From assembly GCA_027295435.1 (NCBI GenBank), contig JAPUKX010000072.1, positions 1 through 29,927 on the forward strand: a stretch of DNA of 29,927 nucleotides, read 5' to 3'. Both the position numbers and the translations under genes were made by a program. The stretch is from Planctomycetota bacterium. GTDB lineage: Bacteria > Planctomycetota > Phycisphaerae > Phycisphaerales > SM1A02. Below the pieces are notes generated by a model. The model was not told where the DNA came from. It searched no databases and saw only the letters and a list, made by a program, of their open reading frames with translations. Positions 1 through 29,927 of this stretch are shown here, one piece after another. How positions within the stretch are numbered: position 1 is the stretch's first letter; each line of letters opens with the position of its first letter.

Positions 1-61
1 ACCCGCTGGCCAGGTCGCGCAGCTTGCTGGTGAACGTTGCGCCGTGTTCGGCTGTCGCCAT
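1..61 (-). CDS. 5' end of an unknown gene running off the window edge (MATAEHGATFTSKLRDLASG...)
   Basis: ATG at 61-59, preceded on the minus strand by AAGAGAGGTGTACC (SD-like GAGAGG). The frame is open to position 1. Only 20 codons are visible. Confidence 0.45.
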   Translation of the reverse strand, partial: MATAEHGATFTSKLRDLASG

Positions 62-171
62 GGTACACCTCTCTTGTCGGGCCGGCCAGGCCCGCCGGCG
101 GAGGTGCAACAACGCCAGCAAGGCCCGCCCGCTCGCCCGGCCGTCGCCAGGCTCACCCGTTCCGTTCAATT

Positions 172-755
172 CTACTCGACGTGACGCCGCGACTTCACGC
201 GGCACAACTGTACGATCGCCGCCCGGATCGGGTCGTCCAGCTCCGGCCAAGCTTCGATTATCGCTCGAAGATCGGCGTCGGCGCGCATGTGGCGCGCATG
301 CGACTCAACGGGCGCGCCAGCGCAAGTCGTTTTGTGCTCGTCTGTTAGATGCTCTTTCGGGGTCGTTATTTGCCGGATTTTGAGTCCGGCGCGTCTGCCA
401 ATTCCGCCACTCCGGCGCTTTGCAATCACAGTTTTAGCATCGCCACGGCCGATGTCAACGGCCACCTGCGGACATGCGCGGTCATGTTCGGCACCCTTAC
501 GCACAAGTGAGGCGCAAGGAATTTCAGCCGGGGTGCCGTCCGTGCCGGTCGCGTGCTGTTCGTCAGCATCGTCGGCAGCGTCTCGAGCGCTGACCGGTCC
601 TGGTCTCGCAGGGTGTTCGAGTAGAGGTCCATCGTCAGCGTGATCGTGCTGTGCCGTGCGAGGCTCTGCGCCGCCTTAGGGTGGACGCCGGCCCGTGACA
701 AGTTGCGGATGAAGGTGTGCCGCAACTCCTCGCGGAAATCTGCACACTTGCCCAT
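172..755 (-). pseudogene. Tyrosine recombinase (integrase) C-terminal fragment, 5'-truncated and frameshifted
   Basis: ORF 755-426 reads ADFREELRHTFIRNLSRAGVHPKAAQSLARHSTITLTMDLYS, matching box II (xxLRHT, LARHS, catalytic Tyr in MDLYS). The first His of HxxR is lost (FREELR) and there is an in-frame stop at 803-801. The ATGTDG tail (552-535) lies in another frame, which stays open to TAG at 174-172, implying a frameshift near 553-575. Confidence 0.8.
373..416 (-). mobile_element. att-site-like 5' half of tRNA-Leu(CAA)
   Basis: Minus strand reads GCCGGAG TG GCGGAATTGGCAGACGC G CCGGA CTCAAAA TCCGG: acceptor 5' strand, D arm and a complete anticodon arm (CAA). No variable arm, T arm or acceptor 3' strand follows. 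It lies directly downstream of the integrase fragment. Confidence 0.8.
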
Positions 756-901
756 TGCAACGGTGAATGTGTGAGGTACACTGGTAGCGCCGTAGGTGCT
801 TCAAACTCGCACGATCGAGGCAGTTGTCGGGGCCACGGATTCGGCCAGCAAGCACCTCAGCACCACCGTGCGGCCTCTTTGGTGAGGCGGAGGACCAGGA
901 T

Positions 902-910
902 TGCTATAAA
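902..910 (+). promoter_or_regulatory. Possible extended -10 element (TGcTATAAA) for the phytase-like gene
   Basis: TGn-TATAAA about 46 nt upstream of the ATG at 957. Motif match only. Confidence 0.3.
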
Positions 911-956
911 TGTCGACTGTTCAAGAATCGAGCGTTACCCGAACGGTCAGTACAAA

Positions 957-2159
957 ATGGCATGCGTGAATCATTCTCCAAGGACAATCGCCGTTGCACC
1001 GGCGGCAGTCCTGATCTCCATCTGTATCAGCCATTCCGGCGTTGGACAGACGCTGAGTGTCAACTTCCGCGGCACAATGCCGCTGGGCACCACCGCGACG
1101 GACCAGTACGGGCAGAAGTTCACCGTCACCGGACTCAGCGGGCTGACGTGGGTACAAGACACGCTCTTCGTCGCCGTCATGGATAACTCCGACAAACTGG
1201 TCTTGCTCGATGTCCAGTTGGACGTGGAGGGTACGATCAGCTTCGCCGCGATCATCGGTGGTCTCACCCTCGCCGAGTCGCGCGACTTCGAGGGCATCGC
1301 ATACACCACAGTCGACCGTGACAGCGTGTTTCTTTCTGAGGAGGACACACCCGCCATTCAGGAATACAGCCACTCGGACGGCACTTTGCTCCAAACGCTC
1401 GACACACCCTCGGTGTTCTTCAACCTGCGTCCGAATTTCGGCTTCGAATCGCTTTCGCGACATCCTGCGGGCACGGAGTTGTGGACCGCGAACGAAGAAG
1501 CGCTCACGGTCGATGGGGAGCTTTCAACGCCGGTAGACGGGACGGTTGTCCGTCTATTGCGCTATACGCGCAGCGGTGAAACCGGTATTCCTGCCGAGCA
1601 GTTTGCCCACATCACGGAACCGATGCACGGCGGAAAGATTTCCGGCGGTCGTAGCGGCCTCGTCGATCTCGCCGTGTTACCGAATAGCAAGATACTTGCC
1701 CTGGAACGCTCATTTGCGTTCAGCATCCCGGATTTCTTCGAAAGCCGGCTCTATGAATTGGATTTCAGCGATGCGACCAACGTTAGCGGCTTCGTCGACG
1801 GCCTGATCGGAGAGACCTTCACGCCCGTCGCGAAGCACCTCCTTTGGTCAGGCAGCGTTGGCAATCTCGAAGGACTCGCATTGGGTCCATCACTGACTGG
1901 CGGCAACCAATCGCTGCTCGGTATTGTCGACGACGGCGACCCGCTGAGCACGAACCAACTCGTCGCTTTCGAGCTGCTGCTCTCCTGCGACCTCGACGGC
2001 GACGGATCGGTTGGCATCCTTGATCTGCTTCTTCTCCTGAGCAACTGGGGACCGTGCCCGGATCCGCCCGCTCCTTGCACGGCCGACCTGAACGGTGACA
2101 GCACCGTCGGCATCCTCGACCTGCTGGCGCTGCTGGCCAACTGGGGGCCGTGTCCGTGA
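957..2159 (+). CDS. Secreted esterase-like-activity-of-phytase family beta-propeller protein with C-terminal dockerin-like tail
   Basis: Motifs GLSGLTW, DFEGIA, NFGFESLS, LWTANEEAL, LALERSF, NLEGLALGP. A hydrophobic N-terminus follows the ATG at 957 (the ORF track start at 717 overlaps the integrase relic). Tail 1986-2156: DLDGDGSVGILDLL...WG twice. Confidence 0.8.
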   Translation: MACVNHSPRTIAVAPAAVLISICISHSGVGQTLSVNFRGTMPLGTTATDQYGQKFTVTGLSGLTWVQDTLFVAVMDNSDKLVLLDVQLDVEGTISFAAIIGGLTLAESRDFEGIAYTTVDRDSVFLSEEDTPAIQEYSHSDGTLLQTLDTPSVFFNLRPNFGFESLSRHPAGTELWTANEEALTVDGELSTPVDGTVVRLLRYTRSGETGIPAEQFAHITEPMHGGKISGGRSGLVDLAVLPNSKILALERSFAFSIPDFFESRLYELDFSDATNVSGFVDGLIGETFTPVAKHLLWSGSVGNLEGLALGPSLTGGNQSLLGIVDDGDPLSTNQLVAFELLLSCDLDGDGSVGILDLLLLLSNWGPCPDPPAPCTADLNGDSTVGILDLLALLANWGPCP

Positions 2160-2317
2160 CCTGATCGCGATTCCAACTACAGCCCCGAACGTCTGTGACT
2201 GGAAGCAAGGTTTCAGACGATCCTTGAGGTTCAGTTCGAGATCGACTCGGCTCGCACAAAACACCTGTTCCAGCACAGCTCTCCGTAACGGATTCCGTTC
2301 AAGAAGGGACAGAACAA

Positions 2318-3019
2318 ATGAAAAGGCTCGCACCAATGTTGACGGTCACAATCGCCGGGCTTGCGCTCGCGGCGATTCCCACGACCACTCTGGCGGACCA
2401 CATTGCCGGGCATGACAATTGCGATCCGACCTTTCCGGTGCCGATTCCAGGTGAGGAGCACTTTACTGGCGGCGTCCTGTTTGTCACAGCGATCGGCCCC
2501 CTCGAGGACGACATCATCACGAACACATCCTTTGATATCACCTATGTGTCGGACGGTGCCACACCGGCGGATGAGATCCAGTTGCACGGCACCGTTCAGG
2601 TGGACAAGGGCTTCGCCGAGTTCATCGTCACCGGGGAGGATCTCGGTTTCGGCAGTGGACCCGGAACGTTCAAGGGCACGTTCTCCACCGATGCCCTCAA
2701 CGGGGTTGTGTGGCCGAGCCCCCTGTTCCCCCCTCATTCGACCGTTGATTTGCAGATTGATGCCGTCAACGGCGGCATCGGAGGATATGCCTACTTCGTC
2801 GATTCGTTCATCAACTTTGATGTCATTCCGGCGCCGCCTTGCGCACCCCCGTGCCCGGCCGACCTCGATGGCGATGGCATCGTCGGGATTCTCGACCTGC
2901 TTGCGCTGCTTGCCGCTTGGGCCACCGACCCCGGTGGACCGCCCGACTTCGACGGCGACGGCACCGTTGGCATCCTCGACCTGCTCACGCTGCTAGCCAA
3001 CTGGGGATCGTGCCCGTAA
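2318..3019 (+). CDS. Secreted protein, unrecognised beta-rich domain plus dockerin-like tail
   Basis: Signal-peptide-like start MKRLAPMLTVTIAGLALAAIPTTTLA. Tail 2852-3016: CPADLDGDGIVGILDLL...DFDGDGTVGILDLLTLLANWGSCP. Confidence 0.8.
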   Translation: MKRLAPMLTVTIAGLALAAIPTTTLADHIAGHDNCDPTFPVPIPGEEHFTGGVLFVTAIGPLEDDIITNTSFDITYVSDGATPADEIQLHGTVQVDKGFAEFIVTGEDLGFGSGPGTFKGTFSTDALNGVVWPSPLFPPHSTVDLQIDAVNGGIGGYAYFVDSFINFDVIPAPPCAPPCPADLDGDGIVGILDLLALLAAWATDPGGPPDFDGDGTVGILDLLTLLANWGSCP

Positions 3020-3027
3020 CGATGCTT

Positions 3028-3065
3028 GGACGGAATAGGACGGAATAGCGGACGAAAGGACGGGA
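3028..3065 (+). repeat. Short tandem array GGACGGAATA x2 plus two degenerate GGACG units
   Basis: GGACGGAATA GGACGGAATA GC GGACGAAA GGACGGGA, starting 8 nt after the stop at 3019. Confidence 0.75.
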
Positions 3066-3077
3066 GTCTCTTATTCT

Positions 3078-3140
3078 TGTCCGGTTCGACCTGAGTCCTG
3101 CTCTGCCGACCTCAACTGCGACGGGGAGGTCAGCGCGTAG
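3078..3140 (+). pseudogene. Orphan fragment of a dockerin-like tail (CPVRPESCSADLNCDGEVSA*)
   Basis: The intergenic translation resembles CPDPPAPCTADLNGDSTVG and CPPPPAPCSADLDGDGSVG in the neighbouring tails. It ends in TAG at 3138-3140 and has no associated gene body. Confidence 0.6.
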
Positions 3141-3254
3141 CCAGGTGTCGCGATGATGGCAGCAGGCGGCGGACACCGCCGAGAAATCCGGCCGGGTCAA
3201 TCTGGGCAAGGCTGCGCCGGCGCCTTCATCGGTAAGTTGTTTTCCATTTTCTAC

Positions 3255-3284
3255 TTGCGATACGTTGCAACCGCGTGTTATTCT
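3255..3284 (+). promoter_or_regulatory. Possible sigma70-type promoter for the FG-GAP protein
   Basis: TTGCGA-N18-TATTCT with TG at the extended -10 position, in a locally AT-rich patch about 117 nt upstream of the ATG at 3402. Confidence 0.35.
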
Positions 3285-3401
3285 AAGACATATAGTACCT
3301 GCAGACGGCAGGCCGTGGTTGGAGCCGCCGGTCACTACACGCCAACGATGGACGTGCTCTTGCTTTACCGCCATTACTTCACTCAGGTAGGAAGAAGAAA
3401 G

Positions 3402-5126
3402 ATGTTTCGTCGCCACTCCTCTATATCATCCCGCTTGGTCCTTACTGGGGCGATGACATCGCTTCTGTCTGCGGGCACCCACGCTCAGCAGTTCATCGAG
3501 GAGTCGGCCAGCCGGTTCCCCTCGCCGAACCCCACCGACTACACCAACCAGCTTACGATCGGTGATATAGACGCCGACGGCGATCTGGACCTCATCTTCG
3601 CCAACGGCGCCGGCTTCTCATCGCCGGGCGCCGCCCAACCTCAGCGCGTCTACATCAACAATGGGTCCGGCGTGTTCACCGATGAGTCGGCGGCGCGGCT
3701 CGGCTTTTCCGGCTGGTGTCGCGGCGTCGAGCTGGGCGACATCGACGACGACGGCGATCTGGACCTGATCTTCGCCCAGGATTTCAACAAGCTGCCCCAC
3801 CTTTTCGCCAACGACGGCAACGGCTTCTTCACCGACGTCACCGCTGCGCAACTACCCAATATCACCCTCAGCAGCTCCCGCGCCCAGTTCGGCGATGTTG
3901 ACAACGACGGCGATCTTGACATCTACATCACCAGCGGGTCCACGAATCGCTTCGGCTGCGGCCAGTACCGCTTGTACCTCAACGACGGCAGCGGCTTCTT
4001 CACCGACGTGACGGCTACCCACCTTCCGATCGGGGCCGTCTGCAGCAACATGGACTGCATCTTCGGTGATATCGACGGCGACTTCGACCTTGATGTCAAG
4101 ACCGCCAGCACCGGCAGCAACAGCAGCCGCCTTTACCGAAACGACGGGACCGGCGTGTTTTCCCTCGTTACCACTATTCCGGGCGATAGCTCCTGCTATT
4201 CCTATGACTTCGGCGACATGGATGGAGACGGCGATCTGGATCTCATCGGCATCAATGCGGGCACCGGCTCCACCGAACTCCTGCTGCGCAACGACGGCAC
4301 CGGAAGCTTCACCAACGTCAGCGGGCAAATCTCGCCCAACACCAGCCTGGACGACAACGACAGCAAGTTCTTCGACTACGACAATGATGGAGATCTGGAT
4401 CTCATCATCGCCCGACTCGGCTCCGGCGGCGAACGAATCTACAACAACGATGGCCATGGCAATTTCACCCAGGTCGCCGGCGTGATCCAGATCATCAGCG
4501 ACTCTTCCCTCGACCTCATGGTCGCTGATCTCACCAACGATGGAAGGCTGGACATTGTGACCGCGCAAGGCGAATCCGGGAACTTCCAGAACCGTATCTA
4601 CATCAACAACGGGCCCGCGGACACCATCCCCCCAGCAATCCAGCGCACCGAGCAGGCGCCCGACACCGCCGACACCAAAGGGCCCTACGTCATTCGCACA
4701 GTGATCTACGACAGTGTCACGTCCGATCGCGGGCCGTTCCTCGATGACGTCACGCTCAACTACGTGATTGCGATCCCAGCCGGCCTGGGCGGCGTGCAGC
4801 AGGTGCCGATGAAGTGGGCCGGCAACTCGCTGTGGCGCGGTGAAATCCCCGGCCAGCCGTCCGGCAGCCTCGTTGAGTATTATGTCACCGCGACCGACTT
4901 CGCCGGCAACTCCAAGACCGGCCCCATCCTGACGTTCACCGTCACCTGTAGTGGCACCGTCGGCGACATCGATTGCAACGGCATCGTTAACATCTTCGAT
5001 CTGTTGGCGCTGATTGCCGCATGGGGTCCGTGTCCGCCTCCGCCGGCGCCCTGCTCCGCCGATCTCGACGGTGACGGCTCCGTCGGGATCCTCGACCTGC
5101 TCACACTCCTGGCGAACTGGGGATGA
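3402..5126 (+). CDS. Secreted FG-GAP/VCBS repeat protein with Ig-like domain and dockerin-like tail
   Basis: Seven GDxDxDGDLD-type repeats, each followed by a (L/I)xxNxGxGxF-like motif in most cases. Signal-like N-terminus from ATG 3402 with a purine-rich upstream region. Ig-like segment (VPMKW...VEYYVTATD) and tail 4962-5123. Confidence 0.85.
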   Translation: MFRRHSSISSRLVLTGAMTSLLSAGTHAQQFIEESASRFPSPNPTDYTNQLTIGDIDADGDLDLIFANGAGFSSPGAAQPQRVYINNGSGVFTDESAARLGFSGWCRGVELGDIDDDGDLDLIFAQDFNKLPHLFANDGNGFFTDVTAAQLPNITLSSSRAQFGDVDNDGDLDIYITSGSTNRFGCGQYRLYLNDGSGFFTDVTATHLPIGAVCSNMDCIFGDIDGDFDLDVKTASTGSNSSRLYRNDGTGVFSLVTTIPGDSSCYSYDFGDMDGDGDLDLIGINAGTGSTELLLRNDGTGSFTNVSGQISPNTSLDDNDSKFFDYDNDGDLDLIIARLGSGGERIYNNDGHGNFTQVAGVIQIISDSSLDLMVADLTNDGRLDIVTAQGESGNFQNRIYINNGPADTIPPAIQRTEQAPDTADTKGPYVIRTVIYDSVTSDRGPFLDDVTLNYVIAIPAGLGGVQQVPMKWAGNSLWRGEIPGQPSGSLVEYYVTATDFAGNSKTGPILTFTVTCSGTVGDIDCNGIVNIFDLLALIAAWGPCPPPPAPCSADLDGDGSVGILDLLTLLANWG

Positions 5127-5132
5127 AGAAAG

Positions 5133-5164
5133 GGCTTGAAGGCTTGCAGGCTTGGAGGCTTGAG
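5133..5164 (+). repeat. Octamer tandem array GGCTTGNN x4
   Basis: GGCTTGAA GGCTTGCA GGCTTGGA GGCTTGAG, starting 6 nt after the stop at 5126, between convergent genes. Confidence 0.85.
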
Positions 5165-5275
5165 GGGTAGTGGTCACGCGCGCGGCCTGGAGGCCGCGGC
5201 TAAACAGACGGTCGGCCGGGCGCCGTGCCATACACGGTCGGGCATCGCGAATGGATTCGATTCGTACAAGTCAGT

Positions 5276-5701
5276 TCAGGCGAGCACGTCGAGCAACGTG
5301 CCGAGGTTCGTGACGTGGAAGTAGTTCACGACGCGGACGATCTCGGCCGGATCGGGCGGGGTTACATCTCGAAACTCGGTGGGCTTGCCGAGCGGGTCGG
5401 GGGCATAGGGTTTGCGATCGCTCGGCGGAGACGCCTGCGGGTCGGGCGGCACATCGCGTGCAAGGCGATGCAGCGATGGCTGGAACATGTCAGTCTGGAC
5501 CGGCTGAACCAAGCCGCGCCGAAGACGGTCAATCTCCCGGCGGGCGGCGTTGAGCACGATCCGGCATTGCCCGGCGTCGCACTCACGAGAGGCCGGGGCG
5601 GTTTCGCTCGCCTGGCGGTTCCGCAGCGCCGTAGCCAGGCTCTCGGCATGAGCCCGAATGAGCCGCTCGACCGGATCGAACACGTTGAACCTATTCTCCA
5701 C
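5276..5701 (-). CDS. Hypothetical protein (~141 aa) ending in NLGTLLDVLA
   Basis: ORF 5276-5884. The 5' part of the long ORF looks non-coding and overlaps the queA upstream region, so a GTG at 5701 or 5707 is the more plausible start. Helical N-half, Pro-rich linker, short ordered C-terminus. Confidence 0.6.
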   Translation of the reverse strand: MENRFNVFDPVERLIRAHAESLATALRNRQASETAPASRECDAGQCRIVLNAARREIDRLRRGLVQPVQTDMFQPSLHRLARDVPPDPQASPPSDRKPYAPDPLGKPTEFRDVTPPDPAEIVRVVNYFHVTNLGTLLDVLA

Positions 5702-5891
5702 GTGCACACAATGGGAGCAGCACGGCGCGCACCAATTGCAGCTGCGGGTCCCGGCCGGGCGTAGCCGCCTATAACAACTCGGCTCCCGCGATTCGCTCAC
5801 GGCACGCCTGGCGAAGTATGAACCGCGCGGGATAATCTGGTTGTGCCGGATGTCGCCCCGGCTCCACGGCCCAGCACCCGTCAACGTGCAG

Positions 5892-6992
5892 ATGTCGAAA
5901 CACGTGTTGCGAACCGATGAGCTTGATTACCAGCTTCCACAGGAGCTGATCGCCACCCGCCCGGTTAAGCCGCGCGACTCTGCCCGGATGCTGGTGATGA
6001 GCCGCTACGACAACACGATCGAGCATCGCCACGTGCGCGATCTGCCGCGCTACCTCCGGTCAGACGACGCGATGGTCTTCAACACCACCGCGGTCATGCG
6101 CGCCGGGCTGCTTGGCCGGCGAGTCGGCACCGGCGGCCGCGTCGAAGGACTGTTTCTCGACGAGCCCGAGCCGGGCCGTTGGCTGGTGATGCTCCGAAGC
6201 AACGGCCGACTGCGGCGGGGCCAGCAGATCGAACTGCTCGACCCACAAGGCCGCCCGCAAGGACATCGCCTCGAACTACTCGACCGCCAGGCATCGGGCT
6301 GGGTGGCGCGAGTGCTTGGGCCGGGATCAGCGGCTTCGGTCCTCGATCGGGTTGGACATACGCCGCTGCCGCCGTACATTCGCCGGGTACGGGGCGATCA
6401 GCTCGTCGCCGATGCGCTCGATCGGCAGTGGTACCAGACGGTCTATGCAGATGCTCAGCAGCGCGGATCGGTGGCGGCGCCCACCGCAGGGCTGCACTTC
6501 ACGCCTGATCTTCTAGCCAGGCTCGAGAAGTCCGGCGTGCGGCGGATCGACGTGATGCTGCACATCGGCCTGGGAACGTTTCAGCCGATCACCTCGGGCA
6601 GGATCGACCAGCATGTGATGCACGCAGAGCATTACGCGGTCTCGCCCGAAGCGATCGCAGCTCTGCGCGAGCTGCGCAAGGGTCGGCGGGGGCGCATCTT
6701 CGCCATCGGCAGCACCGTGGTCCGCACGCTTGAGTCGCTGCCCGAGCCATTGCCTCAAACGGCTGCGTCGGATGGCCCATTCAGCGGGCAAACGGACCTT
6801 CTGATTGCTCCGCCCTATCAGTTCAAACATGTTGATGGGATGCTGACCAACTTCCACCTTCCTCGCTCCACGCTTCTGGCCCTGGTAGCGGCGATGATCG
6901 GGCTGGATCGCCTCAAGGCCGTCTATCACGAGGCGATCGAGCAGCGCTACCGGTTCTACAGCTACGGCGACGCTATGCTCATTCTTCCATAG
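5892..6992 (+). CDS. queA: S-adenosylmethionine:tRNA ribosyltransferase-isomerase
   Basis: LDYQLPQELIA, PLPPYI, SVAAPTAGLHFT, HIGLGTFQP, LTNFHLPRSTLL, YRFYSYGDAMLI. The start could also be GTG 5904 or TTG 5907. Confidence 0.97.
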   Translation: MSKHVLRTDELDYQLPQELIATRPVKPRDSARMLVMSRYDNTIEHRHVRDLPRYLRSDDAMVFNTTAVMRAGLLGRRVGTGGRVEGLFLDEPEPGRWLVMLRSNGRLRRGQQIELLDPQGRPQGHRLELLDRQASGWVARVLGPGSAASVLDRVGHTPLPPYIRRVRGDQLVADALDRQWYQTVYADAQQRGSVAAPTAGLHFTPDLLARLEKSGVRRIDVMLHIGLGTFQPITSGRIDQHVMHAEHYAVSPEAIAALRELRKGRRGRIFAIGSTVVRTLESLPEPLPQTAASDGPFSGQTDLLIAPPYQFKHVDGMLTNFHLPRSTLLALVAAMIGLDRLKAVYHEAIEQRYRFYSYGDAMLILP

Positions 6993-7066
6993 CCGTCCGA
7001 TTTCTACGGCCGGGCGGCGGCCAATCCCGATATCCTTTGTGCTGGGGTCGTTCGTTGCCAAATGGC

Positions 7067-8554
7067 ATGACCATCGCCGAACTGATTGCCGGCCTATCGA
7101 TCGAGCTGGTCCGTGGGTCAGGTTCGACGGTCATACGTGAAATCGTCGAGGATTCTCGCTGCGCCGGACCCGACTGCCTGTTTGTCGCCAGAGCAGGCGC
7201 CAAATTCGATGGTTGTGCCTATATTGCAGATGCGATCGCCGCTGGCGCGGTTGCCGTTTTGTGCAAGGACGCTGGTACCGTTTCCGACCGCGCGGCCGTC
7301 GTGGTGGCCGACGATGTCGCTACGGCTGGGGGGGAACTGGCCGAACGCTTCCACGGCCATCCCGGCAAGGCCTTGAGACTGATCGGCATCACCGGCACCA
7401 ACGGCAAAACCACGACCGCTCACCTCATCCATCAGATTCTCAACCAGGCCGGCGTTCGCTGCGGCCTTGTCGGGACGGTGCAGATCGACGATGGAGCAGC
7501 CGTCACCCCGGCGTCCCTGACCACACCGCCGGCCATCGAGACCAGCCGCATTCTGCGGAGAATGATGGACAGCGGCTGCGCGGTCGCAGTTCTGGAAGTC
7601 TCCAGCCATGCCCTGCATCAGCGCCGGACTTCCGCTCTGTGCTTCGACGCGGCGGTCTTCACCAATCTGTCGGGTGACCACCTCGATTATCACGGCACGA
7701 TGGACGCGTATGCTCAGGCCAAGGCCGGCCTCTTTGAATCCTTGGCAGCCGAGAGCTGCGCCATCGTGAACATTGACGATCCCGCAACGAATCGAGTGCT
7801 GCGGGATTGTGCGGGCCGAACGCTCCGCTGCAGCCTGACCGACCCGACCGCCGACTGCTTCGCCGAGGTTGGCCGCCAAACGATCGAGAACGTTGAAGCG
7901 GTATTGACTGGACCGTGGGGCGTGTTTGAGGTGTGTCTGGGGCTGATCGGCCGGCACAATGTCGCCAACGCGCTGCACGCTGCGGCCGTGTGTTGGGACT
8001 TCGGCGTTGAGAGGGCGGCGTTGCAATCGGGGCTGAGCTGCTGCACGCCGCCGCCCGGACGCCTGGAGGCGGTGACGGGGCCCGGTGACGAATTCACGGT
8101 GCTCGTTGATTACGCCCATACCGATGATGCTCTTGCGAATGTGTTGCGCGCGCTGCGGCCGGTGGTGCCCGTCGGTGGTCAATTGCGGCTGGTGTTCGGT
8201 TGCGGCGGCGACCGTGATCGCACCAAACGCCCACGGATGGCCCGGACCGCCGCCCGGTTCGCTGACGAACTGATCATCACCTCCGACAATCCGCGCACCG
8301 AAGACCCGCAGGCAATCATGGACGACATCCTTGAGGGAATACCCGCCCAACGGCTGGCCGAGACGATCACGCTGGTTGATCGGAGACACGCGATCCAGCA
8401 CGCGATCCAGCGGACTCAGCCAGGCGACGTTCTGCTCATCGCCGGCAAGGGACACGAGTCGTACCAGATCATCGGTACCCAGAAGCGGCCGTTCGACGAT
8501 CGTCTCGTCGCGGCCGATGCGTTGGCAAATCATCGAGCCAAGTCGGTCACGTGA
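7067..8554 (+). CDS. murE: UDP-MurNAc-L-Ala-D-Glu--meso-DAP ligase
   Basis: GITGTNGKTT P-loop, EVSSHAL, FTNLSGDHLDYH, PGRLE, VDYAHT, FGCGGDRD, DNPR (DAP-type motif), AGKGHE. Confidence 0.97.
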   Translation: MTIAELIAGLSIELVRGSGSTVIREIVEDSRCAGPDCLFVARAGAKFDGCAYIADAIAAGAVAVLCKDAGTVSDRAAVVVADDVATAGGELAERFHGHPGKALRLIGITGTNGKTTTAHLIHQILNQAGVRCGLVGTVQIDDGAAVTPASLTTPPAIETSRILRRMMDSGCAVAVLEVSSHALHQRRTSALCFDAAVFTNLSGDHLDYHGTMDAYAQAKAGLFESLAAESCAIVNIDDPATNRVLRDCAGRTLRCSLTDPTADCFAEVGRQTIENVEAVLTGPWGVFEVCLGLIGRHNVANALHAAAVCWDFGVERAALQSGLSCCTPPPGRLEAVTGPGDEFTVLVDYAHTDDALANVLRALRPVVPVGGQLRLVFGCGGDRDRTKRPRMARTAARFADELIITSDNPRTEDPQAIMDDILEGIPAQRLAETITLVDRRHAIQHAIQRTQPGDVLLIAGKGHESYQIIGTQKRPFDDRLVAADALANHRAKSVT

Positions 8555-10053
8555 ACTTCTTCAACGCGGACAATCTGCTCGCCCATACTGCCGGCCGATG
8601 GCTGCAACGCCCGGATCGCCCGGCGACTCTCGCCGGCGTTGGGATTGACTCGCGGAGCGACCTCGCCGGCAAATGCTTTGTAGCAATCAAGGGCGAGCAC
8701 CACGATGGCCACGACTATCTGCGGCAGGCGGTTGATGCTGGAGCGGATTTGCTGATCGTTCACCACCACCCGCTTGAGCGTGATCTGCCACCTCATGTCG
8801 GCGTGTTACAGGTAGACGACACGCGGGCGGCCCTGGGGCGGCTGGCATGCGCGTACCGTCGGCAGCTTCGCCGGACCAGGGTGATCGCCATCACCGGTTC
8901 GGCCGGCAAGACCACCGTCAAACACCTCCTTGACGCGGTGCTCTCGACCTCGATGCGGGGCAGTGCCGCACCAAGATCGTACAACAACGACATTGGCGTT
9001 CCACTGACGATCCTGCGGACCGATCCCCAGGATGAATACCTGATCGTTGAGATCGGGGCCAACCGGCCGGGAGAGATTGATCAGCTCGCCGCGATGGTCC
9101 AGCCGGATGTGGCCGTGATTACGATGATCGGCCGGGCGCACCTTGGGGGTTTCGGATCGTTGGAGACGGTTGCTCGCGAGAAGGCGACGCTGCTGCGGCA
9201 TATGCAATCGAATGCCTTGGCGGTCGTCAACGCCGACTCGCCGCATCTGCGCCGACATATTCACACGGCCGAGTCGCTCGTGCTGTTCGGGCAGGCCGAT
9301 GACGCCGATCTTCGATTGACCGACTGGGGTGCCGATGAGGGCGACTGGAGGTTCGAGGTAGACGGGCGCGACCGATTTCGCCTCGGCCTGCCGGGCAAAC
9401 ATAACGCGCTCAACGCACTTGCGGTGGTGGCCGTGGCGCGCCAGCTGGGGATCACCGATCGACGGATCGACGCGGCTCTTGGGCAGTGCGAGCCGGTCGA
9501 GATGCGCATGAGTTGTCATCGCATCGGCGACATCATTGTATATAACGATGCCTACAACGCGAACCCCGACTCGGTCATCGCGGCCGTGAACACGTTCGCC
9601 GAGCTCGCTGCCGACGCCACGCGTCGCGTGCTGGTGCTTGGTGATATGTTGGAGCTTGGCGAGGCCGCGTCACGGCTGCACCGAGAGATTGGCCAATTCG
9701 TCGTTGACCTCGATCGAGGGGCGCCGATCGACCACGTGATACTGGTCGGCCCGCTGGCCCAGAACGCCGCGGCACCCATCAGGGAGGTCTGGCCGGCGAA
9801 TCGGCTCACCCTGCTGAGCGAAATGAACGCGAAGACCGCAGCCGCGGCGGCCGGTCTTCTTCAGCCGGGTGATACTGTGCTGCTGAAGGGTTCGCGGGCG
9901 GTCGCGCTTGAACAAGTGATGGATGCAATCAAGCGACGACACGAAGGTGGCGATGTTGTGGCAGGGGCACAGCGCGGGGGCCAGCCCCGCCGCGAGACAC
10001 TGACAAGAGCGCCCGGTGTTCTCGAGCCGCCAACCCTATCCCTTGACTCCTAA
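8551..10053 (+). CDS. murF: UDP-MurNAc-tripeptide--D-Ala-D-Ala ligase
   Basis: ITGSAGKTT, SYNNDIGVPLT, EIGANRPGEI, DAYNANPDS, VLGDMLELG, KGSR. GTGA overlap with the murE stop. Confidence 0.96.
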   Translation: MNFFNADNLLAHTAGRWLQRPDRPATLAGVGIDSRSDLAGKCFVAIKGEHHDGHDYLRQAVDAGADLLIVHHHPLERDLPPHVGVLQVDDTRAALGRLACAYRRQLRRTRVIAITGSAGKTTVKHLLDAVLSTSMRGSAAPRSYNNDIGVPLTILRTDPQDEYLIVEIGANRPGEIDQLAAMVQPDVAVITMIGRAHLGGFGSLETVAREKATLLRHMQSNALAVVNADSPHLRRHIHTAESLVLFGQADDADLRLTDWGADEGDWRFEVDGRDRFRLGLPGKHNALNALAVVAVARQLGITDRRIDAALGQCEPVEMRMSCHRIGDIIVYNDAYNANPDSVIAAVNTFAELAADATRRVLVLGDMLELGEAASRLHREIGQFVVDLDRGAPIDHVILVGPLAQNAAAPIREVWPANRLTLLSEMNAKTAAAAAGLLQPGDTVLLKGSRAVALEQVMDAIKRRHEGGDVVAGAQRGGQPRRETLTRAPGVLEPPTLSLDS

Positions 10054-10068
10054 CCCCTGACCCCTCAG
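10034..10068 (+). repeat. Degenerate heptamer array (CCCTGAC family) spanning the murF stop
   Basis: CCCTATC CCTTGAC TCCTAAC CCCTGAC CCCTCAG, ending 1 nt before the mraY ATG. Confidence 0.7.
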
Positions 10069-10069
10069 C

Positions 10070-11233
10070 ATGCTCTACATCCTGCTCCAGATGACCAGCG
10101 AGTGGCTCGACGAACGGGGCCTTTATTCGCTGCTACAGGTCTTGTACTACATCGAATTCCGAGCGTTCGTAGCGGCGCTGTTGAGCTTTGGACTGGTGCT
10201 GGTCTTCGGCCGGGGGGTCATTCGCTGGCTGATTCGACAGAAGATCGGCGACTCACCGGAGTTCTACCATGCCGACCTGAATGAGTTGATGGCCAGCAAG
10301 ACGGCCACCCCCACCATGGGGGGGATTCTCATCGTCGGCGCGACACTCCTGACCATGCTCCTGCTGGCGGACCTGCGCAACCGCTACGTGATCATCGCGT
10401 TCTTCGTGCTGGGTTGGCTGGCGTTGCTTGGAGGCGCCGACGATTGGCTCAAGCTGACCTCGGCCCGCCGAGCACCGGGCTCGCGCGAAGGTCTCCATCC
10501 GTGGGAAAAACTGTTGTTTCAACTGGGTATCGGCGCGGTGGCGGGCTTATTTCTGTTTCGCCATGGCATCGGCGACGAGACGACGCGGGTGCTGACGCTG
10601 CCACTTCAACGCACGTATCGGCCGGGCACCATGGAGTTGGAGCAAGGCGTGCTGGTGCTGGGAGGATTTGCCTTCGTGCTCATCTCGATGCTGCTCATTG
10701 CCGGCACATCCAACGCTGTCAATCTCACCGATGGCATGGACGGTCTGGCGGCGGGCACCCTGGTGGTCGCCTCGTTTGCCTTGATGGTCCTCTGCTTCAT
10801 CGCAGGGAGCGTAGAGACGGCGAAGTTCCTCAACTTCCCTCATATCGACGGGGCGGCGGAGTTGATGATCGTCACCGGTGCGATGGCGGGCGGGTGTCTC
10901 GGGTTCCTGTGGTTCAACTGCGCGCCGGCCCAGGTGTTCATGGGCGACACCGGGGCGCTGCCGTTGGGCGGCCTGATGGCTTACATCGCCGTGGCCATTC
11001 GTCAGGAGATTCTGCTACTGATCATCGGCGGCGTGTTCTTCATGGAAATGGCCAGCGTGGTCATCCAGGTAGCCTACTTCAAGTCGACGAAAGGTCAGCG
11101 AGTTTTCCGCTGCTCACCGGTCCATCATCATTTCCATCTGGGCGGATGGTCCGAACAGCAGGTGGTCACACGGTTCTGGGTGTTGGCGGTCGTGTTCGCC
11201 ATGATCGCGCTGGTGTCGATCAAGCTCAGATGA
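10070..11233 (+). CDS. mraY: Phospho-MurNAc-pentapeptide translocase
   Basis: TPTMGG, GGADDWLK, NAVNLTDGMDGLA, FNCAPAQVFMGDTG, PVHHHFHLGGWSE, and about ten hydrophobic segments. Confidence 0.97.
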   Translation: MLYILLQMTSEWLDERGLYSLLQVLYYIEFRAFVAALLSFGLVLVFGRGVIRWLIRQKIGDSPEFYHADLNELMASKTATPTMGGILIVGATLLTMLLLADLRNRYVIIAFFVLGWLALLGGADDWLKLTSARRAPGSREGLHPWEKLLFQLGIGAVAGLFLFRHGIGDETTRVLTLPLQRTYRPGTMELEQGVLVLGGFAFVLISMLLIAGTSNAVNLTDGMDGLAAGTLVVASFALMVLCFIAGSVETAKFLNFPHIDGAAELMIVTGAMAGGCLGFLWFNCAPAQVFMGDTGALPLGGLMAYIAVAIRQEILLLIIGGVFFMEMASVVIQVAYFKSTKGQRVFRCSPVHHHFHLGGWSEQQVVTRFWVLAVVFAMIALVSIKLR

Positions 11234-11236
11234 CAT

Positions 11237-11260
11237 GGGTCAGGGGTCAGGAGTCAGGGG
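11237..11260 (+). repeat. Heptamer array GGGTCAG GGGTCAG GAGTCAG GGG (reverse complement of the CCCTGAC family)
   Basis: Starts 3 nt after the mraY stop, between convergent genes. Confidence 0.8.
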
Positions 11261-11267
11261 CCCTTGC

Positions 11268-12437
11268 TCACAGCATCTGCGCCAGCTCGATCGTCGCGCC
11301 GGCGACGTTGGGCGCCTTCACGAAACGGTGTTGGCGAAGCAACATGACCAGATCGTGGAAGTCCTGAGGCAGCGGCGACCGGAACGTCATGGCCTCGTTT
11401 GTGATCGGATGGGTGAAGCTCAGCATCGCCGCGTGCAGCGCCTGACGCGCGATCAACGGGTCGCGAGCAGATCGATCGCCGGCCCCCGCCGGGCCGACCA
11501 CATCGCCGGCCGTCAGATGTCTGCCGCCGTACATCTCATCGCCGACGACCGGGTAACCGAGATACGCCAGATGCACGCGGATCTGGTGCGTTCGGCCGGT
11601 CTTGAGTTGAATCTCCAGAAGCGAGAACTGATCATACAGTTCGCGCACATGGTAGATCGTCACCGAGGGCTTACCGGTGTCATCCCAGCGGACGGCGTAT
11701 TTCTCCCTTCGGGAGGGGTGCTTGCCGAGCGGAACATCAATGACGTCGGCGACCGGCTCGACCTGGCCGTGCACGACGGCGAGGTATCGCTTTTCGGTGC
11801 GGCGCTGCTCGAACTGCCGGGCCAATCGCCAATGGGCCGTCTCTGATTTGGCCGCAACCAGCACGCCGGTCGTATGGCGATCGAGCCGATGCACCACGCC
11901 TGGGCGGGCAAACTCCTCTCCAACCGTGGAGAGCGTCCCACCCGAGCGGTGCAGGAAGTGATACGCCAGGGCGTTGATGATCGTTCCGGACCTATGCCCA
12001 CGGGCCGGATGGACGATGATGTCGTCGGCCTTGTTGAGAACGATCAAGTCGTCATCTTCATAAAGCACGTCGAGAGGGATGTCCTCGGCGGCGATCTGGG
12101 TGCTCGACGGGGGAGGAAGGATGGCCACGATCTCATCGCCCGCATGTAGCCGGGTCGAAGGCCGAGGGACTCGGCCGTTGACCGTCACCGCCTGTTCTTT
12201 GATCAGCCGCTGCAGGGACGTTCGACTCAGGAACGGTATGCGATCGACGAGATAACGATCGAGGCGCTTGTTGAGGTTTCGCGTAATGTTGAAGCGAACA
12301 GAGATCGGCGTGTCGTCATCGTCGGCTTGCTTTTCGTACAGCGCGAACAACGCTTCGCGATCAACCTTGCCGCCTGGGGCGATCAGGTCGCCGCTGGGGC
12401 CGCTGGATTCTGACTTCGCATTCCGGGCAAACGGCAT
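11268..12437 (-). CDS. rluD: RluA-family 23S rRNA pseudouridine synthase with S4 domain (RluD-like)
   Basis: RLDRYL S4 start, LNKADDIIVHP, HRLDRHTTG catalytic motif, KTGRTHQIRVH, GYPVVGD.MYG, QALHA. The ATG at 12437 overlaps the upstream stop (TGATG). About 50-aa N-terminal extension. Confidence 0.9.
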   Translation of the reverse strand: MPFARNAKSESSGPSGDLIAPGGKVDREALFALYEKQADDDDTPISVRFNITRNLNKRLDRYLVDRIPFLSRTSLQRLIKEQAVTVNGRVPRPSTRLHAGDEIVAILPPPSSTQIAAEDIPLDVLYEDDDLIVLNKADDIIVHPARGHRSGTIINALAYHFLHRSGGTLSTVGEEFARPGVVHRLDRHTTGVLVAAKSETAHWRLARQFEQRRTEKRYLAVVHGQVEPVADVIDVPLGKHPSRREKYAVRWDDTGKPSVTIYHVRELYDQFSLLEIQLKTGRTHQIRVHLAYLGYPVVGDEMYGGRHLTAGDVVGPAGAGDRSARDPLIARQALHAAMLSFTHPITNEAMTFRSPLPQDFHDLVMLLRQHRFVKAPNVAGATIELAQML

Positions 12438-13189
12438 CAACCGCCGCCGACCTCGACCGCCGGCAGGAGGTCGCGGAGCACCTCCTCAATTGCCACCGGC
12501 TCAAGCGATTCAGGCTCGGGCTGGTCGGGCAATTGCTCCCGCGTCGGCAGTGAGACAGTCTGGGCGTAATCTCCGACCCTCGCGGCGCGGGCGAGCGCAC
12601 GCTGGGCCAACTCGGGATAGTAGGGTTCGGCCCGCCGGGCTGCCCGTTCATACAGGCTTCCGGCCGGCTCCAGATCGCCGCGCGACTCCGCCACCACCGC
12701 CCGCCCGTTGAGCGCGCTGACCGCGTGCAGCGTCATCGCCAGGGATTGATCGTCCGCTTCAAGCACCGCCAGAAACAGACGGTCGGCGCGGTCGAGATAC
12801 TCCAAGCGCTGCTCATCGGTGAGCCTGAGCAGCGGATCAGTCAGCGTTGGATCGGCCCCCAGCGCCCGGCCGGCCTGGACCGCGCGCAAGAGCGTGTCCG
12901 CGGCCTGCCGCTTCGCCTGCAACGGCAGGCCCGGAATATCGGCATAACGCTCGGCGACGTCCTCGAAGCTGCCGGGAAGTCGAGCCTCCAGGAACGCCGT
13001 CCACCCCTGCTCGACGTACGCGCGCTTGTGCTGCTTCCAGCGGAGCAGGCCCATGTAGACTCCCACCGCAATGAGGGCCATCAGCAGCCACGACGGCCCC
13101 TTGGTCCGCAGCCACAGAATGAAATCCTCGTTGAGGCGGCTTTCGCTGACCTCCGTCTGGTGAACCTGCTTGAGTCGGTCGCGATCCAT
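12437..13189 (-). CDS. Single-pass membrane protein with helical/TPR-like soluble domain (YfgM-like architecture)
   Basis: One TM segment (WLLMALIAVGVYMGLL) near the N-terminus, then Ala/Leu-rich helices. SD GAGGGAG lies upstream of the ATG. The family assignment rests on architecture only. Confidence 0.7.
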   Translation of the reverse strand: MDRDRLKQVHQTEVSESRLNEDFILWLRTKGPSWLLMALIAVGVYMGLLRWKQHKRAYVEQGWTAFLEARLPGSFEDVAERYADIPGLPLQAKRQAADTLLRAVQAGRALGADPTLTDPLLRLTDEQRLEYLDRADRLFLAVLEADDQSLAMTLHAVSALNGRAVVAESRGDLEPAGSLYERAARRAEPYYPELAQRALARAARVGDYAQTVSLPTREQLPDQPEPESLEPVAIEEVLRDLLPAVEVGGG

Positions 13190-13298
13190 CGGTCATACTC
13201 CCTCACGTGCTGGGTCGGGATGACCGCGGTGATCCTATCGCACGGCTGCGGCCCTGGCAACGATCAAGCCTCGCTCCCGGTGAACCGCCCAACACCAT

Positions 13299-14270
13299 CT
13301 ATTTCAGTTCTTCAAGGGCGGTTTCCAGCCAGATCAGGCATGCCTCGAGGTATCGCGGATTGCCTTCGGACCTGAGAAACTTCGGTGCAGTGCCCGCTAG
13401 CAAGGCTCGCCGAATCATGGCCAGGCGCGGGTAGTTTTCGTCAACGGCGAGCCCGTGGGCCTTGCGAGCATCGGCGATCGCCTTGACCGGTTTGGTGGGT
13501 CCAAGCCGCTGGGGTCGCGCCCACAGTTGACGCTCCAGGTAGATCGCATCCTCGACCCAGTGGCCGGGGCGGACTTCCGCCAGATCGATCAGACTCACCG
13601 GGCCCGACTCCAGAGAGACGCGGCTCATGGCATTGGCCAGATGAAGGTCGCCGTGCAGCCATTGGCGGACGTCCCGCGCCTGCCATTGCTCAAGAATCCG
13701 GTCGAGACGATGGCGAAGCACCTTGATGGCTGAGCTCCAACGCTGCTTGTGAGCGATGGCGTTGATCTTCAAACTTCGCTGCGCATCGCGCACCAGCTCA
13801 GTCCACGGCTCGGTCTTTGGTTGGGCATCGACGGGATAGGTTGATGTGGCGGCGTAGAATCGGGCGGCTGCGTCAGCCGTTCGCATCGTATGGTCCTGGT
13901 GCCAGTGCGTGCCAAGCGGGCCATGCGCGAAACGCTCCATAACCATCCAGGCCAGATCGTAGTCACCGAGGGTTTCGCCGGAGGCATACAGCTTCGCCAC
14001 TACCAGCCCCTGGCTGTCAGGGGTCTGAAGCCGGCGCGTCCACAGCAGCTCGCGCTGAACGACGGGCAGCTTCACCACCACAGGGGCCTCGCCGCCATCG
14101 GGTAGGCGCAACATCGCCGTGCCCGTGGCCGCTCCCCCTCGCTGCCAGTCAGCCTTGAACCAGGTGATTTCTCCCAGTTGTCCCCCGCAGGCCTCGGTAA
14201 GCACAGGGGCAAGGCTTGCCCCGAGGCTGCGCGCGCTGGGCTGGGGAAGATCGCCAGAATCGTGGCTCAC
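13299..14270 (-). CDS. Aminoglycoside phosphotransferase/choline kinase-like protein kinase-fold enzyme
   Basis: VVVKLP (beta-3 Lys), HGDLHLAN (HxDxxxxN catalytic loop), LIDLAE (DFG-equivalent). Confidence 0.85.
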   Translation of the reverse strand: MSHDSGDLPQPSARSLGASLAPVLTEACGGQLGEITWFKADWQRGGAATGTAMLRLPDGGEAPVVVKLPVVQRELLWTRRLQTPDSQGLVVAKLYASGETLGDYDLAWMVMERFAHGPLGTHWHQDHTMRTADAAARFYAATSTYPVDAQPKTEPWTELVRDAQRSLKINAIAHKQRWSSAIKVLRHRLDRILEQWQARDVRQWLHGDLHLANAMSRVSLESGPVSLIDLAEVRPGHWVEDAIYLERQLWARPQRLGPTKPVKAIADARKAHGLAVDENYPRLAMIRRALLAGTAPKFLRSEGNPRYLEACLIWLETALEELK

Positions 14271-14415
14271 GGCCGATGCTCAGGAACCAGGCTGATGCAG
14301 ACAGCCTATCTCGAACACCGGGCGTGAACAAGGGCGACCGCGGCCCAACCGGCACCGCCACGAGGTGAATCGAGGGCGGCTGGCCGGCCGTACAATTGAC
14401 CCTCGCGTGAGCACT

Positions 14416-17400
14416 ATGCGATCCACCCCCCAGCAGGTGAACCTCGCTCAGCACGAAGGTTGGGCCCTTTTCTCCGCCGCCGAGGCCATGCTCAAGGGTG
14501 CCCTGGAAGCGGAGACCGTCGTGAAACTGCTCACGGGACCTCGAAGCGAATCATTTTCCAGCCTGTTCGATCTGGGCGGGGACCGGTTGGTCTCGCAGTT
14601 GTTGCATACCCACGGAACGAGCCTGCTCGCAACTCCCGACGCCAGCCGTGGCGTGACACTCGCCGCGCATGCAGCGGTCTCGGCCCATCAAGCGTTCGCG
14701 CTGGTTCCCAACGACCAGCTCGATATCACCATGCCTGCGATCAGCCGGGCTTGCGACTGCTCATTTGATAGCGGGGGTGCAATGTGCCTGGTGTTGGAAG
14801 ACGATCCGCAGAATTGTCGGGCATCGTGCCCGCGACGCGCAGCCATTCGTTTGGACCTGCCATGCATCGAGCCGACAGGAGTTGCACAACTGCGCGATGC
14901 GATGGAGCAGGGACTGCGTCTGAGCCGAGCCGGGCGCGGCGTGGTGGCGATGGTGGTGCACCGCCGGATTCTGCGAGCCATCGAGACGCTGGATGCTCGT
15001 CCGAATCGAGTCACGGATCCTGTCCATACCCCTATTGTCCACCGCGACCGACGCGGCCCCCGCTGGGCTGAGACGGGCGGCGTGCTTCGGATGGCTCGTC
15101 GATTGGAGATGAACCTCACCACCAGCGCCCCCAGCCCCGGGGAAAGGCTGCCGGTCGGCTTCATTGTCATCGGCGCCGCCGCTCCGGCCATGTTCCACCT
15201 GATTCACGTGCTGCGGTTGCACGGCCGAGTGCCGGTGCTTCAGCTGGGCCTGGTTCACCCGATCGACGACTCGATCGTGCAGCGATTGCTCGGCCGATGC
15301 GAGCAAGTCGTTGTGCTGGAACCCCGACCCGGGTCGATCGAGACCGGCGTGCTTGGGGTGTGCGAGTCAATGCGCAGTCGCGGCGAGCAACCGGCCGTTG
15401 TGTGGTCTCGGACGCTGCCACCCGACCCGGCGGGGACCGCGCAGGTCATGCGGCCCGATGGAGCCCTGCACCCCTCGGCCTTGGCCGCCAAGATCGTCCA
15501 TTTGCTGCGCACCATCCGCCCCGGCCTGGTGGTGGCTTCCCCACCCGTGTCCAATCTGCTGCTGCCGGACGGGGCTGTGCCTCCTCGAGGCATAGAACTC
15601 GGCTCCGTCGGGGCGCTGGCCCAGATCCGTAGCGTGCTCGCCGATGTGGACCAATGGCTGCGCGATCAGTCGGCGATTGACGAGGGCTCCGCAGAGGCCC
15701 CAGAGCCGACGGCCCTGGCCATCGACGGGATCGAGCCGATCGGGGCCCCAGGGCGAGTCGTGCGCGTGGAGACGTGGCCATATCAACGATTTCTTTTCGA
15801 AGGATCCGCGTCCTTGCAGCAGGCGGCGAGTGATGACGGTTCGTGGATCTTTGTGATCTCGTCTATTGGTGCTGCGGATGGGCAAGACGTGCAGCGTATG
15901 GTGCGAGGCGCCGCTCCAGTCGCACGAGCTGACCGGGTGCGGATCGAGCTGGCCGATCTGAACGATCGCGCCGCATTGCAGGATTTGCTGCGCGCGCTGA
16001 CCCTGCTCGATCAACTGAGCGTGGTCATTGTGCGCGACGGGCCCCCAGCTCGGTATGACGTGGCTGCCATGGAACGGTCCCGCGCTGAAGTCGACCGCCT
16101 GGGATATGAACCCAGCCAGCGCGCGGTCTGGCCGGCGGAGGAGGCGTGCGCCATTCGTCATCCGGCTGACCCGATGCGGTCCCTCCCATCACATGCGTCG
16201 AGCTCAGCGGCGATGCGAACGCAGTTCAGCGTTGTCCGGACTTCCCAGTCTCGACCCGATACCGTGCAACGCCGGATCAGAATCCGTCCTCTCTTGGAGC
16301 AGGCGGAGGTCGTTCGTGCTCGGCCGCCAGCGAGCACTTGGCGGGATGCGCGGGGCGCCCGGTTGGCCCGACCCAAGCCCCTCCATGCCAGTCAGTCCCA
16401 ATGGCGAGCCCACTTGGCAGGATTTCGTGGACAGGCGCCAGGTGTGGCCGCATGGGCGCTGTGTGAAGCCGGCCGAATCATGGGGTACCAGGTCCGAAGT
16501 CTGAATGACCCCACGCCAATCGGCCCCGGCTTGCGCGCGTGGGCCCAGGTGCTGTTCGCACGACCGGGCCGAGATCAAGCTCCAGTGCCCGTCACCGCAG
16601 CGATCCCCTACGGCGAAGCTGATTTGTTTCTCGGACTGGAGCTTCGCGAAGCCCTGCGGGGCATCGAACCCGGCGGATCGTTGCGTGTGGCGAGTCCCGA
16701 CCGCACCTGGGTGATCGTCAACTCCGGGCCGTGTGAGGGCCAGCGCGACGCCCAGCCACCTGCGGAGTTCGCGGCCCAGGCAGCCCCGGCCCTGCTTGCG
16801 GTCTGCCGGCCCCAGTCACCGCTGATCGAAGACTTCGCCCGAGCCTGTCGCAGCGCTTTCCACACCGATCGCGTCGTTGATCTGGCTCTCCTCGGCGCGG
16901 CGTTCCAGCGCGGATTGATCCCGGTGACACCCGACGCCATCGAGGCAGCCTTACAGCAGGTCGAGGCGCGAGGCTTCGGCCGGGCTAATGAAGCGTTCCA
17001 TTTCGGCTGTCACCTTGCCGTCGATGGCCGGCAGTTTGCTCGCTGCAACGCCACCTGCGCCGACGAGGCCCCTCGCATCGTCCGCCGCACGATCCTGTTG
17101 TTGAAACGAAGACGGCGGGCTGGTACACGGTCGGGTACCGCTCGCTTGGCGCGGATACTGGAGCAGACCCTCGCCCAGATGCCCGGCTTGGCGGAAACGG
17201 ACCTCGGCCGACACGCCCGCCGAGACCTCGTGATCGCCCTGCAGCACTGCCTCGCCTGGGGTGGACTCGCCTATGCCCAGCGATACGCCGATCTGGTCAC
17301 CGCACTATACCTAGCTGACCGCGGCGACCAGGGGCGGGCGGTCACCCGCAGCGCGATTCTGCCGCTGGCCGAGGCCATGCTGATCCGCGATCCGATCTAC

Positions 17401-17871
17401 ATCGCGACCATGGCCACCAGCGCCGAGCAACGCCGTCGCGCGCGTCAGTGGCTCAACGTCAAGCTGGCTCGGGGCGACCGGCTCGAACGACGCTTCCTTA
17501 CCCGCATCGAACTGGTCGCCTTTCGGCGACGAATCAGGCTCGACATCCGATCCAGCCTCTGGCCGGCTCAACTTGTGGCGTGTGCGCGACACTGGATGCC
17601 ACAGCGGTGGCGCGGCACCTTGAGGGAGCGCCAAATCCGCGAGTATTTGATCGATGTAACCCAGCGCGCTGCCCGCGGCGCCACCCATGACTACCAGCAG
17701 TGGAGTGAAACCATGCAACGACTGCATGACCAGGCCCTGGCGGATCGCCTACGCGACATGGCGCTGGCGGAACTTCGGATGCTCATCGAGCCCGATCCTC
17801 GGCCTGCCGCCGAGCCGCAGCGCCTTGCGGCTGGGGCGTCCGGGCCACGAGGCATTCGTGCATCGGGCTGA
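14416..17871 (+). CDS. Fused indolepyruvate:ferredoxin oxidoreductase-like protein (alpha + beta/gamma + C-terminal helical domain) with degenerate cofactor motifs
   Basis: AEAMLKGALEA, VLQLGLVHP, VVVLEP, ADLFLGLE, WVIVN, LLGAAFQRGLIPVTPDAIEAAL, NEAFHFG and AYAQRYADLV occur in the order seen in single-chain IOR-family proteins. The ATG at 14416 is preferred over the GTG at 14365. Confidence 0.75.
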   Translation: MRSTPQQVNLAQHEGWALFSAAEAMLKGALEAETVVKLLTGPRSESFSSLFDLGGDRLVSQLLHTHGTSLLATPDASRGVTLAAHAAVSAHQAFALVPNDQLDITMPAISRACDCSFDSGGAMCLVLEDDPQNCRASCPRRAAIRLDLPCIEPTGVAQLRDAMEQGLRLSRAGRGVVAMVVHRRILRAIETLDARPNRVTDPVHTPIVHRDRRGPRWAETGGVLRMARRLEMNLTTSAPSPGERLPVGFIVIGAAAPAMFHLIHVLRLHGRVPVLQLGLVHPIDDSIVQRLLGRCEQVVVLEPRPGSIETGVLGVCESMRSRGEQPAVVWSRTLPPDPAGTAQVMRPDGALHPSALAAKIVHLLRTIRPGLVVASPPVSNLLLPDGAVPPRGIELGSVGALAQIRSVLADVDQWLRDQSAIDEGSAEAPEPTALAIDGIEPIGAPGRVVRVETWPYQRFLFEGSASLQQAASDDGSWIFVISSIGAADGQDVQRMVRGAAPVARADRVRIELADLNDRAALQDLLRALTLLDQLSVVIVRDGPPARYDVAAMERSRAEVDRLGYEPSQRAVWPAEEACAIRHPADPMRSLPSHASSSAAMRTQFSVVRTSQSRPDTVQRRIRIRPLLEQAEVVRARPPASTWRDARGARLARPKPLHASQSQWRAHLAGFRGQAPGVAAWALCEAGRIMGYQVRSLNDPTPIGPGLRAWAQVLFARPGRDQAPVPVTAAIPYGEADLFLGLELREALRGIEPGGSLRVASPDRTWVIVNSGPCEGQRDAQPPAEFAAQAAPALLAVCRPQSPLIEDFARACRSAFHTDRVVDLALLGAAFQRGLIPVTPDAIEAALQQVEARGFGRANEAFHFGCHLAVDGRQFARCNATCADEAPRIVRRTILLLKRRRRAGTRSGTARLARILEQTLAQMPGLAETDLGRHARRDLVIALQHCLAWGGLAYAQRYADLVTALYLADRGDQGRAVTRSAILPLAEAMLIRDPIYIATMATSAEQRRRARQWLNVKLARGDRLERRFLTRIELVAFRRRIRLDIRSSLWPAQLVACARHWMPQRWRGTLRERQIREYLIDVTQRAARGATHDYQQWSETMQRLHDQALADRLRDMALAELRMLIEPDPRPAAEPQRLAAGASGPRGIRASG

Positions 17872-18067
17872 CGGCCAGCTGGCGGGCAACGATATCCGCG
17901 CGATCCCCATCAAAGCCGTCAAGTGAGCTTCTCCCGAATCCTACGAGTTGCCGCCTCCTCGCAGCAGCGCACCCGTACCCACGTTAGGCGTCGCGTATAA
18001 AGACGACACATATTCCCCGCACATGGAGCGTTCGCCGTTCTGCAGCTCGCACCTCTACGAGCCCAGC

Positions 18068-18898
18068 TCATTGAGTGATGTACTCGGGAATCGAGTCAAT
18101 GCGAAGTATTTCTCCTGTCTCTGCATCAATTACCGTTCTCCAATGATCGATCGTAGGTCCAACACCCGGCGGGAAACCACGCCCTGGTGCACCCTCAGGT
18201 GGGCCCGGCGGCCTCGGTAGGTGGACCGGCGGTAATCCGCGCAATAGCACGATCCAAACTCGCCTATCCACAATGCCGACAAGTTCGGATGAGAACAGCA
18301 CGTACGTGGCGACGATCTCCTTAGCGCTTGCGGGATCTCCATGAGCCAAAGCGAGTGCTTCGCTGAAAGTAAGTCGTGGAGGCTCAGGGGGCAGTCCGCT
18401 GATGTGCTGACCAGCTGCCCCCCGCATCTGTTCGGCCTCACTTTGAACTGAAGGTGCCGGCCTGATGGGAGGAAGCTCCTCGGGCCACTTCGTCGTGGTC
18501 TTCATTACGTGGCCCGTATCAGGTGAAAGGAGCACGGTGATCGTTCGAATGTGCGGATTGATACGTCCGGCAGACGGCTCCCGAATCGTGACTCCATCCA
18601 AGACAATCTGTCAAGTTTCCTGCCCCTGCAGTTCTTCCGACAGGCCTGGGACCGTCTGGTCTCCGAGGGTCATGAGGGATGCGCTCGCGCGCATCGCGGG
18701 CCCCAATTCACCCATTGTCTGCTGAGCACGCTTGATCGCCTCCCCCTCAGTAAGGGTGATCGCAGCGCTCCTTGTCTCCGCCGTCTCACAAAGATCACGC
18801 GAGCAACCCCACGTTTGTATAGCCACTGAGCAGATGATACCCGCACCTGTTATCAACCTCGCAGGCGCTCGGCAACAACTAAGGCCAATCGTGCGCAT
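18068..18898 (-). pseudogene. Exported protein with two PepSY-like repeats, interrupted by one in-frame TGA (18613-18611)
   Basis: ORFs 18611-18934 and 18068-18601 share a frame and are separated by a single TGA (...QGQET*QIVLDGV...). The repeats end in TVLLSPDTGHVM and TVIDAETGEIL. Hydrophobic N-terminus with a Cys (TWGC) from ATG 18898. Confidence 0.65.
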
Positions 18899-18949
18899 TC
18901 TTGACCCACAATCTTTCGGCGGTTCGGTCCGCATCGTGGACCTGCCTTC

Positions 18950-18977
18950 CTGATAGCTGACACCTGGTAGCTGAAAA
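18950..18977 (+). repeat. Heptamer array CTGATAG CTGACAC CTGGTAG CTGAAAA
   Basis: Four CTG-phased 7-mers, 21 nt beyond the ispH stop. Confidence 0.7.
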
Positions 18978-18998
18978 CCAACAGACCCCCGTCTCGCT

Positions 18999-20057
18999 TC
19001 AGTCGGTGGCGCCGATGGTCATGGCCACCGTGCGGTGCGCGATATCCTCCTCGTCCAGCCAGCGGTCCAGCGCGACAGCATCGTCGCGGACAATTCGTCG
19101 GCCGTCCGGATTCACGCCCTGATCCCGCATGAACTTCTTCAGCGTGACCGGCAAGCCGAACTCGATACTTTCGTGAAAGATATCGCGCTGCTCGACCTCA
19201 CCCCCGTATCGGTCGATCAAATGACGCACAAGGGCTCGGACAAGATCCTCCGGGGCGCTGGCCCCGGCCGTGATCAGCACCATCTCGACGCCGTCGAACC
19301 ATTCATCTTCGAGTTCTGAGGTGTCGTCGATCAAGTAAGCCGGCGTGCCAGCGGCTCGGGCGATCTCGGTCAGACGTACGGAATTGGAGCTGTTGCTGCT
19401 CCCCACGACCAGCACCAAGTCGCACTCTGGCGCGATTGCGGCGACCGCCTTCTGGCGATTCGTGGTGGCGTAGCAGATATCGTCACTCGGCGGATCCTTG
19501 ATATTCGGAAACGCGTCACGAAGGGCCTCGATGATCACGGACGCATCGTCCATACTCAGCGTCGTTTGCGTAAGATAGACCAGCTTGTCGGGGTCGTTGA
19601 TTCGGAGGTTGGGAATGTCCTGGGGCGAGGAGATGACCTGAATCGCATCCGGTGCTTCCCCCCTGGTGCCGATGATCTCCTGATGGTCGGAATGGCCGAT
19701 GAGCACAATCTGGTAGCCCTTGGCCGCGTAGCGGATCGCCTCCATGTGCACCTTCGTCACCAGCGGGCAGGTGGCGTCAATGACCGTGAGCTGGCGCTCG
19801 ACCGCCTCCTGTCGCAAAGCCGGGCTTACCCCGTGGGCACTGAACACCACGACTGAACCTTGCGGCGCCTGGTCAAGAGAATCGACGAACCGCACCCCGC
19901 GATCCCGGAACCGATCGACCACGTGCCGGTTGTGGACAATCTCGTGATGGACATAGATCGGCCTGCCCTGGTAGATCTCCACCAGCTGCTCAACCACGTC
20001 GATCGCCATATAGACACCGGCACAGAAGCCGCGCGGGTTGGCCAACAGCAGTTTCAT
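18999..20057 (-). CDS. ispH: 4-hydroxy-3-methylbut-2-enyl diphosphate reductase
   Basis: NPRGFCAGV, HEIVHN, FSAHG, DATCPLV, TQTTLS, ICYATTNRQ, SSNSSNS, TAGASAPE. All three Fe-S Cys are present. GGAG SD upstream. Confidence 0.97.
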   Translation of the reverse strand: MKLLLANPRGFCAGVYMAIDVVEQLVEIYQGRPIYVHHEIVHNRHVVDRFRDRGVRFVDSLDQAPQGSVVVFSAHGVSPALRQEAVERQLTVIDATCPLVTKVHMEAIRYAAKGYQIVLIGHSDHQEIIGTRGEAPDAIQVISSPQDIPNLRINDPDKLVYLTQTTLSMDDASVIIEALRDAFPNIKDPPSDDICYATTNRQKAVAAIAPECDLVLVVGSSNSSNSVRLTEIARAAGTPAYLIDDTSELEDEWFDGVEMVLITAGASAPEDLVRALVRHLIDRYGGEVEQRDIFHESIEFGLPVTLKKFMRDQGVNPDGRRIVRDDAVALDRWLDEEDIAHRTVAMTIGATD

Positions 20058-20179
20058 ACCATCTCCGGTGAGTTCAGCACCGGGATCATAGCAGGATCAA
20101 CTGGGCCACAGCGCCCTGGCCCCCCAGGACGGGCGTCGATACAGTGTGTGTTCACTCTGGCTGACTGCCGAGCCGATCG

Positions 20180-21142
20180 ATGACGTTGAATCCAGTCCAA
20201 CAGCTCGAGATCTACGGGCCGGACCGCTGCGACACGCTTACCGTCGAGCAGGCTCGGCTGTTCTGCCGCCGCCTCGCCGGCCATCGTTACGAAAACTTCT
20301 GCGTGCTCAGCAGCCTGATGCCCAAGGACCTGCGCGACGATTTCGCCGCGGCCTACGCGTTTTGCCGCTGGGCCGACGATTTGGGCGACGAGATGGGCGA
20401 CCGGAACCGTTCGCTTGAGTTGCTGGCGTGGTGGCGCCGCGAACTGAACCAGTGCTTCGCCGGCACCCCCCGCCACCCCGTGTTTATTGCCCTGGCACCC
20501 ACCATCAAACGCCATGAGCTTCCCATCGAGCCATTCGACAACTTGATTCGGGCCTTTGAGCAGGACCAGACTGTGCGACGATATGAGACGTGGACGCAGT
20601 TGCTGGATTATTGCCGTCTGAGCGCCGATCCTGTCGGCCGTCTTGTGCTCATGATCGCCGGTGAACGGCGAACCGAGGAGCAGTTCGAGCTCAGTGACGC
20701 CGTCTGCACCGCTTTGCAGTTGACCAATCATTGGCAGGACGTACGCCGGGACATCGTTGATCGCGACCGCATTTACATTCCACAGGAATTGATCAAAACC
20801 AGCGACTTCGAGCCCCGGCTGCTCGCCACGGCCCGCCACGGCTTCGCGCCCGACCATCATTCCCTTGATGAATCTCGCGAACTCATTCGCGACTGTGTTG
20901 AGCGAACGTGGCCGTTGTTCGAGAAAGGCGCCGAATTGATACCTAGGCTCAGGCCACACACCCGGCCGTTTGTGTGGCTCTTCCTCGCCGGCGGCCGGCG
21001 TGTTCTGCGTCTGATCGAATTATGGGGATATGAAACCGTCCTGCACCGCCCCAAGCTTTCCAAGGCGGCAAAGCTGAGCTTTGTGACCAGGGCGAAACTT
21101 GCCGCCGGTCTGGCCGGGCTTTTCGGAAGAGGACCCAGATGA
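20180..21142 (+). CDS. hpnC: Squalene-pathway synthase HpnC (hydroxysqualene synthase)
   Basis: HRYENFCV, AYAFCRWADDLGDE, AFEQDQ, YCRLSADPVGRLVL, LQLTNHWQDVRRD, RIYIP. Confidence 0.88.
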   Translation: MTLNPVQQLEIYGPDRCDTLTVEQARLFCRRLAGHRYENFCVLSSLMPKDLRDDFAAAYAFCRWADDLGDEMGDRNRSLELLAWWRRELNQCFAGTPRHPVFIALAPTIKRHELPIEPFDNLIRAFEQDQTVRRYETWTQLLDYCRLSADPVGRLVLMIAGERRTEEQFELSDAVCTALQLTNHWQDVRRDIVDRDRIYIPQELIKTSDFEPRLLATARHGFAPDHHSLDESRELIRDCVERTWPLFEKGAELIPRLRPHTRPFVWLFLAGGRRVLRLIELWGYETVLHRPKLSKAAKLSFVTRAKLAAGLAGLFGRGPR

Positions 21143-22056
21143 CCGCTATTGAAGGGCCGACAGTCTCAGAAGCCTCGCGCTACTGTCGCCGAATAACGCG
21201 CCGCCGAGCACGCAATTTCTATTACGGCTTGAAGCTGGCGCCGGAACCGCAGCGCTCGGCGCTCTTTTCAATCTACGCGTGGATGCGGCGGGCAGACGAC
21301 CTGGTGGATGGAACCACCGACGACACCAACCGTCCGCTGCGTAACATCGAAGCGTTTCGTTGCGCCACTGACGCGGCGCTGGCTGGTCAAATCGTTGATG
21401 ACGATCCGCTGTGGGTCGCTCTCGCCGATACCGCGACCGGCTTCAATGTCCACCGCGAAGCCCTGTATGCGATGCTCGACGGGCAAATCGACGACCTCAT
21501 CGGCCGGCAATACCAAACATTCGATCAGGTTCGCGAGTATTGCTATCGCGTGGCGTCCGCAGTTGGCCTGATCTGCATCGAAATCTGGGGATATCGCGAC
21601 CCAGTGGCCCGCGAACTCGCGGTCGATCGCGGAATCGCCTTCCAACTCACTAACATCCTGCGCGATTACAAGGAGGATTACGACTCGGGGCGCGTGTACC
21701 TGCCGGCTGAGGATTTTGCCCGCCACGATCTCACTCCATCGCAGGTGAGGCAATGGTCCGATCCGAGTCGCTGCCGGGAGTTTATTCTGGAACAGGCCGA
21801 GCGGGCCAAGTCGTTTTACGTTCGCTCGGCGTCGTTGGACCGATTGATCACACCATCATGCCGGCCGGCGCTGTGGGCCATGACGTCGATCTACCGCTCA
21901 TTGTTGCGAAAGATCCAGCGGGCGCCACAGCGAATCATCGTTGGTCGAAGGCTGCGTTTGAGTCCCCTGCGAAAGGGGGCCATCGCCCTGCGTGCCCGCT
22001 GCTTGGCCATTCATGATAATTCACCTCCGCCCAGATCGTGCATGACCAAGACATGA
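21139..22056 (+). CDS. hpnD: Presqualene diphosphate synthase HpnD (phytoene/squalene synthase family)
   Basis: RARNFYYG, YAWMRRADDLVD, YCYRVASAVG, GIAFQLTNILRDYKED, GRVYLP. ATGA overlap with hpnC. Confidence 0.88.
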   Translation: MTAIEGPTVSEASRYCRRITRRRARNFYYGLKLAPEPQRSALFSIYAWMRRADDLVDGTTDDTNRPLRNIEAFRCATDAALAGQIVDDDPLWVALADTATGFNVHREALYAMLDGQIDDLIGRQYQTFDQVREYCYRVASAVGLICIEIWGYRDPVARELAVDRGIAFQLTNILRDYKEDYDSGRVYLPAEDFARHDLTPSQVRQWSDPSRCREFILEQAERAKSFYVRSASLDRLITPSCRPALWAMTSIYRSLLRKIQRAPQRIIVGRRLRLSPLRKGAIALRARCLAIHDNSPPPRSCMTKT

Positions 22057-22156
22057 GGCGAGCTCGCCTACGCCTTGCGGCTCAACGTGTTTGGCGAATG
22101 CGTCATGCCTAATGCGTCGCTTCATCTGCCGGTGGCGCTTATCGGCGTTGGCGAAG

Positions 22157-22242
22157 TGCCCAGGAGAGGACTCGAACCTCCACGGGATATTAATCCCACC
22201 AGCACCTCAAGCTGGCGCGTCTGCCAATTCCGCCACCTGGGC
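22157..22242 (-). tRNA. tRNA-Leu(GAG), CCA not encoded
   Basis: GCCCAGG acceptor pairs with CCTGGGC-A. D arm GGCGGAATTGGCAGACGC, anticodon arm CCAGC-TTGAGGT-GCTGG, variable arm GGGATTAATATCCC, T arm GGAGG-TTCGAGT-CCTCT. 86 nt. Confidence 0.97.
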
Positions 22243-22258
22243 GGTGGTGAATGTGCCC

Positions 22259-22264
22259 AGTATA
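22259..22264 (-). promoter_or_regulatory. Possible -10 element (TATACT) for tRNA-Leu
   Basis: TATACT on the minus strand 16 nt upstream of the tRNA 5' end. A divergent TATGAT lies at 22337-22342 upstream of queE. Confidence 0.35.
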
Positions 22265-22349
22265 GTCCGGCGGGGAGGCATGTCGAGACGGCGCCCGGCC
22301 TGGCGCTTCGCAGCCCGCGCGAAGCCGCGAGCGAGCTATGATCTTTTCC

Positions 22350-23045
22350 ATGGCACGCGAGACGCTGCGCATCAACGAAGTCTTCTTCTCGATCCAGGGC
22401 GAATCAACCTGGGCGGGATGCCCTTGCGCGTTCGTCCGAATGACCGGCTGTCACCTGCGGTGCAACTATTGCGACACGGAGTATGCCTTCACGGCCGGCG
22501 CAACCAGATCCATTGATGACATCATCGATGAGGTCTGCTCGCATCCGACTGATCTGGTCGAGATCACAGGCGGCGAACCGTTGCTCCAGAAGCCGGTACA
22601 GACGCTTATCACGCGCCTGTGCGACCTCGGCAAAACGGTACTCATTGAGACCTCCGGAGCCTGCGACATCAGCGTGCTCGATCCGCGGGCCATCCGCATC
22701 ATGGACCTCAAAACCCCGGGCAGCGGCGAGGTCGATCACAACCTGTTGGCCAACCTTGACCACCTGACCAAGCGCGACGAGGTGAAGTTCGTCATCACTG
22801 ACCGGGCCGACTACGAGTGGGCAAAATCGGTCATCGCACGGCACCGTTTGCCGCAGCGCTGCGGGGCGGTGCTGATGTCGGCGGTGTGCGAGCAGACGCC
22901 GGGCGCACAGATCGCCGGCTGCGACGGGCTCGATCTTCAAACGCTGGCCGAATGGATTCTCAAAGACCCGCCCAAAGGCGGGCAGGTGCGGCTACAAACC
23001 CAACTCCACAAGCTGATCTGGGGCACCGGGGCCCGCGGGGTGTAG
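22350..23045 (+). CDS. queE: 7-carboxy-7-deazaguanine synthase (radical SAM)
   Basis: INEVFFSIQGES, FVRMTGCHLRCNYCDTEYAF (CxxxCxxC), ITGGEPLLQ, IETSG, DEVKFVI, LQTQLHKLIW. Start at 22350 or 22338. Confidence 0.95.
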   Translation: MARETLRINEVFFSIQGESTWAGCPCAFVRMTGCHLRCNYCDTEYAFTAGATRSIDDIIDEVCSHPTDLVEITGGEPLLQKPVQTLITRLCDLGKTVLIETSGACDISVLDPRAIRIMDLKTPGSGEVDHNLLANLDHLTKRDEVKFVITDRADYEWAKSVIARHRLPQRCGAVLMSAVCEQTPGAQIAGCDGLDLQTLAEWILKDPPKGGQVRLQTQLHKLIWGTGARGV

Positions 23046-23095
23046 GCTCCGCGAGTTGGCGAGTTGTGCCGAGCCCGGCTATACCGGTTGGGCAG

Positions 23096-24064
23096 ATGAC
23101 CAGATCGTCCCCCGCCGCCGTTGGCTTCATCAGCATTCTTCTCACTCTGATCGCCTGGTCCAGCGTTCCGCTGTTTCTCAGACACTTTGCGGAGTCGATC
23201 GACGCCTGGACTTCCAACGGATGGCGTTACGGGTTTGCGGCGCTGCTCTGGGCGCCGGTGCTGGTGGTCGCAGGTTACCGCCGCCGGCTTCCTGCCGGGC
23301 TGTGGCGGGCGGCGCTGGTTCCCAGCATCATCAACGGCGCGGGGCAGGTGTGTTTTACATGGGCGCATTACAAGATTGACCCGGGGTTGCTCACGTTCGG
23401 CTTGCGCAGTCAGTTGCTCTTCGCCGCTGTGGGCGCGTACGTGCTGTTCCCGATGGAGCGGCCCATCATCCGGTCGCGCCGCTTTCTGCTTGGGGTGGTG
23501 GTGGTCACGGGGGGCACCGCCGGGGCCGTGCTCCTTGGCCGCCAACCCGTCGTCGGGGCGCACGCCGCCGGCGTCATCCTGTCCGTGGTCAGTGGGTTTC
23601 TGTTTGGGGCCTACGGGTTGGCGGTGCGCAAATATATGCACCAAGTGAACCCGGTCATCGCCTTCGCCGCCATCAGCCAGTACACAGCCGCGGCGATGGT
23701 TGCGCTGATGCTGATCCGAGGCGAATCCTTCGGCCTGATGGCGCTGGCGCTCCCCACCAGCGAGTTCGTGTTGCTGTTGGTGTCGGCCGTCATCGGGATC
23801 GCGCTGGGCCACGTCCTGTACTACACCAGCATCGCACGCCTGGGTGTCGCGGTGTCATCCGGCGTACTGCAATTGCACCCGTTCGGGGTAGCGGTGGCGT
23901 CATTCCTTCTCTTCCGCGAGATCCTGACGCCGGCTCAGTGGATCAGCGGCAGCATCGCCCTCGCGGGCGCGGGGCTGATGGTCGCGGCTCAAGCACGGGT
24001 GAGCCGCCCTGTACATATCGATCTCGCGGATCGGGCGATCGCCCAAGGCGAGGGCGGGTCGTGA
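23096..24064 (+). CDS. DMT/EamA-family transporter
   Basis: About ten hydrophobic segments in two related halves, with a GxxLxxxG-like motif near the end of each half. The ATG at 23096 avoids the overlap with queE seen in the ORF track. Confidence 0.85.
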   Translation: MTRSSPAAVGFISILLTLIAWSSVPLFLRHFAESIDAWTSNGWRYGFAALLWAPVLVVAGYRRRLPAGLWRAALVPSIINGAGQVCFTWAHYKIDPGLLTFGLRSQLLFAAVGAYVLFPMERPIIRSRRFLLGVVVVTGGTAGAVLLGRQPVVGAHAAGVILSVVSGFLFGAYGLAVRKYMHQVNPVIAFAAISQYTAAAMVALMLIRGESFGLMALALPTSEFVLLLVSAVIGIALGHVLYYTSIARLGVAVSSGVLQLHPFGVAVASFLLFREILTPAQWISGSIALAGAGLMVAAQARVSRPVHIDLADRAIAQGEGGS

Positions 24065-24093
24065 GCCGCCTTGCCCGCGGCAGCTACACTAAA

Positions 24094-24149
24094 CCTCCAT
24101 CCCCAATCCCCAATCCCTAATCCCTAATCCCTAACCCCTAACTCCTGAC
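24094..24149 (+). repeat. Eight-unit heptamer array with stepwise drift
   Basis: CCTCCAT CCCCAAT CCCCAAT CCCTAAT CCCTAAT CCCTAAC CCCTAAC TCCTGAC. Confidence 0.9.
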
Positions 24150-24160
24150 ACCTTCCTCCC

Positions 24161-24523
24161 ATGCACGTTCGGCTGGTCAAATCGTTTGGCTTTGAAGCGG
24201 CGCATTGGCTGCCGACGTTTCCCCAGGGGCACAAATGCCGGCGGATGCACGGCCACTCCTTCCGGGTGGATGTCGTGGTGGAAGGTCAAGTCTCGCAAGA
24301 CAAGGGATACCTCATCGACTATGGCAAGATCGAGGAGGCGGTGAAGCCGCTGCGGCAGCAGCTCGACCATCAATGCCTCAATGAAGTCCGAGGCCTGGAG
24401 AATCCCACCAGCGAGATTCTGGCTCAATGGATTTGGGATCATCTCCAGCCCCAACTGCCGTTGCTTGCTGAGATCGCCGTCCACGAAACGTGCAGCGCCC
24501 GATGCGTCTACCGCGGCCCCTGA
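24161..24523 (+). CDS. queD: 6-carboxy-5,6,7,8-tetrahydropterin synthase
   Basis: FEAAHWL, CRRMHGHSFRV, IDYGKI, LDHQCLNE, LENPTSEILAQWI, VHET. Confidence 0.95.
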   Translation: MHVRLVKSFGFEAAHWLPTFPQGHKCRRMHGHSFRVDVVVEGQVSQDKGYLIDYGKIEEAVKPLRQQLDHQCLNEVRGLENPTSEILAQWIWDHLQPQLPLLAEIAVHETCSARCVYRGP

Positions 24524-24567
24524 GCTATCTACCAAAGGGAGACGTCGCTCTCACTGCGGGCGCACAC

Positions 24568-24595
24568 AAGAAAACCCAGGGAAAGCGTTCCCTGG
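24568..24595 (-). terminator. Probable intrinsic terminator, minus strand
   Basis: Perfect 8-bp stem CCAGGGAA-CGCT-TTCCCTGG followed by GTTTTCTT on the minus strand. No U-tract follows on the plus strand. Confidence 0.6.
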
Positions 24596-24794
24596 AAACG
24601 GCAGATGGTCCGCACAGCGGGCCCTACGACTCGGGGCGCGACGATCGCGTCAACAGAGTGCGTGAGAAAGGACCGCGACCACTCCCGACGGAATCGAGAC
24701 GGCATTATGGGGCAGCCGCGCTTGCGCACGAGCGCAATGAAACCCGGGCTGGGGACAGGGCGGCTGTGAAGGACAGCCCGGCTTGGTCAACGCG

Positions 24795-24822
24795 CTGAAC
24801 GCTGGGAGCTGATCACTGAGAG
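24795..24822 (+). repeat. Heptamer array CTGAACG CTGGGAG CTGATCA CTGAGAG
   Basis: Four CTG-phased 7-mers, 2 nt beyond the stop of the 24825-26984 gene. Confidence 0.65.
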
Positions 24823-24824
24823 GG

Positions 24825-26984
24825 CTACCCCCAGTTGGCCAGCAAGGCAAGCAGGTCGAGGATGCCGACGTTCTCGTCCCCATCGAGATCGGCGGGACAA
24901 GGAGCGGGCGGATCGGGACACGGACCCCACGCCGCCAGCAGCGCCAGCAGATCAAGGATGCCGACCGTGCCGTCGCCATCGAGGTCGCCGGGGATCGTCT
25001 GCCCGCATTCGATGACCGCGACCTGCAGATCGTCCATAGCGGCTTCCACAATGGAGCCGTCGCCTTCGTCGGACGCGATGAACCGCAAGCGCACCTGCGC
25101 GGTCGGCGCAACGAAGTCGGCGACGCTGAACTGATGGAAGATCCACCCGCCGGTCGTATCCGGGCCGCCCGGACCGACCGTTTCCACATTGGTCCAGGTT
25201 GATCCGTTGTTGTTGGAGATGTCCACGACGAAAACGTCGGCGTTGGGCGAAGCCCCGGTATCGTTTGAGTACCACCGCCAATAGCTGATCTCGGCATTGG
25301 GGGCGCCTAAAAGATCAATGACCGGCGAGGTCAGCGTGGTCTGGCCGCTATCGACATCGTTCGCACCGATCGGGCCGCCGGGCGACCCCTGGCCGGTGAC
25401 GAAGCACATCGTTGCGGGATCGGGGGTGTGGTCGTTGCCAGGCTGAGCAGGAGTGCCGTTGGGATCGACGCGCTCCCAGATGCCGGTCGTCGCGTCGTCA
25501 GCCGGGGCGCCGACGACCCAGCCGGTGTCGGCCTCAAAGTCGTCTTCCATAACGATCTTCAAGTCGAAGCCGGAGAGGGTTTCGAACGTCGTGCTGGGAG
25601 CATCGAGCGGGTCTTTGACGCTGATCCCGGAGGTGGTCTGCGCACTGAGGTAATAGGACACGTTCTGCCCGCAAGGGATGGACGGGAAGACCACGTCATA
25701 GAGGCTCTCCGATATCTGCGCCAGGGGCACGTCCACGAAGCCGGCCCCTGCGTCGTAATGCAGCAGAGGCGAATCGGGATCGAGGGCGCCGCCGTCCTGG
25801 CCGACGATTTCAACCGCAAACGAGTCGCCATCGGGGTTGATCAGATCGGGTCGACCTTGGGGATAGCTAAAGACCAACAGCTGAGGCCCAACGTCGATTA
25901 TGTAGAGGCCCGTGGACAGATCGGAAACCACCACCCGGTCGGGGCCCAAGAACGGATAGACGCCCCAGGCCCCGTTGAAGCCGATCGGCGGTCCCGCAAA
26001 GGTATCATAGCTGGCGACGAATTCGAGCAAACCGGTGGCGGGGTCGATGTCGAAGACCTGCAGCCCCGCCTGGTACCAGGCGTTGTACAGGCGATAGCCG
26101 TCAATCACCTGATTGTGAACGCTAAACGCCTGTTTGCCAGGAAGGGCAAGCGAGTCAGTCAGTTCTAGGGTCACGAAGGTGCCCTGGTCGGTGATGCGAT
26201 ACACTTTGATCCCCCCGCCTTCGCGCTCCTCTCCGGTGACGACATAATCGCCATTCGCGGTCGGCCAGCAGGAGTGAGTGTTGTTGCCGCCGTCGGGCGT
26301 ACTGCCGAGGAAGGTGGGCATCTGCGTGGCCACATTGGTGACGTCATAGATCCACAGCCCGCTGTCCCACGCACAGGCATAGAGCCGGCCGTCACGCACC
26401 ACCATGTCGTGCACGAACGAACTACCGACGTTTTCGAGAATCCATTTCGGCGTAGTGATGGGCCCGGGAGGCGGGTTATCCGGATCAAGCCCCGTCAGAT
26501 CAACGATACCCACTCGCGTTGTTCCGCTGTCGGCGAAGTACAGAAAACCCGCGTTGTAGAAGACGTTATGGATGGCGTTGAACCCGGAGATGCTGACATC
26601 GATCAGCGCAATGGGGTCAAGAGGATTGCGAACATCAACGATGTGGACAGCAGCTTCGTTATTGCTTCCCAACCCAATGAACAGAAGGTCATCGGCGACC
26701 TTGACGTCCTGGGCCGAAGCGGAGCCGTTGGGAGGAGGCAACAGGTATTCCACAGCCTGAGGGTTGGTTGGATCGCTGATATCGACGATGTGAACGCCAG
26801 CATGGCCGAAGTGTCCAATGTAGGCGTAGTTTCCGTCTCCCCACACGTCGCCATAGGAGCCGGCGAACCCGTTCCAATGCCCAACCAGCGTGGCATCGAT
26901 CGGATCGTCCTGGGCCGGAGCCTGACCGACAAACAGGATCAGACAAACCAGAGGCCACCGCCTCCATCGCCGAGCGTTATTCAC
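24825..26984 (-). CDS. Secreted choice-of-anchor B / LVIVD-repeat protein with Ig-like and jelly-roll domains and a dockerin-like tail
   Basis: GTG at 26984 with SD GGAGGG, then a signal-like peptide. YGDVWG, IVDISDP, FVHD, NTHSCW, SVHN, GAWGVYPF. Tail 24989-24828. The track start at 27110 adds 42 non-signal residues. Confidence 0.85.
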   Translation of the reverse strand: MNNARRWRRWPLVCLILFVGQAPAQDDPIDATLVGHWNGFAGSYGDVWGDGNYAYIGHFGHAGVHIVDISDPTNPQAVEYLLPPPNGSASAQDVKVADDLLFIGLGSNNEAAVHIVDVRNPLDPIALIDVSISGFNAIHNVFYNAGFLYFADSGTTRVGIVDLTGLDPDNPPPGPITTPKWILENVGSSFVHDMVVRDGRLYACAWDSGLWIYDVTNVATQMPTFLGSTPDGGNNTHSCWPTANGDYVVTGEEREGGGIKVYRITDQGTFVTLELTDSLALPGKQAFSVHNQVIDGYRLYNAWYQAGLQVFDIDPATGLLEFVASYDTFAGPPIGFNGAWGVYPFLGPDRVVVSDLSTGLYIIDVGPQLLVFSYPQGRPDLINPDGDSFAVEIVGQDGGALDPDSPLLHYDAGAGFVDVPLAQISESLYDVVFPSIPCGQNVSYYLSAQTTSGISVKDPLDAPSTTFETLSGFDLKIVMEDDFEADTGWVVGAPADDATTGIWERVDPNGTPAQPGNDHTPDPATMCFVTGQGSPGGPIGANDVDSGQTTLTSPVIDLLGAPNAEISYWRWYSNDTGASPNADVFVVDISNNNGSTWTNVETVGPGGPDTTGGWIFHQFSVADFVAPTAQVRLRFIASDEGDGSIVEAAMDDLQVAVIECGQTIPGDLDGDGTVGILDLLALLAAWGPCPDPPAPCPADLDGDENVGILDLLALLANWG

Positions 26985-27109
26985 TTTATTCCCTCCAGTG
27001 TCGTGGCAGGCATTCAGCACATCATCTCGCAAAGGCTGCGATGACTCAGGGACGTTAGAATTTTCATTATACCTCGTCTGGATGAAGAGATCGCTGTATA
27101 CGTCGAGCA

Positions 27110-27184
27110 TCAGCCCCAGTTGGCCAGTAGCGGCGCCAAATCGAACGCATCAACGCAGCCGTCCGGCAGGTTGGCCGGGCTGGT
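27110..27184 (-). pseudogene. Orphan dockerin-like tail fragment (TSPANLPDGCVDAFDLAPLLANWG*)
   Basis: Frame bounded by TAG at 27187-27185 and TGA at 27112-27110. It matches the tail of the upstream gene (SGAANVPDGCVDAFDLAKLLAEWC) and ends like the downstream gene (LLANWG*). Confidence 0.75.
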
Positions 27185-27338
27185 CTACTAGATTCCACGT
27201 GTCTCGACGACCACGTTTGGCCGCGGAGATCATCATCGCAACCATCTGACATCACAGTAGGTATTGACGCATCGAGGAACACAATTGGCAGCCGCAGCGC
27301 CTTCTTCAAGCGGCTGCGGCTCACGCGGCGCGATTAAA

Positions 27339-27424
27339 CGAGCCGCGCACGTCAGTAAGCGAACTCGGTGTGTCCGCTCCTCGCCACGGCGAGTCGGCTG
27401 CGGAGACCTCACGGTCGCGGCTCG
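27339..27424. repeat. REP-like inverted repeat with internal hairpin
   Basis: CGAGCCGCG (27339-27347) and CGCGGCTCG (27416-27424) form a 9-bp perfect inverted pair. An internal CTCGCC-AC-GGCGAG hairpin lies between them, and an AGCCGCAGC...GCTGCGGCT hairpin lies just before. Confidence 0.55.
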
Positions 27425-27455
27425 GAACGGTCGCTCCAGTTGCTTCGCAACCGCT

Positions 27456-29765
27456 CTAGAAGCAGGTGCCGCACGGATTGCCGCCGGCGACGGAGCACCA
27501 CTCGGCCAGCAGCTTCGCCAGGTCGAACGCATCGACACACCCATCCGGCACATTGGCCGCACCGGAGATATCTGCAACGGCGAGATTCGCCGGCGTGCAG
27601 TTCTCGCAAGGCGGGCTCGGCGGGTTCGGATCGTTGACGCCGGAGCACCACGCCCCGAGTATGGCCCCGAGGTCAAAGGCATCAACGCATCCATCAGGTG
27701 CACCACGCGGGCCGTTGATGTCGGCGGTGGCTGACGGCTCGCACACGACCTCGCTCACCGTGAAGTCGTCCACCGCGGCCTCGACCAAGGAGCCTGCGCC
27801 CTCATCGGACGCGATGAACCGCACGCGCACCTGCGCGGTGGGCAGAACAAAGTCCGTCACATTGAACGCGTGGAAGAACCATCCGCCAGAGGTCTGCGGA
27901 CCGCTGGGGCCGATGGTCTCGACGTTGGTCCAGGTTGATCCGTTGTCGTTGGAGATGTCAACGACGAAGACATCGGCGTTCGGATCGGCACCGGTGCTGT
28001 TGGAGTACCACCGCCAATAGCTAATCTGAGCATCGGGGATCGCGGAGAGGTCGATGGTCGGCGTCGTAAGCGTGGTTTGGCCGCCGTCCACGTCGTTGTC
28101 GCCCAGGCCGCAGCCGGGCGCGCACTGGCCGGTCACGAAGCACATCGTTCCGGGGACGGGGGTGTGGTCGTCTTCGGGTTGAGCAGCGGTGCCGACCGGA
28201 TCGACCCGCTCCCAAATGCCGGTGCTGGCGTCATCGCCGGGGGCACCGACCACCCACCCAGTGTCCGCCTCCAGGTCGTCTTGCGACTGCACAAGGATCT
28301 CGTTAGCGGAGAGAACGCTGAATGTCTCCCCGGGCGCGCCGGAGGGATCGGTGAACGTTGTGCCGCTGGTCGCTTGGGCGCTGACGTAGTAGGACACCTC
28401 GAGGCCGCACTCGATCGCCGGGAAGACCGCGTCGTATACATTCTCGGACACGAGCTGCATGGGGACGGTGACGAAGCCCTGGCCGATGTCGTAATGCAAC
28501 AGCGCCGTATTCGGCTCAACGGTCACCCCACAGCTCGCCGCAACTTCCACCAGGACCGCCGTGCCACCCTGTGGATCAATCAGCTCCGGCCGGCCCTGGG
28601 GGTAGGCGAAGGTCAGGGCGCCGGCACTCAGGGCGTCTGCGGGGTCCAGGATAAACAAGCCACGATTGATGTCGCTGACAATCACCGTTCCGCTGGGAAA
28701 GAACGGATATACGCCCCAGGCGCCGTCAAACCCGCTGCCGTCATTCTCCGGATACGTATCAAACCACCCAACCTGGACCGGGTTCACCGGATCATCGGCG
28801 CAGAAAATGCGCAGACCAGCGTGGTACTCGGCCTCGTAGATGAAACCGTCGCGGACGTACAGATTGTGATCGGTGGCTGACACGCCGGAGCTGTAGGTGT
28901 TCACGAGCAGTGGATTGGACAGGTCGGTCACGTCGAAGATGAGGGTCTCGTTGACGCCGTCGGTTTCGTCATCGAGGTACAGGTATTGCCTATCCTCGCT
29001 CAACCAGCACTGGTGGCAGTAGCTGAGGTTCGGATAGGTCGTGCGGGAGAGGCGGAACATGTTGGACTTGTTCGTGACATCGTAGATATCCAGGCCGGTA
29101 CCGCCATTGGCGCAGAAGGCGATCTGCTTCCCGGCGTAGGGGCCTGAGGTGTACGTGACGATCTGGGCGTCGTGGACATACGCGCCTTGCGAGCTGGAAA
29201 TCTGGCCGGCAAGCGTCGGATTGGCTGGATCGGACAGATCAAAGGCGACGAGACGGCCGCCGTTGATGTTGGCTCCACACAGGTAGAGGAATCCGCTGTC
29301 GCTGTCGATGGCGACGTCGTGACTTGTGGCAAGGCCGCCTTTAGTCACCTGCGCCACCAGTGTCACGTTGCCGTTGTCCACATCCGACAAATCGACGACG
29401 TCCATGCCGCCGCCGCATTCGTTGACCACATCGCAGTAGTCGCCATAGACCTTAACGTCCCCCCAGAGGCAGTTGGTATGCGCGACCTGCCCGACGATGA
29501 CCGGGCTGCTGGGAATGGTGATCTCGACGACGACGAGCGTGTTGGACAGGCCCATCAACGCGTATTCACGCCCCGAAGCTGAGACGTAACCCCAACAATC
29601 GTTGCCGTTGGCGGCGCCGCCGAGGGCACTCAGGTCGAGCCAGGCGTGCTGGGAGACGTTGTTCGAGGTGAACTGAGCGCCCGCTTGAGCGAGTCCGAGC
29701 CCGGCCGCCGCCAGCGATGCCACCACAAAACGGCCCATCACCGATCGTGACCTAAGGCTTCCCAT
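27456..29765 (-). CDS. Secreted choice-of-anchor B family protein with a Cys-rich variant dockerin-like tail
   Basis: Signal-like N-terminus, then NDCWGY...GREYALMG, WGDVKVY, SHDV, YVHD, YCHQCW, LDDE, TDHNLY, GAWGVYPF. Tail 27725-27459 contains PDGCVDAFDL twice. Confidence 0.88.
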   Translation of the reverse strand: MGSLRSRSVMGRFVVASLAAAGLGLAQAGAQFTSNNVSQHAWLDLSALGGAANGNDCWGYVSASGREYALMGLSNTLVVVEITIPSSPVIVGQVAHTNCLWGDVKVYGDYCDVVNECGGGMDVVDLSDVDNGNVTLVAQVTKGGLATSHDVAIDSDSGFLYLCGANINGGRLVAFDLSDPANPTLAGQISSSQGAYVHDAQIVTYTSGPYAGKQIAFCANGGTGLDIYDVTNKSNMFRLSRTTYPNLSYCHQCWLSEDRQYLYLDDETDGVNETLIFDVTDLSNPLLVNTYSSGVSATDHNLYVRDGFIYEAEYHAGLRIFCADDPVNPVQVGWFDTYPENDGSGFDGAWGVYPFFPSGTVIVSDINRGLFILDPADALSAGALTFAYPQGRPELIDPQGGTAVLVEVAASCGVTVEPNTALLHYDIGQGFVTVPMQLVSENVYDAVFPAIECGLEVSYYVSAQATSGTTFTDPSGAPGETFSVLSANEILVQSQDDLEADTGWVVGAPGDDASTGIWERVDPVGTAAQPEDDHTPVPGTMCFVTGQCAPGCGLGDNDVDGGQTTLTTPTIDLSAIPDAQISYWRWYSNSTGADPNADVFVVDISNDNGSTWTNVETIGPSGPQTSGGWFFHAFNVTDFVLPTAQVRVRFIASDEGAGSLVEAAVDDFTVSEVVCEPSATADINGPRGAPDGCVDAFDLGAILGAWCSGVNDPNPPSPPCENCTPANLAVADISGAANVPDGCVDAFDLAKLLAEWCSVAGGNPCGTCF

Positions 29766-29927
29766 AATCGGATCTCATCAAGAACTGCCCCGATCGCGCA
29801 GTATACACGCATAGACGGCAAACGCGAGCAAAATCCGTCGCAGAGTCCGGCTGCCGGCGCCGGCCCGGGCCATGAAGCCCCTTGCACCGTTTCGGCGATC
29901 CGCGAACATCCCGACGTCGTTCAGGTG

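Follow-up and report, generated by a model that had tools for sequence, protein, structure and literature searches.

A lone 5' half of tRNA-Leu(CAA) as the probable entry junction of a phage-like element in a planctomycete contig

An isolated 5' half of a tRNA-Leu(CAA) gene near the start of contig JAPUKX010000072.1 (Planctomycetota bacterium) is probably the displaced 5' end of that gene, left at the entry junction of a phage-like element at a locus that would have been hit at least twice. The stretch of DNA analysed, hereafter the window, is 29,927 nt long and makes up the entire contig (C335) of a metagenome-assembled genome (MAG) of 2.24 Mb, 364 contigs and 86% completeness, so the DNA to the left of the window is unreadable in this assembly. 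The feature is a clear new example of a rare, already known class of tRNA-gene integration. It calls for no new mechanism, because islands with a 5' fragment have been catalogued and pTN3, an archaeal element that uses a nearly identical part of a tRNA-Leu gene, has been dissected biochemically.

The half-tRNA is exact (Table 1). It equals nt 1–44 of the intact tRNA-Leu(CAA) that is present in one copy each in three genomes of the same genus (G001, G002 and G003), and it holds the acceptor strand, the D arm and the whole anticodon stem-loop. Beyond nt 44, which completes the anticodon stem and is also the final base of the stub, identity with these genes is lost. Starting from tRNA position 1, the stub is a true end fragment of the tDNA, namely its 5' end, and not an internal piece. 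A search of the contig for the 44-mer, as proposed with the initial annotation, returned the single copy at 373–416, with a chance expectation of 0.00 (100 shuffles, up to 3 mismatches). ARAGORN called no tRNA at this position, and the Rfam tRNA model gave 24.7 bits, under its threshold of 29 and reached only by spanning 47 unrelated bases. No tRNA 3' half was found after the stub, elsewhere in the contig or anywhere in the 364-contig MAG. The absence of an intact tRNA-Leu(CAA) from the MAG is uninformative, since only 24 tRNAs were assembled in this 86%-complete genome; tRNA-Leu(TAA) is among those present. From the stub to the contig end there are 372 nt. The sole tRNA gene called in the window is an intact tRNA-Leu(GAG) at 22156–22242 on the minus strand.

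Table 1. Features around the half-tRNA, in window coordinates
Feature	Position	Strand	Basis or remark
5' end of the first island gene (ATG at 61→59), truncated at the contig end	1..61	-	ORF list
Z: linker (..LTDEHKTT..) and conserved tail module (...DLRAIIEAWPELDDPIRAAIVQL...)	175..372	-	Stop codon at 172-174
tRNA-Leu(CAA) nt 1-44	373..416	- (read 416→373)	Exact match to the intact tRNA of G001-G003
Spacer with promoter-like motif	417..467	-	Read from sequence; conserved in L127
Remnant of the integrase C-terminal tail, 'ATGTDG...LVRKGAEH'	468..557	-	Nucleotide match to G002/G003, protein match to L130
Integrase catalytic-domain remnant (RHTF...ARHSTITLTMDLY...LETLPTM, ~53 aa)	558..722	-	Pfam PF00589, identity to integrases
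78-nt leader/promoter repeat of the downstream secreted phytase-like gene	716..793	+	Copies in G001

Just upstream of the half-tRNA, and in the same orientation, lies what is left of a tyrosine integrase gene. The Pfam Phage_integrase model (PF00589) scored 18.9 bits on it against a cut-off of 27.1, with model positions 131–166 present. The remnant is 66% identical over 62 aa to a full-length 575-aa integrase in the genome G016, 63% identical to the integrase of a complete island on a metagenome contig (L130, described below) and 56% identical to an integrase on the MAG's own contig C221. Both the isolated 5' half with no 3' half and the co-oriented integrase fragment, as read by the initial annotation, thus stand. 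The fragment is a pseudogene: the N-terminal ~350 aa are gone, no complete catalytic domain is left, and the catalytic part and the C-terminal tail lie in different frames, separated by a frameshift near 555–565, after LETLPTM. The tail region is 85–88% identical in nucleotides to the region directly upstream of tRNA-Ser(GCT) in G002 and G003, which is the end of a 463-aa integrase in G002 and a fossil in G003; at the protein level it matches residues 406–458 of the L130 integrase, in another frame. True integrase homology is limited to ~722→558, because 716–793 belongs to an unrelated 78-nt leader repeat with 88–90% identical copies on contigs C24 and C14 of G001, the copy on C24 sitting upstream of another gene for a secreted (signal-peptide) protein. 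This repeat marks the deletion breakpoint that truncated the integrase, and the junction between the remnant and the phytase-like gene is spanned by contigs from other metagenomes. The phytase-like gene is transcribed divergently from the remnant, and the 78-nt repeat may serve the dockerin-tagged secretome as a common leader or promoter element.

The spacer between the remnant and the half-tRNA contains a promoter-like motif, consisting of TTGACA (458→453), a 16-nt spacer, TAAAAC (436→431) and 14 nt to tRNA +1. A strict consensus promoter scan did not flag the motif at 458→431, since its −10 hexamer lacks the T at position 6. At L127, in another genome, the DNA that precedes an intact tRNA-Leu(CAA) has kept GTGGCCGTTGACA together with an A-rich −10-like hexamer, and every case in which an integrase gene leads into a tRNA gene shows a −10-like hexamer. 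At L127, host genes are followed by a 137-aa integrase fossil, GGCCGTTGACA-N17-AACAAT and the intact tRNA. From this arrangement we infer that the spacer is a putative promoter of the tRNA, derived from an element.

The stub lies in the ancestral neighbourhood of tRNA-Leu(CAA), as indicated by the orthologue of the window gene at 3153–5126, which in G003 and G002 is found ~280 bp from the intact tRNA (match from window position 3057 onwards; 94.8% nucleotide identity in G003 and 90% in G002). In the window, 2.6 kb now intervene. They comprise the integrase remnant and two genes for secreted, dockerin-tagged proteins, the orthologues of which have other locations in G003 and G001. The flank upstream of the stub is not the native one. 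At other places, too, the MAG and G003 differ in how genes are ordered around members of these multi-copy families.

Several kinds of repeats were observed in this DNA. A dockerin-type C-terminal tag of ~170 nt occurs at 1988–2159, 2853–3019 and many other loci, in dozens of copies per genome (75–89% nucleotide identity; more than 40 matches in each same-genus genome). It yields many apparent tag-to-tag joints in metagenome contigs and is a likely driver of both gene-order shuffling and assembly breaks. A chimeric join at the dockerin-type repeats or at the 78-nt repeat was considered and rejected, since a single contig of another study spans 626–1531. A further repeat of ~100 nt at 24672–24773 resembles a small dispersed (MITE-like) repeat; it recurs on MAG contigs C228 and C94 and, in G002 and G001, directly before the tRNA-Leu(CAA) gene. 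Five other contigs of the MAG (C221, C188, C174, C79 and C22) carry integrases beside tRNA genes, 1–4 kb from contig ends, and much of the fragmentation of the MAG appears to be due to island borders.

The locus recurs in independent assemblies. A HMMER search with the open frame at 675→175 against 1.84 billion representatives returned 12 short ORFs, the best of which, P0001 (77% identity), lies on three contigs (L121, L122 and L123) from three assemblies, at the same locus as the window. Compared with L121, the window is 99.6% identical in the FG-GAP gene, 99.0% in the gene at 2318–3019, 99.0% in the phytase-like gene, 99.4% in the integrase remnant and 100% in both the spacer and the half-tRNA, and only 72.6% identical, with eight gap openings, on the element side beyond the stub (Z). 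The drop falls exactly at the last base of the half-tRNA (nt 44/45). Integration of distinct but related elements at one site would leave such a break, which is not explained by a single permuted element or by random deletion. On this comparison, the edge of the 44-mer is a true att junction that is occupied by different element variants.

Beyond the junction, L121–L123 carry a 196-aa gene, two excisionase-like HTH_17 genes and a 277-aa gene, followed by genes for a zinc-ribbon protein and an HK97-type major head protein (phrog_4523, 2e-44) and three unknown genes. The gene fragment at the very start of the window occupies the position of the 196-aa gene, which follows the tail module in L121. 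In L121 the phage-like genes give way after ~5.6 kb to a host-like gene with FG-GAP_2 repeats. All assemblies break off in this gene, and the second element may therefore be a truncated one. The sister contigs end after ~6.4 kb, short of the far end of the island. The far end of L121 showed no match to the native downstream flank of relatives, and neither the MAG nor L121–L125 contained an intact tRNA-Leu(CAA), a tRNA 3' half or a full-length integrase of the second element. Short contigs from four further studies cover 390–3300 at 99–100%, one of them spanning 626–1531 as noted above, and leave 1–372 uncovered at ≥90% likeness. The gap need not mean absence of the element, because the diverged variant of L121–L123 falls under the 90% filter. 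With excisionase-like and capsid genes beyond the junction, and with identity of 99–100% up to the end of the stub and 72.6% past it, these data bear out two proposals of the initial annotation: that the window starts at the entry into an island, and that the order of features is that of a tandem-type junction between an old remnant and a second element.

An att-like order could also arise from a single circular element captured in permuted form, through illegitimate or homologous recombination in its integrase gene, with the 44-mer as an unused attP. The sequence of integrase end, 5' half and tail is exactly that of an attP, the integrase is cut at a chromosomal junction near 716–722, and no attR is found at the far end of L121. 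We nevertheless consider this course of events improbable, because both arms of a single captured attP should diverge equally between populations, whereas the remnant, spacer and half-tRNA are 99.4–100% identical and the tail 72.6%. The locus is, moreover, the native tRNA-Leu(CAA) neighbourhood, and L127 presents an integrase fossil with an intact tRNA as an independent, stable state.

It is very unlikely that the junction is an assembly chimera, in which the chromosome was joined through conserved tRNA k-mers to the element of another strain or species. Some observations would suit such an artefact: the bin with the half-tRNA has a word depth of 200–3,500x in metagenomes against ~10x for the flanks, the window's own variant of Z is whole in no indexed run (best share 0.39), and the junction lies 373 nt from the contig end. 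L121–L123, whose names point to different assemblers, nonetheless give the same architecture with a related Z; the anticodon loop beside Z has the genus-specific ACT variant; and the reading frame from half-tRNA to tail is preserved in both variants. Even in a chimera, the source molecule would have to contain the junction between 5' half and tail.

The same architecture was found in relatives, in one case from end to end. A 32-kb metagenome contig (L129/L130, here L130) contains a complete 9,969-bp island of the 5' type in tRNA-Ser(CGA). On its entry side, host genes are followed by a putative host promoter (TTGACG-N17-AACAAT), a 44-nt 5' half of tRNA-Ser(CGA) that ends at the anticodon stem, and the tail module. 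The interior holds a D5-type primase, small genes and then a 536-aa integrase, 81% identical to that of G002, and on the exit side a short A-rich −10-like stretch, the putative element promoter, leads to an intact tRNA-Ser(CGA), 9,969 bp past the stub, and host genes. The two repeats differ at three positions in the D arm and are perfectly identical across the anticodon arm, which would place the exchange there. In G002, the 463-aa integrase is co-oriented with, and directly upstream of, an intact tRNA-Ser(GCT) inside which its ORF ends, with mobile-element genes, including an AAA/RepA-like gene, further upstream of it; a matching entry junction (attL) for tRNA-Ser(GCT) is found at L128. In G042, from another genus, the integrase ORF runs in sense into tRNA-Ser(TGA). 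G020 has attL and attR for tRNA-Gly(CCC) on two contigs without overlap, which carry two-component-system genes and an integrase pseudogene, a content that identifies a decayed island.

In G016, direct repeats of 45 nt, corresponding to tRNA-Leu(CAA) nt 1–45, flank a 37-kb ICE. It encodes ParA, a TraG/TrwB-like coupling protein and ArdC, has a GC content of 0.58–0.63 compared with 0.65–0.69 in its flanks, and contains the integrase most similar to the window remnant. A search for an empty site to compare with this ICE found none, its flanks being non-syntenic in other genera. The G016 integrase is convergent and overlaps a pseudo-tRNA with a broken acceptor stem in its 3' half. This pseudo-tRNA-Leu(CAA), at ~3164–3249 of L021 (G016:C1:420163–420248), has an intact 5' half and a divergent 3' half and is read antisense by the last ~70 codons of the 575-aa integrase (RRDSNP...FESAASANSATPA). 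An inversion that would reconcile the co-oriented window with the convergent G016 proved unneeded, as G002, G042 and L130 are genuinely co-oriented.

In L130, G016 and G020 the duplicated segment is the tRNA 5' part, and a full-length cognate tDNA, co-oriented with the 5' fragment, lies downstream of it (in G020, on two contigs). A tyrosine integrase is present in the elements of L130, G002 and G016; the window has just the dead remnant, which lies outside the stub. The supposition of the initial annotation that this element family carries the 5' half therefore finds a complete instance in L130 and further ones in G002, G042, G020, G016, L128 and L127. Across the integrase clade, ~16 of the 22 tRNA-adjacent genes are convergent with an intact tRNA, which is the classical layout, and the tail module is also found after antisense 3' halves (L052 and L057); together these cases indicate that both mirror orientations of an anticodon-arm core are in use.

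Two observations on related fossils were made alongside. First, in G003 an 86-nt fossil of an integrase 3' end lies between msrAB and an intact tRNA-Ser(GCT) (L046 3673–3758, contig C13) and shares 96% identity with the terminal part of the full integrase that occupies this place in G002, which suggests that integrase tails persist because they carry the promoter of the tRNA. A reading of the 86-nt spacer as native DNA upstream of a tRNA-Ser, which would make for a tRNA-Ser/tRNA-Leu hybrid, was rejected, since the spacer is the 3' end of the integrase ORF and survives as a fossil in G003. Second, on contig C1 of G074 the 5' part of tRNA-Gly(CCC) is duplicated with at least 13 nt of upstream flank (~2,505,300 and 758,340; L087 and L086). 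The copy leads into a tail module and is 1.75 Mb away from the intact gene; the duplication reflects either a large rearrangement or an element carrying a promoter and the 5' half.

Loss of the tRNA 3' half by plain deletion or rearrangement, with no site-specific recombination, would sit well with a neighbourhood rearranged relative to G003 and with an integrase pseudogene, and is hardly credible all the same. In the window the break coincides exactly with the end of the anticodon stem, and at L130, L128, G020 and G016 it falls at the same place or within a base; in G074 it comes a few bases earlier, inside the 3' strand of the stem. The window stub also leads into the same linker and tail module as is seen at those junctions. 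A misread classical junction, in which the tRNA 3' part belongs to the element and the stub is what the host contributes, as the 5' part, to a rebuilt tRNA, might be suggested by the convergent majority of the clade and is already refuted by the lack of any tRNA 3' part after the stub, besides being at odds with the non-native upstream flank and the duplicated 5' parts in L130, G016 and G020.

We therefore return to the reading of the stub as a tRNA 5' end displaced by a second, phage-like element, for which the following course would account. In elements of this type, the tyrosine-integrase gene is directed toward the tRNA part and is followed by a putative element-borne promoter, tRNA nt 1–44 and the small tail module. 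The 44-nt block is the att identity block, and recombination with the chromosomal tRNA would presumably take place in the 7-nt anticodon loop, flanked by the inverted repeat of the anticodon stem. One product would be the upstream flank joined to the 5' stub, the tail and the element genes. The other would consist of the integrase, the element promoter and the element 5' half joined to the host 3' half, that is, a working tRNA with a new promoter, so that an intact tRNA-Leu(CAA) would be expected at the far end of the island. An older element would have decayed to a fossil of ~350 nt (integrase C-terminal remnant, tail and promoter) that was kept before the tRNA, a state for which we infer the arrangement at L127 to be the model. 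A second element would then have entered that tRNA, giving the order of integrase remnant, 5' half and element.

The tail module raises a further point. Z shares the reading frame of the half-tRNA, this frame stays open across the half-tRNA between 675 and 175, and the frame from half-tRNA to tail is kept in the 73%-identical variant despite indels. The tail motif was detected in 21 of 121 family genomes, always after a tRNA-derived piece; the copies in G074 are all degenerate or rearranged. The tail protein matched no Pfam family, and a search for related loci with the tail gave one weak match in genomes and none in viral contigs. The frame being kept in two variants that differ by indels suggests the hypothesis that, in the free form of the element, the integrase ORF may continue across attP into the tail; among the 1.84 billion representatives, no full-length integrase with the tail in one ORF was found. 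It is possible, though we would sooner doubt it, that the integrase gene of the clade as a whole spans attP in sense, as a catalytic domain, an 'ATGTDG' tail, the promoter, tRNA nt 1–44 and a detachable tail. If so, integration would swap the C-terminus of the enzyme, the element promoter would permanently replace that of the tRNA, and integrase 3' fossils would become fixed as tRNA promoters, as in the window species, G003 and L127. The displaced host tRNA promoter would in turn read into the tail and the excisionase genes, tying control of the element to transcription of the tRNA.

Taken with the L130 island and the G016 ICE, the window offers a well-documented bacterial case of the rare mirror-image form of tRNA-gene integration, along with evidence at the population level for different element variants at a single 44-nt site. 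A 5' tRNA half that stands alone in a MAG should accordingly be taken as an island border and not as annotation noise, and island finders that expect 3' fragments beside an outward-facing integrase will misplace such elements. If the rebuilt tRNA takes its promoter from element DNA, the persistence of short integrase fossils before tRNA genes would be explained. A search of the literature found no description of this particular integrase clade.

Among known systems, the closest class is that of the islands with 5' fragments in the Islander database, which lists 3,760 islands with a 3' tDNA fragment against 159 with a 5' fragment, a minority of ~4% (Hudson, Lau & Williams 2015, PMC4383910). In that work, 5' fragments that lie upstream of the tDNA are admitted, and tandem arrays are described (PMC4383910). 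The window shares with this class a displaced fragment that is the 5' end of the tDNA, and on the present reading it would also share a tyrosine-integrase island in a tRNA gene, a position of the fragment upstream of the regenerated tDNA, an attP centred on the anticodon, the occurrence of tandem arrays and integrase ORFs some of which may extend across attP. It differs in that only one junction is on the window contig and in that an earlier element's fossil forms the upstream flank.

A second comparison is with pTN3 of Thermococcus nautili, whose minimal att, tRNA-Leu nt 2–44, is contained in the integrase ORF, with 41 bp shared by attP and attB, and in which the rebuilt tRNA is cut off from its original promoter (Cossu et al. 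2017, PMC5495485). A review of archaeal tyrosine recombinases states that rebuilt bacterial tRNAs retain their original promoter, with very few exceptions (PMC8371274). The target, tRNA-Leu, is the same and the tRNA segment is nearly so (nt 2–44 in pTN3, nt 1–44 here). pTN3, however, is archaeal and of the SSV type, with the att in the body of the integrase, which is therefore divided into Int(N) and Int(C) on integration. In elements of the window type, the att comes after the catalytic tyrosine, only a C-terminal tail would be detachable, and a separate promoter-like element precedes the tRNA part. In L130, G002 and G042 the tRNA part follows the catalytic Tyr motif by ~50–90 codons, which leaves the catalytic domain intact, unlike in the 'suicidal' SSV and pTN3 integrases, and the window feature is for this reason not a member of the SSV/pTN3 type.

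The myxophage Mx8 targets the 3' end of tRNA-Asp genes, and its integration changes the C-terminus of the integrase protein. Here, too, attP would lie in the 3' part of the integrase ORF, in so far as that ORF is continuous, and integration would alter the C-terminus; the tRNA part is the 5' one here, unlike in Mx8. Mx8, with its intP/attP, and SSV are both noted for integrases that extend across attP (PMC4383910).

In the classical tRNA islands and phages of the P4, L5 and HP1 type, the common core is the tRNA 3' half (PMC10865867). The elements described here resemble them in the Pfam family of the integrase, in a core placed on the symmetric anticodon stem-loop and in the restoration of the tRNA. 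They are their mirror image in that the 5' half is duplicated and not the 3' half, identity in the window covering nt 1–44 with no 3' part following, and the rebuilt tRNA therefore needs a promoter borne by the element.

Follow-up and report, generated by a model that had tools for sequence, protein, structure and literature searches.

The window analysed here is a whole contig of 29,927 nt from a MAG of 2.24 Mb (364 contigs, 86% complete). On its minus strand, from 755 to 172, an integrase remnant, an ATGTDG tail, half of a tRNA-Leu(CAA) gene, a linker and a short module with the motif AWPxLP stand in a row (Table 1). The minus-strand frame of 582-172 reads ...DDADEQHATGTDG ...KRRSGGIGRRAGLKIR... 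DADLRAIIEAWPELDDPIRAAIVQLCR (279-199) ...HVE and then ends in a TAG (174-172), SGGIGRRAGLKIR being what the first 44 nt of the tRNA gene (window 416-373) encode when read in sense. The preliminary description had placed ATGTDG at 552-535, the module at 279-199 and the stop at 174-172, had noticed that no stop interrupts the tRNA half, and had proposed that a frameshift near 553-575 breaks a fusion between integrase and module. All of this layout checks: the stop-free frame extends in full over 167 codons (approximately 672-175), from the tail through the tRNA half into the module, and the frameshift is real. The damage had been understated, since the integrase also lacks its N-terminal two thirds. 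The open frame by itself is weak evidence that does not go beyond chance, as 17% of all 137-codon stretches of the window (six frames, 62.8% GC) are free of stops; its significance comes only from the comparative data.

Table 1. Features at the end of the window (positions are those of the window).
Feature	Position	Strand	Remarks
Putative next gene of the younger island, start ATG 61-59, running off the contig end	1..61	-	20 codons only
Divergent AWPxLP module, C-terminal; core 199-279, stop TAG 172-174	172..291	-	Family matches
Putative island arm: linker from att to module, 81 nt, open in frame	292..372	-	Non-conserved
First 44 nt of tRNA-Leu(CAA), acceptor strand to end of anticodon stem; att core	373..416	-	Broken after g373
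Integrase tail, ATGTDG (552-535) plus linker	417..552	-	In frame with tRNA half and module (translation)
Frameshift zone between catalytic frame and tail frame	553..575	-	ETLP ends at 573 (frame of ORF 426-755); ATGTDG starts at 552
Integrase 3' remnant, lambda-type tyrosine (box II: ...ELRHTF...ARHS...LYSN...ALETLP)	546..755	-	70 codons, within ORF 426-755
Extra DNA from the tRNA 5' end to a conserved host gene, 2.6 kb	418..3056	.	Synteny with G003 (~280 nt there)

The ORF at 426-755 matches positions 335-403 of the 496 positions of an integrase family profile (64 bits, E 4e-20), and positions 1-334 of this profile have no match within window 1-3000. The match of the remnant to Pfam PF00589 is weak (E 1.3e-3), its HxxR motif no longer has the first His, and no complete ORF covers N-terminal, core-binding and catalytic domains. 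Across the tails of the aligned integrase family, ATGT is conserved as a consensus motif. The tRNA half scores 24.7 bits against Rfam, below the gathering score of 29, and ARAGORN called no tRNA there, as a complete cloverleaf is absent. The window module matches the module profile A1 with 59-63 bits, being itself a row of A1, and departs from the consensus with LDD for LPx and VQLCR for VAMVK. Its closest copies are near-identical relics in the related genomes G001 and G003, and the module itself may be decaying. With two thirds of the integrase missing and a frameshift breaking the fusion, the window copy is a non-functional fossil that can make neither a full-length nor a truncated protein.

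The AWPxLP module

Strong matches to the module share the consensus DPDLxxVVxAWPxLPxAIRAGIVAMV. A six-frame search with a single sequence found matches in 49 of 61 related genomes (E <= 1, with E values down to 4e-6), and a profile of 19 module copies retrieved 11,385 representatives of 50%-identity clusters at E <= 1e-3, including 1,133 at E <= 1e-10. The best 150 of the 11,385 matches are proteins of 34-286 aa, and in most of them the module lies at or near the C-terminus. The stop codon always follows 17-30 residues past the invariant Trp. All Atlas neighbours of the module are annotated as 'hypothetical protein' and come from Planctomycetota. Searches of Pfam and NCBIfam gave no family at cut-off for the window module, the tail of a fused protein or the module proteins submitted (five, or six for Pfam).

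Among 82 unique modules, pairwise differences in the conserved columns amount to 0.17, 0.07 and 0.44 at codon positions 1, 2 and 3, respectively, and all synonymous codons are used for the conserved residues. This third-position bias and the free use of synonymous codons indicate selection on the module protein and not on a DNA site. Judged from these substitution patterns, the module is a real, translated protein motif.

The named module loci belong almost exclusively to Planctomycetota (Phycisphaerales, Isosphaeraceae, Planctomycetaceae, Gemmataceae and Pirellulales), and 37 of 251 genomes in an even sample of the phylum contain a strong match. The cultured Aeoliella sp. SH292 (NZ_CP197417.1) carries a module near 2.74-2.76 Mb (L106). 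A tblastn search of 50,697 phage records with a module of 34 aa gave no match. Good module copies were also observed on MAG contigs labelled Myxococcaceae, Nitrospira, Chloroflexia, betaproteobacterium and Latescibacterota (L065, L101, L102, L116 and L126), which may reflect binning errors or transfer outside Planctomycetota. In the proteins P0003 (223 aa) and P0047 (286 aa), 3 or 4 tandem copies of a related motif, L..TEAWP.LP....RRAMLALEPEF, follow a putative lipoprotein-like N-terminus, indicating that the motif also occurs outside integrase tails.

Integrase family and fused genes

In an alignment of 92 sequences (A4), the residues R223, K265, H349, R352, H375 and Y385 are invariant, and the family integrase matches PF00589 with an E value of 2.4e-18. 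An AF2 model computed on this 92-sequence alignment (mean pLDDT 79.7) matches lambda Int (1z1b_B, Z 16.5) over residues 1-383, with the arm-binding domain included. The R-K-H-R-H-Y set together with this predicted fold places the family among tyrosine recombinases of the lambda Int type. Residues 425-535 of the model (protein P0153), which hold the translated att core, are predicted to be disordered (pLDDT <50), and the linker between att and module, which belongs to this region, varies among relatives. The module is predicted to form two helices, 538-545 and 552-569 (pLDDT ~88-90), and none of the solved chains compared aligns past model residue 412.

Uninterrupted genes that join integrase and module were found in several places. 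In the middle of a 43-kb IMG/VR contig (L035), a single frame of 574 codons leads from a complete integrase through ATGTYDG, the tRNA-antisense peptide APVGARTRNLRFRRPE and a linker into the module. In a collection of 5.8 billion proteins, 5 of the best 120 integrase homologues are fused forms of 541-578 aa. Two of these, P0156 and P0255, are encoded on Logan contigs of 9,032 and 7,789 nt, the ends of which overlap by exactly 30 nt; in an assembly with k=31 such an overlap is typical of a circular or tandem path, and tandem copies can give it as well as circles. Another of the five, P0160, reads the 5' half of a tRNA in the sense direction, like the window. In L035/P0153, P0156, P0160 and P0255, a tRNA-derived peptide lies between the catalytic domain and the module. 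The fused ORFs thus contain the att core past the catalytic tyrosine, and the window has the same order in broken form. No myxophage was matched when a fused integrase was searched against the 50,697 phage records.

In four fused loci, the next ORF or gene starts 4 nt before the integrase stop, as an ATGA or GTGA overlap (L132 3774/3777; L133 7892/7895; L146 5343/5346; L035 3117/3120); a further fused locus, L148, lacks this overlap. Likewise, a downstream ORF starts 4 nt before the module stop in 12 of the 23 islands examined. The stop-start overlap in these sequences suggests that translation of the first island genes is coupled to the full-length integrase ORF, and integration would sever this coupling.

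Island geometry and reading frame

In relatives with long contigs, the module and an integrase of 440-550 aa lie at opposite ends of an island on the same strand, and both ends abut the same tRNA-derived repeat. For 13 islands from 10 genomes, an att repeat of 20-59 nt was placed at both ends and the ends were joined in silico. These islands are 2.8-17 kb long, and in 13/13 the integrase frame continues into the module frame with no stop, giving joined ORFs of 491-610 codons. Five further islands from named MAGs, two of which were paired by a diverged or short repeat (BLAST), all gave one open frame (5/5). The locus L129, where a 34-aa stump of the module and part of an integrase are left, was excluded from the frame count as decayed. 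For 12 islands of the first set of 13, the stop of the integrated integrase lies 0-54 nt past the repeat; it lies 179 nt past it in the remaining one (L024) and up to ~180 nt past it in the later five. The tRNA genes called by ARAGORN at or overlapping the integrase end include those for SeC, Lys, Asp, Ala, Val and Arg.

The genome G016 contains two tandem islands at one tRNA-Asp site (contig C1, ~1,010,000-1,057,400; L027, L028 and L029). Their integrases read the same att core in different frames, EADGTRTRNHRIDS and GGRDSNPQPPDRQS, and each agrees with its own module, which speaks against a single frame having simply been inherited. The 18 islands do not count as phylogenetically independent cases (those of G037 and G042 are an example) and a chance value of 3^-18 overstates the significance, but the frame rule is clear despite this kinship.

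The preliminary description had named short DPDLxxVVxAWPxLP proteins and ATGTDG-tailed integrases as common near the ends of planctomycete islands, and both were recovered by the family searches. Its further proposal was that the module sits at the far end of the island and is fused to the integrase only when the ends are joined. In every paired island the module indeed lies opposite the integrase, on the same strand and adjoining a tRNA-derived att; the fusion exists as uninterrupted genes in the 43-kb viral contig and in two circular-type contigs; and end joining produced one open frame in 18/18 evaluable islands, against the 1 in 3 expected by chance. Neither a lack of module homologues, nor a location away from att ends, nor frame agreement at chance level was observed, any of which it had regarded as fatal to the idea.

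A probable series of two islands at a tRNA-Leu gene

Window positions 373-417 (45 nt) are 100% identical to the intact tRNA-Leu(CAA) genes of G001, G002 and G003, which belong to the same genus. In G003, the segment 1825-3038 of locus L142 aligns with window 3057-4270 at 94.7% identity, and L142 1501-1545 corresponds to window 373-417. This tRNA identity and the upstream synteny indicate that the tRNA half of the window is the native gene, which would have been broken after the anticodon stem by an island end (linker and module) running off the contig.

The 2.6 kb that the window has in place of ~280 nt in G003 contain the integrase remnant, reading into the tRNA, as well as two genes that encode dockerin-like tails. 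By sequence comparison, this extra DNA is probably the remainder of an older island. In an element of the sense type, an integrase would be expected at that position only if a member of the family had inserted there earlier, which leads to two islands in series. The segment 172-755 would then be a fossil junction of two integrative elements of the same family, the older of which has mostly been deleted. Along the minus strand, it would consist of the last ~70 codons and the frameshifted tail of the older integrase, the 44 nt of tRNA as core, and the arm of the younger element. The continuity of the frame across the core would follow from both islands being of the same lineage. We infer this series model from one junction together with the synteny; in the window's own 86%-complete assembly, searches for the integrase of the younger island and for the 3' half of the tRNA-Leu gene found neither.

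Window 390-3500 recurs at 99-100% identity in contigs of four independent metagenomes from marine or sediment samples, with 0-2 differences over 390-655. None of the contigs from these four studies covers 235-351, which leaves the linker from tRNA half to module uncovered, and the junction with the module arm was not independently recovered from them; the tRNA-derived loose ends at 373/374 in the metagenomes stem from many organisms. The uncovered interval could reflect a younger island that is polymorphic and not fixed in the population, or simply fragmented assembly.

The dockerin-like C-terminal tag, DLDGDGxVGILDLLxLLANWGPCP, is repeated and ends several secreted proteins. It was observed at window 957-2159 and 2318-3019, in copies at ~4960-5125 and ~24830-24990, and on contigs C82 and C130 of the same genome, with 80-95% nucleotide identity between loci and genomes.

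Alternative explanations

Gene callers report the module almost only in short proteins, as in the best 150 of the 11,385 profile matches, and it could accordingly be the C-terminus of an independent small protein (~70-130 aa) for which the att position and the shared frame are incidental. An in-frame ATG or GTG is indeed present in some copies (L011 1348-1602, for instance), and the ORF starting 4 nt before the module stop in about half of the islands examined (12/23) suggests a translated frame. We nevertheless consider an independent small protein very unlikely, because the module frame agrees with the far-end integrase in all 18 islands, even where one att site is read in two frames, because upstream of att the frame of integrated copies enters unrelated host DNA of variable length (6-924 nt), and because fused genes run uninterrupted on joined-state contigs. 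Conservation of the stretch as DNA, for instance as arm-type integrase sites of attP, would suit an integrase with a lambda-like N-terminal arm-binding domain, since arm sites would be expected on either side of the core, at the place of the module. Arm sites would hardly explain why differences are so much rarer at codon position 2 than at position 3 (0.07 against 0.44), why all synonymous codons are used, or why the stop always falls within the same short distance of the Trp, and of all the readings considered this one is the least probable.

At the window itself, the local open frame could be a product of high G+C, and the pieces could be unrelated debris or a chimera formed at the contig end. 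The stop-free fraction of 137-codon stretches given above fits such a coincidence, and a chimera would be in keeping with the position of the feature within 760 nt of a contig end in a MAG of 364 contigs and with the lack of coverage of 235-351 by contigs in four other metagenomes. However, each piece matches its own family separately, and the order, strand and frame of the pieces are those of the fused genes, including the sense 5'-half type represented by P0160. The reproduction of 390-655 in contigs of four independent studies with almost no differences also speaks against a chimera, and we give chance or misassembly even less credit than the small protein. As a whole, the reading of 172-755 as a fossil junction of elements with an attP-spanning integrase gene appears highly probable.

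Proposed mechanism and relation to known systems

The island geometry, the frame rule and the fused ORFs show an element family in which the integrase gene spans attP. In the joined state, either an excised circle or a tandem, it forms one ORF of ~540-610 codons encoding the catalytic domain, a disordered tail, the translated tRNA core, a linker and the two-helix module of ~30 residues. This ORF is broken at the core by integration, which leaves the module at the far island end, and the prophage integrase retains its whole catalytic domain and ends a few to ~60 codons into tRNA or host sequence. By analogy with the myxophage Mx8, the full-length form would be the efficient integrating enzyme and the truncated form would be less active, stabilising the prophage, and we infer for the module a role as a directionality switch. 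More speculatively, the AWPxLP module might be a detachable state-sensing domain across Planctomycetota, which would license integration (or bind a partner or RDF) only from the circle, and the removal of which would lock the prophage and uncouple the downstream genes, which overlap the module stop with their starts, from the integrase promoter. We regard this extension as possible but doubtful. If it were true, thousands of short motif-bearing 'hypothetical proteins' would be halves of split integrase genes.

In the myxophage Mx8, attP lies inside the integrase gene, and integration exchanges a tail of 112 residues for one of 13 and lowers the activity; a comparable principle has been reported for Mx9 (PMC6070905, PMC4701971, PMC4383910). 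Mx8 IntP/IntX resembles the planctomycete family in placing attP past the catalytic domain of a tyrosine integrase gene and in targeting a tRNA gene. The Mx8 Int tail likewise includes a translated tRNA-derived peptide, GVARSTGLEP. As in the Mx8 design, the integrated integrase of all 18 islands ends shortly past the core and its tail lies in frame at the other end. In contrast, no relation between the proteins was detectable by whole-protein BLASTP (E 0.76) or by hhalign of the module profile against the Mx8 tail (probability 0.4%), and the Mx8 tail contains no AWPxLP motif. The planctomycete family also differs in being very large and in having many tRNA targets, with a core that is read antisense (3' part) or in sense (5' half, as in the window). 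As far as sequences can tell, the design is that known from Mx8 IntP/IntX, a shared design and not a shared family, and the tail module is unrelated.

In the 'suicidal' integrases of the SSV type, which occur in archaeal viruses and plasmids, the recombination site lies in the ORF and integration leaves two inactive pseudogenes (PMC7253208). Here, too, the two ends of the integrated island each receive a part of the gene, but the site of the cut is well beyond the catalytic Tyr (Y385 in P0153, with the tRNA peptide near residue 480) and the catalytic domain remains whole; with a core ~40-110 residues past the catalytic Tyr, an SSV-type integrase was ruled out. In the mycobacteriophages BPs, Brujita and Charlie, immunity depends on integration, by which a split repressor gene loses an ssrA-like degradation tag (PMC9262239). 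These phages likewise have attP in a gene, overlapping a tRNA core, and integration takes a C-terminal piece from the encoded protein and alters how it behaves, as it would in the planctomycete elements, although it is the integrase that is split in the latter and not a repressor. The piece lost here is a conserved two-helix motif with variable last residues, which argues against a simple degron. With the heterobivalent integrases of the lambda type the family shares the fold of residues 1-383, over which the fused model aligns with lambda Int. Whereas lambda Int ends ~15 residues past the Tyr, the planctomycete family adds ~150-200 residues of tail, att core and module, which none of the chains compared matches in structure.

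A description of the planctomycete integrase family or its module was not found in the literature searched. If our reading holds, the Mx8 trick, in which the recombination carried out by an integrase switches its own C-terminus, would be more than an oddity of two myxophages: planctomycete phages and small integrative elements of a very large family would use it as their standard, and the conserved tail motif of this family would be covered by no curated family. For annotation, a short orphan protein ending in AWPxLPxxIRAGIVAMV beside a tRNA gene or fragment would mark one island end and the matching integrase the other, giving precise island bounds. The family would also offer a testable model for directionality control.

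Variant elements

An Xis-like HTH gene was considered as a constant follower of the module; it is present in L031, L032 and L048 but is not general, and was dropped from the design. In L031 (G037; 2187-2259 and 10312-10385) and L032 (G042), two complete tRNA-Ala copies flank the island, in place of a gene at one end and a fragment at the other. In L139 (G016), a weak module-like ORF (17.2 bits) runs antisense through a complete tRNA-Leu(CAA). At these three loci the element seems to bring a complete tRNA copy with it on the side of the module.

Follow-up and report, generated by a model that had tools for sequence, protein, structure and literature searches.

The window, by which we mean the whole stretch of 29,927 nucleotides that was analysed, belongs to a 2.24-Mb MAG (86% complete) of a small marine-type planctomycete of the Phycisphaerales. 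It contains the five open reading frames described in an earlier note on this DNA, with repeat coordinates that agree, and each of the five proteins starts with a signal-peptide-like N-terminus according to a by-eye reading of the ORFs and a crude heuristic. P0001 (957..2159, forward strand) encodes a phytase-like beta-propeller, matching PF13449 in Pfam at 6e-45, and a canonical two-repeat tail (repeats at 1989-2048 and 2085-2144) which ends in ...NWGPCP at the stop codon. P0002 (2318..3019, forward strand) combines a jelly-roll body of about 145 aa, from a family found in Planctomycetota only, with a subtype-B tail (repeats at 2861-2920 and 2945-3004). The third protein on this strand, P0003 (3402..5126), is an FG-GAP propeller with a subtype-A tail (repeats at 4965-5024 and 5061-5120) ending in ...NWG. 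On the reverse strand, P0004 (24825..26984, with a GTG start at 26984) has an LVIVD or weakly choice-of-anchor-B-like body and a subtype-A tail (repeats at 24927-24986 and 24831-24890), while P0005 (27456..29765) is a choice-of-anchor B protein (TIGR04312, 327 bits) with a GC-type dockerin tail, whose PDGCVDAFDL repeats lie at 27648-27698 and 27498-27548 and which ends in ...NPCGTCF. An orphan half-tag, recognised by eye, is found between P0005 and P0004 (27110..27184, reverse strand) and reads SPANLPDGCVDAFDLAPLLANWG up to its stop. Two TAG stops precede it, and it has a core of the GC type with a canonical ending.

The earlier note had proposed that all five proteins share a terminal DxDGDGxVGILDLLxLLxxWG tag. 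This is the case for four of them, whose canonical tail is a Cys-flanked two-repeat module of this form with pairwise protein identities of 67-82%, but the tail of P0005 is a distinct subtype (47% identical) and belongs to the related NCBIfam "GC-type dockerin". The reported Cys flanks are present, in two layouts. The tail has the composition of an F-hand module, with two tandem repeats in which a helix comes after a 12-residue loop (Asp/Asn at positions 1, 3 and 5, Asp at 12). The four putative Ca-ligand Asp residues (two per repeat, at loop positions 1 and 12) do not vary across 59 diverse tails, and D/N predominate at positions 3 and 5. The tail has no TM helix, hydrophobic span, basic cluster or conserved cleavage motif. 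As for the near identity of the tails at DNA level, the 17-mer GGCATCCTCGACCTGCT does recur (3 exact copies and 4 more with at most 2 mismatches, against 0.01 expected), but the nucleotide column identity among the four tails is only 79%. For pairs of tails taken genome-wide, codons at identical residues are shared in 60% of cases in the last repeat and 47% in the first, against 40% expected from codon usage. These values, together with the column identity, indicate that the tails do not stem from recent copying of DNA. Given the synonymous divergence, such copying, or pure gene conversion, was rejected as the sole cause of their likeness; the divergence speaks for selection acting on the protein and against fresh gene conversion.

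Counting tag-bearing proteins over the genome, as had been suggested, gave about 75 unrelated secreted proteins (about 55 with canonical and 20 with GC-type tails). A profile search of the genome returned 77 matches. The tails occupy the extreme C-terminus, and nearly all of the 55 canonical ones end 0-3 residues before the stop codon. The bodies that carry them represent 20 or more groups without mutual relationship, including FG-GAP, GSDH, subtilase with P-domain, NHL, di-haem oxidoreductase, galactose-oxidase-like and beta-helix proteins, among others. The crude signal-peptide heuristic was passed by 24 of the 32 tagged ORFs with an intact N-terminus. Tag-rich genomes occur in families f1, f2 and f6, those of G030, G042, G047 and G051 being closed, and natural tag-free relatives also exist, among them the closed G021.

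The tail is predicted to adopt the type I dockerin fold. An AlphaFold model of the tail alone (pLDDT 88.6) has 2y3n_B as its best solved match (TM 0.72/0.79, rmsd 1.6 A), and residues 178-231 of the P0002 model match 2ozn_B (Z 8.0), 2y3n_D (Z 6.8) and 2vn5_B (Z 6.0). Dockerins also rank first when a profile of the four tails is compared with PDB sequences (2y3n_B, 6e-4). Pfam Dockerin_1 gives 23.2 bits for P0001, 22.7 for P0003, 19.3 for P0004 and 17.8 for P0002, against a gathering threshold of 22.9, and matches 17 of the 39 other tagged ORFs at E<=1e-3; relative to PF00404, the Pfam scores of the tails are mostly at or below the cut-off. With cellulosomal type I dockerins (PF00404; 2y3n_B, 2vn5_B, 5nrk_B) the tails share two tandem F-hand repeats of about 21 residues with Asp at positions 1, 3, 5 and 12, a predicted fold that superposes at TM 0.72-0.79, a mostly C-terminal location, internally symmetric repeats and variation that is focused on positions 10/11. 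They differ from them in that their Cys braces are located beside the repeats or within the linker, which has 7-11 residues and lacks a middle helix, and in that the host is a Gram-negative-type planctomycete with 50 to >200 copies per 2-4 Mb genome. No cohesin scaffoldin was found in the genome, nor is any cohesin detectable in the genus, and the cargo comprises FG-GAP propellers, GSDH, subtilase, NHL, oxidoreductases and similar proteins rather than carbohydrate-active enzymes.

The GC-type dockerin model NF041540 (curated cut-off of 29 bits) is passed by P0005 alone among the five tails, at 31.4 bits. Of the canonical tails, whose loops are regular DxDGDG ones without the PDGC motif, P0002 comes closest at 22.6 bits, below the cut-off, and the other three have no match. 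The genome contains 14 matches to this model and about 20 tails of this kind. The occurrence of NF041540 among relatives parallels that of the canonical tag (35/36 in family f1, 6/6 in f2, 2/2 in f6 and 0/6 in f3). The name "GC-type dockerin" is absent from the literature searched.

Pages et al. (1997) are said to have found that positions 10 and 11 of dockerins determine species specificity. In the tails studied here, these two loop positions are uniform within a genome, being IL in this one and AS, VK or VP elsewhere, and the pair is mirrored in both repeats. Information on the genome of origin amounts to 1.58 bits at position 10, to 1.69 bits at position 11 and to at most 0.75 at every other position, although the loci were picked with the tail pattern, so that conservation elsewhere in the tail is partly due to ascertainment. 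Among 153 tails found via their bodies, 67 have an identical 10-11 pair in both repeats, against 4.5 expected. In P0002 orthologues, bodies are 81-94% identical but tails only 60-77%. The Ile-Leu pair of this genome is exposed and hydrophobic in the tail. Instead of a docking receptor, gene conversion or a sorting machine that recognises the tails could be behind the concerted evolution of positions 10/11.

The tail is also interchangeable with known C-terminal signals. In homologues of the P0002 body, the conserved ...FINFDV motif is directly followed by either a two-repeat dockerin-like tail, a PEP-CTERM or an IPTL-CTERM, and P0005 orthologues show the same exchange at one junction (both Pfam-confirmed). 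Within this genome, a family referred to here as Y has a PEP-CTERM-like paralogue (C20) and paralogues with GC-type dockerins (C188 and C91), with bodies that are 70-73% identical. TIGR04312 owes its name to this "choice-of-anchor" logic. Over 60 relatives, the number of tags tends to fall as that of PEP-CTERM signals rises (Spearman -0.39), and exosortase is present in genomes with and without tags. Like PEP-CTERM/exosortase and IPTL-CTERM signals, the tail sits at the extreme C-terminus of many unrelated secreted proteins and swaps with them at a common junction. In these signals, however, a short motif is followed by a TM helix and then a basic cluster, and processing is by a dedicated membrane enzyme, whereas the tail is predicted to be a soluble, folded Ca2+-loop domain, ends in ...NWG or ...NWGPCP and has no known processing enzyme. 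The tails are thus not members of either class, and their equivalence in position and cargo range is one of functional analogy. No paper linking dockerins with PEP-CTERM was found. The earlier note took the tail for a portable tag that serves docking or export, resembles PEP-CTERM in role and has no characterised partner. This suggestion is supported by the predicted fold, the C-terminal position, the diversity of the cargo, the anchor swaps and the lack of a detectable cohesin.

The earlier note saw no cohesin in view, which was borne out for both the window and the genome: the best match to Pfam Cohesin (PF00963) in this 86% complete MAG has an E-value of 0.62, and there is none in the three congeners G001-G003 (93%, 92% and 82% complete). 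A lineage cohesin profile, based on nine segments of cohesins from relatives, has no match in the six-frame ORFs of this genome (G000) or in G001-G003. The profile search recovers the lineage family in only 8 of 61 genomes. No cohesin was found in about 40 of the 48 tag-rich relatives, including the closed genomes G030, G047 and G051, and G054 has the best cohesin match yet only one tag. The cohesin proteins of the eight relatives form a conserved family of 780-1,370 aa, members of which adjoin small cohesin-plus-dockerin proteins in G014 and G010; a BLAST search for their homologues in this genome gave short repeat or tail matches only. Four candidates for the missing partner were rejected, namely the P0002 body and three families of small PEP-CTERM-anchored proteins. 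The P0002 body is modelled with a pLDDT of 89.9 as a generic jelly roll (furin P-domain at Z 8.9, TNF/C1q-like proteins, CBMs), with no cohesin among its top 50 matches in Foldseek and VIA-align and 0.1% in hhalign against the lineage cohesins. Family X (C275:2678-3313, 221 aa), which is PEP-CTERM-anchored in 124 of 150 representatives, occurs in 9 of 61 relatives, the nearly tag-free G032 among them, and so does not track the tags; it has no profile similarity to cohesin. Family Y itself bears dockerin tails and is therefore cargo, and a weak Atlas lead from it to PEP-CTERM cohesin clusters (score 0.82) was unsupported by hhalign. Family Z turned out to be a further choice-of-anchor family.

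We consider it somewhat more probable than the contrary that the tail docks proteins non-covalently at the cell surface, on a shared receptor which co-evolves fast with it and is not a recognisable cohesin. The computational observations that bear on this are the fold prediction, the conserved Ca-ligand residues, the position, the copy number, the range of cargo, the anchor swapping, the 10/11 code and the non-detection of cohesin; Ca2+ binding, surface localisation and a single co-evolving receptor are what we infer. The tail would be a small Ca2+-binding type I dockerin module of two Cys-braced F-hand loop-helix repeats, placed at the extreme C-terminus of Sec-exported proteins. After export it would fold around two Ca2+ ions and plug its cargo non-covalently into one common receptor in the cell envelope, presumably through the face that bears loop positions 10 and 11 (Ile-Leu here), thereby filling the role that PEP-CTERM or IPTL-CTERM signals have in related proteins. 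The two parallel tags, with about 55 proteins of the "GIL" type and 20 of the "GC" type, would then imply two receptors or two receptor sites.

It is unlikely, in our estimate, that the tails instead belong to an ordinary cohesin-dockerin system, with a scaffold cohesin that falls within the 14% missing from the MAG or is too divergent for sequence models. Such a "planctosome" was hypothesised, on the basis of cohesin-bearing anchor and adaptor proteins, for the freshwater Nemodlikiaceae, another lineage of the Phycisphaerae (Andrei et al. 2019, PMC6461901), and resembles the present case in that its dockerins are borne by non-cellulolytic cargo (here, too, including a subtilase with P-domain) and in the proposed surface display. 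The predicted fold and the behaviour of the specificity positions are those of cohesin-binding dockerins, and the conserved cohesin proteins of the eight relatives, with their small neighbours in G014 and G010, would fit this model. On the other hand, cohesin-bearing anchor or adaptor proteins were found in 8 of 61 relatives and in no member of this genus, with either the Pfam or the lineage profile; the tag-rich relatives without cohesin include closed genomes, G054 combines the best cohesin match with a single tag, and neither the P0002 body nor families X and Y have profile-level similarity to cohesin.

A still less probable reading is that the tail is an export or sorting signal, read by an outer-membrane translocation or attachment machine in the manner of T9SS C-terminal domains or PEP-CTERM and perhaps removed or covalently processed afterwards, instead of serving as a permanent plug. 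Its strictly terminal position on dozens of unrelated secreted proteins and its exchange with PEP-CTERM and IPTL-CTERM are compatible with this, and one recognising machine would also account for the uniformity within a genome. The tail is however predicted to be a Ca2+-loop domain that folds, its family is known for docking proteins to one another, and it has no TM helix, basic cluster or conserved cleavage motif; no candidate machine was found, and exosortase is present regardless of tags. About equally improbable is the view that there is no dedicated receptor and that the tail is a Ca2+-dependent stabiliser, an envelope-glycan binder or a tail-tail cross-linker of a surface matrix. In its favour, most genomes yielded no protein partner, the 10-11 pair is exposed and hydrophobic, and homotypic binding would likewise force the tails of a genome to evolve jointly. 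A plain stabiliser, however, would need neither a C-terminal position nor a genome-specific code at the canonical recognition positions, and the exchange with membrane-anchor signals suggests a role in localisation, not in stability.

The tag type as such is already catalogued, in Pfam (PF00404), in NF041540 for one subtype and in the "planctosome" hypothesis. Returning to the docking tag with a non-cohesin receptor, a wider version of it can be put forward only tentatively and is rather doubtful: three families of the Phycisphaerales may use a proteome-scale, cohesin-independent display system, with one of two orthogonal dockerin-fold tags on each of 50 to >200 secreted proteins per genome and a genome-specific 10/11 code that pairs each tag with a novel, fast-evolving receptor, and this system would have largely displaced PEP-CTERM/exosortase anchoring in these lineages. 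The tag is present on 3-4% of the genes of this genome (a rough estimate, assuming one gene per kb) and on a higher share in relatives, and the surface dressing of abundant marine and freshwater bacteria would hinge on this module. A hidden cohesin would make this a non-cellulosomal cohesin-dockerin system of the ordinary kind, albeit a very large one. With a receptor other than a cohesin, dockerin biology would reach beyond the cohesin pair, and protein display would profit from sets of orthogonal tag-receptor pairs.

The window's contig is part of a 2.24-Mb MAG of 364 contigs (completeness 86%), and among public genomes the closest contigs with the tag come from MAGs labelled Planctomycetota or Phycisphaerales. 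The five tail-bearing ORFs described in the earlier note were all recovered: a Phytase-like propeller (P0001, 957-2159, +), a body of ~145 residues of no assigned kind (P0002, 2318-3019, +), an FG-GAP protein (P0003, 3402-5126, +), an LVIVD protein with a weak choice-of-anchor B match (P0004, 24825-26984, -) and a choice-of-anchor B protein (P0005, 27456-29765, -; TIGR04312, 327 bits). The intervening genes are housekeeping ones (queA, murE, murF, mraY, rluD, ispH, queE, queD, an EamA transporter and two squalene/phytoene synthase genes), so the window offers no partner gene. A 1,168-aa ORF (14365-17871, +) has DUF6537 as its sole Pfam match, below threshold (24.9 bits, cut-off 27).

The four canonical tails share the pattern C..DLDGDGxVGILDLLxLLxxWG..(linker)..DxDGDGxVGILDLLxLLANWG, with pairwise protein identities of 67-82%, and score 17.8-23.2 bits against Pfam Dockerin_1 (cut-off 22.9). 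The tail of P0005 is a separate subtype built on PDGCVDAFDL...W (47% identity), for which NCBIfam NF041540 ("GC-type dockerin domain-anchored protein") gives 31.4 bits, above the cut-off of 29; P0002 scores 22.6. When a profile of the four tails was compared with PDB sequences, type I dockerins ranked first (2y3n_B, 6e-4; 5nrk_B, 8e-4), each match spanning both repeats. The AlphaFold model of the tail alone (pLDDT 88.6) matches dockerins almost exclusively, the best being 2y3n_B (TM 0.72/0.79, rmsd 1.6 Å), while residues 178-231 of a separate P0002 model (pLDDT 89.9) align with the C. perfringens NagH dockerin 2ozn_B (Z 8.0), 2y3n_D (Z 6.8) and 2vn5_B (Z 6.0). In 59 diverse tails, both repeats keep Asp without exception at loop positions 1 and 12. 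The models indicate that the tail is a dockerin fold with its predicted calcium ligands intact. It belongs to a known kind, the dockerin, of which one subtype has already been modelled by NCBI.

Near-identity of the tails in DNA, as claimed earlier, holds in part: a shared 17-mer is repeated exactly at three sites and with at most two mismatches at four others (0.01 expected), but nucleotide column identity over the four tails is only 79%. Genome-wide, pairs of tails use the same codon at identical residues in 60% of cases in the last repeat and 47% in the first, where codon usage alone predicts 40%. This codon agreement and the 79% nucleotide identity argue that the protein sequence is under conservation and that the tails are not fresh copies. 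Subtype A has the linker PCPDPPxxCPA and ends in ...NWG before the stop; subtype B has a single Cys ahead of repeat 1, the linker TDPGGPP and the terminus ...NWGPCP. About ten orphan or frameshifted half-tags were also seen in the genome, with the last repeat in frame and stops or junk ahead of each (for example window 27110-27184, -; C269:1360-1572, -; C130:2031-2219, +; C154:3716-3955, -; C304:128-430, -). Several overlap, or sit just downstream of, the 3' end of a gene, and on C269 a subtype-B half-tag comes directly after the stop of a whole subtype-A tail. The half-tags look like remnants left where recombination exchanged one tail for another, or like frameshifts in the MAG assembly.

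The canonical tail was found in 55 ORFs of the genome (repeat HMM) and the GC-type tail in about 20 (motif search); the genome-wide count of tag-bearing proteins proposed in the earlier note gave 77 matches by profile search, an estimated 3-4% of genes. The distance from tail to stop codon is 0-3 residues in almost every canonical case. That bodies differ while tails recur was borne out, the tagged bodies forming at least 20 unrelated groups that include FG-GAP propellers, GSDH, a subtilase with P-domain, NHL, di-haem oxidoreductase, galactose-oxidase-like and beta-helix proteins. According to their Pfam domains, the tagged ORFs of this genome do not make up a carbohydrate-active enzyme set. 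A signal peptide was predicted by a crude heuristic in 24 of the 32 tagged ORFs with an intact N-terminus.

The tail stands where related proteins carry anchor signals. Homologues of the P0002 body are hypothetical proteins of a Planctomycetota-only family, and in all of them the body closes with ...FVDSFINFDV. Past FINFDV there are three endings: the two-repeat dockerin-like tail in many flavours, PEP-CTERM (e.g. P0181, P0205) or IPTL-CTERM (e.g. P0243), these three homologues passing the Pfam cut-offs for anchor signals. Orthologues of P0005 mostly have dockerin-like tails, with IPTL-CTERM in P0067 and P0080. The swap is also found within the window's genome, in family Y, whose paralogues share one ~215-aa domain with pairwise identities of 70-87%: the C20 copy (623-1420, -) has a PEP-CTERM-like end, while those on C188 (13889-14803, -) and C91 (3-1073, -) have a GC-type dockerin repeat, the bodies being 70-73% identical. 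The repeat of the C188 paralogue is single, not double. PEP-CTERM matches per genome number 0-11, 4-21 and 14-19 in the tag-rich families f1, f2 and f6, versus 46-115 in tag-poor f4 and 48-115 in four of the five f5 genomes; across the order, tag and PEP-CTERM counts have a Spearman correlation of -0.39, the genomes not being independent. Matches to NF041540 follow the canonical tag from family to family (f1 35/36, f2 6/6, f6 2/2, f3 0/6, f4 1/5, f5 0/5). Exosortase is present in 60/60 relatives, and none was found in the window's genome, which is 86% complete.

Dockerins bind cohesins through Ca2+-binding loops. The earlier remark that no cohesin is in view extends to the whole genome, where Pfam Cohesin has no match (best E 0.62), and none was found in three congeners (completeness 93%, 92% and 82%). 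Only 7/61 genomes of the order pass its cut-off, with one conserved family of 780-1,370 residues. In relatives G014 (L093, C1:250000-266000) and G010 (L094, C48:12000-27000) there are two neighbouring cohesin proteins of 780-1,090 aa each, with a conserved C-terminal region of ~300 aa in common. Small proteins with one cohesin and a dockerin tail (232 and 274 aa) lie beside or between them in an adaptor-like arrangement, and these loci resemble the "planctosome" proposed for Nemodlikiaceae (PMC6461901). A lineage profile built from nine relatives' cohesins found nothing among the ORFs of the window's genome and matched in only 8/61 genomes, whereas the tag is present in 48/61, in most of them at more than 50 copies, many counts being lower bounds. 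No cohesin of the lineage type occurs in closed, tag-rich genomes such as G030, G047 and G051, and G054 has the best cohesin match yet a single tag. The general partner therefore cannot be a recognisable cohesin.

As other receptor candidates, the genus's few small PEP-CTERM proteins were examined, and no receptor emerged from them. Family X is PEP-CTERM-anchored in 124/150 representatives, and such near-constant anchoring would suit an anchored receptor; it was rejected, being found in only 9/61 relatives, nearly tag-free G032 included, and having no profile similarity to cohesin. Its member here is a 221-aa PEP-CTERM protein (C275:2678-3313, +; L147), 89-92% identical within the genus; the family comprises 256 representative clusters, and giant proteins of 1,300-2,800 aa contain its domain too. 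Families Y and Z are choice-of-anchor cargo themselves. The P0002 body is a predicted jelly roll whose top structural matches (furin P-domain, Z 8.9; TNF/C1q-like; CBMs) include no cohesin.

The tails themselves point to a shared partner. In a tail set drawn from 11 genomes, each contributing eight repeats or more, loop positions 10 and 11 hold 1.58 and 1.69 bits of information on the genome of origin, and all others at most 0.75. The pair is IL in the window's genome, B3D1T2, B28T1B8 and B39T1B5, AS in MT5bin.16, VK in B23T1B5 and B63T3L11 (and in 4/4 repeats of B2T1B10, a genome left out of the 11 because its repeats are too few), VP in SRP193661 and B4T1B5, and FT in SS_bin_71. These loci were located by a tail pattern fixing parts of positions 1-8 and 12-20, so that some of the conservation there reflects ascertainment; on positions 9-11 the pattern placed no constraint. 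Among 153 tails reached via their bodies, the 10-11 pair is identical in both repeats 67 times, against 4.5 expected (maximum 12 in 2,000 shuffles), and this unbiased set confirms the repeat symmetry. Close P0002 orthologues are 81-94% identical in their bodies but only 60-77% in their tails, so tail sequence goes with the genome rather than with the gene. In type I dockerins, positions 10 and 11 reportedly determine species specificity, and the dual binding mode rests on mirrored repeats. We infer that a single recognition partner, co-evolving with them, is shared by all tails of one genome; the two internally uniform tag types kept in the window's genome would then imply two partners or two sites.

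A 258-bp contig in a Shewanella electrica assembly also carries the tag, as do short contigs from Gemmatimonadota- and Acidobacteria-labelled MAGs (L064, L015, L062, L089); these cases are more probably contamination or mis-binning than genuine. Within the window's own family, G021 (closed, 99% complete) lacks both the canonical and the GC-type tag and G032 (97% complete) has one GC-type match only, the 34 other members having from dozens to more than 100. These two genomes are natural loss cases, tag-free or nearly so, and can serve as controls for comparative genomics. As far as computation reaches, the predicted dockerin fold, the anchor swaps and the lack of a detectable cohesin support the earlier proposal that the tail may be a portable docking or export tag. 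Besides the absence of a detectable cohesin across the whole genus and most of three families, this case adds strong anchor-swap evidence, the 10/11 code, two parallel tags in one genome and natural tag-free controls.

What the first reader, a model, noticed from the sequence alone, without database searches (positions are those of the whole stretch)
14416..17871. Full-length IOR-like protein with its cofactor motifs eroded: a probable pseudoenzyme
Seen: a 1151-codon uninterrupted ORF keeps the domain order and structural motifs of fused indolepyruvate:ferredoxin oxidoreductases. At the expected positions, GYPGSP reads GPRSES and the CPGCPH-type cluster motif is missing (VPPRGIELGS). The GD(S/G)...N TPP/Mg motif reads PYQRFLFEG...VISS, and the ferredoxin CxxCxxC region has one Cys (EEACAIRH). 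The GxGGQG loop reads GFRGQA. Established: 2-oxoacid:ferredoxin oxidoreductases need TPP and [4Fe-4S] clusters. Inference: a long intact frame despite loss of these motifs suggests selection for a non-catalytic role, such as a scaffold, a regulatory subunit that heterodimerises with an active IOR, or an acyl-CoA sensor.
Basis: partly seen in the sequence, partly recalled or inferred. Interest (0 to 1): 0.7.

Follow-up and report, generated by a model that had tools for sequence, protein, structure and literature searches.

The report
Conserved cofactor-less IOR-derived pseudoenzyme
This marine-sediment planctomycete gene encodes a full-length, well-folded relative of an oxoacid-oxidising enzyme that has lost every vitamin-B1 and iron-sulfur binding site, yet every member of its bacterial family searched keeps it under purifying selection, so it is a 'dead enzyme' reused for an unknown job.

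Summary
Observation confirmed; interpretation largely right. window:14416-17871(+) is an intact 1151-codon gene, homologous over its whole length to fused indolepyruvate:ferredoxin oxidoreductases (IOR) (BLASTP 2e-61 and 4e-30 against a canonical IOR from the same order).

This is not recent decay:
- The same losses occur in all 113 full-length family members.
- The gene is a single-copy, syntenic core gene in 56 of 56 genomes of its GTDB family.
- dN/dS is 0.12-0.32, like neighbouring ispH and rlmN.
- The AlphaFold model is confident (pLDDT 88).
- Conservation has moved from the cofactor domains to domains II, III and the DUF6537 tail.

No intact paralogue was found in any of the 56 family genomes. 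Four of five near-complete ones had no detectable OFOR at all, so a heterodimer with an active IOR is not supported.

At least three other cofactor-less lineages exist in the same order. None was found together with a canonical IOR.

Function is unknown. Usual neighbours are a HAD phosphatase and an APH-fold kinase, though this window's sub-clade lacks the HAD.

The scan noted relatives before on other DNA (e1-2257089, e1-3010918). I found no paper describing them.

The parts
14416..17871 (+). Coding sequence of the cofactor-less fused-IOR homologue (P0001, 1151 aa). Alternative starts are GTG 14407 and GTG 14365.
14455..15015 (+). Domain I (former TPP pyrimidine-binding domain). It holds the GPRSES relic of GYPGSP (14536-14553), Ala76 in place of the catalytic Glu (within 14632-14652), and LEDDP (14794-14808).
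   Evidence: pLDDT above 90
15088..15525 (+). Domain II, the most conserved domain of the degenerate family (1.14 times the global identity).
15526..16095 (+). Former TPP diphosphate-binding (PP/VI) domain, about 56 aa shorter than canonical. The CPGCPH site reads VPPRGIELGS (15577-15606), GDG reads PYQRFLFEG (15778-15804), and LDN reads VISS (15853-15864).
16096..16395 (+). Former 2x[4Fe-4S] ferredoxin domain. One relic Cys remains in EEACAIRH (16138-16161). This is the least conserved region.
16396..17025 (+). Domain III (POR gamma / CoA-domain fold). The Gly loop is altered to GFRGQAPG (16420-16443) and the GEADL block is retained (16612-16626). This domain has the highest density of residues shared with canonical IORs.
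17026..17745 (+). C-terminal DUF6537-like helical domain, homologous to that of canonical fused IORs.
13299..14270 (-). Divergently transcribed APH-fold kinase, a recurrent neighbour of the pseudo-IOR in the family.
14271..14415 (.). 145-bp divergent intergenic region between the kinase gene and the pseudo-IOR gene. I presume it is a shared promoter region (inferred, not tested).

Best explanation
The gene encodes a full-length descendant of the fused IorA-IorB-DUF6537 type of indolepyruvate/2-oxoacid:ferredoxin oxidoreductase. Every cofactor and substrate site of the parent enzyme has been substituted or deleted: the YPITP-type substrate loop, the TPP-activating Glu, the GDG...N diphosphate/Mg motif, the scored Cys ligands of the proximal [4Fe-4S] cluster (CPGCPH and GDTGCY motifs), both CxxCxxCxxxCP ferredoxin motifs, and the Gly-rich loop of the CoA domain. 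It therefore cannot carry out TPP/Fe-S oxidative decarboxylation (shown at the sequence level). It is nevertheless a functional protein (shown). It is the single-copy, syntenic, vertically inherited orthologue in all 56 sampled genomes of one Phycisphaerales family. It folds confidently, evolves under purifying selection in all six regions, and has 55 newly fixed residues. Constraint has moved from the cofactor domains to domains II, III and DUF6537. Inferred mechanism: a non-redox binding or scaffolding protein that works through the retained surfaces of domains II, III and DUF6537. These surfaces are shared with canonical IORs, so it may keep a cofactor-independent role the parent already had. 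Its usual co-transcription with a Cof-type HAD-IIB phosphatase and its divergent APH-fold kinase suggest that it binds or presents a phosphorylated small molecule or partner. Sub-confidences: dead for OFOR chemistry but selected, about 0.9; non-catalytic binder or scaffold rather than a new enzyme, about 0.6; link to phospho-metabolite handling, about 0.25.
For: Homology and domain order. Loss of all motifs, family-wide. Confident fold (pLDDT 88.2, pTM 0.86). Presence in 56 of 56 family genomes as a single copy. Rigid synteny in 34 loci. dN/dS 0.12-0.32, matching ispH and rlmN, with all six regions at 0.17-0.28. Constraint redistribution and PP-domain shrinkage. 74 positions shared with canonical IORs and 55 newly fixed. 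No partner OFOR found in most family genomes checked. No indels in independent samples. HAD upstream on the same strand in at least 20 of 34 loci, with a 4-bp overlap in L011. HAD identified as Cof-type HAD-IIB.
Against: There is no biochemical or expression evidence. The only RNA-library signal is low and equally patchy over the neighbouring genes. The whole locus, including murE, murF, mraY, rluD and ispH, is syntenic in this family, so adjacency to the HAD and APH genes may reflect descent rather than function. The window's own sub-clade has lost the HAD gene at this locus, and no clear orthologue was found in the 86%-complete genome. Several newly fixed charged residues lie in the former active-site region of domain I (H66, R78, E128, H182, R198), which would also fit a new catalytic or ligand site. 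I could not get model coordinates, so I could not test whether these residues cluster.
Confidence: 0.55

Rival explanations
1. Neo-enzyme. The OFOR shell has acquired a new, cofactor-independent catalytic site, for example in the former domain-I pocket. It acts in a short pathway with the HAD phosphatase, the APH-fold kinase and, in some lineages, an NPP phosphodiesterase on a phosphorylated metabolite.
For: There are 55 family-specific fixed residues, many of them charged or His, several in the former active-site region of domain I. All domains are under purifying selection, including the former PP domain. The phospho-enzyme neighbours are HAD, APH and NPP in L033.
Against: No known catalytic motif or family match beyond IOR was found. 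The HAD is dispensable at the locus in the window's sub-clade. NPP was seen in only 1 of 34 loci. The former cofactor domains are the least conserved parts.
Confidence: 0.22
2. Regulatory or structural subunit that pairs with an active IOR or OFOR.
For: OFORs are obligate dimers that interact through domains I, II and VI (PMC5020499). G000 has one separate gene with a POR-gamma domain at a contig end.
Against: No second IOR-like gene was found in any of the 56 family genomes. In G194, G216, G208 and G151 (95-99% complete, two of them closed) no POR_N domain was found. The only POR hit in G194, G216 and G208 is the pseudo-IOR itself, and G151 had none.
Confidence: 0.04
3. Still a working oxidoreductase that binds TPP and Fe-S clusters through non-canonical ligands.
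For: The fold of domains I-III is retained. Four Cys are conserved at 80-91%.
Against: No family member has CxxCxxC, and only 18 of 121 have any CxxC. The four conserved Cys lie in four different domains and co-occur in only 61% of members. The GDG...N motif and its helix are substituted or deleted, and Pfam TPP_enzyme_C is undetectable although it is present in the canonical relative.
Confidence: 0.03
4. Recently inactivated gene on its way to becoming a pseudogene, or an assembly artefact.
For: None beyond the motif loss itself.
Against: There are 113 or more full-length homologues at 38-63% identity with the same losses. dN/dS is well below 1. The gene is present in 56 of 56 family genomes. 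The locus is identical and indel-free in independent metagenomes from at least ten studies.
Confidence: 0.01

Closest known systems
Fused indolepyruvate:ferredoxin oxidoreductase family protein (NCBIfam NF009589/PRK13030; Pfam TPP_enzyme_C + POR + DUF6537), for example the canonical Phycisphaerae proteins P0122-P0124
   Same: Same length class and same domain order (I, II, PP, ferredoxin, III, DUF6537). Identity is 27-30% with E = 2e-61 and 4e-30. 74 positions are conserved in both forms, densest in domain III. Both are found in the same bacterial order.
   Different: The protein scores 52 bits against a curated cut-off of 816. It retains 4 of the 22 scored cofactor-ligand positions, against 20-22 in canonical forms. 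The PP domain is about 56 aa shorter. The family is about one third less conserved: mean pairwise identity is 0.45 against 0.68 in the canonical clade. The genomic context differs.
Two-subunit IorA/IorB and other 2-oxoacid:ferredoxin oxidoreductases with solved structures (PFOR 1B0P and 6CIN, OGOR 6N2N, StOFOR 5B46)
   Same: The fold of domains I and II matches at Z 26-28, and PFOR alignments through domain III give Z about 25.
   Different: The YPITP-type loop, the CxGC cluster motif and the TPP site are missing. PMC5020499 describes these as essential for activity. Sequence identity is about 10%.
Other cofactor-less fused-IOR lineages of the same order (family f80; genus g174; the G001/g2 group) and the half-decayed P0350
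   Same: They are also full length at about 1150-1210 aa, have also lost the TPP and Fe-S ligands, and were also never found with a canonical copy in the same genome.
   Different: They form separate long-branched clades with only 25-30% identity to this protein. They sit in different contexts. In g174 the gene lies next to an E1-lipoyl-KAS III fusion. G001 still shows relics such as RTPTFPPGS.
Dead OFOR-family proteins noted earlier in this scan (e1-2257089, e1-3010918, e1-4830729, e1-4508627)
   Same: The same phenomenon: an OFOR shell kept under selection without its cofactor residues. e1-3010918 describes the same HAD, degenerate IOR and divergent APH arrangement.
   Different: They lie on other DNA. 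Word look-up found no near-identical stretch. The archaeal cases are multi-subunit enzymes, not the fused form. I did not verify those reports.

Membership tests
Fused indolepyruvate:ferredoxin oxidoreductase (NF009589/PRK13030) | Whole-protein score above the curated NCBIfam cut-off (816 bits) | tested here: not met
   52.2 bits. For comparison, the canonical Phycisphaerae protein P0122 scores 488 bits, also below the cut-off but about ten times higher.
Fused indolepyruvate:ferredoxin oxidoreductase (NF009589/PRK13030) | Common descent and domain order (IorA-like, IorB-like, DUF6537) | tested here: met
   BLASTP 2e-61 and 4e-30 against P0122, collinear; structural Z 25-28; nearest Atlas clusters.
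Fused indolepyruvate:ferredoxin oxidoreductase (NF009589/PRK13030) | TPP binding: GDG...N diphosphate/Mg motif, a Pfam TPP_enzyme_C hit, and the activating Glu in domain I | tested here: not met
   GDG reads PYQ, the LDN block is deleted, and the Glu aligns with Ala76. There is no TPP_enzyme_C hit, although P0122 has one.
Fused indolepyruvate:ferredoxin oxidoreductase (NF009589/PRK13030) | Substrate loop of the YPITP type (GYPGSP in IOR) | tested here: not met
   It reads GPRSES, and the family consensus is GPR followed by variable residues. The role of the motif is described in PMC5020499.
Fused indolepyruvate:ferredoxin oxidoreductase (NF009589/PRK13030) | Cys ligands of the proximal [4Fe-4S] cluster (CPGCPH and GDTGC motifs) | tested here: not met
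   0 of the 3 scored ligands remain; the segments are deleted.
Fused indolepyruvate:ferredoxin oxidoreductase (NF009589/PRK13030) | Two CxxCxxCxxxCP ferredoxin motifs | tested here: not met
   1 of the 7 scored Cys remains (Cys578). No family member has CxxCxxC.
Fused indolepyruvate:ferredoxin oxidoreductase (NF009589/PRK13030) | Gly-rich GxGGxG loop of domain III (CoA domain) | tested here: not met
   It reads GFRGQAPG. Arg671 is fixed in at least 90% of the family.
Fused indolepyruvate:ferredoxin oxidoreductase (NF009589/PRK13030) | C-terminal DUF6537 domain | tested here: inconclusive
   Pfam gives 24.9 bits against a cut-off of 27, but BLASTP shows clear homology through aa 1096.
Pseudoenzyme (a conserved homologue of an enzyme that lacks its catalytic or cofactor residues) | Loss of residues essential to the parent activity | tested here: met
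Pseudoenzyme (a conserved homologue of an enzyme that lacks its catalytic or cofactor residues) | Maintained by purifying selection and widely conserved | tested here: met
   dN/dS 0.12-0.32, matching the control genes; present in 56 of 56 family genomes; 54 invariant columns among 56 sequences.
Pseudoenzyme (a conserved homologue of an enzyme that lacks its catalytic or cofactor residues) | Demonstrated absence of the parent catalytic activity, and expression of the protein | not testable with these tools
   This needs purified protein and transcript or proteome data. The RNA-library signal is inconclusive.

The most novel reading that the evidence does not exclude
The fused-IOR scaffold has a second function that needs none of its cofactors. 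In Phycisphaerales the catalytic machinery was discarded repeatedly (f1, f80, g174, the G001 group, with P0350 caught half-way), while the full-length shell was kept each time. The dead and live forms were never found together because either one can supply that second function. The f1 protein would then be a clean natural separation-of-function allele of an OFOR.
Probability: 0.3. Interest if true: 0.75.

Novelty: new variant of a known kind. Interest (0 to 1): 0.55.

Why it matters
OFOR/IOR genes are routinely counted in metagenome surveys as markers of anaerobic amino-acid and 2-oxoacid metabolism. Some sources label this family's members as 'indolepyruvate ferredoxin oxidoreductase' or '2-oxoacid:ferredoxin oxidoreductase gamma subunit'. 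For a whole family of marine-sediment Phycisphaerales, that label would credit the organisms with a redox capacity the protein cannot have.

Biologically, a 1150-residue, six-domain enzyme has lost TPP and three Fe-S clusters, yet it stays a universal core gene with the same selective constraint as ispH. That is an unusually large and clean pseudoenzyme. Sister lineages hold live, half-dead and dead versions, which makes this a natural series for asking what an OFOR shell does besides catalysis.

I found no paper on cofactor-less OFORs or on DUF6537.

Tried and rejected
- Sequence search of the PDB found nothing.
- Literature searches for pseudo-OFORs, DUF6537 and IOR in Phycisphaerae found nothing relevant.
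- Positional orthology with canonical IORs: rejected. The canonical, f80 and g174 genes lie in unrelated contexts.
- Arg enrichment of the newly fixed residues as a clue to polyanion binding: rejected. It is mostly a K-to-R shift tied to GC content (R+K 13.6% against 13.0%).
- Second long ORF beside the g174 genes as a further IOR paralogue: rejected. It is an E1-lipoyl-KAS III fusion.
- Rooting the tree: the search for outgroup canonical IORs listed only Phycisphaerae sequences. The gene trees therefore cannot separate one loss from several.
- Transcription evidence: one 'metatranscriptomic WGA' run gives thin, patchy cover that is no stronger on the gene than on its neighbours, which is inconclusive.
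- Spatial clustering of conserved residues: not possible, because model coordinates are not exposed to scripts.
- HAD orthologue elsewhere in G000: only a weak partial match (32% identity over 80 aa). The genome is 86% complete, so absence is not shown.
- I first mislabelled G001 as genus g174. It is genus g2.
- I first read the catalytic Glu as replaced by Asp. The alignment places it on Ala76, with Asp75 one position before.
Full report
**The observation.** The frame from ATG 14416 to TGA 17871 is open for 1151 codons. It is open from GTG 14365, and the database copy of the window's own protein has 1154 residues, which implies GTG 14407. The start is therefore uncertain by a few codons. Homologues align from about residue 9.

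Pfam detects only a sub-threshold DUF6537 match (24.9 against 27 bits). NCBIfam's fused-IOR model PRK13030 gives 52 bits against a cut-off of 816. No PDB chain matches by sequence.

**Reference sequences.** A scan of 151 genomes of the phylum found fused IOR genes in three genomes of the same order or class. Their products, P0122-P0124, carry every canonical motif: GYPGSP, NNEA, FCPGCPH, GDTGCY, GDGTF.HSG, LDN.TTAMTGHQ, two CxxCxxCxxxCP motifs and GVGGMG. They also score Pfam TPP_enzyme_C, POR and DUF6537.

P0001 aligns collinearly to P0122 at 2e-61 (aa 490-1096, 30% identity) and 4e-30 (aa 1-365, 27% identity). The stretch between, the former TPP diphosphate domain, is too eroded for BLAST.

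In addition, the TPP-activating Glu aligns with Ala76. PMC5020499 shows that the YPITP-type loop is essential for substrate binding and that the CxGC motif ligates the proximal cluster.

**Not recent decay.** A search of 5.8 billion proteins returned 146 hits, of which the 120 listed share 38-63% identity. They are nearly all full length and come from Planctomycetota/Phycisphaerales MAGs. All 113 full-length members share the same substitutions and deletions.

Of 22 scored ligand positions, P0001 keeps 4, the family representatives keep 2-6, and canonical proteins keep 20-22. No member has a CxxCxxC motif. The four best-conserved Cys lie in four different domains and co-occur in only 61% of members, so there is no alternative cluster site.

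**Distribution.** In 201 genomes of the order, the protein is present in 56 of 56 genomes of the window's own GTDB family (f1). It is a single copy apart from fragmented assemblies, at 33-47% identity. Family f3 has none (0 of 56). Families f2 and f4 mostly have canonical IORs. Family f80 (11 of 11) and genus g174 have other forms of about 1185 aa.

No genome was seen with two IOR-like genes. The exhaustive HMMER search of 1.84 billion representatives found only 384 relatives at E up to 0.001, so the group is small and sharply bounded.

**Selection.** Within five genera, Nei-Gojobori dN/dS is 0.12-0.32. In the same genome pairs it is 0.05-0.29 for rlmN and 0.07-0.30 for ispH. Each of the six regions of the protein lies between 0.17 and 0.28. 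NG86 on GC-rich genes is rough, which is why I used the neighbouring genes as the yardstick.

Two independent marine-sediment DNA runs reproduce the locus without any indel, and at least ten studies hold it.

**Structure.** AlphaFold2 run on a 56-sequence alignment gives mean pLDDT 88.2 and pTM 0.86. Low confidence is confined to loops at 204-213 and 586-597 and to the C-terminal tail.

Foldseek's best matches are PFORs at E about 1e-10. VIA-align gives Z 26-28 for residues 14-365 on OFOR alpha domains I and II. It gives Z about 25 for residues 13-872 on PFOR domains I-III. The folds are kept even though the ligands are gone.

**Where the constraint now lies.** In 60 canonical Phycisphaerae IORs, the cofactor domains I, PP and Fd are the most conserved, at 1.07-1.10 times the global identity. 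In 60 family members these domains are the least conserved (0.92, 0.90 and 0.81), and domains II and III are the most conserved (1.14 and 1.11). The PP domain has shrunk from 245 to 189 residues.

74 positions are conserved in both forms, densest in domain III. 55 positions are fixed only in the degenerate family, among them H66, R78, E128, H182 and R198 in the former active-site half of domain I, and R671 inside the former Gly loop. The Arg richness is mainly a K-to-R shift.

**Partners and context.** The window's genome (86% complete) has no other IOR and no POR_N domain. It has one gene with a POR-gamma domain that runs off contig C122 after pntAB.

In four of five near-complete family genomes no POR_N domain was found. 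The only POR-domain hit in three of them is this protein, and the fourth had none. So a heterodimer with a live OFOR cannot be the general mechanism.

Across 34 family loci the order is: rluD(-), hyp250(-), APH-fold kinase(-), Cof-type HAD-IIB phosphatase(+), pseudo-IOR(+), rlmN(-), ispH(-), hpnC/D(+). The HAD gene overlaps the pseudo-IOR start by 4 bp in L011. One lineage adds an NPP phosphodiesterase downstream.

The window's sub-clade lacks both the HAD gene and rlmN at the locus. No clear HAD orthologue was found elsewhere in the genome.

Because the whole region is syntenic in this family, adjacency is weak evidence for a functional link.

**Other dead lineages.** f80, g174 and a group around G001 (genus g2, family f2) also lack every motif. 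G001 keeps relics such as RTPTFPPGS. P0350 is half-decayed: it has no TPP motif and one of three proximal-cluster Cys, but five of seven ferredoxin Cys.

In gene trees the canonical proteins form one short-branched clade (100/100, 99). The dead lineages branch outside it as a ladder: P0350, P0373 and the G001 group first, then g174, then f80, then f1. Because the canonical clade is one side of a branch and I obtained no outgroup, a single loss is not excluded.

The taxonomy shows dead lineages inside family f2, most of whose genera keep the live enzyme. That pattern, together with the strict mutual exclusivity, fits either parallel losses or redundant paralogues. Both readings imply that the live and dead forms share a function that does not depend on the cofactors. 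This is inference.

**Verdict.** The protein is a conserved, cofactor-less descendant of a fused IOR: a pseudoenzyme with respect to OFOR chemistry, and functional by every evolutionary test available here. What it does is unknown.

My best guess is a non-redox binding or scaffold role through domains II, III and DUF6537. A new enzyme acting with the HAD and APH neighbours is the main rival.

The scan noted relatives before on other DNA (e1-2257089, e1-3010918). I found no publication describing them.

Noticed in passing
L021:9288-12812 (+), genome G312, genus g174; 70% identical copy at G282:C1:886474-889941: Directly downstream of the g174 degenerate IOR lies a 1174-aa fusion of 2-oxoacid dehydrogenase E1 alpha, E1 beta (Transket_pyr plus Transketolase_C), a lipoyl domain and a FabH-type KAS III. 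It may be an oxygen-tolerant route from 2-oxoacids to acyl primers that replaced the IOR chemistry. It was not found as a fusion in G000, G194, G175 or G001.
   Followed up: partly
P0350 (1206 aa): A half-decayed fused IOR. The TPP motif scores 0 of 4 and the proximal-cluster Cys 1 of 3, but the ferredoxin Cys score 5 of 7 and the Gly loop 3 of 4. In the tree it sits next to the canonical clade.
   Followed up: partly
It was seen in only 1 of the 34 family loci I hold.
   Followed up: partly
window 18068-18934 (-): Two ORFs without family matches (177 aa with a faint PepSY hit, and 107 aa) occupy the place where rlmN lies in most related loci. The HAD gene usually found upstream of the pseudo-IOR is also missing here and in the nearest relatives (L013, L014).
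   Followed up: partly
G000 contig C122 (L035:1-3373): pntA and pntB (NAD(P) transhydrogenase) are followed by a gene that begins with a POR-gamma domain and runs off the contig end. It is probably the only genuine OFOR of this MAG (KorA-like), and the rest is unassembled.
   Followed up: partly
window 18999-22056: ispH (-) is followed by two tandem squalene/phytoene-synthase genes (hpnC/hpnD-like, +). In relatives an amine-oxidase (hpnE-like) gene follows, which makes a hopanoid/squalene module conserved beside the pseudo-IOR locus.
   Followed up: no
window 717-5126 and 24825-29765: Several large secreted-looking proteins (phytase-like, FG-GAP, LVIVD repeat) end in dockerin-type tails. Other notes on this window already flag these (e1-5316497).
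   Followed up: no
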